A stretch of DNA of 60,537 nt, counting the filler, from Asterionella formosa (Eukaryota): NCBI GenBank assembly GCA_002256025.1. It is 7 parts of 7 records of this genome, joined end to end, with 100 filler letters (N's around TTAATTAATTAA, not from the genome) between each part and the next. Parts side by side here need not be neighbours in the genome. Positions count along the whole stretch, not along the records: positions 1 to 8,575 come from NKIB01012004.1; 6 more parts are not named here. One strand, given 5' to 3'. The notes beneath the pieces were generated by a model. The model did no database searches, had not been told where the DNA came from, and saw only the letters and a list, made by a program, of their open reading frames with translations. Within the stretch, counting starts at the first letter, position 1, and the number at the start of each line of letters is the position of its first letter. Below are positions 1-60,537 of the stretch, one piece after another. Position numbers and translations under genes: made by a program.

Positions 1-590
1 CGACAATCACATAATTATTTTTAAACTCACCATTTTGATTATTCCATTTGTTCTTTCCTTTGTTCGTTTTCTTTGCTTCAACTTTCGTCCAATCGTTTTC
101 GTTGTAGTCGTCGATCGATTGTTGTGTAGTGTTCTCTTGTAGTTGCTCGATTTCCATCACCGTTTGCTTGATGATCGGATTACCTTCGACATGATACATT
201 GCTCCGAGTTTTCGAGTTTTGTCTCTTTTGCAGGTTAGAAAACCGCTCTTGTTTCGTATCGTCATCCTATCGTCCTCGAAGATCACTTGATTACCCTTGT
301 CGATCATTCTAGAGACACTGATGATGTTCTGCTTGAACTCCGGTGCATAAAGCACATCGGTGAGTTTCAAGCATTTTCCTTCGTCCGTAGTCGTCAGGGT
401 CACAGTACCAGAGACAGTTGATACTATCTCAGTTCCATTCCCTACCACGACCGTTTCACTCACTTGTTTCTTGTCTTCCATCATGCGCACGTCCGTGCAG
501 ATGTGAACAGTAGCACCGCTGTCTAACAACCAGCGATTTCTGACGTCACGAGCGAGGTTGACTTCCTCGTTGTAACTAATTTCGACGCAC
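1..590 (-). CDS. pol: Copia Pol N-terminus (aspartic protease), in the -1 frame relative to gag; partial
   Basis: Manual translation CVEISYNEEVNLARDVRNRWLLDSGATVHICTD..., with no stop down to base 1. Confidence 0.85.
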
Positions 591-1536
591 GTGCGACGAA
601 CATTCCTTGCTGGGTAGATGTAGTCGTGTTGTTCTCTTCGTTTCTATTATTCTTAGATGCACTGTTACTGGTGCACTCACTTGCGTAGTGTCCCATGCGT
701 TGGCACTTGAAACACTTGATCGTTTTCCTCTTTTCTTTCTGCTCAGGAGTGAGCTCCTTTTTGTCGGCACTATTGCCCTTGCTGCGACATTCAGCCGCCT
801 TGTGGCCATACTTGCCACACTTACGACAGTCACCTTTGAACTTCCCTTTCGTGTAGAAGGCCTGTTCACTCTTGTTCTTGTCAGTCGTTTTGACGTCATC
901 CCGGACATATAGATCGTAGTAGTCCCGGATGTCTGTCTTAATCTCTTCGACCGTTAGCGTGTTGCGCGCCAGGCCGAACCTTCCTACTACCAAACTCTTG
1001 TAGCTTTCAGGTAGGTTGTTGATCATGTGTGCCACATAGGCACCATCCGAAACGGCAGAGCTTGTATTGCCCAATCGTTCCCGGATTCGATCCAACTCCA
1101 CATACCAGCTGTCGGGGTTCTCGTTTTCCTCTAGAGTGCACTTCGTCCATTGGTGGGACAAGGCAATGACGTTCGCCATGTTGCCTGACTCATACGTCGA
1201 AATGAGCTTGTCCCATGCTTCTTTAGCATTGCTGTTAGGAAACTCGGCACTTCTTGCATTATTTACGTGTCCGAATGGCCCACTCTGGCATGCCATTATC
1301 AGACTTGCGTAAGCAACTGTGTTGCTCCTTCGGATGCGTCTCTCGTCAGCATCCGACAACACGATCGTATCGCCCTTTAGGTCTTTCTCTCCTCTTGGTA
1401 GTTCGTCACCGTTAAGTATTTCTTGAAAGTTCTTGTAGCACGCGTATGCGAGAAACTTCGCTTTCCACATGTGCCATTTAGCATCTTGCCCATCGAATGT
1501 TGGCAACCTCACTGACGTGTCTTCGTCACTTCCCAT
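523..1536 (-). CDS. gag: Copia Gag with two zinc knuckles
   Basis: 337-aa ORF with FDG..W..WK N-terminus, AKEAWDKL, NNLPESY and 2x CX2CX4HX4C. Confidence 0.9.
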   Translation of the reverse strand: MGSDEDTSVRLPTFDGQDAKWHMWKAKFLAYACYKNFQEILNGDELPRGEKDLKGDTIVLSDADERRIRRSNTVAYASLIMACQSGPFGHVNNARSAEFPNSNAKEAWDKLISTYESGNMANVIALSHQWTKCTLEENENPDSWYVELDRIRERLGNTSSAVSDGAYVAHMINNLPESYKSLVVGRFGLARNTLTVEEIKTDIRDYYDLYVRDDVKTTDKNKSEQAFYTKGKFKGDCRKCGKYGHKAAECRSKGNSADKKELTPEQKEKRKTIKCFKCQRMGHYASECTSNSASKNNRNEENNTTTSTQQGMFVARASKLVTTRKSTSLVTSEIAGC

Positions 1537-1580
1537 CGTTCCTGAGTAGCCTGTGGCCTTAAAGTGGACGCTTTAAAGCG

Positions 1581-1959
1581 TGTTGAAAGGTCTCGTACTC
1601 CTTCCCGTCTGACGGGTTCCTCTTACGTAGAACTTACCTGCTATACCACTAGTATTGTTATCTTCTTTCTGCTGCTAGCCTTCGTGCTAGTTTTCGTTAT
1701 TGACCTTACTCTGTCAATTCTCACTGTTTCTTAATTATAAGATTAAACTAAAACTAAGTTTCAATCCCATTCATCACACTTCGAGAACCTGTTCTTCGTG
1801 TTCCCTTTTCGTTGATGTAAACCTTCTTCTGATTGATCTAAGACATCAATCTCGTTAGCAAGCTTCTTGACATGGGAACGCACCATTTGACTCATTGGAC
1901 TATAGTCGAGTCCACAGTCCTTGTGACTCATTATAGCCATTGATGCTATATTCTTGACA
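1581..1959 (-). repeat. 5' LTR (~379 bp) of the Copia element
   Basis: Minus-strand termini TGTCAAGAA...CCTTTCAACA. Both ends coincide with the limits of homology to the solo copy at 41889-42286. Confidence 0.8.
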
Positions 1960-2629
1960 TACCTCCTCTGGGCCCCGTCCCCCCTCCCGATACGGCAGCA
2001 CTGACTGCAAGAACTGCTCATGCATCGGATGCGGTGACCAAAAAATCACCACTACAACGAACAGCGACAGAAAACAACACTATAATAATCGATTTTGGGG
2101 CCGAGTACTCTCTCCTAACAGCGAAGCCCCTCTTCGAACTCAATTACAATGTGCCGACAACCACGAATACAACTGACAAACATGGAGACAACGCTACTAC
2201 AACTGACGATATCTGAGATGATTGGAACAACAAGAAAAATATAGTAATGGAACACAATATAATGGCCGCAGGCGCAAACCGCAATCGCAATACCGCAACA
2301 CACACAAATCTCACAAGCCTTCAAAATGCATTCATCTTCTCAAATCAGCGTGATCAGATCAACCTGACAAACGCAGCAACTGTTTTCACCATGCTGGACA
2401 CTTTCTTGCCCAATACAGTGGTGATTGCTTCGCGACAATCTCGTGCATCAGACAAGATGGATACAGCTTCCTCCTTCCAGCGCAACACTACAGCAAACAA
2501 TGTTACAACATTAGATTTGACAGCCGATCGACTCTAGTAGTACTCACTTTCCCCTGCTGCAACGGCTGACCCTGTTATATTCGAAGAAAATAATAACAAT
2601 AGATATGAATACAGTCAACAAAACAACGA

Positions 2630-3210
2630 TGAAATAGACACAAAGAAAAGAAAGAAAGATGTACTAGATACATCTACAAACTACAACAAAGAAGTCAGAC
2701 ATAATGATAAATATGGAAAACCTACCGATTCTGCTACACAAGGGCTCACCACCAGTAACCCAGTAAATGATAAAATTACAAGAGGCAGAGGAAATTAGTA
2801 TAGTGGTCACAGTCTATCAAACAATGACATGGACACAAAGGAAAGGAAGAAAGACGTAGATACATTATCAAACCACAATGCTGATGTCAGATACAATCAT
2901 GATATAAGCGGAAAACCTACTACCGATTTCTCCACTCAAGAGCTCACCGGTAACCCAGCATACAATAAAGTTAAAAGAGAAAGAAACAATTACAGTGCTC
3001 AGGATCTATCAAAAAATGAAATGGACACAAACAAAACAAAAAAAGTCGTAGATACCTCTAAAAACTACACCAATGATGCCAGAAATAATGATAGATAAGA
3101 AAAACCTACAAGTGATTCCACCACGAAACAAAGGTCCACCAGCAACCCTGCAAACAATGAAAGGTCACCACAAGCAAGACAGCAGAAAATACATTGATCA
3201 CAATCTATCA
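2630..3210 (+). repeat. Three degenerate ~192-bp tandem repeats (coding-like, N/D/T/K-rich)
   Basis: ATGA(A/C)AT(A/G)GACACAAA recurs at ~2630, ~2824 and ~3016, each followed by similar GATAC...AAACCTAC...AACCC blocks. Confidence 0.75.
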
Positions 3211-3434
3211 AGCAATCCAACTGATGTAGTGATGTTGGAAAGAATGTGCGCATCCCCAAATGTAACACAGATCAATCACCAACGTTGTACTACAAAAGTA
3301 TGCCCACAGTGTGAATTGAGGACGAAGGAACATCATCCTTGGGTGCAATATTGGCCCCCTTAAGACTTATCAATTTCTCCTGTGTCTCTCCAGGTACAAG
3401 TGTGATTATTAGTTTAGTTTTCACATACTATAAA

Positions 3435-3870
3435 ATTTTATTTTCCTCCTGCTTATTGTTTATTGCAAAAGCGCAGATGAGGAGGAAAACAACCATTTTG
3501 TGCACTATCTTTTTGCTATAAATGATGGATTATCTCAAGTCCGTGATCCAGGAATAGATGCAAGTGTGGATGAACATTTGGATCAAGTATTTCACCTTGC
3601 CCATAAGTACTGCATCATCTTTGGATGCACCAAACAATTGGAATTGTTATGCACCGATACAGGATATCTTCCACCACAAGAAACCCAAACACCTGAAGAA
3701 GAAATTGGTTTATCGGAATCTTTCTAGCTATACTGGCACCAAAGCACCATTGCAGATCATTATGGCCACTGAACACGATTCCATGGTATTTCAACCAAAA
3801 GATTATAGTGGATGGTCATGTGGATCATTTACAATTGTGAAAGTGTTGGAAACTCTATTGCAATTAGAAA
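3435..3870 (+). pseudogene. Decayed Ulp1/C48-like cysteine protease domain (probable transposon cargo)
   Basis: FIFLLLIVYC...NNHFVHYLFAINDGLSQVRDPG (His and Asp positions), then in another frame FQPKDYSGWSCGSF (Gln...Cys). The order matches the C48 His-Asp-Gln-Cys arrangement. Confidence 0.45.
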
Positions 3871-4327
3871 GGAATGGTAAAACCAAATTTCTTGGCAACC
3901 AGGCACAATTCCATTTGGACACGGAGTCCTGAAAAGGTTTTAAAACATCAGGTACCAACAGATCGAACAGACAATTTGTTCTCTACTAGATCTGAACCAC
4001 CAACCAAGTCAGCATACTTTCATCTTGGAACAGTTTGGCCTCAAGTGACAACGACAAACAGCCATTCGCGAGGATATGTTTCAGTTGGAAATAACTGTTC
4101 TTCACTTTTGTATTGACAAAACATTGAGCTCTTATTTAGATTTAAAAATATTGAATGAAGTATTTGTACAAGCTCATATACTTTCTTCGCTCAAGACGGA
4201 TGCTCTTGCCTACGTATAATCCATGATGCAACAAGTGGATGAAAAATTTGCTCCCTTCAAATGGTATAATTATGCACCTCTTGGCGAAATTTCTGGATGT
4301 ATAAAAACTGGCAAAAGGTTGAAAAAA

Positions 4328-4639
4328 TATTTTTTAACTGATGACAGCTCTTCTGGACTCTGTTCTACCAGGTACTGTTTGTTTCATCCTGTCGTCAATC
4401 ATCATGAAACTGGATAATGTACCCGGTAGTTGCTATATTGGTACTCTGGAACTGATTTATATATTGGTATATGCCTTTGGGTGTATTTTTTAACTGATGA
4501 CAGCTCTTCTGGACTCTGTTCTACCAGGTACTGTTTGTTTCATCCTGTCGTCAATCATCATGAAACAGGATAATGTACCCGGTAGTTGCTATATTGGTAC
4601 TCTGGAACTGATTTATATACCGGTATATGCCTTTGGGTG
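4328..4639. repeat. Tandem duplication, 2 x 156 bp, nearly identical
   Basis: TATTTTTTAACTGATGACAGC... starts at 4328 and again at 4484; about 3 differences. Confidence 0.95.
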
Positions 4640-5595
4640 TAAAGTAGTATTGAAACTACATACAGCAACGTAGATTCAATACAAACGTATAAATGACATC
4701 ATTTGTTTTGTTTGAACACGAACTATGTGCATACATATTGGCATACTCCTGATTTATATATGTGGTGTGAAGCAAATTGTGTCTACAAACAGCAACATAA
4801 ATGTAGCTAAATAAGATGTTTAAATTTCAATTTTGTTGTTTTAAAATGGAACTCTATCAATCTGGCACCAATTACTAGTATTCAATTCAAATATTTAAAT
4901 GGACGCTCGAATCATGGGAATTCATAGAAGCAAACTCCTTGCTTGTTCCCTGCTGTTTTTACAACCCTACTAGCAGTCAGTGTTTTCTACAAAATAGGGT
5001 TAAGCCGGGGCCGCAACCTTAAGTACAGTACCAGGTAGTAGAGCAGACCTGATAAGCCAACATGTTGCTCCAGTAATGCTCGATCACGACTCCAGACATC
5101 ATGCGGTCGACTTTCAGGAGTATGCATGTGTTCGTACATGTACCTCCCGGTATACTGGATAATGAAAGAGTTATTTCAAGAACCACAGTACAGCGTGTAA
5201 CAAACCTGGAGTTAGGGACATGTGAGGTAAAACAGCGCTGTATGGAGTATGACAAGCGACTTACTGACATCATCAAAGATGATAATCACACCATAGAGGA
5301 GCAGCAGGATGAGCGTCAGTTACAGGAATGGGATGGCTACACCGAAGATAATCATACAGAATTCGCAACACAATTCAATGCAGTCATATCCGATTCAAGT
5401 ATTCCAGAAGTGGATGAAACCTTTACTCTTGTCACCTTTCATGATACATACCTCAACAAGAAATTAGCATTGACAAGGGGAGCGAACGACAATTGCGATG
5501 TACAAGTTGGTAAAGTTAGAAAAGCGGCTATGCATGTGATGCAGAAGGACAACCGATTGGTTTGGCAAATGAGAACCCTTTATTAGACACGAGAG

Positions 5596-5840
5596 GGGAA
5601 TGGCTTAGTGGTTAGCACACCCGCTGTGGTGGCGGGTTCGATTCCTGTATTCTCCACCTGTCTTTTTCATCATGTAGTCCCCAGGGTTCCGGGGTGTGTG
5701 GCTGACGAAAAGACAGGTCCCGTTGTACCGTACAGACGAATAAAACCGGTACTAATTGTGTCAATCATCTATTTGGTGGGCCCGAGTGCAATTATTGGAT
5801 AGCTTCAACGTACCATAAAATTAAATTGACATTTTTTTCA
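5596..5840 (+). mobile_element. tRNA-derived SINE-like insertion in Copia pol, with a 16-bp TSD
   Basis: A box TGGCTTAGTGG at 5601, B box GGTTCGATTCC at 5635. TSD TTATTAGACACGAGAG (5580-5595) / TTATTAGACAGGAGAG (5841-5856). Removing it restores NPLLDTREYSVEF. Confidence 0.88.
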
Positions 5841-8144
5841 TTATTAGACAGGAGAGAATACTCTGTTGAATTTAAGGATGGCGTATCAGAATCTTTATCT
5901 GCTAACTTAATTGCTCAAAACTTGTATTCACAGATTGATGAAGAAGGGAATAGGCACATTCTTCTAGAAGATATCATCATTGACCATTGGCAAAGTAATA
6001 GCGCTATTGACAAGGAAGACGCCTTTATAATGATGAAGAATGGCGTTAAAAGGAGGTGTGAGACGACACAAGGATGGCACATGTTGTGTTAGTGGAAAGA
6101 CGGTAGCACCAGTTGGGATGCTCTGAAGGATGCAAAACATTCATACTCAGTCCTAGTTGCAGAGTACGCAATTGCCAACCAAATAGATAAGGAACCTGCT
6201 TTTGCTTGGTGGTTTGGCAATGTAATAACGCGCAACAGGATCCTGTCCAAAATTAAATCTCAGTACTGGCATCAAACGCATAAGTTTGGAATTCGTATTC
6301 CAAAATCAGTTGGACAAGCAATTGCAATTGACAAACAGAATGGCAATACTCTCTGGTGGGATGCAATTTGCACAGAGATGAAAAACGTGAGGCCAGCATT
6401 TGAGATGTGGGAACAGGATGAAAAGGAACTGCCTCTGTGGGGTACCAGAGAATCAAGTGTCATTTCATATTTGACATTAAGATGGGTGAGGACTTCAGAC
6501 GAAAGGCAAGATTAGTTGCCAATGGTAATGAAACAGAGGCCCCAGCAGACGTACTACTCAGTGGCTTCAAGGGATTCAGTGAGGATTGCCCTCTTAATTG
6601 CATCTCTCAATGACCTTGAACTGCTGGCCTGTGATATCATCCAAAATGCATACTTGACTGCTGACTGCCGTGAGAGAATATACACTATTGCAGGCAGGAC
6701 CAGAATTCGGATCAGAAGCTGGAAGTGTGATGGTCATTCGAAAAGCATTGTATGTATTAAAGTCTAGTGGTGTGGCCTTTCGAGCAAAATTTGGCTGAAG
6801 TTCTGTATGATTTGAGCTAGCTATGTGCCGACAAAAGCGGATTCAGATGTATGGATTCGACCAGCAACATAACCCAATGGCTTTAAGTACTATGAAATGA
6901 TGCTCACATATGTTGACAATATCTTATGCATATCCCATGACCCACATGCAACTATGAAGGGCATCCAAGCAACATTTAAATTGAAAGACGACAAGATTGA
7001 AAAACCAGAAAATTATCTTGGGGCACAGCTTACACAAAAGACCATTAATGGAACGTAATGCTGGACAATGTCATCGGAGCAATACGTTAAAGCATCCATT
7101 GCAAATGTTGAAGCAGCGTTCTTGGAGTCAAGCGGTCAGAGATTGCCATCCCAATGCACCACACCGATTCAAGCCGATTATCGACCGGAGTTGCACACAA
7201 CAGCGGAGCTAAAATTAGAAGGCATCCGCTATTATTAAAAGATGATTGGAGTCTTGCGGTGGGCGATCGAACTTGGCTGGTAGGATTGATATTGCAATGG
7301 AAGCAGTGTCAATGCTGTCTTCTCAGCTTGCGTTACCTCGAAGAGGGACATCTTCAACAGGTTTATCATATCTTGGGATTTTTGAAAGCAAGACCTAAGC
7401 GAACGTTGGCATTTGACGCCCAGCAGCACCCTGATATTGATGAATCGAGTTTTGTTAAGTGTGATTGGCATGATTTTTATCGAGGGGCAAAAGAGCCAAT
7501 TCCAGGGGACATGCCAGAACCCCGTGGAAATGAAATGTCAACAAACTGTTTTGTTGACGCCAACCATGCAGGTAATCGTGTAACAAGGCGCTCACAATCC
7601 GGTATCCTACTCTTTGTTAACAGGGCACCAGTAGTGTGGTATAGCAAACCCCAAAATATGGTTGAGACATCGACGTTTGGTAGCAAGTTTGTTGCCATGA
7701 GGATCACTGTGGAGTTAGTGGAGGCTCTGCGCTACAATCTGAGAATGTTTGGAATACCAATAGAAGGTCCAACCAACGTCTTTTGTGACAACAAGGCAGT
7801 TACCAAGAATACTTTTTTCTCGAAATCTACGCTCAAGAAGAAAAAACAATTCAATTGCTTATCATTGTTCAAGAGAGGCAGTTGTAGCAGGCAAAATCAG
7901 AGTGACAAAAGAGGATGGGAAGACATATTGGCCAATGTGCTGACTAAGCCACTAGCACAAGCAACCAAAGATTTTTATGAGATCAATTCATGTATTGAGA
8001 TTGAACACAGCCTAGGTTCACTACGCGTCATGAGACAATGCTTGCTGGTTACCTCCTGGACATGCAAGACATGTGGCTTTGAAAACCATGTCATAGGTTT
8101 GCAGCAAGCAACATCTTGGACTCCTTCATATTGCTTGAGGGGAC

Positions 8145-8462
8145 TGAACAATCAAGGTTGGCGTGAAGTACGTAGCAATACGTAGCAGTATAAACATGGT
8201 ACAGCGGTGACTAGTCATTATAGCATGTAGGCATTGGCGATTGAGTGAAAGTTTGCGTCTGTTAGTTAGAGATAGTGAAAGCATGAACTGAGTACTCAAT
8301 CTCGCTTACTCTTTTTACAATTAATCCTTTTAATAAAGCTTAACATTTTTACCCTTTATCTAAGTTACCGGTAGTCACAATGTCGGACTTCACATAGCGA
8401 TTTTGATTTGATGTACCTATATTCTTACTACGCTGGTAGGACCCTGGTTCTATGGTACATCA
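8145..8462 (+). repeat. Putative 3' LTR
   Basis: TG immediately after the polypurine tract; AATAAA at ~8332; possible end ...ACATCA at 8462. There is no second LTR to confirm the end. Confidence 0.45.
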
Positions 8463-8575
8463 GTTGGTTCGAATTGGTCGTCTCGCTGTCGATTTTTTAT
8501 TGATGTATACCGGTACATACCGGCGTATAATATCATGCATGTAATACTTGTATGTATTATGGACACTCTCTAAAA

Positions 8576-8675
8576 NNNNNNNNNNNNNNNNNNNNNNNNN
8601 NNNNNNNNNNNNNNNNNNNTTAATTAATTAANNNNNNNNNNNNNNNNNNNNNNNNNNNNNNNNNNNNNNNNNNNN
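8576..8675. other. Artificial contig linker (N44-TTAATTAATTAA-N44); also at ~17264, 25932, 34596, 43247 and 51896
   Basis: Six identical 100-bp spacers with stop codons in all six frames. Confidence 0.98.
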
Positions 8676-8795
8676 AAGTATAGTGTGCATCGACTCAATT
8701 GTTGCAGAGCCGTGTGGTGATTGATGTGAATGCAATATCAAAAGATGAGTTGCATTTCAGTTTTATCGGACAGCCTCTTTGACATTTACGTTGGC

Positions 8796-9414
8796 GGCTG
8801 TAGCCGTTTTCCCTAGGACTCCGGTTTACTACATAACTCTTTTGCGGTGGGCTAAGTAGACACCTACTGTAGGTTGTACATACCGCTGGGTGATGATGGT
8901 TATGGCGGGTTTACTGTGTAGGGATTCCGACACATTTTAGACAGCACCGTACTACACAGAGTCCGTAGACTAGGTTTCCGGTTGGGCAGGTGGTTTATGC
9001 TTTTTCGGACGACCGTTTCGGTGTATTAACGCAATATTATCCTTCCTTGGGCTCCTGAGCTTGCTTTCGTCGTCAGTACTGCTCGAGCCAGTCTTCCATT
9101 TCAATGAGGTTGCTTTCAAAGTCAGCAGTTTTGATGAAAAAATGATTCTTTTTTCTTTTCAACTGCCAGAGGTTGAGGTGTTTGGTGCTGGGGACTGCTG
9201 CTTTATTTGCTACGTCACTACATCCCAGGTTACAGTGGCTGTAGCCGCTTTGCCTAGGACTCCCGTTTACTGCACAACTCTTTTGCAGTGGGCTAAGTAG
9301 ACACCTAGTGTAGGTGATAATGCTGGGTGATGGTGTCGTTGGTGATGGCTGGTTTACTAGGGTTTCCGACACCTTTTTACCCACCATACACAGAGTCCAT
9401 AGACTAGGTTTCCG
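8796..9414. repeat. Diverged direct repeat, ~180 bp (8796-8979 vs 9237-9414)
   Basis: GGCTGTAGCCG...CCTAGGACTCC...GGGCTAAGTAGACACCTA...ACACAGAGTCC.TAGACTAGGTTTCCG in both copies. Confidence 0.85.
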
Positions 9415-11380
9415 CCCTATGGGCCATAGGCGAAAAACAGGGGTGGGGCCGCTGTTAGGGGGGGGCAATTGGGTGGGGTAGGTTGAACAGGGCATTGGGA
9501 ACGTCCTGGCTGGGAATGAAAGAGATGGCATTGGTGAATATCTGCATGGGGGAGACCCACATATTCACCAGGCCACATAAGGTAAATTATGCCTTAATTG
9601 CCATATCCATGCATAGTGGCCCGACCAATGGGGTTGTTATTTGTCATGGCCTGCTTGTGCTGGGCATGGAAGAGGAGCGGGAGGCTGATAGGTTTGACAC
9701 GCGATGGGTGTGCGCGCATCAAGTTTTCTGTAGAATGTTCATTGTCAAAGAAGACAGAAGTCTAGGTCCCCAAAGGGGTTTAGACGAGGTCTGAGGACCC
9801 CAAGCTGGAGTATTTCTGCGCAATCTGATGCACGGCATCTTCCACTGTACAAGCCCAGACCTGGCGTGGTGTTGTTTGGAGGGGGAGATAGTGCTGTATT
9901 GGTTTTGGCGCTGTCAAGAGCAACAATCGATAGCAATGTGCGAGTTTTGTCAAGGGAGCATTGTTCCTCGCTTGTGTACCATGATGTGTCATTGTTGGCA
10001 GACTGCTGCATGTCCCTGGCTAGTATCGATATCTTCTTCCCTTGCCTGCAGATCAACATTATGCTCAAGTTTGCTCTGCATTATGTGAAGTTATGCCATG
10101 GGTATAATGTGTAACAGTTTACTGTGTCGATGGTTGATTAATCAGCTGAAGAATTCAAAAAATGTATCCAAGAGAGTTGTGCCATTTAACGAAGGGTTTC
10201 ACGCCAATAAAGGCAATGTTGTTTAATGGAACAAAATGAAGGAGGGATTTGGTGTGATCCAATTGCATCTCAATAATTCAAGTGCTTCCAGTAGCTACTC
10301 CAGCCACTGTCCCACCTGTCATCCACCACTGATGATTTTGATGTAGTACTAGATGATTCCAAATGAAGGAAAAATAATATAGATTACATGTCAATGCTAG
10401 TAGGATGATTGATTAGAAAGCTAGGCTATCACTCTAGCTAATTGGAAAAACGGAAGGTTTTTCTATTCTAGAATACCAACATACAAATGCATAGTCATAT
10501 TAGATTTTGATGGGCAGTTTAGATAGGCGTAGTACTAGCTGCGTAAGAATAAGGAATTTACAGGAAACGTGGTGCTACTATTATTCAAAAAACTACAGGT
10601 ACAGACTACCGGTAGCTAAGCGACTTCCTTTGATCCTCCGCCTCCTCCTTCGGTTGCGTTTTCTCGTTTTCTTCCTGTATAGGCATGTTTAACTGGTATG
10701 TACGGAAGTGTAGGAGCGGTCGTCATCTGATGAGTCGCTATCATTGCTCATTTCATCAGGCAGATATGGATGAGTACCAGTACCCTGGTATGCTACCACA
10801 AACCACACAATGCGTCCCATCATTTTCTAATTGGTAGTACCGGTAATCGGGTTTATTAATATAACGATACACATGTAACAACATTCTAGTGCTATTTCTA
10901 TTCGCTAAAAGTTTCGGCGCGAGATATTGTGGTATTTCCATGATGGAAGTAATTACCAGCAATTATACAGTACTACCGGTAGGCCATATGAATTTTGGTC
11001 AATATGTCTATATACATGAATGTATGATTTCGACCATTTGAAAAATTGGTGATGACTCCCGTTTATTAAGGGGCTTAATTAAATCAGCCACTGACTTGTA
11101 GGTACAAGAATTGACACACAAAAAATTGAAAAAACTCAACAGGTCGAGGAAAGCTATGAACTCATCATGCATTGTATATATTTGAATTATGTATAATCAA
11201 AATTGATATTAGTATGCACAGGATGTGCCATATAATAAGCGTGTTTAAAACTATGCAAATGTTCAACTATATGTACATTTGAACTTCTTATAAATCTTTA
11301 TATATATGTATTCATGGCTGAAACATTTGAAATCATTTTTTCATGCATACACTTTGCTCCTGAAATGAAGGATTAACACA

Positions 11381-11657
11381 GATGATGACGCGGAAAACGA
11401 AAGTGATAATACAGCACAATGATACTTGCGGCTTAGAAGAGAAGGGCGGAATCAATTGATGGTAAGGCAAGAGCAAATGCCTTTCATGTTCCTTGTCATG
11501 CTGCATCGCTCCACTTCCTGAAATGAAGGATCTCAAGCAACACATGATGCGAAAAACTGAAGTGACAATACAGCACGATAAGAATGAGTGAATATGATGG
11601 AGAAGGGCGGAATCAACAAGCTGTGCATAGCATCACGGTTTGTCAAGAGCAAATGCC
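11381..11657. repeat. Degenerate ~160-bp duplication
   Basis: AAGTGA.AATACAGCAC, GAGAAGGGCGGAATCAA and CAAGAGCAAATGCC each occur twice. Confidence 0.6.
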
Positions 11658-12639
11658 AAGATGATCAATTGCTGGGATTACAAATACGGAATGACTCGTC
11701 CCCTTTCAGTGATTCAATAGCTCCTTTTCGATTTGGTGGCTGGCCAACCATCAATGTGGACAAAAGAAATCGGTAAGTGCTGCCTATCAGCCATCTTTGG
11801 ATCAATCTACAACTGTTAGAAAAACTGACACATATGTGTTGCTTCTTTCAGGATAATGGTAGACAAACAGTATTTGTAAGTTACAAACAGCAATGTTGGA
11901 GCCCATTTATTGATAGATACTTTGCTTCTCATTCAATCTTCGACTGACACATTTTTCTACAGAAATATGCATCAGTTACCTCCTCAATTTGTGGTAAGTG
12001 AAGGCAGATAGAAGCGAAATGCATGTTGTTGTGTAAGCAAAACATGAACAGCTAACAATGAATTGCTTCTCTTTCTTGTTAGGATGGCTGATTGGAACAA
12101 CGAAACGGATTTAATAGTGCGTGAATGCAAACTCAGAACCCTCAGGAGTAAATGGAACAAAGGAAGCAGGGTAACAACGACAAGACAACCAGTACAACAA
12201 CCTTCAGAATTGGATTTGGGGGAATGTGGAAGTGAAAGTGAAAGCTGAAGCACCAATCATTGCGATGAGAGCATTGTAGAACATTCTGTAGCCACTCAAG
12301 ATATAGAAACATAAAACCATTCTTAAATACAGTTCTAAATTTCGATCAATTTCATCCTATTTTAGACAGTGATATTGATGAGAATTACGATCATGTTAAG
12401 ATAGATGTATGACAAAAGTATACACATCATACTAGTATGACCATGTTTAACTAATTATATGATGCAATGGTATTATAACTATGATAGTCTCATCATACTT
12501 CAAGCTCGGTAAAAGTTTACTGCATGATCATAATCATATGATACATTGATCATATTTTTGATCGAAAAACTATCATATATTTGAAAATCCTGTGCCACTT
12601 AGCGTACAATACCCTTGATCATATTTTCATGATTTTTTT

Positions 12640-15600
12640 TCCAGATGTTTCCTCCCCAAGACTTTAGCAATTTCATTTCTGTCCCCTCTCAGGAGATATA
12701 TTTCGGCATTTTTCAATTTGTGTGGGCCTGAAACAATTTCTCCTGTGTTATCAGTGGGATTAAGAGAAACAGCATGGTCATCCATATCTTGTGGGTGAAA
12801 TGGTTCTTCCATTTCTTCATTAGGGGCATTATGGATGATTGTTTCATCAAATGCTGAATAGATGTCCGCAATCTCCTTGTCAAAATTCAGTCTCATATTC
12901 TGTTCAGTGGCATCGGTCCACTCCTCTTTTGTTATGGTTTGAACTGTGGATCTGGCAATAATCCTTCCATTCTGCTTCAACACATAATAGCACATTGCCT
13001 GTCCTACATTTTCTGCAACACCAAGCCATCTTCCAAGATCATTTTCTGTCCCTCCTCCTCTAACGTTGTGGTATTTTACCCAGCCATAGTAATCGAAATG
13101 TAAATATTCAGATTTATCTGGTGTGATGCCAGTCAGCTTTTCAATTGGGGTGCATTCATTTGTCAGATGACATGACATTCGTTCTCTGATTTGCAAAGTA
13201 TATTCAATACTATAGTCCCAAAACCGTTCAGGGCATTTGGATCTATGCATAATATGCCTGAAATGTCGTTTTAGTTCTTGTATCTCTCGTTCAGCACGAT
13301 TCTGCCAAGGAGAATGTGGTTCTGTTGTCCTTTGTTGGAATAGGTATGTCTTTCGCACTCGTTCCCAGTCTGAACCTGTTTCTTCCCCTGCGTTATCAGA
13401 CACCAGGAACAGGGGTATCCCAATGGTGGAACAGTACTAGAGGTCAAGCTTATCAAAGGCCTGCCCCTTGCTTGACAGCGGGTAAATACGGGAATGTCCA
13501 TCGTCTGTCACAAATAACTGTGCACAGTTATTCCCACGTACACTGGTTGTGTCATTGAAAAGTGTATCGGTAAAGACTCCAGTGCGAAGGTGGGGGTATT
13601 GCATATGAGCCTTTCGGGTTCTGAAACGGCGTATAAATTGGTCTTCAATGTATCTCCAACCCCGCTGTGTAGTGGAATCAAGGGTTTTCATGGCTAAAGG
13701 TTCACTGATTCCCCATTGCCGGGACAAGGTGGAGGAGTCAACTTGAGAGCGCCGATTCATGCTGGATGTATTGGCAACATATCGGTTGTGCATAAAATCA
13801 TAACATTCAAGAAGATGTAAAGGTGGGAGATGACCAGTACCTAAAGTTGCTGAGGCTGATACGAGACCTATGGTAGCATGGGACAGGTATGGGCGTTCTT
13901 GTTCAGTGAAACGTGGGTCATAAGGATTCCATTCTTGTTCACTGGTCATCTCAATCCAGCAACAGTTTTGCAATTCGGATGTGGTTGGGAGCCGAACTGG
14001 GAAATAAGAGGTACAGCCATGAAGCTGGAATGGAATAGAGATACCAGACAAGGGGTCATGAATGCCATGGAAGGAGTTGTTGGAATATTGACGGGGAAGT
14101 GGGTCACAGAGTAACCCATTATCACAAACTTGTTGCGGAGGGATCAGTGAGGTCTCCATTGTCTTGCCAAAATAGAGGGCTTCATTGAAAACAAGGATTA
14201 AAGTTTCTTGATCTGCGGTGTCATAAGCAGTTGCAACCTGTGCTATGGGGACACCTGTAATGGCGCCCAGATCACTATGAAAACCGCTTACATCTGCGAT
14301 GCGACCGCTTTGATGAATTAATGCAAAACCTTGGCCTGCACACACAGTATCTGCCCTAGTATCAATTTCAGCCTTGAACCGGCCTTGTTAGTCATCAGAT
14401 TCCTGGAGTTTATTTAGGCGACCAAAGTGGCGATTATTTGTCACAATGGCACCCATGTTCCGCCTATGACCAAAATTCTGTGAGGCATTTGATGGGATGC
14501 CAGTCATGCTTGGGCTAGGGATCCCAGAGGGTAGCGTGTTTTGAGAAATACCACTAACCATAGATGCTGTTTCTGTATTGGTGGTGCTTGCCCCCACTGT
14601 TCTTTCATTTTGGTGTGCTGGCGAAGTTGCAGTATCAGCTTGACATAATGCATCCGGGCCCTGTAACATGTACCAACTTTGTTGAGGAGTCAGGGAATTC
14701 AGAACCTCTTGTGGGATATAGTCGGAATTTTGTTCTCAACCGCAGCCTTGGCCTGTCGTCCCAGCATAGCGACCATGTCCCCTGCCAGCATTGTGTTGGT
14801 ATCTCCCTCCCCTGTTGTTGTGACGGCCTCTGCTGTTCCGTCCCCGTCCTCCATCACGGTGATTGTATATGTTTGTATTACCAAGAGTTCGCTCATCTTG
14901 GCTTCTATTATTGGTGTTGAATGCTGCAGGTTTTTGATTGATTCCACAAATCTTTCATTTTAATAACTGCAGCTTGTAAATCTGCTTTTGTCTTGTCATT
15001 GGTGTCCATGATAAGAAACTTTAGGCCTTGCATGCTGGGATGTTTGATGCAATCTAGGAAATTTCGAACCTGAGGGAAGCCGTCACGTCCCACATTTAAT
15101 TCTTCCATCTCACTGTTTGATGTAATGTGAATAGAACAGTATTGTTCAAATGTGAATTGAGAACGGTCATCTGGAGATATCCTGCAAGATCAATTGATTG
15201 ACTTGTGCTTCATTTAGTTGCACAACCTGTAGGAGGCAGGGTGTCTCGAAAATGAACCTCCTCACCATCCGTTAATTTGTTCTTCATCCAATTTTTTCTT
15301 TTTTTTCTTTTGCCATACACCTCGTATGCTTGGTCCAGTGACCTGTCACTCCTAAATGGGTGATCTTCTCTTAACAGTAAGATTCTGTAAATGGATGTTT
15401 CGTAGTGGTGTAAACCAGTGCCAGGAATCTCAGTTGTCCCCAACTGGTGTTGTGACAAACGTAAGAGCGTAACTCACGCTCAATGCTGGCGCCCAGTCAA
15501 CAAACGGCGTCACAATCGATTTCAAATCGAATTCGTTCACTACTCTTTTCTGAGTCTTGTGGGTCTGATAAACTGTCCAGATCTCGCTTCTGTGATAGAC

Positions 15601-15921
15601 AATTTAAACGATTACAATCGGTGTAAGGAGGTGAGGACGATGGTGAAAGGTTAAAGAAAGATGTAAAAAACTATAAAGTTACACAAAGTAAAAGCAAAAT
15701 AAAGTCAAGGGCACAAGAGAAACAGAATATAGGAGACACATCAGAATTTGGGTGACGCATCAGAATTTTCGTCTGTCTGTCTCCAAAATACACATAGATA
15801 TGAAGAGATTAACAAACTGGTTCTTTAGCTTATCAATCGTTGTCTATTGATTCGAGGTTATAAGAGCTGCCTATCTCACTGCCCCCTTCATAAGAATGAC
15901 TGAAATCAGTTGCCAATAACA
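12640..15921 (-). mobile_element. Degenerate 3'-truncated Copia (CoDi-like): putative LTR, gag remnant, protease, integrase
   Basis: Protease AEIDTRADTVCAG at ~14340-14375. Integrase TDTLF...SDNAGEE...TEPHSPWQNRAEREIQELK, then LGRWLGVA and IIARSTVQ. Frameshifted. Candidate LTR TGTTA (15921)...TATCA (~15586) contains a GAC.CATCAGAATTT tandem. Confidence 0.88.
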
Positions 15922-17263
15922 TGCGAGAACTATGGCTCGTTCTGATTGCATCAATATTTGGTGTGGCCGCCTACACTGTTGCTTTTGGAATCACAGCAAT
16001 CAGTACTTCTGATTTGTCCAATGATGCACCCATCAGTGATTCAATCGATACCAAATTTTTTTGGTTTCCCAAGCTTGTCGTTGCAATGGTCCCTGTCAAG
16101 CCAATCATCAAAACCAAATCATTTGAAGGGACGAAAAATAATTCATGAACCGAAAATTCCATGGACGACAAAGCAGATGATTCAGCCACAAACACAACAT
16201 CGTTCCCTAATTCAACGTTTCAACCCTCTGGCGAGCCATATGATTTTGCTGCCTGCCTTTTGATGAAAGACGACAATGTCATTCTACCTGAGTGGCTGGC
16301 ATACCACTATCAAGTTCTTCCTCTTCGGCATTTGATTATTGGGTTGGACCCATTTTCTCTCACGTCGCCAAATAAGATTGTCGAGGAGTACAGAAAGGAA
16401 GGGATGGATATTACCATTTGGAATGAGGATAACTTCATTTTTAATGGGAAACAACGATGGAATCTTCGAGTCTTTGCGAATAATTCGCATGATGATAAAG
16501 TAGCAGGATATCTGTGGCGACAACGAGCTTTTATGACCTGGTGCATACAAGAATTCAACCGTAGAGGTGTCCGATGGACAACGTTTATATATACCGATGA
16601 ATATCTTGTCTACAATCATTATCACCAGGAATCCGAAGATTATTAGGTGCGACTTGTCCGCCCGAGAACTATACCTAAATTCTATGTTTCAAATGCTTGC
16701 CTAATCCTACCTCTGACTCTGTTTATTTTGCTCCTTCGAACCCAGTGTCTGAGTCCGAAAGCTCCATTTCAATTTTGCCGCGATTCTGTTTTTCGAGACT
16801 CAATCCGGAATGGAACGCATCTAAGGAATAGATTACCATCGGTGGGAGAAAAGACGGTTGCGTGATTTCTCTTCGAGCTGCAGCAAGAGCATCATTCTGT
16901 CATTGCATATGCCATGAAGCCCTGTATTGGCCCTGAAGAAAGTTTACCCAAGTACGTATTCAACCACTTGGTGTATGGACTAGATCCAATGAGTTTTCGT
17001 ACGCTTAGTTATAGAAAATTCAAAAACAAGCGATTGCCATACACTGGCAAGAGTGTGATGGATGCAATGGGTTATTCGGGGAGATATAAAATTGTAAATA
17101 ATCCCCACAAGATTTTCCCATTATTATGTACAGGTGAAGCATTCCCGGATTTTTCGTCTGCTTTGCTGAAAGTAATTCATTATACTGGGTCATTCGAAAC
17201 TTTTGCAAGGCATCGAGGCAATAACTTCACGGCAATTATGCAGGTATGTGTCCAAAAATGTCA
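15921..17263 (+). pseudogene. GT-A fold glycosyltransferase (GT92/Glyco_tranf_2_4-like) pseudogene, truncated by the gap
   Basis: N-terminal membrane anchor; AACLLMKDDNVILPEWLAYHY...LIIGLDP; DxDE motif altered to YTDE. In-frame stops at 16146, 16644 and 16863. Probable intron 16647-16745. Confidence 0.75.
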
Positions 17264-17402
17264 NNNNNNNNNNNNNNNNNNNNNNNNNNNNNNNNNNNNN
17301 NNNNNNNTTAATTAATTAANNNNNNNNNNNNNNNNNNNNNNNNNNNNNNNNNNNNNNNNNNNNTTTCACACGCATTTCAACAATGTAGCTTTTTGTTTTT
17401 TC

Positions 17403-17700
17403 AATGAAAACCCGTTATCAGGCACAACTCCAGTCAATGCCAAAACCGGAACAACAACAGCAACAATGAATGAAAAGGTGGGCACAGGTACAACTCCTGT
17501 GGATGTGGAAACTGGAGCAACGACAGCAACAAGGAATGAAAAGGCGGGCACTGGTACAACTCCTGCCAATGCGGAAACTGGAGCAACGACAACAACAAGG
17601 AATGAAAAGGCGGGCACAGGTACAACTCCAGTCGATGCAGAAACTGGAGCAACGGCTGCAACAAGGAATGAAAAGGCAACAGTAGCAGGAAAAACTCCAA
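17403..17700 (+). repeat. 66-bp (22-codon) tandem repeat, ~4.5 copies, Thr/Ala/Gly-rich on the + strand
   Basis: AATGAAAA at 17403, 17469, 17535, 17601 and 17667; unit NEKAGTGTTPVDAETGATTATR; ORF ends at 17843. Confidence 0.9.
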
Positions 17701-18773
17701 AAGCGGAAGCCAGAAGAACAACTGCAACATGGGCTGCAAAGAGAATCGAAAATGCTAAATCAAGAACAAAGAAGAAGACTGCAAGAATTACAGCAGGAAC
17801 AAAGAAGGAAAAGTACACATCAAGTTTCACACCAATAGTTTGATCATGTCTCTGCCAGAAACATGGCTACTGACCCCTTCTTGATTCCCAATATGCACAA
17901 GAAAAATGATTATATGGCAGAACAAAATTAATGCTTAGATTATGGCTCGCTCTGTACCTGGTACCAGGTACCCTAAAAACCCTGATAGGAATGGAGCAAG
18001 CACCAAATATTTGTGTCTATTATTCCTTGTCTGCATCATGTGTATTGATCGAAAAAATTCTCTCCGGAAATGCAACCTGGTTAATTTATTTAGCTGTTCC
18101 TCCTTTATACTCATTGCCAAGATGTTGCTCACTGCTACCATATGTAGGTCAACAAGACATCGATGTACTGGTAGGCTGGCCAAAAACATTCACTAGCCCT
18201 AATCAATCCACATTTATCGCTATCTAGTGTACTATACAAATACTCAGCTTAATGTGCTACACCAGTACCAGGTACTGTACACAACCATCAACCTAACCGA
18301 AATAGCCTTCTCCACCCCCTTCTTGCTTAGACTAATTTTGACTGCTCTACAGGGGAAAGGTTTGCAAAATACATATCTACCAGCCACTATATTAAAATTG
18401 GCTGGCCTACAGTTAGGCTAGTGGTCTATGAACATGATATTTTTAAGCATTTGCATGTGAAAATAATCAAACTTTATGGAGTTTCTTAGGTTGCACAGTG
18501 GTGTGGTTAGACCTATCAGGGGCAATCACAACTGATTGAACTGGTGTGGTGTGTTCATAACTGCACGAGAATAGGTTGACAAATTGTGTGATAAAGGTGG
18601 ACCTTAAGCGAGTTTGGCCAAGTTGTTCTAATTCTAGGTTGAATGTTCTTTTGTTTCAAGTGATGGGAATGCAACAGGAAACGAACTTCATTGTGTTCCT
18701 CCTCTGATCAAACAAGAATTCCGCCAACCTTGGCGAGTATGACATAGAAATGCTTAACATGATTTTGTCTCTG

Positions 18774-19784
18774 TTAATCCAGTTCATCCATTGCAGAATT
18801 TGATTCAAGTGGCGTTGAACGTGCTGCTTGGTGCCTGTGGCGAGGCTCAGCAGCTTGTGCGGCCAACTCGTGTTTTTCCTCTGTTATCGCTGTTGTTTCC
18901 TCTGTACACGTTTCAGTTTGGCTCCTCATGAAGTTCTCTCGAAATTGACGGTCCTCTTCCTCGCGTTGTCGTCGTTCTTCTTCCTTTTTCGCTTTCTTCA
19001 CTGCTTTCCTCGCCACCTTATCGTCGAAGGTCTGGTCTTCTCTTGCCTGTTTCCGTTGGCGCTTCATGGAAGCCTTGAGTGCTCGGCCAACCCAGCCTTC
19101 TAGAAAGCTATGTAAGAATCTGAAGGCCCACGTTATGATCATAGGACCAACATTGATACCATAACTTGATAATGAACCTTGACTTATTGGTCCGCCCATT
19201 AAGGCTGCAGGTCTAATTGGTATGTTCGGAATCGGAAAGAAGTACTTGGACGTCATGACCCAACTCAGCAGTACACTTCCAGTCAACCAAATCTGCAACA
19301 TGTCTAGAGCACCCATCAGCAGCACACCAATACATCCTTGCACGCTTTTCAGCTCCATACATCGTTTTGCTTCATATATCTTTCGGTCACTATATACTAC
19401 AAGATTGACAGTAGCAACGTCATATAAATGATTCAATAGAGGCCAAAACAACAGTAATGCTCCGAGAATTATGGCAATGACGATTGCTTTCCACCTCAAG
19501 TTTCGGTTTGCTTTCGCGAGTTCCACCTGTTTGTCCTTGTGCTCCTCAAATGCTAGTGCTTGGATCAAGTCTTTCTTGTCGATCATTCTTGCAAGTTCGT
19601 CGGGAGTATAGCCGTGTTGGCGAGTCAAACGCCTTTTGATATCCCTGACTCTCATAGAAGAGACTTCTTGCATAGATAGAGTGCTACTTCTGTAAAGTAC
19701 GGGCCACTCCCAGGCCGAGGTGCCATGAAGAATTACGCATATCAAGATCAGCAATTGTAGAGCGAAAGATATCGGACGTTTCAT
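18774..19784 (-). CDS. Hypothetical membrane protein: signal peptide, SAP/ARMET-C-like helix motif, TM segments, charged coiled-coil tail
   Basis: Intact 336-aa ORF; hydrophobic N-terminus ending TSA-W; MRVRDIKRRL...MIDKKDLI motif; several hydrophobic stretches. Confidence 0.8.
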   Translation of the reverse strand: MKRPISFALQLLILICVILHGTSAWEWPVLYRSSTLSMQEVSSMRVRDIKRRLTRQHGYTPDELARMIDKKDLIQALAFEEHKDKQVELAKANRNLRWKAIVIAIILGALLLFWPLLNHLYDVATVNLVVYSDRKIYEAKRCMELKSVQGCIGVLLMGALDMLQIWLTGSVLLSWVMTSKYFFPIPNIPIRPAALMGGPISQGSLSSYGINVGPMIITWAFRFLHSFLEGWVGRALKASMKRQRKQAREDQTFDDKVARKAVKKAKKEEERRQREEEDRQFRENFMRSQTETCTEETTAITEEKHELAAQAAEPRHRHQAARSTPLESNSAMDELD

Positions 19785-20968
19785 GATGTATGATATTGGA
19801 TTGACTCGTCAGTCGTTGATTAGTTACTAAGGCAATACCGATAGACATCTGCCAGGGGGAGTACGGCACTGCCTAGTATGGATGGATGATGGATTATGTT
19901 GGCAAATATGAACAACGGCACGGCATGAAGGTACTACGACCAGAAATGGCAACTGGCAACGCAACTGATTCGTTGACTTTGTATGCTTACCGGTATGATG
20001 AAAATGAGAAAATTAAAAAATAACAATGATCATAATGTGACGAATATTTTATGTACCACACCAACAGGTTTATTCGCGTGATGTCATAAAGCAATACCGG
20101 TAGTCTACCTAGGCTAGACTACCGGTATTACCGGTACTAAAGAAAGGTACAGTACCTCAGCGATGGTCCCAGCAAGTTGCGGTAATTTTGCTGAAATTGA
20201 TAATTTCACGCAGGACAGGCGTTGATTATGACATGCTGATTCTCCCAAACTCAATCAGTATTGTGATTAGAAAGTTGGTGACGAGATTCTAGTCCTATTG
20301 CATAATCCACATACCGTCTTGGATGACCATGGACGAGGTCCTTATACTATTATTCAAGTACATCCCAATGGCACAGACACTTTTCAATGAACTACTATGC
20401 ATATTACTGCATGAATGAATATTCATTATATCAAACCTTTTCTTAGCTGAAAGGTTTTCCCTTAGCGTGGGAGAATGAGTGATCCCACTCAACAACACAT
20501 ACACCTATAGGGTTAGGGCTACATAGATTATATCAGAATTTAATCAGGAAAGAACTCAACTAACAACCTAGAAGAATTAAACACAAGGATTAACTAATAA
20601 GCTCATATATTCAACAAATACTACTTATTCTAGTTAGATACTTCATCTGGTACTCCGGCGTCCGGAGTATCAGTTAAAAATGGCTTCGAGCCATGTCGAA
20701 TCTCATGCCTTTGAGCCACTAAATGGTATAATATTTACTTTGTATATTCATAGATATTTTCTAATTTTCCAGTTATGTCAATTTTTAGTACGACAAAGTT
20801 GTTTCTGATGTTGCGCTGGATACAACATATCTTGTTGTCGATTAGGTCTTATGTTTTAGATAATCAGACACCGGTAAATGTGTTGGAAAGTAGCAATCAG
20901 CCCAAATGTGGCAAAAACAATATTATACCATTGAGCCGGCATCTCCTGGAAAAACACAAGTGCATTTG

Positions 20969-23900
20969 CATCTAAGCTGCGTATTACTTGAAGTGACCAT
21001 CACGTAAATAAGCCTAGTTGATTTTGAATGGATCACATGAATTAGTTGAATACATCAAAATGCTTACTTGAATGTATCTATATATTATCTGAATACATCA
21101 CGTTAATTATTTGATCAGAGCATCATGCATGCATTCCTGATCATCACTATATTACGCACATGATCACCTTCACATGATTATTTGAAATACTTCGCGTAAT
21201 TATTTGAAATACTTCAATGAATTCTGTAATTTAGTTCACATTGCCTTATAATTTTGTTCACGTAATTCTATGATATAGTTCACGTAATTTTTTAAATTTG
21301 TTTACGTAATTCTGCAATTTTGTTCACGTAATTTAAAAGTACAATCAAATATGTTGATTTCTAATTCAACTGCCGGTATTTCACATTACATGGGAAACAA
21401 ATCTCGATATGCAATCAAACAAAGCAATTCTTTCAGAATGGCATCTTCAGTCTTGAGAAGGCAGGCATTATGAGACGTCTGTAAGGACAATGCAAGACAA
21501 ACAGAAGCCGTTCATTCTGAATGAAAAAATTATTCATTCTTGAACAGGCATCATGGTGCGAAATTGCAACAGGAATGTATCACACTGACTTCCTTCTTGT
21601 CCTTGAAATGACTTCATCATTGACCTGCAAAAAGATTAACATAACAACAATGTGTCAGTAATTTATTTAATAGAACCAGCAACAGCAGAAAGCAACACAC
21701 ACATGTGCTATTCAACTGAATCACGGAGCAGTGAAATTGACAGCAAGACACCGACATTAGCCACCAGGCAGCACCGCAACTCACTGATGCATTCAAAATA
21801 ATGCTCCTGTTGTGAAATGGACGGCTAAACTGTAAAATAAATGTAGACAACAATAACAAAAGCGTGTGATTTATCGCTCGCTTTGCTGATGTGATGACAA
21901 AAACTGAGGATTAAGCTTACCTTAGTAAAATCTTCCATTGCGGGTCTCCATATTGCATCGTTTCACCTTCTGTCACTCCTGCTTTCAAAAGAACGCTCCT
22001 TTTCTGAAAAGGGCTGTTCAAATGTCAAATGAATGTTGAGAACAGCAGCATATCATAATGAATAATCACTCGCTTGGTGATATGATAGCAAAAATAGCAA
22101 GCAAATAAATCTTACCTTAAAAGCATCCATTGCGGACGATCTCAATGTTGCATCATTACATCTTTTGTTGGTGCAACAAACCATATGTGAGCTGGCTGAT
22201 AAAAGATTTGTTTGCGGTGAGGCAGCTGAGAATCTGGAAGGGGGATGCTAGTTATAAGGGTCGTCCCCATGTTGAAAATAAATTGTTCACAGTGGTGTTG
22301 AATGTTGGTGTTTTTATGAATTCGGAGGGCCAAAAATCCTGGCGCAGCCATGACTTCCTCTTTGTACCAACAGAACCTACAATCTACACGAAAAAATCTG
22401 GCGCAGTCTGGCTAACAATTTCGTCGGGAAAATTTTCTGAGGCTACAAGTGTGACTTGAACAAATATGACAAGAGGGAGAGGACACAGCCAATAGTTACT
22501 CCTAATTGCATATGCACTGGATGAGCTGCCATTACCCTTGTCCTACTATAGTAAAAAAATTCGCCTGGATTTTATATTGAAAACAATCAACTGATGAGTT
22601 AACCAATTCACTTGCATGATAAATTTTTATCTGTTGTGTATTCCTCAATTATGTGTGATTCATGTATTCAGAGCATTGTAGCAACTGGGTGGCAACCCAT
22701 CAGTCCCATGCTTGTTCCGCCTAAAAAGAGCTCTTGGATCCCTCGAGTGTCATTGACTCCATATGACGTTTTCCTCCTTCTCAGTTCATCTTCTAGAATG
22801 GCTTCTGTTACTGATTTCACTCCATCTGGCCCTAATCGGTTTCCAGTCAAATACAGTTTGGTCACAGCGCACCCTCTCCTGATACCATCAGCCAACGCCA
22901 TGGCTCCTTCTTCCCCCATGTGATTCCCTGCCAAGTAGAGGCAGATCCAAACAAAGCACGTGCCCATGATCTAATCCCATCATCGCCGACTTGGTTGAAT
23001 CCAAGATCCAACGATCCCAAAGCGCGGTGTGCTGAAATCCCGACAGCCAACGTATTAAAACATACCTTCGTTGCCCAAGTTGTTGTAACCTGGTTTCTTG
23101 AGAATGAAAAGATTTGAATTCTGCAGCAGGGCCACTTTGACTAAGCGTGCGTACGATGACTGCAATCCTTGCTGTGATAATCAATCTACCAATCGTGAGT
23201 ACGGATGGAGTATTTGAGGGGGAAAAAACGTCAAGGGGTTAGAACAACTGAGCCACAACACAGCGCAAGACAACAACACGCAGTCAGGGTGCTTGTACCA
23301 GTACTTAACTTGGTTAGCTATCGTCGCATGTGTGCTTCTGATAAGCGCTGAAGGACACTCTCTCGAGTCGGCGTTGCTTTGGCGTAGTGGTGCGAGTTCA
23401 ATTTGCCAATTTTACATTGACAATGCGCACTTACTTCAGCCTACAGCGGCGATGTTTATGGTTGCATCAATTTGGTGCATGAGGATGGCGATAACTATTT
23501 TCACTGCCATTTCTTGGCTGATTCATACCTTCTCGGCATATGTACCATACATTACTTGAGTTGCATTTCGCAATGATTTATCCTCTAAAACAATTTTATC
23601 TTGAACTTTTAAAATATGTAGTTGTAACATCAACTAGTTTTGTCTTGGAAATCACTGTATGATTCTGAACCATCATATGAAAACCTCGAAGAGAAGTCTT
23701 GTTCACTATAATAGTTCATATTATTTACGTGAAGTGCACAACTATAAACTGTAGATTGTCCATGCATGAAATAAGACACCACAAATATCCTTACTATTTC
23801 ACAAATAAAGATGCGTGTAGTAAATGAATTAGCCACGAGAGCAGGATATTAATTGAACTTTGAAATGAATTATTTGAAACATCAACTAATTCAGTCTCGA

Positions 23901-24050
23901 GTTCAAAGTTCATTGTGAAAACTTCACATGAAACCGTTAAAAGTAACCTTTTTTGTGGGGAGAGTGGCCATAATTCTTGTCGAGTACCCCATCATTAACA
24001 CTCCTACGTAAATGAAATTTCGAAAAGTGGCGTATTTCGCGGCTTAGATG
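20969..24050. mobile_element. Non-autonomous TIR DNA transposon (CACTA/CMC-like) carrying an LRR gene fragment
   Basis: 19-bp TIRs CATCTAAGCTGCGTATTAC / GTATTTCGCGGCTTAGATG, TG on both flanks, subterminal TTCACGTAATT repeats, and an empty-site homolog at ~54725. Confidence 0.82.
22668..23150 (-). pseudogene. Frameshifted RNI-like (NLRC3/RanGAP-type) LRR fragment
   Basis: LGSLDLGFNQVGDDG, LYLAGNHMGEEGAMALADGI, LYLTGNRLGPDGVKSV and LFLGGTSMG in shifting frames. Confidence 0.8.
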
Positions 24051-25227
24051 TGTGAAGAAAAATTGATATCTATAATGTATTTAGTTGTGTTGAACCGCCA
24101 CAGACAATAAACTATAGCGATAAATGAATCAATTAGTCACTCTCTGTAGTTATTGAATGCAATATTTCGAAAAAAATCGCGCCATATTTACATGTCAGCA
24201 ACCGTAATTCACATTAGAAATTTCTTCCGACGCACCACAAAATGAAGGAGATTGCGATCATCTCATTGACAACGATGAAACCTACAGCAACGAAAAAGCC
24301 TTAATCATCTAAAAAGTACAAGGTGATACCTAATTCTTTGCATATGACTGTAGTCTTGCTTATTTTAAAGAAGTCAATGTAAATTTAACAACCATAGAGA
24401 GTGTATGGAACGACTGTTATTCTCTTCACAATATAATTATCATAGTGAATTGTGCTATTCAGTTTCCTGCGAATATTTGAATGGCCACCAGATGTAAAAC
24501 CACATTTGGCAATATGTAGATGTACTCAATGAATATATTTATGTTCAATTGGTTTCGATTAATTTATTCAAATGCTAATAACTTGTATGTGATTGCAAGT
24601 TTATACTCACATCTAAATACCTGATAAAAAATTTTGGCATTTTTTCGAGTAAGAAGCCGGCCCTCACATAGAAAGATGGAATGTAGTCTATGTATTCCAT
24701 CCTAAAATAAGATGCTTGGCACTGAGTGTTCCGATAATTGATGCAACTAATATTGGACAGAGGGAGTACCAGGTACCAGTTTCCTGATACCCTGCCAACT
24801 AGGGTTGGCTAAGAGTGCAAACTCTTGATGGTAGTGGAATGGAGGTCCTGTAATGACTGAAACTTTTTAATCAGTCAACGAAAATTCTCATTAGCAATGT
24901 AAAGTGGATAGGTGCACTATATCTAATAATATATTGGGCAAGTTCCAACTTTCCTGGTGAATCCACATTGACAAATGACACATCACTGGTACCAATAGTG
25001 TCTCCAATGTACATTGCTTTGTCTGCAACAGGAAGTGACGCAAAACTCATAGCCTGCAAAATTTGCATATGCAATCACAAAAGTGAAGAGTGCCGACCGC
25101 TAACGGTAACGTCATGAAAGTAGATTGTTAGGAACTGCAATGCAAGGGTAAATTTTCATAAACGAGAAACTCAACCCTCAGTGATTCGAAGCTTGACAAA
25201 CGATTTTGCCGGGGACGAGATGCCACA

Positions 25228-25931
25228 TTATTTTCTGCTGGATAAGTCTTTCTGTTTGGCGTGTTTTTCTTGATCCGCTGAGACATCATCTGCCCATTCG
25301 TCGTATTCCTGTTGGTCATCAATCAAGTCTTGCTCAGATAAATTGTCGTCACTAAGAGAAGTAGAACTTGTTTCATCGTCGTAGTTCCCTTCCTGTCTAC
25401 TATCTCGTTTCATCATTCTCTGGACAGCCTGACGCCTCGAACAGTTTTCGGCAAATAAGACGAATTGTTCCAATTCATAAGAGTCCACGCGCCGAACATT
25501 GCGAAGCTTGTCTTGGACGATGGGGCAAAGGTCGGTGGCAATAATTGATTGACCCACAGCCGGCGGAAAATAGGACAATTTGGAAAGAAACTGACGGCCA
25601 CCTTCTGGAGACTTGTTGTATATATATGAACCAGCGTGGCACTCCTGCTTGAGGTAGTCGTCTCGTTCCGTCACCCACCGGCCCGCCCAGAGAGCGGCGT
25701 ATACTTCCACGCCAAGCTTTCCGGCTGCTAGAACCTTGGCTAGTACTCGTAGCGGCAGCTTCAATGGGGGAGGGTCCAGAACGTAACTTGATGGTCTTTT
25801 CATCTGCTGGTACAACCGGGGTCCATACCTGAGACAAGCAAAGGCAAGGCAGGACGCTAGAGTTCCAGTTCCATTGAGAGTGAAGGATGTCTGGTTCACT
25901 TGCTCTAGTTCGATCCGTAAATCATTTTGGC
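25228..25931 (-). CDS. Hypothetical protein, 5' end lost in the gap; acidic C-terminus
   Basis: Open frame of at least 223 aa at higher GC, reaching toward the contig end. Confidence 0.6.
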
Positions 25932-26103
25932 NNNNNNNNNNNNNNNNNNNNNNNNNNNNNNNNNNNNNNNNNNNNTTAATTAATTAANNNNNNNNNNNNN
26001 NNNNNNNNNNNNNNNNNNNNNNNNNNNNNNNAATTGGAAGCTGTCCCAGTTGACGTTGGAATTGTGAAATCCAAAACAGGAGGTACTCGATATTCTCTTC
26101 TGA

Positions 26104-26514
26104 TTGAAGAAGAAAAATGGGGAATTTGAGATTGCCAGGGTTTCATCATCATCAAGTAGCATCTGCAAAACTGGGGTTGACCGAGATCTGGTGCGAGTTC
26201 TAGGCGACCAACTCCTTCCTTTCATTTTGTCAATGGAAATTGAAGTGATGTGCGACCACACTCGAAGTGAAAACGTAATATTTCATGCCCATCCAAGCTA
26301 CCGTGGTGGTCATTCCTGGTATGATTGGGCAGAGTTTGCTTGGTTAGATGGAGAAACAGGAGTTGAGTCAACTGTGCTTGGCCAGATCTACGGTTTTATT
26401 GAATTGGGATTGAGTCCGTCTTCGATCAATTTCACTGATCCAAGATTACCATCATCCTTGAGAAATCAAAGACCCGGTGTCTTTGCAATTATTCACTCTT
26501 GTAAATATGAGTGA
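26104..26514 (+). mobile_element. Plavaka/CACTA-type transposase C-terminal remnant
   Basis: IFHAHPSYRGGHSWYDWAEF...GQIYGF...FAIIH resembles the RAHPxY..WxDW motif of these transposases (recognised from memory). Confidence 0.6.
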
Positions 26515-26669
26515 ATATGAGTATTTCAAACGGTCAATGAAAGAAGTTGCAAGACAATTGAACTTCACTCCAGTTTAGTGAAAATGAATTTCAATTTTGA
26601 CGAATTGACTGTTGTCAGAGGGCAAATGAACTACTAGGAACCAAAATTTTTACTAATATTACTGATTAG

Positions 26670-29292
26670 ATGTAGGCGAGGACTGATTCTGATTGGCTCA
26701 GGCTATGATACTGCTCACTTAGACTAGATAGAAATGACCCTGCAAGATAACCGTCTTGCCCACGTAGACAAGGAGTAATGCGTTGCGGTACTCTGTTTGT
26801 TCTGATGCTACGCCTCTGTGCTGGTGGGCGAGGAGACATTTGGGACAGCATCTCCACGTGTTCTTGCTCCACTCCTGTTCCTTGCGGAATGTTCTCTTGT
26901 GGTTCCCGTGACACTACTGTTCCTGGTGGAATGGTCACTGCCGATTCTTGTACCAATCTAGTGGGGTGGTAGCCTATGCAGCCACTTGTTAGCATCCACT
27001 GCATCAATGTATTTGTCATCTTTAATGACCGACCCAATGACTGGATATTTGGAATGTACTAACCCACTTGCTTTCGCTGCGATGACTAAACGATCTGACC
27101 CAGACTCTCCAAGATATCACGAAGCAATGGCAAGCATTGATTCTGAATCATTTAAGGAAGCGATGGTAGCAGAAATAAATGCTCTTACGGCAAAGAATAC
27201 ATGGACTGTAATACCACGGGCATCCATTTCTGGCAAAAATGTTCTACCAGGAACATGGGCATTTAAGAGGAAGAGATTTCATGACGGTCGTCTTCGAAAG
27301 TGTAAAGCACGGTTTTGTGTCCGTGGTGATAAGCAAGTCGAAGGCGTTGACTACTTCGAAATGTATGCACCAGTGGTACAATGGTCTACAGTGAGATGCT
27401 TACTCATAATGTCGATTGTGTTGGACCTAAAGACACAACAAATCGACTATATTACAATGTCAAGCAGAAATTGAAGAAGAAGTCTACGTGGAGTTACCTA
27501 AAGACTTTGGTGACAAGCAAGGGCGCGATATGGTTCTTAAACTAAATAAGTCGCTCTATGGTACAAAAACAGGCTCCACGGGCTTGGTTCTTGAAACTTA
27601 AAGAAAGTCTGGAAGATCGCGGTTTCCACCAATCTAAATTGGATGCATGTTTCTTTATTCACCCAGATATGGTGTACCTAAACTATGTAGATGATGGGAT
27701 ACTAATTGGAAAAAATGGTCCCAAGATTGAATCCATGATTGATGATCTCAGTACAACACTTGAGCTAACAAGAGAAGGAGACCTTTCGGCTTTCTTAGGA
27801 ATACAAATTGACAAGATTGAGAATGGCTCTTTAAGGCTGACACAGGAAGGCTTAATCAAGCGAGTGTTAGAAGCTACAAAAATGCAAGAATGCAGACCCA
27901 CAATGACACCAGCTGTCAAGGATACATTGGGTGCAGATGTTGATGGAGAACCGGCAGAAGAACAATGGAACTATAGGTCCGTGGTGGGAATGCTATTATA
28001 CTTGGCATCAAACTCGCGACCAGACATAGCCTTTGCAGTACATCAGTGTGCTCGTTTCTCCCATTGTCCTATGGTATCACATGAAGGGGCAATTAAGAGG
28101 ATCTGCCGCTATCTGAAAGGAACTATGAAAGAAGGAATTGTTTTCACACCTTCTGAGGAACTTGCAATAGATTGCTATGTAGATTCTGACTTTGCGGGTT
28201 TGTATGGTACTGAGGATTCTCATGATCCGATTTGCGCAAAGTCCAGGACAGGATACGTCATAACGTTAGCAGGATGTCCGCTACTATGGGTATCAAAGCT
28301 ACAGACCACTATAGCCCTATCTACTATGGAAGCAGAATACCAGGCTTTATCAGCAAGTTGTCAGGACCTAATCCCATTACGACATATTTGCAAGGAAGCC
28401 TCAGATGCCCTGAAGATAAATGGACATTTCATAGTACGATCACACTCGAAATATATGAAGATAATAGTGCATGTTTGTCTCAAGCAACAATGCCCAAAAT
28501 GACGCCACGTACAAAACATATAGCAGTGGCTTATCATTGGTTTCGAGAATATGTATTGTCGGGAGACATTGAAGTCTTGAAAATTGATACTACGAAGCAA
28601 CTTGCGGACATTTTCACAAAGGGCTTGGTGCAGTAAGATTTACAGCAATACGCAAGCTGCTGTGTGGTTGGTAAGCAACTTTCTTCTGCTGAGAGGGAGA
28701 GTTGAAACACAGAAGAATTCTTGATCCCTGATTCCCAGTTAGGTCTCCACTTTGCGTGAAGACAACATTTCCCTACTAGTCGTTGTGTTTGATGGAACAA
28801 CGCACAATTCAATACCAAGCTTTATAACCTTCAGACATTTGATAAAGAACAATGTTGAAGGGCGAATTCTATCAAGTTTTCCCTATGTTTACCAAACAAA
28901 CTTGGTAAACCCTAAACTACGAATGATTGGAGAGACAAATCAGTTCTGTCTAAAGCATTGAAGAACAGTCGAATCATCCTATTAAAGGATTGAGGAACAA
29001 TCCAATCATCATATTGCAGATACCTGAAAAAGTATCTCAGTAGAGGAACATCTATGTCCTAGAATCTATCTAGGCTAGATGGATATACATGTTACAAGGA
29101 AGAGGATGTAATCTACTTCGCTACAGCAGTAGGAACTACGAAGAACCTTGCCTCCAAGGAACAAAGAACAAATTCATTTCAGAAACATGTAGGAGTTGCC
29201 ATGTTTCAATCGAAACTACATTTCAAAATTACATTTAGTTTAAGCTCACTCTTTTAGAAAACACACAAGTGAAACTACTAAGATTGTCAACA
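26670..29292 (+). mobile_element. Copia element, 3' half (inverted linker piece, RT, RNase H, PPT, 3' LTR)
   Basis: WAFKRKR...KARFCVRGDKQ, YAPVVQWSTVR, YVDDG, SRPDIAFAVHQ, YVDSDFAG and RTKHI...QLADIFTKGL, with few frameshifts. PPT GAGAGGGAG at 28691. Confidence 0.93.
28700..29292 (+). repeat. 3' LTR (~593 bp)
   Basis: (A)GTTGA directly after the PPT and TCAACA at 29287-29292, i.e. a TGTTGA/TCAACA terminal inverted repeat with the first base changed. Confidence 0.65.
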
Positions 29293-30519
29293 GAATATTA
29301 AAATAATACATTGTACTCCGTACTCATACTACTCACCAAGTTGATTTCTAACTACTATGAACTGCTTATAGACCATTATAACCGGGTAATCTTACATTTT
29401 TTACTACAAACTTTTTCAATTTAGCAATACGACAATATTTACTATGAATAAGTCATTTGTTTCACGCATCTACATATATCATGTCTTAATGCCCGATCGA
29501 TGTTGTGTTCCAATGATACCGGTAGTTCGCACCATAGCAATTTAGTGATTTTGTACTGTCAACATAGATGCATCCTGAAATGCTCTTGAGACCATCACAA
29601 CATACCACATTTTCATTTCTCCGGATCTTACAACTTTGTATAGTGATACGAAGAAGTACCAAACCTTAAGCAAGTACAGAGTTATTTGTAAGTCTCTAGA
29701 TAAGGATTTAGTAAAGCTTGTTCTAAACAACAGTGTCAGAGACGAAGTAGACGCTAGAAAGGCTAATGGTGGAGGAGTTGTTTTACCAAGTTTTGCTATT
29801 GCTAGCTAAATTATTAGTTGACACAATAACGTGGCTAACAAAAGACAAGGTGAAGTACCCTTTGAAGAAATTGAATAATGACAACAAAGATCTAGTAGTA
29901 GGGGGTTTGAATTCTATAGTGCTATTGAATTGTTCCCCAGCAGAATGAATCGAAACTAGCAGTACACTTACCTTTGGAACCAGAGTCACCACTACTGAAT
30001 CGTCCACTTTGACACCAGTTACATGTGATGCAGATAAACACAGCAGTGACAGAAACAATAATCTAGCCGATAGACCGGAACAGCATGAGACTCAACAAAC
30101 ACAACTTTCCGGTGAGAAGGGGGGGAACAAATACAAACGAAAAAAGTGTTCCATTGAGACCATGAAACTTGCTCCAGCACCACATGTATGTGGTGGGCAT
30201 CAATCTTGATCAGATGGCTTGCCAGTTGGCGCTATTGGCGATCGCGCAAAATAAATGGTTCATGTGGTGGCTGGACGCTTTCAACTGGGAACGGAAGCAC
30301 TGGACGATATGACTAGGAGAAAAGAAGAGCAGAGTAGAAGGAGAGTGAGAAAGCGAATAAGAAAGTTATGGATTATAAAGCAACATTGAACGAGGTGCAA
30401 GGGATCAGAGCACTCAACAAACGGCCACACAAATGGATGGTGGCACAAACAAAAACAATCGTGTTGTGGTACAAACGAATTGGCGATGCACAATGCATTA
30501 CTTGCAACGAAACAACTAC

Positions 30520-30855
30520 TTCTTACTGAGTATTGTTCTCACAAGTGTTTGGCTTGGTATTGGTTTCGAACTCTTGTCGACTGTGTTGAGAATCAACCCG
30601 TTGTTCTTCCTCCTCATTGGCACTCCGTTCCTCTACACCGGATCTAAATTTATTACAGAGGAGCTTCTCTTCCCTGGTAAATTCATTGCTTTCGGGCCTT
30701 GCCCCAGCTGTGAAGTTGAGAACCGCGTCTACTTTGGAAAGATCTTGGGTGTGGAGGGTTTCACTGACATTGCTAAAGTCAAGTGTACTAGCTGCAAAAC
30801 TGAATTCAGTGTCCAACGTAAGACATTGCGTGCTTTGACCATTCCGAAAGCATAA
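30520..30855 (+). pseudogene. PGRL1: 3' fragment of PGR5-like 1 (PGRL1)
   Basis: Two TM helices, then GPCPSCEVENRVYFGKILGVEGF...VKCTSCKTEF (paired CxxC typical of PGRL1). Upstream sequence is not PGRL1-like. Confidence 0.75.
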
Positions 30856-30875
30856 AAAGTCGCACACAATGAACT

Positions 30876-31401
30876 CTAGCCACAAGGAGTATATAAACCG
30901 AGATAGGCATGGAAGTATGTTTCTTGGTTTTGCAACTTTTCAACCATTTCTACTTCTGAAGAAATGTCTGCCAAATTTCCGCCGATATTTTCATTCATCG
31001 CATGATTTTGTTCATCAAATGAATGAGAATCACTGAGTTCTTCTTCATTATCAGCGATTTCGGGAGAATGAGGAGCAAAATACGACTCTGAATGGTGGAA
31101 CTGTGACTCTGTACGAATAGAGTCTTCATCCACGAAGACCAACTGTTTTGGTTTCCTCTTCGAAAGCAATCTTTCCTTCTTTTCAATCTCAGCCACTATT
31201 GTATCGGCATACTTCATTATTTTTCTGGAGTATTATGAATCTGTTCAAATTCATTTGATCTTTGAGTGTATTCAAAGGAATATTCGATTGATTGATTTCA
31301 TAAGTCTCTTCATTTTCTTTTCCGAAAACATAAAGTCGTGTAGTGTAAACAATGGAAGTAAGTCTCGTTTCTTGTTTGACTGATCCTTTCCATGAAATCA
31401 A
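30876..31401 (-). other. Possible decayed coding sequence (acidic), unidentified
   Basis: Overlapping short ORFs with E/S/D-rich composition; no motif recognised. Confidence 0.25.
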
Positions 31402-32237
31402 TGAAATGCCATTTGGAAAGTTGTCAAAGGGCCAGAAGACTATGATGTAAAACAGTGGAAGGGAAATGCGGAGCTTTTTGCAGCGCTTGTGGAGAAAGAA
31501 CTGGTGTGATGGTTATCGAGTGTAGTAATTGTTGAACAGAGCACAGTGTAATATACATGTTCCGCCAGCGTAGTGTTTACACAATACACATGCTGGCATA
31601 TACCTGTATATAGCTAAAACAAGGAAAGACGACACAACAATGAATGTGATGGCTGGTTGTTGAGGATACCGGTATGTGATATGCATCAATCCATATCACA
31701 AATCATATTATAGTGATGTACATATCAACGCATCCATATACTTAGATCCTATCCACTGTATAATACTATCATATTAAGTGTTGACTTTAAATGTATACAT
31801 TAAACGACAAACATATATATTAATTAACATACTTTATGATTGCTTGATTTATATTCTATGATGTCGTGGTAACACTTGCGTACATATTTTATCGTACTTT
31901 ATTGTCATTGTACTATTTTTACATAATCATATTTTGATCAAAATTATATCTTATAATAATCATCACAGTTTTATGATCGCTGCATCATAGCTATGTGATG
32001 TACTTTATTCATTATTACGTATCATACTTTGGTGATGTATGCATCGATGTAACCCTATCATGATATCACATTATCATCTTATCAATCATGATGAGATGAT
32101 TGGGAAGCAACTGTATTATGCATCGTGCTATGCTGGGGTATATTATTATATCACGCAATTTAGTAGCTAACAAGTCACTCCGCCTGTAATGTACAAAAGT
32201 CGACAGTGCACATGCCGGTACTCACATGCTAATCAGG

Positions 32238-32640
32238 TTTGAGGCAACGGACAGTGGTTCCAATGAGCGAATGATGATACCACGGGTACCAATTTTTCCA
32301 ACGAAAGGACTTGTCTCTCTATTGATGAGGATGACACGGACACCGACTTTTTCAGGAGCAAACAACAATGAAGAGACCCACTTGTTGCTCTATTGATGGT
32401 AACAAAGATATGGACAAATTCAACAGTGAATACAAGAACAACATACCATTGAAAACAAGTCGACCGTGTGTGCACGCACACGCCAAGCAAGTTTGAGGCA
32501 ACGGACAATTCCAACAAGCAAATGACGATACAGATATCAAATTCTTCCTACGAGCAAACAACAATGAAAAGAGCCACTTGCTCTCGCTCTCTTGATGGTA
32601 TCAAAGATGCGGACAAGTTCAATAGTTAATTCAAGTAAAG
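32238..32640. repeat. Degenerate two-copy duplication
   Basis: GTTTGAGGCAACGGACA at ~32238 and 32491; GAGCAAACAACAATGAA..CCACTTG..TTGATGGT at ~32356 and ~32551. Confidence 0.7.
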
Positions 32641-33343
32641 TATGCCAAATGCAGAAACGAGCGAGCGATATGAAAATGAAATACATTCTAATCAGAATCA
32701 TTCTATAACTATAGCTATGTGGACAGTAGTCTGTTACGCACATTTTCGTATCTCTTTCTATGCTGAATCTCAATAGTAGATGTAGTATCATGTGAGAATT
32801 GAAAATGTCAACGAGAACAAGTAGAATGTGTTTGTTTACGGGTTGATTGGCGAGATTGTCATGCTGAAGTGGACGAAACGGATTTACTTTGTGCGCTGTG
32901 TGCGGAAACATTACGAGTTCGAATGGTTTCTTCTCTCCTGTAAACTCTTAATTGAATGATTATGAACAAAGGTTCACTGCACATGACGATCACTCGAAGA
33001 TATAAAGATCACTTGACCAACAAATTGAAGACGTTATCGCGAACATTCATTCCACTTGTCATCGCTAGTATGTCGTTGTTGTTGCAAAAATCGGAGTGAT
33101 GAGGGGCGGATGGAAATGATGAGCCAAATTACCGGTACATTACTTGAACTGGTACATTATCCTACCAAGAAATTCGAATACAGGAATCAAATAGAAACAA
33201 TAGATATAATAATTAAATATATGTAGTCAAAAGGGTTACTATTTAAATTACAAAGGCATTTATCAAAATTATTAGATGATATAACGAAAAATTATGATCA
33301 GATGATCACAATCCTATGATGCATCATGGAAATATGATAGTTT

Positions 33344-34280
33344 TTATTTGCAGACGTATCCAGTTCTTGCCTTGAGATGATAAGTTCCCTGCAGAAATGA
33401 TTGCTCAACAAATTCTGGTGTAACATTGTGTGACCCTGATGGAATCTTCATGTCTGGTGCTTGTTCCATCATTTGGAAAATTGGTCTCCACTCTAATTTC
33501 AGTCTATTCCAGAGCTTCTTGTCAGGGGATAGTGACAGTGAACCAAGAAGGCGAAATGGTATGACAATGCCTGGTTGTCCATGTAGCCATAGACTCCACC
33601 CTGTCCGGCGGAGAATCTTTTCAGGAAACTGCCAACCCCTTGGGACCTGCCAAAACTTGCCATCATAGCAGTACAAAGTATGATCTATCCCCTTCTGTTG
33701 ACCTTGTTGGTGTTCTTGTTCAGGGAGTGGTCGAGTTACCTGATCATTTGTTATTTTACCTTGTTGAAGCTGATCACAAAGCACCTGTTCAAGCTGTTTG
33801 TGATGCTCTTTCAACCGATTGTTTAGAAAATCGATTGTGATGACACCACCACGGATGTCATGCTCTTCAATTGCTTGAACTACAGAAGCTTTGATTTCCT
33901 CTGTCTGATGCATCATCATTGATGTTATCTGAGTGACTTTTAGAAGAATCTCACTCAATTTTTGTGAGTGCCAGGATATTGCAATAGTGGAATTGCAGAA
34001 AATGGGTGGTTTGGTTGTTTCTCAATTTCAGGTTTAACAAAGGCATCCATGTGATAAACAACTGATGCAAGGAAGCAGAGTAAAACACCAACTTTACCCC
34101 CACTTTGTCTCTCCTCATACAAGTCAATGATGCAACCAAAACATATCTGTAATGCCTGCTTGACATCATCATTTTCCATACCATAAATGAAATTTGGTGG
34201 GAGAACTGCGAAATCAACTGCATTAGGTGGGAGGCTTGCAAGACATCGCCCAAGGTATTGATCACCAGGTTCTGCAAACA
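33344..34280 (-). mobile_element. Crypton (CryptonS-like) tyrosine-recombinase transposon remnant, C-terminal part
   Basis: FAEPGDQYLGRCLASLP...FAVLPPNF...LASVVYH...PNHP, a frameshift at ~33958, then YDGKFWQVPRGWQFP...WSLWLHG...PFRLL. Confidence 0.75.
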
Positions 34281-35499
34281 ATAAACAAGTTATTATGGCG
34301 CACAACTTAATTGCAATGGCGCAAACATGCCATAGTAATGATGCGGAAAAGTCTTGAAACAAGCTAATTATTTATATAGCTTCAGCTTCTCCTATGTGTT
34401 GAAAAAGTCATGCAGGCTCAATGGGGTAAAACTGATTTTGCAGTGTTCAAGTACGAACAATGATGTTCCTTATATGCACAGGAAGGACTTTGTCTAATAC
34501 AGATTTATAATATTACAAATATTCGTCTCAAACCGTGTGATTACCCCGTTTTGTTATGACTATCAGTACAAAACTGAAAGTTTGTATGACTCTCANNNNN
34601 NNNNNNNNNNNNNNNNNNNNNNNNNNNNNNNNNNNNNNNTTAATTAATTAANNNNNNNNNNNNNNNNNNNNNNNNNNNNNNNNNNNNNNNNNNNNTGTGT
34701 GTACGACGTCATTGTGCTTTCGAATACATTATGCATCAGAAGAATTCGGTGATGATGCAAGCGCAAAAAGCATACTGCATCGCGCAAAAAAGGTAAAGTA
34801 ATACGAAAATAGTTTCTGTAGTGTAAACGGAGTAAAAATAATCACGGTTTGGGGGGAAAATATACTCATGTATGCATAGAAAAATATGCACTGTAAGCCA
34901 CCGCTATGCAACAATCTTAATGACTTTAAAAAAATTAGATCTTCATGGCTTTATACACTAAATCGAAACTGATTACTTATTCGTAGAAAAGAGTGCATCG
35001 TGTAACATACACTTCGTACTTGCATCAGGTTTCGATTGTTATATTACTTGAATATTTTTTAGTCGGAAGATGGAGTAAAATAACGGTGGCTTACAGTTTT
35101 TAAGTGGTACTGTGAAACTGTAGCTTTGCCCTACCAGCATTCCCGTCTTCCACTTGTTTCAATTTCCGTCTGGAACATGACGTGGCTACTGTGAAACAAT
35201 ACCTATTACTACGCTGGTGCTATGAAACTGTAGCTTTGCCCTACCAATCTAATGTCTATTACTGAGTTTGTTGGTATGCTATCGCTTACCGATCCAGCAC
35301 TCGCCCACTGTCTAATCCTTTAGTCACCAGACCATTATCCCTTTTTGGCTGCTTCCTTCTGTTACAGTCACATTTCTCCTGACATTCGCACGCTATCGAT
35401 AGTGCAATATATTACTTGTTATCTGGAATGGTAAATGTTCCGAGTGCTACAAGGAATGGAACGATCTTGGTTGTAAAGGGGATACCGATTGCAGATTGT

Positions 35500-36600
35500 T
35501 CAATCAGAAAAATTTGTTTCTATGGCATATTTTATGTCTGTTCAAGAGACAACGGAAGATTAAGGAACGACTCTCACTGGTTAGATACTTTGATCATGAT
35601 GACAAAGGCAAGGAGAGACTACATGAAAGTGTCCTGGATTTTGTTATCAACAAATTCTATGTGGTCCTAGAGTCTGGCTTGTTTAACAAAACATCATTTG
35701 GAACTTCAAGGAAATTTCGGAATCATATAGGACCAGCAATGATTCTATGGAAAACTCACTTTCCTCGGGAATTTAGCTAGATTACATCAGAAAGACAACA
35801 ATATACCAACAAATGCAGCAGAAATAGACAAATACCTATGTTTCATCACTGATTCATTATAGTTAATCAAAAGAGTCCTGAGAACAGATAACTTCCTGTA
35901 TTTTTTCGACGGAATTGAACAAGAATGCATGTTTTCCCTCAATTTATCTTTCCTTCCAGATGAATTTTTTGGAATGGAAGAAAAAGGCAATCCATTTTTA
36001 CAGGTGGCAAAATCTTTTTGTACTTCCGAGAAAATCTATAGCCCTCCTATTTGTTTGTTGAAACAAACATTCAAAACGACTGCAACATATAAAGCACTTG
36101 CAATTACCATGGAAGGAAAAGCCATGCAAATGTTTCCTTTCAAGAATTATACTGACAGCTTAAGATATTCAAAGCTGGATCTGCCAAATGTAAAACCATT
36201 TTGGCATATGATAAAGTACTTGTTACTATCAGGTTCCGATGATGTCTCCGGCAATAGCGACAGAGTTATACCACACAATGCCACTATGTTGTTCACCAAT
36301 TCTGGAAATAATGGCTACCCAAAACTTCAGAAAGCACACCAAGATTATACAATACAGAATGTGAAAGGGAAACAACTATGCCTTGGGGAATGATAATGTC
36401 GTTGTCTATAGGAGGGAACTTTTTAAATGTATGGGATAATTGAGCGGATGAGAAACATGCAATACATTTGTCCATACCATTCAAATTCATCTTTCTCATA
36501 TGTGGAGATATAGTCCATGGAGGAGCTTTGGATAATAGTAAAAAGATGGTGCTCTACGGATTAATCTCTATTTGTTGCCAGCTATAAAGCAAATAAATGG
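35500..36600 (+). pseudogene. Decayed gene with a C-terminal 2OG-Fe(II) dioxygenase (DSBH) domain
   Basis: QKAHQD (His at 36337), MPWGMIMSL...LNVW, ICGDIVHGG (His at 36516) and GALRI (Arg at 36557), across two frameshifts and a stop. Confidence 0.65.
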
Positions 36601-36829
36601 ACACATTGTCGCCAAACTGAAACGACAAGATAACAAGATACACACTGATGGATCAATTTTTGGTTGTAACCAGAAGATTTCGTCATTCTTATTGCAACAT
36701 GACGGAACAGGGTGGTCTAATTTATGATCTAGTTTCACAATTTATGTAATTGAATTTTTATATAATGTTGTATTTCATATGTATATATTTAGTGGAACTT
36801 TTAAATTGTCTCCAATTACTATCGCCAAG

Positions 36830-38800
36830 ATCCATATCCTCTTCTTCATAGTCAAGTAGTTTGCTTCACAGAATTTACATTCTTGGATGGGTCCGAAGGT
36901 TAGGGATGAAGAAGTGAAAATTTATTACAATTTTTTTTGGCTGCTCCAAGGCGCCAGGAAGAAACCTATCTGGCAGCTTTGCCTGCCTGTCCTACCAATG
37001 TGGGTTGCTTGGGGGCATCATGGCAGGATTTGAACTCCTCCCATCAGTTCACGTACTCAGGGATGTTTTTGAGGCAACCCGTCATCCATTAATGACCTGG
37101 TGTCCGGTGAGGCACCCCGCCCCTTCACCTGGGCAAGGTAGTGTGAGACTTTCACTCACTAAAAACCTGTGTGCAGCCCCAGTCTTGACCAGTACTCGGT
37201 CATTAGTCATAAACTCCGGAAAATAAAAATAGTCTTGTCTACCATTGATGTCAGGCATACCCTTACTGATTGATTCACGCTCCATTTCGATTGCGTTCTG
37301 CTTCTCAAAATCAGCAAGAAGTTCGCTGTAAAACTTCAGTGTTTCATCATTCCAGCTAAAAGTCAAACCATTGATTTGGCTTGAACTATTTACATTAAGG
37401 ATATTGCGACCCTTTGCAGACCCAACAGCCACAATATTGTCCACATAGGTACCAGCATTAAGAAAATGTTCAGGAATATCAGTATCTTCACAAAGATACA
37501 TACCTTTCAGCGTACTACTGTTTAATATAAATTTTCCACGGATACTCAGGAAAGTGTAGGCCTCTGTGCTGCCATGAATTGAATCACCAACATGTGTGCC
37601 ATGCAGGAGACACTTTCCTTGCTTACTTAACTTGTGCTTGTATGATCTAACTGGACCCAGTAAATATTGATCATGATTCTTGATTCATGCTCGGAAAAAA
37701 CTGATTGGAGCGAGTATTTGGAGGAAAGCCCAGTAGTGTTCAGATGAACTATCACAGGTGTCCAGATGGGCAGACTGTACAGAGACGAAGCCCAAACAAT
37801 GAAATCAGATTTACTGTATTCCCTAAAATTGGTTTCGAATAAACCAACTGAGATAGAGAATAAGCTCACAGATGAAATCAATATCCACACATTCATTAAA
37901 ATAGTAAACTTACTCAAAACCGCACAAATGAAATGATTCAATGTTAATTGAAAGTAACGCATATGATGCACATACCTCCAAACGTACTGTCAAAGTATAC
38001 CTTCTGTTCCTTACTAGCTACTTCTTGAAGATAGTAGAAATCAGTTCCTCTATGAGAAACTTCTAAAACACTATTCCAAATACAATCCGCCAATTCAGTA
38101 TCTTCCTTAATGGCAAGAGCGATTGCAGGATAGCGTTTCATCAAGAATGAGGCACAACCTTGCAAACCAATTACTGCATGGACTTGATATTCCAATACTA
38201 CTTGGTACAAATGTTTGAGCAAGATGTTTGTAAGATTGTAAGGATCATGAAAGTCCTACAAAATAATTCATCAACTACTTCAATAACAAGAGAGGATTTT
38301 ATCGATGCAGCGATGTCCTTTCGTTTTGTATAGACATCGTTAGCAAGGCTGGAATCACGGTATCCACTACTAGAAGAGGTATTCAGCGCAATTTTTCGTT
38401 CCAAGAGGGCAATCTTATTATGAAGTTGTTGAACATAAAATTACAACGGAAAATGATGCTTCTGGTCAATCGATGTCTCACGACTAAGACGGAATTGTGA
38501 GATACACTTTCGATCATTGTCTGTGGCAAGCTGTAATTCTATAATATTTGTCTTCGAAATATCGGTTACTGGCTCATGATCCTCATTTCTTCCTTGAATG
38601 GGTGGATAGAAAGGTGGCATCTCGTTGTTACCATGACTTGACAGTAACGAAATAACATCTTTGTCAGAATCTGAATCTTGATGAGGATGAGGTAGTTCCT
38701 TTTCTGTGGATGATGTATCATTACCATAGTGTACATAAGCATGACTTGCATAGTCAGACAGTTTTGTTAATGGTGTAACCAACCGTATTTTGTCTTTGAC
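36830..38800 (-). pseudogene. Decayed long coding region of unknown family
   Basis: Chain of co-oriented 68-139 aa ORFs with protein-like composition; no motif recognised. Confidence 0.35.
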
Positions 38801-39557
38801 ATGACTGGGAAGCCTTTTTTCAGAGAATTGTCATCATGATTGATGTTTTGTAACTTCTTTTGAGATGTGCTCTCACCAACACGTTTACCAGTTCGTATTG
38901 GCAGAATACCGTTAATTGTAGATGTTTCAAAATCAAAGCTTGAAACTTTATCTACCAGTACCGGTTTACTACTTCCATTTCTGGCGCGCCAAAACTAAAA
39001 GTTACCCCGTAGGTGTGTTAGGTCATGAAGAATTATTAATGGATCATTCATCAGTTAACGTTTCTTACTTCAAAGATGAAATCTGAGTATATAACGATAT
39101 AGATATGTCATATGTCGATCATAATCAAACTAATATGCATTGTGTTGATATCGGTCATTCATTCTAATATACCGGGTATCTTGAATACCGGTGATGTCCG
39201 AGTCATGTACTGGTAAATACCAGCATACATCATAGTTATGTGTTATGTACCTGGTACCAGTGGCACCTGGCACCAATGACAATTATCCACTATTCCTTAC
39301 CATAGATATGATTACTAACATGTATACGGTTGAGGATATTCCAAGTCTTGAAAAGTTTATCTTGTCATCCATACTTGTAGGATATTGAATGCTCCTTTGA
39401 AATAGTTATAGACATTCATAGATGAAAATAATAAATAAATTTTGAAGAATTGGAAATTTTGATAAATGATTGCGAAATTGAAGTACTTCTGATTTCACAC
39501 AACCGGATGATGAAGTGAAGATCGACAGCCTCCTATCGAACTAACCTTAAAACTCAG

Positions 39558-39927
39558 GCGAGAATGAGGATTGATACCCGGTTGCGTCACCTGTCACCTA
39601 TCTATCAACCATGAAAGGAGATGTAAGTTATATGCTCTTTACCTGTTTATCTATCATTAATGATAGATGTGTACGACAAATATCTCTCATCCCTACATGC
39701 AGATGCGAGAATGAGGATTGATTACCTGTCACCTATCAATCAGCCATGAAAGGAGATGTAAGTTATATGCTCTTTACCTGTTCATTTAATGGATAGGTTT
39801 CTACTACAAGGAATTCGACATTTATCTCTTGTCCCTACCTGCAGATGCGAGAATGAGGATTGATACACGATCACTTATCAATCAAGCATGATGGGCGATG
39901 TAAGTTATATTCTCTTTAACTGTTCAT
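39558..39927. repeat. Tandem repeat, ~145 bp x 2.6
   Basis: GCGAGAATGAGGATTGAT at 39558, 39705 and 39847, each followed by CATGA..GG.GATGTAAGTTATAT.CTCTTTA.CTGTT. Confidence 0.92.
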
Positions 39928-40965
39928 GTGTCTATTGGAGCGCGAAGTTGTATTTTCTCCTCAATTATGTTTATATAATAACCCTTGCTTGCTTGTTATT
40001 GATTCTATCGCTTCACGTCGTTACAACGTCTTCTTGGTGCACTTGAGTGTAAAGAAGAGCGCTTGTGATCATATATTGTTGATTGTTTCGTTGCATTTAT
40101 GTGGAGATGGATTACTCATTGCAAAACTTTCGCTAGCATTGTTCCTTTCTCCTACAGGAAAATCAGGTAGAAAGGATAGAGAATATGAGTTTGCTGTCAT
40201 TTGTAATGGTGGAATTTTGAATATTACATCAGCAACTTCGATGACTGTTTTATTTCATCTTTAAGAATGTCAAAGTGAATGATAGATGTCACTTAAACAA
40301 AAGGAAGCAACGATGACCTATGTGCTCATCCTGTTAAAGGATGTGAAGTGGGAACGGATGCTGAACGCATAAAGGATATAAATTTAAGTGGCAATACATG
40401 CAACTCGACTTTTCTAGATCGTTGATAATACATCATAATATGTTTGACCAAAAGTAAGATTGCTTTAGATCTGTAGAAAGGAATGAGTAAGGTCGAAAAC
40501 TAAGTATCCTTTGATCAAACACTCCAAATGTTAGATCAATAGCTAGATCAATTAACTTCATCGAACGGTTGTTATCATTAGATCGTAAGTTGGAACATTA
40601 CTTGATAAAAAAGTAACAGTTCTGTATTAACCATGGTGCCATTGTTGGAACGATTAATTTTTGCATGCATTGATATATGAATAGTTTGAATGTATAATAC
40701 TAATGGAACACAAACTGATGCTACAACAAAAACTGTTTGATAAAAGAACAGTAGTAGGTATATAAACATGCATACATAGCATGTTTATGATCAAACATGC
40801 AAAAAGTTATTGATCAATAACTTTTGTGTGTGATCAATAACTTGTTATGTTTGATGATGAATTAAAAAAAACTTCATACTGAGATAATCTTGGGGCAGTC
40901 GACAATTAAGCAAAAGTGTTAGGCCTAAAACATTTTCCATTCATAGACGTAGCCTACATACGAAC

Positions 40966-41860
40966 ATGGTACTCAAAACAACAACCATGCATGGTTTAAT
41001 CTAAACTTTAACGCTTACTTTGAACACGTTGTTATAATTTATACATGCTGTAAAGCTAGGAATGGCTCAAGGTAGTTGGTTGAGCACGTTGCCTTTGATC
41101 TGAGGTTGTGAGGTTCGATTCCCGCAATTTTTTTGAGAAGCAATTGTTGGGTTCGACTTGCACACTCCTTACCGTCCCGCACGGTCTTGCCTGGTGTGCA
41201 AGAAATAGTGGGTTGCCCCCCTACAAGCAGCTTTTGCCGCCTTCCTAGGCGGTCGGAGTTTCCCCTAACGCTGCGGCTAGTAAGACAATCATCTTTCGTG
41301 AAGGGTGGTTGGGGACTCATCTACGCTAACAAAACTAGGGAAGCACAGGTCTTGTCGGCAGGCAGCACAATGAATACTTGCCTTGAAAAAGGGGAGTATG
41401 AATGAGCTATAAAACAGATTATCATTTTTATATATATGCTGTAGACTTGGATATTATCCTCATGAGACTATTATGTTAAATTATTTGCTTCACATATTCA
41501 TTGATTTTTCAAATGCCCGATTATATTACAATCATTCTCAAATGTTTTGCGGTTGTTTTACCATTTTTATGTACATTTGCCATTATTCTGGCTATCATGC
41601 TGAAATCGGAAATTTTGATGCCGGAAAATTCGATGTGCCCCATATTGTCCCTAAGTAAAAATTACTTAGAGCTTAGAAATTACTTAGAAGTACCCATGGC
41701 AAGACAATGCTGGTAGCCGGAGTGGGAATTGCCGAAAGATCCATTGTGCCCCATGTTGCCCCTTTATAAAAATTTCTTAGTGGTAGCAAAAATCACTTTG
41801 ACACCCACATTCCTCATCAAAAAGCAAGACAATAGCTAGGGTGGGGATTTCTTAAGTATT
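40966..41860. repeat. Dispersed repeat family copy (homolog at 57081-58352), internally deleted and SINE-interrupted
   Basis: Shares ACAACCATGCATGGTTTAA..CTTTAACGCTT and TTACAATCATTCTC...ATGTGCCCC...AAAAATTACTT...ACTTAGAAGTACCC with the 57-58 kb copy. Confidence 0.85.
41059..41430 (+). mobile_element. Second tRNA-headed SINE-like insertion with a structured body
   Basis: Head GGAATGGCTCAAGGTAGTTGGTTGAGCAC; B box GGTTCGATTCC at 41112. TSD TATACATGCTGTA (41040-41052) / TATATATGCTGTA (41431-41443). The homolog near 57150 lacks the insert. Confidence 0.75.
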
Positions 41861-41888
41861 TGCTGCTGTGGGGTGTCATGTACATACC

Positions 41889-42286
41889 TGTTGGAAAGGT
41901 CCGTAGTCCTTCCCACAGGCTGGGTCTCTTCATGTAGGCGCTTAAGTACTAGTGGTACTACCAAGTACCACTTACTTTCTCTCTGCTCTGCTTCTAGCCT
42001 TTCTGCTAGATAAACTGATTGACTTTCCTGTCAACTAACACACTATTTCCTCAATTGATAATATTAAATAAAATTATAAGCTAAACTAAATGTTTCCTTT
42101 CCATGCATCTTTGCTTCCCGCAAAGTCGTTGTAAGTCTCTCCTTGAATTTTCCACAAAAACATTTCCATAGAAACCTTCAATCTTTGATCTCGTTTGATA
42201 GCTGATTGACATGGCAATGCAAGATTCGACTCGTTGGATTACAATCGAGTCCACAACCCTCGTGACTCGAGCTAATATTCGTGACA
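41889..42286 (-). repeat. Solo LTR related to the LTR at 1581-1959
   Basis: TGTTGGAAAGGTCCGTAGTCCTTCCC vs TGTTGAAAGGTCTCGTACTCCTTCCC; GACTCGTTGGATTACAATCGAGTCCACA vs GACTCATTGGACTATAGTCGAGTCCACA; end ATATTCGTGACA vs ATATTCTTGACA. Confidence 0.85.
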
Positions 42287-42545
42287 CCCGGTATCATGCC
42301 TGGTGAATCGCCTGGAACCAGGTACCTGGTACCATGGGTACCTCCATGGTCCTCCCTGGTGGTAGCAGGTACTGGTAGCTGGTAGTCGTTCTTCTTGGCT
42401 GCTTTTCTTTTGCCTCGCTCGCGCATATCAATAGATAGCAATATCGGTACCTGGTACCAGGTACCGGCAATCATTTGAAGTCGCATACATGCATCACACA
42501 GCGTTGTTGTCAGCGTTCTTGCCTTTGACGCTATCAATCGTGACA

Positions 42546-43246
42546 ATGTCGTTATCATCGCTAGATCGAGAAACGTCCTGCATCATTTGCTTTGAATCCT
42601 TCGGGGCTGACCAGAAAGTTTGTGCGACAGTCCCATGTGGACACGTGTTTCATTCTCTCTGTTTTGCAGGGTGGGAGCAATCTCGGCGAGGACGAGCCGA
42701 CTGCAAGTGTCCCATGTGCAATACACCCACAACAGCGTCCATTCGATTGTTCGTTAATCTTGCGAAGGAACATGCAAACGATGACGACAGCTTGAGTTCT
42801 AGCAGCACTGAAGGGGGTAACGACGAGGAGGAGGACGATGCGAGCAATGACGCCAAATTAGTGACGAATCAACTTGCAACAGTAGTCAGAGGGGGCCCCC
42901 CAGAAGTGATTGATTTACCAGATGGTTACGAAGGAAACGATCAACAAAACGATATGCCGTTTCTAGACAAGACAATTAGGAAGACAGAGTCCTTGTCGTC
43001 CCGCAATCCGGCTGTGGTACGCCGCAAAGCAACGCGCCTCAAGAAAAGAGTGAAAGCCCTAGAGCATCAAAAAAGGGATATGCTCGAAAAGGAAAAAATC
43101 CACTTCGCGCAGGAAAAGGAGTTCCAAGAGCGATTAAAACAAATTGACATTGAAGTCAACGAGCTTAAAGAGGAATCTAAAGACGCTCAAAGGACTCTTC
43201 ATCACACTAAGCATGAACTACAGCGAGAAATATTGCTGCGAAACCG
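42546..43246 (+). CDS. RING-finger (C3H2C3) plus coiled-coil protein, TRAIP-like architecture; 3' truncated by the gap
   Basis: CIICFE...PCGHVFHSLCF..W...CPMC followed by a K/E-rich coiled coil. Confidence 0.85.
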
Positions 43247-43610
43247 NNNNNNNNNNNNNNNNNNNNNNNNNNNNNNNNNNNNNNNNNNNNTTAATTAATT
43301 AANNNNNNNNNNNNNNNNNNNNNNNNNNNNNNNNNNNNNNNNNNNNTAGGAGTACTAGGTCCAGGTATGTTCACACCTGGGCTGTGTATGCATATATGTA
43401 TTTAGTTTGTGGAGTCCATGTGCATGAAGATGAAGCAAGCCCAAAAAGTGAACGAGTGTGCGCAAATATTTACGAAAATGATACGTGTATCAATTAAGCA
43501 AGGATCACTTGTTTTCTTCCTCTGATTGCAGCTTCTGATAGGTTGTGGCTGGATTGGTAAGATCACGCTATCCTGCTACTTCCTAGCTGCAGGAAAGGTT
43601 CTCCAAAAGC

Positions 43611-45057
43611 ATGAGGAGCCTCCGAATTGCTTTCGTTTGTGACTTTTTCTACCCTCGACTAGGCGGGGTTGAAATGCATCTATGGTCCTTGGCGCAGCAT
43701 TTACTGCGCTTGGGACACAAAGTGATCGTCATTACTCATTCGTACGGTCAAAGGAAGGGAGTAAGATGGCTTCCTGGTCCGTTGAAAGTATATTACTGTC
43801 CTTTAGCAGAAATGACAGATCAAGATACCCTGCCGACCTTTACCGCCTCCTTGCCGTTACTACGATGGATCTTCCTTCGCGAAAAGATCCAACTGGTACA
43901 TGGACATCAAGCTACATCTGTCATGGCAAATGAGAGTTTAGTTTATGCAGGAATGTTGGGATTGGCAAGTGTGTATACCGACCATTCCTTGTTTGGCTTT
44001 GACGACGTGGCCAGTATAGTACTCAATCGGGTAAGCGACAACCACCAATGCCAAAAATAGAGGCGCTCGCATCACCAGAGAAACGTTTGTGATACATTGT
44101 AGCTAACTGTGCTTCAAACCTCAGGTACTTCAGGCAACGTTATGTAATATAGATGCTGCCATTTGCGTTTCTCATACATGCCGAGACAATTTGATATTGA
44201 GAGCCAAATTATCTCCGCGATCGGTGGTTGTGATTCCCAATGCGCTTGATCCGTCCAAATTTACACCGGACCCTTTGAAACGAGATTTGCAACGAATCAA
44301 AATTGTGGTAGTTTCACGTCTGGTGTATCGGAAGGGGGTTGACTTGCTAGTTGAGATCATTCCGAGGATATGCAATGTGGACACAAAAGTTGATTTCATT
44401 ATTGGTGGCGATGGTAGCAAACGTTTAGCATTGCAAGAAATGGTAGAACGAGAAGGCCTTCAAGACCGGGTGGAATTTCTCGGCGCGGTTCCTCACTCCA
44501 GAGTTAGAAGTGTCTTATGTCGAGGCCATATATTTTTGAATTGTTCCCTGACAGAAAGTTTTTGTATTGCAATCTTGGAGGCTGCGAGCTGCGGGTTGTT
44601 AGTCGTATCTACTAATGTTGGTGGAGTTCCCGAAGTTCTTCCAGAAGATCTCGTCTTTTTATCCGATCCCCAAGTATCCTCACTTGTACGCAACTTGAAG
44701 GAAGCCATTGTGAAACAAGCTGATTTCGACCCCTTTAGAGCTCATGAACGAATCAAACAAATGTACTCATGGAGCCGTGTCGCCACCGAAACTGTGGAAG
44801 TATATCGTCAAGTACTGACGAAGCAATCCAAGACTCTGTTAGAACGATTGGGATCGTGTTTCGTTTCCATGGGTGCTATAGCTGGTAGCGTGGTTTGTCT
44901 TCTCCTTGTTTCGTTTGAGTTTCTTCTTTTAGTCATTGAATGGTGGCAACCCCAAGACGCAATTGATGTCCTGCCCGATGTCTTGATACAAGAAGACCAC
45001 TGTATTGATGAGACTACAAAACTTTCGAAAGGGAACGACAGGGCGGATGAGCATTGA
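43611..45057 (+). CDS. PIGA: Phosphatidylinositol N-acetylglucosaminyltransferase subunit A (GPI3/PIG-A); exons 43611-44030 and 44125-45057
   Basis: DFFYPRLGGVEMH, YTDHSLFGFDD, SRLVYRKGVDLL, SLTESFCIAILEAASCGLLVVSTNVGGVPEVLP. In-phase intron GTAAGC...GCTAAC...CAG. Confidence 0.96.
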
Positions 45058-45179
45058 CATCAAAACATGAAGCAGGATCATAATAAAGATATTTTGTAGC
45101 GACGGGAGGTTGTTCAAGAATTATTTTACATTCAAAAGCCGCTCCATTCCTATTTTACAATTCTTGATGGGATGTAAGA

Positions 45180-46806
45180 TCATCGCCACGAACTCCCATC
45201 ATGGCACATGGAGCAAGTCGAATTTATGAACCGAACTTCCAGTGGAATGTTCTGCACATATGAAGCTTGATGACGATACAGTGCCACGACGAACTCGAAC
45301 AGTTCCAAATCCAATCGGTTTCGTTCCGCGAGCGCGTTGTACACCACACTCCCCTTGTGCGGTAAAACATTTTTCGGGGAAGCGTTCATGTTGACCCCAT
45401 TGGCTAATAGCGAGTTTCGGCATGTTTCTTGATGAGTGGGATTCATCGTATAGGTCCATCCAAAGAAGCGTTCAAAACGTTCCAGTGATTCTTCTAAACG
45501 ATCGAGTAACCCAACTAAGACCTTTTGACTGAGAATTGCCTTGGCTTGTTCCAAATGTCCCTTGTTCAATAATGTATTTGGTGGAGTGTTACAAAGCTGT
45601 CGAGTCATGAAATTGTCCTCTACCAGAGACGAGACAGAGTATTGTTCCAGCGTCAAATTCGAGAAATGATCTTGAAAGGTTCGCTCGTGAGTAGCACCTT
45701 GTAAATAAGCAAACATAGAGACGGCTCTCGAGATGGGATCACGGAAAAGCGAAAAAACTTTTCCTCGAATTTTCGTCGACTGAAAGAGTTGAGCAGCATC
45801 CCATATGAGGGGAGTTGAAATCTAAAGCATAATGTCAGCTCGAAGTTGAAATATAAGAGAGATGCACAGCACTGGTGAGTAATGTTTACATATTCAGGGA
45901 ACTTACCACATCCACAAGTTTGGCATTGACAAGACCAAGGTCTGTAGCTCGTTGCAGGCCATAAATCGTCGTGACATCGACGTTAACATGACGAGTGTGC
46001 TCGATTTGCCCTTGAATATGAAGTAAGTCGATCTTTTCGTCGAACTCGTGACCATCCAAGACACCCACTTCCGAAGCCATTATTTTGTAATGACAATTTC
46101 CTAGAATTGCTTTGATCGTAGACCCGCCAGTTTTTGGTATGTGCCAAAAAGTCGGAATCGTTCGTCCCCTATGACGGTTAAGTACCATTGAGGCAGGATT
46201 CGCAAAGAAGCTTTGATAGGCAAGCCATTGCCTTTCCAGCAATATGCTTGCTTCTGGAGGGGGTAGGATTGATTGAATGGCCAATAGTACATCCTGATGT
46301 TGTTCTTCTGTCACAACGTCGTTGAGCAAACTTATTGACTTTACTTGATTCTTGGATGTCAGCAATGTGATGTTTAGTACTGTCCGAATCGGACTAATTG
46401 AATCAAATTCATTCTCAAGATCTTCTTTCCCAGGGATGTCTTCGAGTCTAGCGAAGTAATTGAGAGATTTTCCTTTCGGTGGCCGAAACAAGGAATGTTT
46501 CTTTATCAGTTTGGGCGAGTCCATTTCGTCCAATTCCACTGTCCATGAGGTTTTCTTTGAATCATCATGATTCATCGCCTTTGCTGTATCTTGTCGTCGC
46601 CCAAGATTCGGTGTGAAATCAATTCCCTCCAACCCGAAGAAGGCAATCATGGAAAGTAGCAAAATAAACCCCAGCCGTTGGCAATTTCTTGACTCCAAGT
46701 TGACGCTGAAACCATCGTTTTCATAAATTGTGTCCATCCTCCGCCGTCCCCTTCGCCTAGACCGACCACTTTTTGTCGACGAATCGTCTCTGCTAGCAGT
46801 CGACAT
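45180..46806 (-). CDS. Sulfotransferase-family (type II membrane) protein; exons 46806-45907 and 45821-45180
   Basis: PAPS-binding motifs FWHIPKTGGSTIK and FSLFRDPISRAVS; N-terminal TM segment. An 85-nt GTAAGT...TTTAG intron joins the two ORFs in frame. Confidence 0.88.
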
Positions 46807-48501
46807 CGTCCTCCCTTTCACTGGTCGACGACGAAAGCGAACAATGCATAGTCTTCAGCATTCAAATTATTTCACTTTACTTTTATTTCGTCTTGATTCG
46901 AATTTGGGGCAAACAACCCGTCGTCATAGGCAGCAGTCAAGCAAGAATGTACCGGTCATCATGTCATCATAGCAAGGGACATCCGCGTGCGTAATGACCA
47001 CAGTCATCTTAGCCCCAATCCTCCGATCTTACCTACCGGGTATATGAATATATTTATAGCCGTGTGTATAATGTAGAAATAATTGTATAAATACTGGCTG
47101 GTACATGATAAAACCAAGAAAAGTTGCACGATTGAAAAACCACACAAATGCCAAAAATTATTTTCTCCGGAGAAAAAAATTCTTTGTGCTTGCTCATAAC
47201 AATGACATTGCTTTTCAACATTATTTACATTGCTCACATGCTGGGCTGGTGCCTCATCTGTAATCATTTTGTTTACTTTTTCCATCCTTCCAAGGACTAT
47301 GATCATGATGACAACAACAATCAACCTTGCTTGTTGCTTGTATATTGTCTGATTTTCCAAAATGAGCTTTCTATTTGTTCCTGAGCTGGTGAATAACTAC
47401 AATTTAGTGCTAATGACTTAGTAGTGAGTACTGGAGTACTAGTTAGTTGGTGATGGCAATGGTGATTTATGTAGAATGAGCAAGTAGAAAGTGATGTTAC
47501 TACTAAAAATGATGGGAATATATCTACCAGTATATCCCAACTACCATTTTTCAGATAGTATTAACCATCCAATATTGCTAATAGCATATAAATCAGTTGC
47601 ATCCACTTACACAGTCCCTACAGAAGAAATAGTTAGCAGCACTGAAACAATGATAAAATTCAGGTGCACAAGTGAGCCAAAGAATGTAATTCTATTGATC
47701 AGAATGACCTTCACTGGAACCTAGTAATCAGTCGTGGCTGCTGTTATTGGGGTTAGAGGATGAATGCTCACAGGGGGGTGTTTAGTACTCTATGGTTGAT
47801 TTTCATCCAGGAATGTTTGTACCAGTTTTCATCTATGTATGAATTTATAAATATATGTATGATGTATATTACCAGTAGCGAATATCCATACATGAAGCAA
47901 ACATTCAAAACTGGAACAAGAAATCATCAAAGTAGAGACAGCCAGCTACATCACAATCAGGTAATGACAAGAAATGTTGAGATGTTCCAGATCTCTTGAT
48001 AGTACTTACATGCCCAGCGCCCAGTAGTAGTTCTCCACTAGCTAGTAGTTTGACAACGCTTTAATCTAGTTTTAGATTTGCCTTTTTCAATGTTGTGATT
48101 ACTTCAGATTAATTTTTCTTGCAATCTTGCCAAATTACTTGGCCTTACCAAATTGATCTTGCTTCATGAATTTTACTTTCTTGGACTTGTTCTTCACCTC
48201 CATCCACTCTTTCTCATTGGTCAATTTCTTGTAAACTAATTGTAATTATTTCTAAACTATCAATCTTGCCAACTGGTCCTGCTAACCTTAATCCTGCCAA
48301 ATACAATTCAAGACTTCTACCTACCGGTACTCCAACTAATTTCGATCCCACTTTCAGTCCCATAAGTCATTTCGCGACTTGACTCATTAGACTGGCAACG
48401 TCGCCCGGAGTTTTTATAACTCCAGCTGACAGTCCATTTGCAAAAGCTTGTTCATATTCACAGAAGGACTTGTGACTGAATTCCTTTCTAGGGGACGAGT
48501 A

Positions 48502-49852
48502 ATGATACTGAAGTCACTGGCCATCGCCGTGGCTTTGATCTGGTCGTTATTGATGAGTAACATCGTTTGTGCATCGTCGCTCCCAGTGGCTGCTTCACTG
48601 AAAAGCGATTCGACTGCTGTCAAAAAGCACTTGATTGTCTTGGTCCATGGGGTTTACGGGAATGACAAAGAAATGGGATATCTTCAAGAAGCGCTGGAAC
48701 GGGAAGCTTCGTCTTCGGAGAACCTTATTGTGTATTCGGCGACGTCCAATGTTGGGAAAACGGTGAGTTCCATTCATTTCTAGTCTGCGATTACTGGCGC
48801 TTCTGTATAACACATCTCCTAACTCTTTTCAAACAACACTCCATTTCATTCAGACCGACGGTATTGCTGCGGGTGGGAAGCGGTTGGCTGCGGAGGTGCT
48901 GCACAAGATAGAATCCCATCAAACCGAGCAGTTCACCCTGACCATGGTCGGGAATTCTCTGGGTGGCCTCTATGCACGATATGCTATCTCGGAACTCTTG
49001 CCTCACTCCAAAATTGAACCAAAGACCTTTTGCACCACGGCTACTCCTCATCTTGGCGTGTCGCATCACACCTACATTCCTGTTCCAAAGTGGGCCGAAT
49101 GGGTCATTGGAAGTACCATGCGAACAACTGGACGGGATTTATTTTTACAGTCCACTATTGTTCACGAATTGGCTACCAAAGAGACATTCTTGGCTCCGTT
49201 GAGACGCTTCCAATATCGGCTGGCGTATGCAAATGCCTACGGTACAGACTTTCAGGTTCCTACAAGTACCGCAGCTTTCTTGGCGCGTGCCGATACTCCT
49301 CACTTTACGATTGACCAGCCACGGAAAGGTTCCATTATCTTGAGGGTAAAAACGAACGAAACAAATTCAATTACCGGAAGTAATGTCCAAACCACAAGCA
49401 AAAACGATGTGCAGACTGAGAACAACAAAGAATATGGTAACACGGAGATTTCTACAGGCATGCCTAGGATGGCAAATGATGCTGAAATGGCGGCCTCTCT
49501 GGATAGTCTCGGTTGGACAAAGGTATTTTGTGATGTTCGTGAAGATTTACCACTTCCTTCTCTGTGGAATCCTTTTGCATCGACTGATGCCACCCTTATG
49601 AAACAGCCAGTTTGGACGTCGGAGGAACTGTTACAGAGTGTTGGAAAGCGATTGACGGAACGATTCCATGTTCCGATGGGGCACTCTGTCATGGTTGCTA
49701 ACAGCAAATCTGAGTGGTATGGAAATTTTAATGCCAAAGGACGACCAATTATGGACCAATTGGCAAAGGAATTGATTGAAGTCTTGGAGTTTGACCTTCA
49801 CGAGGGCAGTTGCAGCGCGAAACAACGTGAACACCTTGACGAGCGGAAATAG
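48502..49852 (+). CDS. DUF676 putative lipase/serine esterase (alpha/beta hydrolase) with signal peptide; exons 48502-48762 and 48854-49852
   Basis: HLIVLVHGVYG, KTTDGIAAGGKRLA, GNSLGGLYARYA, TTATPHLG, YANAYGTDFQVP; intron GTGAGT...CAG. Confidence 0.9.
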
Positions 49853-50644
49853 CAAACGAGCAGCACAAGTGGCTTGAAGTAGCTGCTATCAACGTTCAAG
49901 ATGTCATAAACGAAATAGCTTCTGGAGAGTATATGGCATTCATACCCAACAACGGGATGAACCTGGTGATGATAAGAACAGGTTATGGCAAAAATCTACA
50001 GCGAAATGTAAGGTCACAGCTTCGAAAGTAGCGATGAGCGCGTCATTCTCTCGCTGCTCTGACAGCAAAAGTTTGGTATTTAGCCTCTTTAGTAGATAGC
50101 GACGATGATTCTCCATTTACTGGGGCTAAGTTATGAAAGGGCTTACGAATATAAGAATCGAACCCGGTGGTAGTTCTTGAGCAAGTATCCATCCTACTGA
50201 TGCGACATCGAATGGCGTCTCAATATATATCAATGTAGAGGGCTCGTTGGTTTTGTCTTAATGGAAGGTCAACATATTAACTCGATCGAATAACATTTGA
50301 GTTGCAAACAATTGATAAGTTTGGTTTGCTCAAAGGGACGATTTTAATGATCCACGACCTTTCAAATTGTGATAACAAGCAGCTCTCGAAATTTGATTGA
50401 AATATGAGGGGAGAACAAAATTGAATCTGATTCTGTTGCTGATTAGAGCCTTTCGTACATATGTACAGCTCATTGTTTCGGACGATTAGACTACATCGTA
50501 CTCCGGCGATCTACAAATTGGGTACCACCTCCCTAATATTTTCAATGGAGCAAGGAAGCGAAACAGGGCTTACTTTGTTTAAAGGCAACAATATTTAATT
50601 GTTATTACATATTATGTGAAGAATTCAAGTTTTCGTTGTCTGCC

Positions 50645-51895
50645 TCACATGCAATAGAGGCAAACTAGAAACGCAATAGCTCCTAGAGACCATGCCATGA
50701 GAGGTGATGCCGTTGACGATGGATTACATTCAACCTGGCCGTAGTATGTATTATCACTGTTGCATTGCAAACATACAGATGCTCCACGAGCGCGTCCAAA
50801 GCTATTGAAGGTACCAGGAGGGCAAAGAATGCCGTTACATCCGTACGACTCAACATCACCTGAATTCCAACCAACGTTGTCACAAAAACTAGATGAGAGC
50901 CCTACAATGTTATTCTCGCGAAGATAGATTGTGACTCTATCAAATCGGTCTAGTTCGACCGGAATTGTTCCAGTCAGTACGTTTGATGCGAGATCCACTT
51001 CAAGGTCTGCAGTTGTTGTGATCAAACTCAAGAAGTTCGATGGAATCTGTCCAGTAAGTGCATTGTTTGAGATATCAAGCGTGTCCAGCACATTCAAATC
51101 ATGAAACGCCGGGATCTTCCCAGTGAATTGGTTCGCCCCAAGTCTGAGTACGCGAAGGAATCGAAGTGCAGCGAACGACTCTGGTAACGGTCCATTCAAT
51201 TTGTTGTTTCCCAAATTTAATGACCTCAAGTTGGTCAGACTTAGTAGTTCCTCCGGAAATGGACCTTGAAGCTGAGTGAACCGAAGGTCAAGAATAGTCA
51301 AGAATTCTGCACGATCTAAGTTCTTGAGATCCGCCACCATTGTTGCGTCGAGACGGATGTCAGTCAGTCTTTTAGCCGAACCAATGCTTTCAAAGCTTAC
51401 GTGGATAGGATTAGAGTGCAACCAAAGTGATTTGAGGTTCGTCAACTCAAAAATCTCTGAGTGGACTGTTCCCTGCAGATTGTTATTACCCAAGTCGATA
51501 GATTCAACAGATTTCTTGGTGTTGCAGTTAATTCCGTACCAATTACAAACCGGTTCATCGGTTGTCCATCCGTCGTGGCGATACCAGTCTCGACCTCCAC
51601 ACTGCTGATAAAGGTTTACAAGTAAACTTCTCTCTGTGCCATCTCGGCAGCTTGTACTTCCGAAGTAGGGGGCTTGCGCGTCACTAACACACGCAGAGCA
51701 TGCCAGGGACTGGTTAGCTCGCCCGATAACATTTGCTTTCCCTACAGGACAAAGGAAAGCATCACATCCAGCTCTCGCAATTTGGCCATTCATCCAATTT
51801 GTCTGATTGCAGAAAACAGAGGGGAAACCTGTAATTTTGTTACCTTCAAGATGAATGTTGAGTCCTGGAAGGTCGTTAATACCCGCTGGAACCAC
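50645..51895 (-). CDS. Extracellular LRR receptor-like protein (C-terminal part) with Cys-rich modules and a hydrophobic C-terminus (TM or GPI signal)
   Basis: Plant-type LRRs (LxLxxNxLxGxIP), an LRRNT cap (CNWYGINC), GCDAFLCPVG and GCNGILCPPG modules; 5' end lost in the gap. Confidence 0.9.
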   Translation of the reverse strand: MVPAGINDLPGLNIHLEGNKITGFPSVFCNQTNWMNGQIARAGCDAFLCPVGKANVIGRANQSLACSACVSDAQAPYFGSTSCRDGTERSLLVNLYQQCGGRDWYRHDGWTTDEPVCNWYGINCNTKKSVESIDLGNNNLQGTVHSEIFELTNLKSLWLHSNPIHVSFESIGSAKRLTDIRLDATMVADLKNLDRAEFLTILDLRFTQLQGPFPEELLSLTNLRSLNLGNNKLNGPLPESFAALRFLRVLRLGANQFTGKIPAFHDLNVLDTLDISNNALTGQIPSNFLSLITTTADLEVDLASNVLTGTIPVELDRFDRVTIYLRENNIVGLSSSFCDNVGWNSGDVESYGCNGILCPPGTFNSFGRARGASVCLQCNSDNTYYGQVECNPSSTASPLMAWSLGAIAFLVCLYCM

Positions 51896-52829
51896 NNNNN
51901 NNNNNNNNNNNNNNNNNNNNNNNNNNNNNNNNNNNNNNNTTAATTAATTAANNNNNNNNNNNNNNNNNNNNNNNNNNNNNNNNNNNNNNNNNNNNCAGAT
52001 AGACTCCTACTGCGGCCAAGGTGCAAGCTGTGCCAACACTGCGAATTGACGCCATCATGGTAGAATGCACTTCAGGCCACGAAATGTGGGGACTTGAAAC
52101 ATCCATTTTATGATATTCCGTTCTCAGATCAGATCAGATTTGTGCTTATTGTTCAACAAAAGGAGGCTATAGTGTGAGATGAATGCAATTGAAGTTGGCT
52201 ATGAGCCTAACGAGAACTGCAGAATAAGTAGTCAGCTTCCTTGGACACGGCCATCGGTCAACTCAGTGGGAAAGTCGCAATCAAAGAGGTTGGGGATGAT
52301 GGAAAGTGCTGCAAGAAATTTGTGCGTGGCTGGAACATGATGCGTATTGTTGTTGCTGTGTGTAGACTTCGTAAATATGGAGCACTGAATTTTATTAAGC
52401 CAGTTACAAAATGTAAAACCGGTACCTATATCATCACATCTTGCGCATCCTGGATCAGTCGTGTCTATAACTTGTTCACGACTACCGGTATACCGGTGAC
52501 CGGTAAACATATGTGCATATTTCGTATTCATAGAAGAATAGCTCCTTGACCAGTCTCAAAGCTGTATTCGTATACCGGTAACTGGTTGCAACGTGAAGAT
52601 CAATATAGTTGGTTATGTAGGCCTTAGTACAAATTTTCTTTTGCATTTAATAATTGAGAGTAAAAAATGTTGACTTAGATATATACCGGTATATTGCCCA
52701 CAGCTCATTTCCCCACTAAAGGTATATAAAATCTATCTGTTGTTCTTGTTCATGATCACTGATTTTGTTGCTTGCTTCTTGTTTGCTCCATTGTATTCTT
52801 GTTCACTATGTCAGATCATAGACATAAAT

Positions 52830-53170
52830 AGCCTTGCAGAAAGTTGTGTCAAAATCAAGGGCACTGATGGGGTCCACTTTATGTGCCACCATGTCAACAT
52901 GCTTGGTGTCCATTCTGTCATCTTATTGTTCATCAAGATCTTTCCAAATCTTGAAGTATGCACAGATATATTGTCTTGCTCGCCTTGAAAAATGTCTTAT
53001 TCTTTTTGCTATTCACACTATGTCCCTCGACATGATGCTCTCTTGCACCACATACCTGAAGATCTTGTTCCCTTTTTTCCTCCTTAAAAGTTCTTGGCGC
53101 AACCCCAAGAATAGTCAATTCCCTCTCATGCAAGTTTACAGTGACATTTTGGCGTTTGGTCAAAAAGTAC
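52830..53170 (-). mobile_element. Tc1/IS630-like DDE transposase remnant
   Basis: Manual translation: TPKCHCKLA*EGIDYSWGCAK, then RIRHFSRRARQYICAY and SALDFD. Confidence 0.72.
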
Positions 53171-54454
53171 TCTCATTTCGCTTCCCCTTGAGACTGCAAT
53201 ACATTTGTTTGCTTGAAGATTTCAATTTATTTATTGATTGAAGTCAGGTAGGATTCAAATGAGGAGGGGATGCAGAGTTTCTTGGCTTCAGCGGAATCCA
53301 AATATGTTGTTGCTTTTTCCTGGATGTTTCTTTTTCACCACATTTCTCCTTCTATTCAGATGAATTCACAAAAGTGAGAAGCTTGGGAACTTCTAATACT
53401 GCATTTACTATAACGTAGATATAATCTTTGTATAGTTTTGCCCTTCGTTTGATACTCATATTGGAATACCATCACATACAATGTTCGAAAATATTATTGA
53501 TTCATCTAACTCATAAGGTAAGGCAAATATATTTTTATTTTTTGTGATGCAAACTCAATGAATGCAGGGTCTGTAAAAAATTTGATCTGTATTCAGTGTG
53601 AGCAATCTCCTTGTGCAAAAACTTATTGCAAACCACCCAGGTCTGTATTATTTGAGCCTCACATTTGCTCAATGGCTGTGTTTGCAATTTTTACATGTTT
53701 TACAAATAGCTTTAGTTGGACCTGGTTCTATTCATCTGGGCTTTATTGCCAACAACCTCATTGAAAATTATACCATAAAATACTAAAATTTAAACATATG
53801 GTTTTCATTATTTTTCTATTGCATGTTATGCAGAAAAATCATACAATTTGATGAAAGGTGGCTGCAAGTGATTCTTGAGGTTGCTGATTCTCCCTCCTTC
53901 CATGATAATTTTCTTGAGCTTTGCTTCTGCATTCATCAGTGATGATTCAACTGTAATGAACTTTTTTCTGCTAGAATTTCCAGTGCTCATTGTATTTCTG
54001 TTTGATCATTGCTGCTCAGAAGGCCATTGTCTGCAAAGAATATTGAGCCTATAGATCTTTGATGCCTGAACTTATCATTTGTCTTAGCCCTTTTCAACAG
54101 TCATTCTGTAATCACTGGATCTGTTACAATATTGAAAAAAATTGGTGAGATTCTTATATTGCCATTCTGGCTCATCCGGCTCTTTAGAGTTCATACCGAT
54201 TCGTGATTGCCCCCCCCCCCTTTATGCCTTCTTAATTTTAATTTCAAGGTGCACTGTCTTTATTTAACTATTGACAATGGATCATCATAAATGGTTGAAT
54301 TTGAATGTTGATGGTTTCGCCCATTGGCTCCAGCACTGCAGTGTAAAGTTCTTCAAACTCTGTTTGAATCCGATTTTTCATAACAATACTTAGTAGGTTT
54401 GTTTGGGTTAGGGTCTACAATTCCGGCTGACTTATTCATCGCATTCTGTGCATC

Positions 54455-55020
54455 GAGGTACCAGCTAGAAATGGCATTGAGCAACTTAACGATATATTAT
54501 TCACAGTGTATACATAGATTTTGTCTAATTTTCCAGTTATGACTATTTTTAGTACGACAAAGATGTTCCAGAAGTTGCGCGGGATGCAACATATCAAGCT
54601 TTCTATTAGGTCTTGTGTTTTAGATAATAAGATAAATATGTCGGAAAGTAGCGGTCGGACCGAAAGTGGCAAAAACAATATTATACCATTGAGCCAGCAT
54701 CTCCCGGAGATACACATATACATTTGTGTAGGGAACTTAATATCTAATATATATTTAGTTGCGTTTAACCGGCATGGACCATGTACTTTAGCAGTAAATG
54801 AATCAACTAGTCACTCTTAGTAAATGAATGCAATATTTCTTAAAGGCCAAAAGGTGGAGCCATATTTTTATGTCAGAGACCGTAATTCACATCAGAAATT
54901 GCTTCTGACACACCACAAAATGAAGCAAATCGCAGTCATCTCATTAACAACTATGAAACCTACAGCAAGAATACAGCCTCAACCATCCAAAAAGTAGAAG
55001 GTGATACCTAATTCTTTGGA
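54455..55020. repeat. Dispersed repeat (copy B, uninterrupted)
   Basis: Colinear with 20665-20968 joined to 24051-24340. Confidence 0.88.
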
Positions 55021-56350
55021 TAAAAATGTAGTGTCACTTATTTGAGAAAATATAGTTATGGAATTAGAAACTTTGAAAGGCAAATAACAATGGCAAACTA
55101 CCACATGTTGCAAAATCGAATATTGTTACATCGAAGGCGGCTACACTGGCTTGGCTAAAAAACTATGTTCCAAGTACCATTTGTAGAAGCTAAATAAGGC
55201 GGGAAAGGCAACGAATTCACTAGTAAAATTACCTGCTACTATGAAACTAAATGATTCAAAGTCGTTGGCAGAAATACCTCATCAATTTCTACCCTGATGA
55301 CAAATTCAAGTTTCAATATGCAACTCGAGAAATGCAAGAGAGACTTACTCACGCAAAAGGAAAGGCACCTTGCTGCATTTACTGTAGAAAAGGATGGCAT
55401 GGTTCATCTGGTGTTGAAAGCTTGGGATGAATCCTTTGGCCATAATTGCCACAAACCAAAAAGCTGTTGACTTGCTGAACAAGGTTGGGTCCATTGAACT
55501 ACAAATTGTTGCTCCATCTGGAAAATCAACTGACAAGTAACTCGATTCCACCTTATCTTCAACATCAGCTGGTATTTCCTTGGCACACAAGACATCCCGA
55601 GGTAGATTGGCAAGCCTTTTAGTCTCACCACGTGTATTCTTCTTACTAATTCTGACATTTCAAGTATATGGATGCGAAATTGGCAAGTTAAGTGAACAAA
55701 TTATTCATCAAATATTGGCAGGCTGTAATTTTGAGGATCACATATATTCCTATACAAATATGTATATTAACATAGTAGCACGGATTTGATATAGTCTGGA
55801 GCAATTCAGGCTACTCTAAGTATAGTGATGCAATTGGTGGTGCAATTTTGGTACAAATGCCAATGGGCAGTTGAATTTACGAATAGTTTTCCAGTTTCAT
55901 CCCATTTTGGGAAAAGTTCCGTTAGTCTTCAGGCGCGGTTATATATCTATAATAATGACATTTAATATACCGGGCATGTGGAAGTCCCAACATTTTGAAA
56001 TGTCACCCGATTTACATGCTGAAGGCAATACACGCCCGAGGTGGTCTCATTCCTGCGAGTATACATATGTTCGAGGCTGGGTGACGCGAGAAGGTCACCT
56101 ACGAGTGCAATCCCAGCCGAGTACACATGTGTACGAGAAGGCATGTAGCCACCGAGAAGGTTTTTGCTGAGGCAGCCAATTCACAAACTAGCTATCGTCA
56201 CGCCATTCGCTTACCTACTGCCCACTCATGATTCCGATATTTTGGCGACCGTAGCTAGAAAAGGCCGATTTTGTCGAATTTTTGGACGACGATAGCTATA
56301 CGTTGGCTGGGTCTGATGGCGACTTAGATACATAGGTAACTTTCAAATGG

Positions 56351-56510
56351 CATCAGTATATAACGTCTGGCGAGAAACTGCAGAAAGGAACTTCTGTTTT
56401 TTTACCATGCCAAATAAACAGATTTCCCCCCGAATTTTCGAGTCTTTTTAGAATTGTTAAAAAACCGAAGTTCCTGTCTGCAGTTTCTGACCAGATCCTA
56501 TATACTGACG
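56351..56510. repeat. Inverted repeat with 54-bp arms and a 52-bp spacer
   Basis: 56351-56404 vs the reverse complement of 56457-56510: 45/54 matches by manual count. Confidence 0.9.
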
Positions 56511-57080
56511 ATATATTGAGTGAACAGACCTACACCCCTACTTTTTCCGAAGACTATTTAAGCATATGTAAGGGGTGTCTATTGGTGAAAGCTCCTTTGA
56601 GCGTTAAACCTATTTGATTTATATATGGAAAGTATGTGTTTGATTAGTCTGACTCAATATTATTTTACTAAACCTACCTCGAGCTAGGGGTTCAAATGCA
56701 GCAACCTTAAGGAAACCATTTTATATACTCTACAGATTTTAATAATTTATATCTAGAATTCACCTCGTTTTTGTTCGACTCCTGAAAAGTGGGCAATTCA
56801 CCTTTCACAATGCCAATTGTCGTCCATAATGACCGGTTTGAAGCGAAATCAGTTCAGTGATAACGCCAGTAGCGATTCTTTGTCTAACGGATGCGGTTGG
56901 TTCTTGGATTTCTTGTCTTCTCGAGGGATTCATGTAGTCGCATCGTCCATATTTCGTCGGACGAACGATGATATCAATACATCTGATGTTGGTGGCAAGT
57001 TTATGCTCCGGTCATGTATGGCTGCATGAGATGATGCTTAACGGATATTCTACCGGTAGTCATATAGTCTACTTACGTAC

Positions 57081-58352
57081 GTGGTACTAAAAACAACCAT
57101 GCATGGTTTAAGCTATACTTTAACGCTTGCTTTGAACATGTTGTAATATTATCACTTTGGACTCGGTATTATCTTTACGAGACCTGAATGTTAAATTTTA
57201 TCGTTCACATATTGATTGATTTTATGTACCGTATGCCCGATTTCGTCCTCACAATTATAATTCTCACTCTATCCTGCCTAGTACCGTTGCTCAATTCGGG
57301 CTTGCAACAGGAACTTTCGACTTTCTTATGAGCCCATTGTTACGCTTGTTTGAGCGGATCGGTGAGTACAACAGTGAAACACTGAATTTGATTGTAGATA
57401 CTAATTGTCGAATTTCCGATTTGATTGCTTGCTTCCATTGTCTGTTTTGATCGCTTCCGTCGTCGTTTGTCGTTCCGTACTGTCGTTTTGATTCGATTTT
57501 ATCTATCTACATAAGAACCAATGTATGTTTCGATGACTACTCTTTGACGACATATTTTTGTTGATCATATTTGTTGATGTGTATAGTGTGTTGTTTACCA
57601 TGATGTCAATATTGCCGCCAAGCAATGCTTTTCTTGTACTAACGCGCTTTGCTACATATCTACTACAAGTTCGTATCACAAGCTACATAAATACTCAGCT
57701 AGAGAGAGTCAACAGTGCGGGAGCAGCGTGGTGATCAGACCACGCTTGCTCAGAATGGAATGATCAGGAATGCTTGTTTGGTGGGCGGAGGAATGACTGT
57801 GGCGGAAATACTGCTACTGGTGTCAGGCTACTACAGAGATGTGCATGGTTGTAGCAACCAGACCATTTAAGCTTCATAACGATGCAGGTCTAAATTGGGT
57901 TCAGCTTTTTTCTTCTTATTTCGGTCTTCGATTATGTGGTGATGGAAAGTCAATGTTGCCTGTGTCCATAAGTACTACAATGATTCACAATGCATACGTC
58001 TTGCTCCATTGAAACTCCTATTTTTTACTTCATTTCTAACCCAAAACAATTTTTTCTATTTCTCATTTGACGTTACTTATTACATCGCATTTCATACTTT
58101 GGTTGCTCCAAACATCATGTTCAATTTTCATTGATGTTGCATGTTGTTACAATCATTCTCGTGTGTTTTACGCTTGTTGTACCATCTCCATGCATATTAC
58201 CGTTATTCTGGCTGTCATGCTAAAAATCGGCAATTTAATGCAGAAAAAATCGATGTGCCCCCCCATATTGCCCTTAAATAAAAATTACTTGGAGCCTAAA
58301 AACTACTTAGAAGTACCCGAATGGCAAGACGATAGCTGGAGCGGGAATTGCT
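57081..58352. repeat. Longer copy of the repeat family at 40966-41860
   Basis: Shared ends; ~900 bp (57243-58145) is absent from the 41-kb copy. Confidence 0.8.
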
Positions 58353-58669
58353 TTAACATTAACCAGTATAGGAGTACCGCGGTACTATGTTTTAGGTAGT
58401 ACCTGGTGCCCTGGTACTTGGTACCAGGGTACTCGGATTACTTATGTTCTAACGTAGTGGCCATCATCATACCACCCACAAAATATTCCGCCACATAGTT
58501 GTCATTGCATGTTTGCGCTATGTACATACAAAAAATGTATGCATAATATATGATACTATCAAATGTACACCTATACCGTATATATTGTACATAAAATAGC
58601 AAGAATGACGATGGGCTGATTCGTACCGATAGATTCTTCTCCATTATCTCTTCACATCCATTACAACAG

Positions 58670-59698
58670 ATGACTACGCTTGACTACATTTCCAGTTCCA
58701 TTCTTTCCTTTATACGGGTCATCGACTCGATGGGAGCTGAATCATGGTCAGCTACAGCCGTTGTTTTAACATCTCTGGGCTTGTTATTAGCCACCAAACT
58801 CATTTTTCACAAGCAACATGGGATTGATTGGTATTGTTTCTTGCATGCCATTGTTTCTGCCATTGGCGCTTGCATGTGTGTGTGGCTCAACGTATTTGCG
58901 GCGGAGACAATGACAGGTGTGGCCGGTACGTATGGACCTTTTCTGTTTCGCTGATGTGTCGTATGTTGCATAAAGGATACAGTGAATGCAATGACACGTT
59001 TCAATATCAGTCCTTCTATTGAGAATGTTCAATTTGCACACACTCACCCCAAATCGCAATACAGAGCCACTTCGATCCGTCACCTGCCAAGGTCCCCTCA
59101 CGTCTCTGCATCGAATTATACCCATGATTACCATGGGCTATAGTGTTTTGGATTTACTGGACGGTCTCTCCCTGGGTGTGGATTTTCTTGCCCATGGTGC
59201 GGCGACCTTGACAATAATGGGATTCTTTATTTACAAAGACATTCCGCATGTCATTGTACCCATGTTGTTAATGGAGGTATGTTTGGTCAGTTGACATGTG
59301 AATTAGTTGCTGGACACACGAAGACACTCACCCTTCTCCAATCATGTTAGTTTTCTACCATGTTCCTGACTGTTGTGCGAGCTGACTTTTTCCCCGACTA
59401 CCTGTCCCTATTGAATCAGCTTTGCTTTGTATTTTTCTTTTTTCTATTTCGGATTATCTTAGTTCCCATTATTTGGTACAATTTGGTGGTCACCATATGG
59501 AATGAGCAAGGCTCTGCAGAGTACAAGTCGTGCTTTCCATCCTACTTTTTGCCTGTTGTACTTGTTTTCGGGACTTTCTTTAATTTACTCAATGTTTATT
59601 GGATGTATAAAATATTGAGAAAATTACATCGGAAAATAACTAAAAAGGAGGGCATCAAGCAAAACAATGAGTTGGGGGAAACGAAAAAGAATAAATAA
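58670..59698 (+). CDS. TLC-domain (TRAM/LAG1/CLN8) membrane protein; exons 58670-58925, 59065-59276 and 59351-59698
   Basis: FLHAIVS, TMGYSVLDL, FLAHG, MEFSTMFL, FFLFRI, LNVYWMYKI; two phase-consistent GT-AG introns. Confidence 0.88.
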
Positions 59699-60317
59699 GT
59701 TGTTGATAATTTTTAAAACACCTTTGACACTTCGGGATCGATCGAGGACTTAAAGATGTAAATGCAACCTTTACGTGCAGTAGAAATAATCGATGCAGTG
59801 ATTGGTAACTGCCATCATTGAGTGCGCCGTGGTTATAACCAGTATTTAATAGGAAAACGAATTGCTTCATGTATCTTTCTGGCCACGCTACTCTGTCGGG
59901 GATACCTCCAATTATTCAAAGAAAATTGCTTGTTAGTGCTTAGTAACCAGTAGGCTGTGGCGATGGTGGAACTAACACAGCTAAATTTTGACGAGGAATT
60001 GCATGTCTTCAGCACTGGGATTTTGTCCGAATAATAATCGAAATAGACCAAAGTCGAACAAAAGGCAACTCAAATCCAGAATAGTGCTGACAAAGTGTCT
60101 TTGCTAGAGTGAATATGTTTAGACTCCAAATTAACTAGAAGTATGTTGTGCCATTGTAAGTATGCTAACTAATATAGAGCTATATCCAAGTGGCCGAGGG
60201 GTGGGGAGGCCTATGGATTGGAAATGGTGCTCAGTATCAATTTGAGAAGGAAAGTCAAACGCAGGTTGTTCATTATCTATGCATTTTTGCGAATGGAACA
60301 CAACACGTATTTGTGCT

Positions 60318-60537
60318 TTATTCGAGAGGAATTTCGTCGTCTCTTCTGGCCTTCTTTCTCTTTTTGGTAAAACCTCGCCTCCGGCTAAATGCAGCCTTGA
60401 CAGTCGCTTCTTTTCCCTTTTCCTCCTCCTCCTCCTGAACCTCGTCCACGTCACCTTCTAAGACCATCTTTTCTTGCTGGTCTTCTGCCTCCCTCACCAC
60501 CGCAACAAGCTCGGCTTGTATGGATGGATAAAAAATG
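60318..60537 (-). CDS. Possible C-terminus of a protein (acidic tract plus basic NLS-like tail), partial
   Basis: Open from the window end: ...EVQEEEEEKGKE...TKKRKKARRDDEIPLE*. Confidence 0.45.
   Translation of the reverse strand, partial: IFYPSIQAELVAVVREAEDQQEKMVLEGDVDEVQEEEEEKGKEATVKAAFSRRRGFTKKRKKARRDDEIPLE

Follow-up and report, generated by a model that had tools for sequence, protein, structure and literature searches.

We analysed a window of 60,537 nucleotides from the Asterionella formosa assembly GCA_002256025.1. A Ty1/copia element occupies the minus strand of positions 1-1959; the window start truncates it, so that its 5′ part is present, with a long terminal repeat (LTR), a short leader, a gag open reading frame and the beginning of pol (Table 1). 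For comparison, relatives were collected by aligning the gag N-terminus against metagenome contigs, which yielded six loci (L001-L006) from 223 pattern matches. For depth, variants and contig ends, the contigs of four public runs were placed on window positions 1-2600.

Table 1. Positions of the element's features and of a related lone LTR in the window.
Feature	Position	Strand	Description
5′ LTR	1581..1959	-	379 bp, TGTCAAG...CTTTCAACA; delimited by depth, loose contig ends, solo-LTR alignment and the polypurine tract in relatives
Leader, 44 nt	1537..1580	-	LTR to gag ATG (1536); begins CGCTTTAAAGCGTCCACTTTAAGGCCACAGGCTACTCAGGAACG
12-nt perfect palindrome CGCTTTAAAGCG	1569..1580	-	right after the LTR-terminal CA; candidate minus-strand priming site, counterpart of CHSeq1
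Downstream segment CTTTAAGGC	1556..1564	-	inverse-complementary to 1571-1579; comparable to CHSeq2
gag ORF, 337 aa	523..1536	-	Pfam Retrotran_gag_2 and two CCHC zinc knuckles (2x zf-CCHC)
pol start, protease beta-barrel (Pol_BBD)	2..601	-	in the -1 frame with respect to gag; truncated at the window edge
Lone LTR, sister family	41889..42286	-	86% identity to the whole 406-nt LTR of L003

The element, its LTR and its coding region

The inner edge of the LTR, which a preliminary description of this DNA had placed at 1581 by means of the solo homolog, is borne out by three independent lines of evidence. The sister-family solo LTR has the same CAACA end, after which the two sequences diverge; summed contig depth is higher in the five bins spanning 1567-2001, with the LTR inside them, than on either side; and loose contig ends occur before 1581 (X1, 20; X3, 2; X13, 2), with many also behind 1959/1960. 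The terminal letters ahead of this edge are ...CCTTTCAACA, and the LTR, from end to end, reads TGTCAAG...TTTCAACA. The termini are of the TG...CA type and a polypurine tract precedes the 3′ LTR in L001-L003, as expected of Ty1/copia elements; in these three loci the tract, GAGGAGGA or GGGGAGGA, adjoins TGTCAAG directly. Upstream of the 5′ LTR, no pol homology was found. The host flank just outside it (1960-1970, minus strand) is GAGGAGGTA, which resembles the polypurine tract GAGGAGGA of the family; the likeness could be a coincidence or reflect a target preference. Just beyond the element, positions 2625-2992 contain direct repeats with a period of ~195 nt and 75-85% identity.

The lone LTR at 41889-42286 is of the same type as the LTRs of L002-L004. 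The 12-nt palindrome does not follow it (an 8-nt palindrome 3 nt past its end was taken as chance). It is flanked by the unlike 5-bp sequences ATACC and CCCGG and thus lacks the target-site duplication of a simple solo LTR. The end of U5 (the last ~26 nt; window 1591-1606 and relatives), with the pattern GAGTAC..AGA..CTTT.AACA, is kept even at 29% gag identity. In the sister family, the GAGTAC of U5 can pair with a GTACTC just ahead of the ATG, so that the palindrome is enclosed.

In the window copy, gag stops at 523-525, and a one-base offset near 592-601 (minus strand) separates the frame of gag from that of pol. At this same place, other copies are longer or shorter by 1 or 4 letters, and a single continuous gag-pol frame is present in P0003, L001 (1546 aa) and L002 (1529 aa). 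Thus, the window copy carries a frame-breaking length change, and the offset does not represent programmed frameshifting. The order of motifs in L001 and L002 is protease, integrase (HHCC), reverse transcriptase (YVDD; identified by motif) and RNase H, which, together with the Pfam matches in the window copy, is the domain composition of Ty1/copia elements. The motifs themselves are two C2C4H4C knuckles, DSGA, KARLVV, DVEAAF, YVDD, DSDW and ADI(L/M)TK. The pol frame of the relatives extends ~190 nt into the 3′ LTR, and the polypurine tract lies inside the coding sequence: residues 1483-1546 of the L001 polyprotein match window LTR positions 1958-1767 at 100% identity (L001 positions 4697-4893, window 1761-1958, minus strand).

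The stretch or part of it is contained in 20 of the 24 listed runs (15 studies), which are annotated as freshwater, lake, estuary and 'algae' and include six RNA libraries, and thousands of near-identical contigs stack on the element region. The host is aquatic, in all probability an alga, and not a Pezizomycotina fungus. The element had been described as looking young, with long intact frames. The family as a whole does look young, given its many near-identical copies and their presence in RNA libraries; intact frames were found in L001 and L002 and not in the window copy. A decayed fragment of a different Copia family lies elsewhere in the window (27094-28627, plus strand; RVT_2; 25-34% identity to the pol of L001 and L006). 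No LTR was detected at this fragment, which was therefore left out of the comparison.

A palindrome at the position of the primer-binding site

On the minus strand, the junction reads ...CCTTTCAACA / CGCTTTAAAGCG / TCCA / CTTTAAGGC / CACAGGCTACTCAGGAACG / ATG. The preliminary description had noted here a perfect 14-nt palindrome, the lack of a TGG-starting primer-binding site (PBS) and a gag ATG ~45 nt further inward, and all three are confirmed: the palindrome, ACGCTTTAAAGCGT (1581-1568), consists of the 12-nt core (1580-1569) plus the flanking A1581 and T1568; TGG occurs nowhere in the leader; and the leader is 44 nt long. The 12-mer CGCTTTAAAGCG occurs once in the whole window, even with one mismatch allowed. 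Just outside the palindrome, at position 1567, most copies in three runs read T where the window has C (minus strand). This is the sole variant within 1556-1581 among the 40 variants listed, with 263 more beyond these.

Perfect 12-nt palindromes occur in the window at a rate of ~5.5e-4 per position (33 versus 17.4 +/- 4.3 expected from 30 dinucleotide shuffles). This rate is low, and therefore a palindrome that exactly adjoins the LTR is improbable by chance. The counts leave out pairs of 44-N runs around TTAATTAATTAA (8576-8675 and five places ~8.7 kb apart), which look like inserted masking and not like biology. Perfect 14-nt palindromes number 19, versus 5.0 +/- 1.9 expected from the same number of shuffles, and some of the palindromes in the window repeat (TATACCGGTATA and ACCATGCATGGT, twice each).

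The six related loci fall at increasing distances from the window copy. In L001 (gag identity 98%), the LTR ends in ...TTTCAACA and is followed by CGCTTTAAAGCG and then by TACCAC CTTTAAGGCC..., whereas the three loci of the sister family (L002, L003 and L004; gag 73-76%) have the LTR end ...ATTTCAACA, again followed by CGCTTTAAAGCG, and then GATAGGTTTGAAAGGGTACTCAAG and the ATG. The distant family is represented by L006 (gag 29%), with the LTR end ...CTTTAACA, the perfect palindrome CGTTTATAAACG and then AACC..., and by its sister L005 (gag 31%; pol frame broken), with the same LTR end ...CTTTAACA, TGTTTATAAACT and then G.... In L005, T..T at positions 1 and 12 breaks the outer pair and leaves a 10-nt palindrome. 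The post-LTR site is therefore palindromic in six of six related loci, over 12 nt in five and over 10 nt in the decayed L005, and in these loci, as in the window, the palindrome begins at the first base after the LTR. The window family and the sister family share an identical CGCTTTAAAGCG; their LTRs are 70-78% identical in the alignable parts, and their leaders beyond the 12-mer cannot be aligned. Across the loci, leaders are 36-46 nt long and contain no TGG; copies with a normal PBS had been named in the preliminary description as the case that would speak against it, and none of the TGG type was seen among the six loci.

The conservation and covariation of the nucleotides after the LTR, which that description had proposed to examine across family members, turned out to be informative. 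L006 differs from CGCTTTAAAGCG at four positions, which form two pairs of the dyad: 3 and 10 (C-G to T-A) and 6 and 7 (T-A to A-T). The probability that four changes make two complementary dyad pairs is 0.0034. In alignment A6, 35 of 36 cells pair, compared with 12-56% once the partners are displaced by 1-3 columns; two of the six pairs have changes on both sides, with the covariation representing effectively two independent lineages and each double change representing one event. As judged from these alignments, the self-complementarity of the post-LTR site shows the marks of selection. Furthermore, the dyad centre falls between two nucleotides, and TTAA and TATA, the four innermost letters of the two variants, are each self-complementary, so that the selected feature looks like two-fold symmetry over all 12 nt, the centre included. 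A self-complementary centre is needless for a hairpin loop, which argues for a full-length duplex (an RNA homoduplex or a DNA dyad) and against a small hairpin.

Searches of other contig collections added no usable relatives. Among viral contigs, none was found in 49 stretches by gag alignment or in 114 stretches by reverse transcriptase alignment; a polyprotein alignment gave three loci, with a match confined to the zinc-knuckle region, that were not used, and a degenerate DNA pattern (LTR end plus palindrome) gave 19 stretches, none of which codes for a relative, so that these matches were attributed to chance. Genome contigs gave one locus (L010, with a 2351-aa ORF), which matched in the knuckle region only, at 23%, and was left aside.

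The alternative hairpin suggested in the preliminary description does exist: 1579-1571 pairs with 1564-1556 over 9 bp, including one G-U pair, around a 6-nt loop (-9.0 kcal/mol). This hairpin is unexceptional (z = -1.2; 22 of 200 shuffles fold equally well). Its loop (1565-1570) varies among copies, and L001 keeps both arms around a different loop. With the downstream partner, the window family forms 9 bp free of mismatches, whereas L002-L004 form 8 pairs that an A x G mismatch interrupts; L006 lacks such a partner. The self-duplex of the palindrome has a predicted energy of about -21 kcal/mol in the window family and about -15 in L006, and cofolding places a palindrome-palindrome duplex at the dimer interface in four of five leaders; the energy gained on dimerisation is equalled by 15-24 of 200 shuffles, and the monomer leader folds have z-scores of -1.8 to +0.9. 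These energetics show what can pair and do not prove, or lend support to, a function.

Known priming systems and rival explanations

The preliminary description gave the background as priming from a tRNA or a tRNA half, with self-priming in the Tf1 lineage. This account is incomplete, as it misses the self-priming predicted for the TAR lineage of plant Copia elements (Neumann et al. 2019, who predict half-tRNA priming for other lineages; PMC6317226) and a palindromic site in fungi (PMC5445492). This site, the 'Conserved Hairpin Site' (CHS), was described by Donnart et al. (2017, BMC Genomics 18:410) in place of the PBS of GalEa Copia elements from fungi; all 44 families lack a PBS and have a palindrome at that place (PMC5445492). 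CHSeq1, CTGATCAGT or CTAATTAGT, directly follows the LTR and is palindromic when the final A of the LTR is counted, and CHSeq2 is its inverse complement, located 2-41 nt downstream, with a conserved A/A mismatch, in most families (PMC5445492). A downstream complement is listed for 37 families and not for six, and for Cegeo2 a sequence is given without an interval (PMC5445492). The authors report that they found no Tf1-type complement; they leave the palindromy unexplained and propose no mechanism (PMC5445492). A paper on bivalve TRIM elements cites Donnart et al. 2017, and the diatom CoDi paper holds nothing on priming sites (PMC2806351).

The site described here resembles the fungal CHS in several respects. 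There is no TGG-type PBS; the base that directly follows the 5′ LTR opens a palindrome (12 nt and perfect in the window and five of the six loci, as a counterpart of CHSeq1, and 10 nt in L005); in the window family, the final A of the LTR belongs to the palindrome, and an inverse complement follows a few nucleotides downstream, beyond a variable loop; and variants keep the dyad by paired changes. In both groups, the LTRs are of the TGT...CA form, and L001 and L002 have a single gag-pol frame, as the fungal elements do. Unlike in the fungal elements, the core comprises 12 nt rather than 9 nt plus A (CGCTTTAAAGCG and CGTTTATAAACG versus CTGATCAGT and CTAATTAGT), and the distant family lacks the downstream partner, which pairs perfectly in the window family and with an A x G instead of an A/A mismatch in the sister family. 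None of the four fungal GalEa marker motifs (C2C4C4H, KSRLV(I/V), QTDD and CQPEA; PMC5445492, Additional file 5) is present in L001 or L002, and neither a CQPEA nor a TRPDI-type match was found in these two loci. Given that the fungal markers all differ, the element lies outside the fungal GalEa subclade. Metazoan GalEa elements share KARLV, YVDD and AD..TK, which are generic motifs; in RNase H, DSDW differs from the SDAS-type motif of GalEa (PMC5445492). The paired G-to-A and C-to-T change in fungi could stem from repeat-induced point mutation, whereas the T-A to A-T change seen here is not explicable in this way. On sequence grounds, the element appears to be a variant of the published CHS kind, which looks and presumably works like a CHS-bearing Copia element.

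Several other explanations of the palindrome have to be weighed. We consider it scarcely credible that it is a chance palindrome or a decayed, functionless PBS: the window is about two-fold rich in 12-nt palindromes, but, at the low rate per position given above, chance would have to place one at an identical position three times, once per lineage, and supply the compensatory changes as well, in a family that is high-copy and found in RNA libraries. Self-priming in cis of the Tf1 type, in which the first bases of the transcript fold back onto the site, is the sole experimentally established tRNA-independent priming known for LTR elements. In Tf1 and Tf2 (Ty3/gypsy elements of fission yeast), reverse transcription starts without a tRNA, and the primer is RNA of the element itself, freed by an RNase H nick, which serves here as a working model only. 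A priming mode of this type is also predicted for the plant TAR lineage (PMC6317226). It requires, however, a transcript start complementary to the PBS, and no such complement was found in any of five LTRs: for five of five elements, the best LTR-site duplex does not surpass those of shuffled LTRs (window, -7.8 versus -10.1 +/- 1.8 kcal/mol). The 5′ end of the element's own transcript, to which the preliminary description had pointed as a possible partner, is thus without support, which speaks for excluding the Tf1 arrangement itself and not other forms of self-priming. Moreover, the 12-mer is found only once in the window, and palindromy is unneeded in such a mechanism; the Tf1 PBS, as described by Donnart et al., is not palindromic, in contrast to the site here (PMC5445492). 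We regard the Tf1-type explanation as very improbable.

Priming at the palindrome by a host small RNA that ends in, or is processed to, ...CGCUUUAAAGCG is a serious rival, although it seems to us somewhat unlikely, with a fragment of a class II tRNA (Leu/Ser) cut after the variable-arm hairpin, or another hairpin-ended RNA, as candidates. The palindrome would then mirror a host stem-loop, with the compensatory changes reflecting the form of this stem in another host. The variable arms of tRNAs can be short palindromes, and the occurrence of the same 12-mer in two families of one genome (the sister solo LTR is in the window) is expected if one host RNA is used. The anticodon and T arms of tRNAs are built as 5+7+5, with an odd centre, which the even centre of the dyad does not fit. 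Internal tRNA pieces do serve as primers in Copia elements, namely half tRNA-Met and half tRNA-Ile (PMC6317226), and FunCo1 uses an internal region of tRNA-Lys (PMC5445492). In the half-tRNA-primed copia, Ty5, Osser and Bianca-type elements, the PBS likewise lacks a TGG start and pairs with an internal tRNA segment (PMC6317226); however, half-tRNA sites mirror the anticodon stem-loop of tRNA-Met or tRNA-Ile, whereas the dyad here is even-centred and extends over the full 12 nt, unlike 5+7+5. Self-complementarity is not required of a loop, either, but the four letters at the centre have it here and in both fungal variants, and the leader past the 12-mer has no tRNA-like continuation: an Rfam scan of 1450-1700 with E values of up to 10 allowed gave a single match, to SNORD105 (E = 0.75; 16 bits versus a gathering threshold of 45), which was rejected as chance. 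The tRNA searches covered the window and loci L001-L006, in which ARAGORN found none; at the gathering threshold, Rfam gave no matches in the window. The palindrome might also serve the genomic RNA as a signal for dimer linkage or packaging, or be a DNA site for a dimeric protein, with priming by another route. Palindromes are the classic dimer initiators of retroviruses and Ty1 (PMC6844567, PMC5445492), and the retroviral and Ty1 DIS and PAL are likewise short perfect palindromes in the 5′ leader that are able to form an RNA-RNA homoduplex; the dimer interface obtained by cofolding is in line with such a signal, and the two-fold symmetry would suit a dimeric DNA-binding protein. Neither function, though, needs a start at the exact first post-LTR base, which is found in every family, and the leaders of 36-46 nt offer no other candidate PBS. 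In addition, known dimer-initiation palindromes sit in hairpin loops or elsewhere, beside a tRNA PBS and additional to it (PMC5445492), whereas the palindrome here occupies the position of the PBS. On balance, we judge a dimer or protein site to be quite unlikely.

A proposed mechanism and its implications

In LTR elements, the 3′ end of the primer has to pair at the first base after the LTR. The palindrome lies at exactly this base, which supports its reading as a priming site. From this position, the conservation of the site, its compensatory changes and the absence of both a TGG-type PBS and a Tf1-type complement, we propose, with about even confidence, that the palindrome adjoining the 5′ LTR is a tRNA-independent, CHS-type minus-strand priming site, for which the element's own RNA would supply the primer. 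The non-canonical priming suggested in the preliminary description is upheld to the extent that the site is real, lies at the PBS position, is not of the TGG type and has a dyad that appears selected, which fits such priming; a Tf1-type mechanism is without support.

Two routes to a primer can be envisaged. The palindrome might pair with the same palindrome on a co-packaged second genomic RNA (12-14 bp, about -15 to -21 kcal/mol), or the downstream complement (1564-1556) might fold back onto it. RNase H nicking in an RNA duplex is known from Tf1, and by analogy, the element's RNase H would presumably nick the paired segment at its 3′ edge; this would leave a 3′-OH opposite the first nucleotide after U5, from which extension would copy U5 and then R. 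A self-primer cut from the genomic RNA ruins that RNA as a template, so that a second packaged RNA would be needed. Alternatively, the downstream segment may serve to mask the site until packaging. Several observations weigh against own-RNA priming: the energetics are unremarkable, with the monomer folds and the dimer gain near those of shuffles; the covariation comes from essentially two lineages, and the outer pair is broken in L005; and the downstream complement is clear only in the window family, imperfect in L002-L004 and absent in L006. No strand-switch joint centred on the palindrome was found among the 15 best-supported of 34 contig joints. A more specific and rather doubtful version of the proposal is that a single 12-nt palindrome acts both as the dimer linkage and as the primer site, with the RNase H-nicked partner RNA priming reverse transcription.

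These results extend the CHS architecture beyond fungi: it occurs in samples of freshwater, estuarine and marine origin, in no fewer than three families. The compensatory changes, which include an A-T to T-A swap, constitute cleaner covariation than in fungi, and the apparent selection on the full 12-nt dyad, centre included, favours mechanisms built on a full-length duplex over those that need a simple hairpin. Given the high copy number, the intact relatives and the presence in RNA libraries, the primer could be mapped directly in a culturable host. LTR annotation pipelines that demand a tRNA-type PBS will miss or mis-score such elements. If the palindrome indeed combines dimer linkage with priming, it would represent a third priming mode of LTR retroelements, after tRNA priming and Tf1-type fold-back, and such a dual dimer and primer palindrome would be common to, or independently reached by, Copia elements in fungi and in aquatic protists or algae.

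What the first reader, a model, noticed from the sequence alone, without database searches (positions are those of the whole stretch)
4618..58435. Strong non-coding enrichment of TACCGGTA and GTACCWGGTAC palindromes
Seen: at least 18 exact TACCGGTA (4618, 8366, 8508, 10607, 10838, 10974, 19988, 20095, 20120, 20129, 29517, 31667, 33130, 48322, 52483, 52573, 52684, 57051), against roughly 1 expected in 60 kb at ~40% GC. Related nested palindromes include CGGTACCTGGTACCAGGTACCG (42445-42466, perfect 22 bp), GTACCTGGTACCAGGTAC (17954-17971) and clusters at ~24767, 39247, 42316 and 58399. The two motif types together occur in all seven independent contigs, inside different repeats and upstream of genes. 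I saw none in intact CDSs. Inference: a genome-wide, HIP1-like over-represented palindrome with CCGG/CCWGG cores (typical cytosine-methyltransferase targets), produced either by a sequence-specific mutational or insertion process or by selection for a protein-binding site.
Basis: partly seen in the sequence, partly recalled or inferred. Interest (0 to 1): 0.75.

Follow-up and report, generated by a model that had tools for sequence, protein, structure and literature searches.

The report
Transposon excision scars in a diatom
The palindromes TACCGGTA and TACC(A/T)GGTA are tiny insertions at a plain TA, most likely scars left where cut-and-paste jumping genes landed and left again; they pile up in front of this diatom's genes, and a second, unrelated kind of jumping gene lands inside them.

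Summary
Observation confirmed. The window has 18 TACCGGTA and 11 TACCWGGTA. Genome-wide there are 28,528 and 26,886 (reversed-pattern controls 1,718 and 902). The HIP1/methylase reading fails: only TA-flanked CCGG/CCWGG cores are enriched, and repeat copies with and without a motif differ by clean 6-, 7- or 14-bp insertions at one TA, not by point changes. That is the anatomy of Tc1/mariner/pogo excision footprints. Two resident pogo families begin TA|CCG (one with TA duplication shown at empty sites and an intact transposase) and can explain TACCGGTA. The 7-bp class sits in G-TA-C contexts and comes with TACCAGTA and TACCAGGGTA but not their CCTG mirror forms. This predicts a TA|CCAG-ended element, which I did not find. 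The abundant MITE that seems to end in CCW instead duplicates CWG (Harbinger/NuwaI-like): it lands in the 7-bp scars and does not make them. Scars avoid long ORFs and are 2.8-fold enriched just upstream of them. No element-to-scar pair at one site was seen. Earlier notes of this scan reached the same reading on other pieces of this genome.

The parts
4366..5037 (.). Scar cluster in and beside a 156-bp tandem duplication: TACCAGGTA 4366, 4522, 5029; TACCCGGTA 4420, 4576; TACCGGTA 4618
8366..8515 (.). Two TACCGGTA; the site at 8366 has 2 homologues 6 bp shorter (80% identity, not clean)
8915..8925 (.). Empty TA site (about 8919): the 96% homologue L033 carries an extra CCGGTA here
10607..10845 (.). 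TACCGGTA 10607 and 10838, 8-bp TACCCTGGTA 10781; empty TA at about 10794 where L033 has an extra 7-bp unit
10925..12640 (.). 1.7-kb dispersed repeat with sharp ends (over 30 matches listed; LTR-like by its place beside retroelement-like ORFs, inferred). It carries TACCGGTA at 10974; copy L054 lacks exactly CCGGTA
17954..18274 (.). Two chained 7-bp units (T then A) at 17955-17970 and a single unit at 18266; present ungapped in an independent run
19988..20136 (.). Four TACCGGTA upstream of the minus-strand gene 18774-19808; 20095-20127 is a 33-bp inverted repeat bounded by two scars
20169..20225 (+). One end of the CWG-duplicating Harbinger/NuwaI-like family (CAG, then TIR starting CAAGTTG)
20570..20652 (-). 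One end of a second, probably CWG-duplicating family (TIR starting GTGA; decayed here)
24766..24776 (.). GTACCAGGTAC
29517..33137 (.). TACCGGTA at 29517, 31667, 33130; at 33130 all 14 homologous alignments are shorter, so the motif is a gain in this copy
39170..39257 (.). TACCGGGTA 39170 and GTACCTGGTAC 39247
42316..42466 (.). 7-bp unit at 42323 in a degenerate cluster, and the 22-bp palindrome 42445-42466 (two chained units), just upstream of the first Met of a RING-finger ORF
47034..48329 (.). TACCGGGTA 47034 and TACCGGTA 48322
52483..52691 (.). Three TACCGGTA
57051..57058 (.). TACCGGTA; homologue L135 has a decayed form plus one added 7-bp unit at its second TA
58399..58435 (.). Degenerate chain with 8-bp TACCAGGGTA at 58422

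Best explanation
The motifs are excision footprints of TA-targeting cut-and-paste transposons (Tc1/mariner/pogo type). Step 1, shown for a resident pogo: insertion duplicates TA. Step 2, inferred from the known chemistry: excision leaves the element's first 3-4 bases as 3' overhangs on each flank. Step 3, inferred: end joining slides the overhangs together. CCG overhangs give TACCGGTA (2-bp CG pairing), TACCGTA and TACC(C/G)GGTA. CCAG overhangs give TACCAGTA, TACC(A/T)GGTA and TACCAGGGTA, and no CCTG forms. Step 4: the net change TA to motif is shown by empty/filled pairs. Step 5, inferred: the maker of the 7-bp class prefers G-TA-C, and each scar recreates such sites, so repeated visits build GGTACCW chains with mixed W. 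Step 6, shown by duplication pattern: Harbinger/NuwaI-like elements insert at the central CWG of the 7-bp scars. Scars persist outside coding DNA and decay at CpG. Odds: scars in general 0.8; resident CCG-ended pogos as main source of TACCGGTA 0.6; a separate CCAG-ended element as source of the 7-bp class 0.55.
For: Empty/filled pairs: of 590 distinct motif sites, 91 had a non-identical homologue; 42 of 69 TACCGGTA sites and 5 of 9 TACCWGGTA sites had a shorter one (redundant copies included). After clustering, 13 of 69 distinct 6-bp indel events are exactly TA to TACCGGTA; the filled allele is the minority in 8, tied in 3, the majority in 2. Two of 30 7-bp events are TACCWGGTA and one 14-bp event adds two units with different W. 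Source elements: 93 DDE_1 matches; TIRs start TA|CCG in two families with 115 and 324 exact ends; empty sites hold a single TA for L108 and L081; L081 has an open 421-aa DDE_1 ORF, E 1e-21. Predicted side products are enriched: TACCGTA 2.3x, TACCSGGTA 12x, and 2 TACCGTA indel events. CCAG series in G...C flanks: CCAG 36 vs CCTG 4, CCWGG 104, CCAGGG 15 vs CCTGGG 1. Adjacent W pairs: 19 same, 16 different. G next to the TA on at least one side in 81 of 88 single 7-bp units, against 72 of 173 6-bp units. CWG family: 783 exact ends; in one internal orientation W pairs are T,T 6 and A,A 2, never mixed; one copy has CCG on both sides inside TACCCGGTA; DDE_Tnp_4 ORF in L171, E 1.4e-9.
Against: No site was found with a whole element in one copy and a scar in another, so the element-to-scar step is not observed. 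No TA|CCAG- or TA|CCGG-ended family was found in about 1.0 Mb held, which is under 1.5% of the genome and biased. About 220 CCG-ended copies against 28,528 motifs needs a very large cumulative flux; part of the count is passive copying inside repeats (one site is shared by about 20 copies). Scars avoid T next to the TA (0.11) whereas pogo ends do not (10 of 46; my chi-square p about 0.13). The TA|CAGT-ended pogo family leaves only a weak TACAGTA excess (1.4x). 9 of 35 loosely paired CWG-family ends had unequal triplets (some are mispairings) and no true empty site of that family was found. In rice most excisions leave deletions or filler, not clean scars (PMC4423477, passages).
Confidence: 0.8

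Rival explanations
1. Same scar mechanism, other source: a pair of related elements ending CCGG and CCAG with 4-base overhangs made both classes, and the resident CCG(T) pogos account only for the minor TACCGTA class.
For: Sliding CCGG overhangs predicts TACCGGTA, TACCSGGTA and TACCGGGGTA (3 vs 0.24), exactly parallel to the CCAG series. It would also free the model from the flank mismatch at position -1.
Against: No TA|CCGG-ended family in the held loci, while CCG-ended families with TA duplication and an open transposase are present.
Confidence: 0.3
2. The 7-bp class comes from the same CCG-ended pogos, with repair adding one or two bases copied from a nearby decayed scar (TACCAGTA) or added without template.
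For: 7-bp units lie within 10 bp of another unit in 59% and within 100 bp in 86% of 162 cases. Copying from TACCAG would also give the A/AG asymmetry. Mixed 6/7/8-bp chains exist, and a pogo end sits on the last TA of a 7-bp chain (L114).
Against: The de novo 14-bp gain in L094 has no unit within 80 bp. 39 isolated 7-bp units keep G at -1 in 0.62 of flanks against 0.22 for isolated 6-bp units.
Confidence: 0.2
3. The CCW-bordered MITE family (783 ends) duplicates TA and leaves the 7-bp units.
For: Its flank profile matches that of the 7-bp units (-1 G 0.71, -2 G 0.63, -4 C 0.54).
Against: W is a direct repeat independent of element orientation; one copy has CCG/CCG; the family carries DDE_Tnp_4, not a Tc1/mariner enzyme; ends CCAG plus CCTG would also give CCTG scars, which are rare.
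Confidence: 0.05
4. A host process without transposon departure (a nuclease or polymerase adding a fixed oligomer at TA) makes the insertions.
For: Scars outnumber candidate elements about 130 to 1, and no element/scar pair was seen.
Against: The TA duplication and the inner letters match resident element ends and the sliding-overhang series. I know of no such enzyme (recall).
Confidence: 0.07
5. HIP1-like word made by methylation-linked biased repair, or a selected binding site built by point mutation.
For: A single palindrome dominates; 120 of 326 non-ORF motif events lie within 500 bp upstream of a long ORF, against 3,076 of 23,184 TA.
Against: Origin by insertion; other CCGG/CCWGG contexts flat; the commonest same-length variant is the CpG-decay form, 31 cases; motifs sit inside transposons and vary among their copies.
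Confidence: 0.03

Closest known systems
Excision footprints of Tc1/mariner transposons: Sleeping Beauty cag/ctg between TA duplications (PMC5224488, passages); Tc1 taCATGta (as cited in PMC3520976, passages); Osmar5/Stowaway 1-4 bp TIR remnants with re-insertion at a footprint TA (PMC1925063, passages); pogo-like Emigrant (PMC1636448, passages)
   Same: TA on both sides, inner letters equal to element ends, central mismatch resolved to either base, re-use of a scar's TA.
   Different: Scale and uniformity: about 55,000 exact motifs, about 0.5% of a 68-Mb assembly by my arithmetic, against single loci or experimental donors. In rice only 8 of 94 excisions were clean (PMC4423477, passages). The source of the 7-bp class is not identified.
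NuwaI group of PHIS transposons (PMC4482050, passages) and zebrafish Harbinger3_DR (PMC3016246, passages)
   Same: CWG duplication, DDE_Tnp_4 transposase, palindromic target with the core ACCWGGT.
   Different: TIRs start CAAG (second family GTGA), not GGG; host is a diatom while NuwaI was reported from 16 animal genomes; here the target sites are themselves insertions at TA. These elements use the motif and do not explain it.
Phytophthora motif-1 TACATGTA (PMC3520976, passages)
   Same: Hyper-abundant TA-flanked 8-bp palindrome upstream of genes in a stramenopile (12,070 upstream regions), identical to a Tc1 footprint.
   Different: Its authors rejected a footprint origin for its abundance and conservation and proposed a transcription-factor site. 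Here abundance is similar but insertion origin is shown. TACATGTA itself is not enriched in this genome (0.7x).
Cyanobacterial HIP1 (recalled, no paper read)
   Same: One palindromic octamer far above expectation genome-wide.
   Different: HIP1 occurs in coding DNA and is thought to arise by substitutions tied to a methyltransferase core (recall). These motifs avoid ORFs and arise by insertion.

Membership tests
Tc1/mariner/pogo excision footprints | Net insertion at a single TA, leaving TA on both sides | tested here: met
   13 distinct 6-bp, 2 7-bp and one 14-bp event; further cases
Tc1/mariner/pogo excision footprints | Resident element with TIRs, TA duplication and a DDE transposase | tested here: met
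   (L081, 2,464 bp with its TAs, 421-aa ORF; D-D35-D spacing by my count from the printed sequence)
Tc1/mariner/pogo excision footprints | Inner letters equal the element's terminal bases: 6-bp class | tested here: met
   Two TA|CCG families, 115 and 324 ends; CCGG ends would fit equally but were not found
Tc1/mariner/pogo excision footprints | Inner letters equal the element's terminal bases: 7- and 8-bp classes | tested here: inconclusive
   Spectrum predicts CCAG ends; no such family in about 1.0 Mb held; family searches PF13358 and PF01359 empty but insensitive
Tc1/mariner/pogo excision footprints | Same site seen with the whole element and with the scar | tested here: inconclusive
   Flank searches gave empty sites only; the indel table of public runs was cut
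Tc1/mariner/pogo excision footprints | Footprint produced in an excision assay | not testable with these tools
   Needs a bench assay
NuwaI / Harbinger3_DR (the element using the motif) | 3-bp CWG target duplication | tested here: met
   (26 of 35 loose pairs identical; one CCG/CCG); no empty site seen
NuwaI / Harbinger3_DR (the element using the motif) | PHIS-type DDE transposase | tested here: met
   DDE_Tnp_4, E 1.4e-9, in a broken ORF of L171
NuwaI / Harbinger3_DR (the element using the motif) | Second ORF with Myb/SANT domain | not tested
   L171 has further ORF pieces that were not scanned
NuwaI / Harbinger3_DR (the element using the motif) | TIRs usually starting GGG | tested here: not met
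   TIRs start CAAG; so it works like NuwaI but is not filed as a member
HIP1-type iterated palindromes | One palindrome strongly over-represented | tested here: met
HIP1-type iterated palindromes | Common in coding DNA (recalled) | tested here: not met
   5 of 180 in long ORFs that make up 28% of bases
HIP1-type iterated palindromes | Gained by substitution around a methylase core (recalled) | tested here: not met
HIP1-type iterated palindromes | Cognate methyltransferase or methylation at the core | not tested
   No methylome or enzyme search was run
Transcription-factor binding site | Enrichment upstream of genes | tested here: met
   37% vs 13% within 500 bp upstream; 4.6% vs 9.8% downstream; ORFs include transposon ORFs
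Transcription-factor binding site | Conservation at orthologous promoters | tested here: inconclusive
   Only 3 distant loci (two near-identical), with no TACCGGTA

The most novel reading that the evidence does not exclude
Transposon scars are the leading source of small insertions in this diatom's promoters and feed themselves: a TA-targeting element with CCAG ends rebuilds its own GTAC target at each departure, spinning out GGTACCW chains, and so manufactures the long target site that a different superfamily (Harbinger/NuwaI-like) needs. One transposon class builds the landing pads of another. By extension, hyper-abundant TA-flanked promoter palindromes in other eukaryotes, such as Phytophthora TACATGTA, would be fossil scars, not transcription-factor sites by origin.
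Probability: 0.35. Interest if true: 0.75.

Novelty: new variant of a known kind. Interest (0 to 1): 0.55.

Why it matters
If true, the commonest word in this genome is a tally of past transposon jumps: tens of thousands of dated, sequence-coded events that record end chemistry (overhang length), target preference and repair route for elements that have mostly left no copy. It would show that excision alone can remodel promoters, and it warns that motif discovery in algal and oomycete promoters can return scars. It makes a testable reinterpretation of a published Phytophthora motif and gives a sharp prediction (a TA|CCAG-ended element). I found no description in ten full-text searches; that library lacks most subscription papers and I read no supplements.

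Tried and rejected
1. Adapter or linker artefact: rejected. 2. One TE family carrying the motif: rejected; motifs occur in unrelated contexts and vary among copies. 3. My first idea that the CCW-bordered MITE duplicates TA and makes the 7-bp units: dropped. 4. 7-bp class as CpG decay of TACCCGGTA: rejected; the sister product TACCCAGTA is at expectation (3 vs 3.3). 5. Chains by slippage alone: 16 of 35 adjacent pairs differ in W. 6. Search for a CCAG-ended element: a lead with several flanks was internal to the 1.7-kb repeat; CCAGGTGA ends proved to be a second family with W in direct repeat; a TIR scan gave two weak pairs only, and it skipped ends reading CCAGTA. 7. PF13358 and PF01359 searches of the genome were empty, but L081 itself passes the PF13358 cut-off, so these blanks carry little weight. 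8. A fourth DDE_1-like family (694-aa ORF, 80 matches): ends not found from 3 copies. I looked at loci for 44 of the 93 DDE_1 matches. 9. Strain polymorphism from public runs: only contigs were available, and 89 indel rows were not shown. 10. Relatives: one metagenome scan gave 3 distant loci. 11. Loci for the repeat matches of window 17364-25931 were not obtained, so that contig's motif sites were compared only with loci already held.


Full report
1. Observation. The window is seven contigs of about 8.55 kb joined by N spacers, 40.8% GC. A window protein has named hits in three diatom genera, and public runs holding the DNA are mostly freshwater metagenomes. All 18 TACCGGTA and the listed nested palindromes are present. 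The genome G000 (68.4 Mb) has 28,528 TACCGGTA, 26,886 TACCWGGTA and 2,915 double units, against reversed-pattern controls of 1,718, 902 and 0. In 200 kb from five long contigs not picked for these motifs the rates are 465 and 360 per Mb, 62x and 41x over an order-2 model. An independent run carries three window units ungapped.

2. The core is not what matters. Among 16 palindromic dinucleotide flanks, only TA is enriched around CCGG (180 vs 3.6) and around CCAGG (162 vs 4.2) in the 460-kb sample. One-mismatch neighbours are 1.1 to 6.6x, led by TACCAGTA, as expected from decay of an abundant word. Motifs avoid ATG-started ORFs of 200 aa or more (5 of 180, 2 of 162; all TA 18%). They are enriched within 500 bp upstream of them (120 of 326 vs 3,076 of 23,184 TA), depleted downstream, and clustered (57% within 100 bp of another vs 27% simulated). 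The ORF set is a proxy: it ignores introns and includes transposon ORFs.

3. How the motifs arise. Comparing repeat copies gives the answer. At window 10974 copy L054 lacks exactly six bases. L033, a 96% homologue of window 8676-10925, has an extra 6-bp unit near 8919 and an extra 7-bp unit near 10794. Over 190 loci plus the window, 91 of 590 distinct motif sites had a non-identical homologue; 42 of 69 6-bp sites and 5 of 9 7-bp sites had a shorter one, with redundancy among copies. After clustering into events, 13 of 69 six-base indels are TA to TACCGGTA, mostly as a gain in one copy among many (minority 8, tie 3, majority 2). Two of 30 seven-base indels and one 14-base indel belong to the 7-bp class. 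These alignments were limited to 80-99.99% identity and ungapped 15-base flanks, which drops events such as L135 and L164 seen.

4. Candidate makers of TACCGGTA. The genome has 93 DDE_1 matches. Two families begin TA|CCG, with 115 and 324 exact ends. Empty sites of two copies of the first family hold one TA, and L081 has an open 421-aa transposase. Tc1/mariner excision leaves short 3' overhangs from the TIRs (PMC4423477, passages), and Sleeping Beauty leaves cag or ctg between the TAs (PMC5224488, passages). Two CCG overhangs can overlap by 3, 2 or 1 base, giving TACCGTA, TACCGGTA and TACCSGGTA; these are 2.3x, 50x and 12x enriched. This step is inference. A CCGG-ended element with 4-base overhangs would fit as well, but none was found. 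Flank profiles of scars and pogo ends agree at -2 and -3 and differ somewhat at -1.

5. The 7-bp class is a separate population. It has G beside the TA on at least one side in 81 of 88 singles. In G...C flanks the counts are CCAG 36, CCTG 4, CCWGG 104, CCAGGG 15, CCTGGG 1. Two CCAG overhangs overlapping by 4, 3 or 2 bases, with mismatches resolved to either strand, give exactly the three enriched forms and neither rare one. Single-base slips in TACCWGGTA would be symmetric. So I predict a TA|CCAG-ended element preferring GTAC. I did not find it. Each scar at GTAC leaves two GTAC sites, so chains follow. Mixed W in 16 of 35 adjacent pairs fits repeated independent events better than slippage. 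A rival is templated or untemplated fill-in at pogo breaks next to older scars.

6. A tempting false source. A 95-bp MITE and longer relatives appear to start TA|CCWG (783 ends) and share the flank profile. But W is always a direct repeat whatever the internal orientation, one copy has CCG on both sides, and a 2.7-kb member carries DDE_Tnp_4. It duplicates CWG, like NuwaI (PMC4482050, passages) and Harbinger3_DR, whose target is AAACACCWGGTCTTT (PMC3016246, passages). It inserts into the 7-bp scars. A second family with GTGA-starting TIRs appears to do the same. Ends of both lie in the window at 20169 and about 20650. No empty site of either family was recovered.

7. Against my reading. No element/scar pair at one site; the source of half the motifs is unfound; scars outnumber CCG-ended copies about 130 to 1; a CAGT-ended pogo leaves little trace; the sample is 0.7% of the genome and half of it came from contigs picked for an array. 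Upstream enrichment fits insertion into open chromatin and survival outside ORFs, but function was not tested.

8. Comparison and novelty. It works like a Tc1/mariner footprint, and the 6-bp class meets every defining feature I could test. Re-insertion at a footprint TA is known from Stowaway (PMC1925063, passages), and TIR remnants at empty sites from a pogo-like MITE (PMC1636448, passages). What differs is scale and uniformity: about 0.36 Mb of inserted sequence by my arithmetic, where rice shows 8 clean excisions of 94 (PMC4423477, passages). A Phytophthora study found TACATGTA in 12,070 upstream regions, noted the Tc1 footprint identity and rejected it (PMC3520976, passages); this genome shows that abundance is no argument against scars. 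HIP1 is recalled, not read. Ten searches found no account of this; supplements were not read. Earlier notes of this scan on other pieces of the same genome reach the same reading, including the Harbinger point; I looked at them after forming and testing mine, and they are not independent support. The CCAG sliding-overhang prediction did not appear in the lines I saw.

9. Verdict. Real, genome-wide, and best read as mass transposon excision scars with a second superfamily using them as targets. New variant of a known kind; interest 0.55; confidence 0.8.

Noticed in passing
held loci, genome-wide: Other TA-flanked insertions: TAGCTA is 22 of 211 four-base indel events (88 vs 41 expected in 260 kb) and TAGACTA/TAGTCTA 3 of 49 five-base events (41 vs 18.5); probably scars of further elements not identified.
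   Followed up: partly
window 20095-20127: A 33-bp inverted repeat built of TACCGGTA and TAGTCTA/TAGACTA units around a 7-base centre.
   Followed up: no
L194:1295-3376 (G000:C13531): Open 694-aa DDE_1-like ORF of a distant multi-copy family (80 matches, mostly broken) followed by a tandem repeat of about 190 bp; ends not found.
   Followed up: partly
L081:781-1218 +: The CCG-ended pogo carries a second, convergent ORF of about 145 aa that is also seen in the sister family; not scanned for domains.
   Followed up: no
L017:4549-7776: A 3.2-kb member of the CWG family holds unrelated ORF fragments, possibly captured host DNA.
   Followed up: no
L209 (Ga0100402_1019493): A distant relative's locus has no TACCGGTA but 5 TAC(A/T)GTA and 8 TAGCTA in 5.3 kb, hinting at other scar types in other diatoms; tiny sample.
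   Followed up: no
window 20969-24051: A 3.1-kb dispersed repeat with sharp ends and dozens of copies at about 90% identity.
   Followed up: no
window 523-1572 -, 27546-28502 +: Copia-type gag and reverse-transcriptase fragments.
   Followed up: no
window 33344-34021 -: 225-aa ORF without Pfam match that resembles Crypton/GCR1-type transposon proteins by recall only.
   Followed up: no
L017:about 1900-2100 and 7800-8300: Long degenerate GGTACCW tracts (21 exact 7-bp units in 10 kb) mixing several unit types.
   Followed up: no
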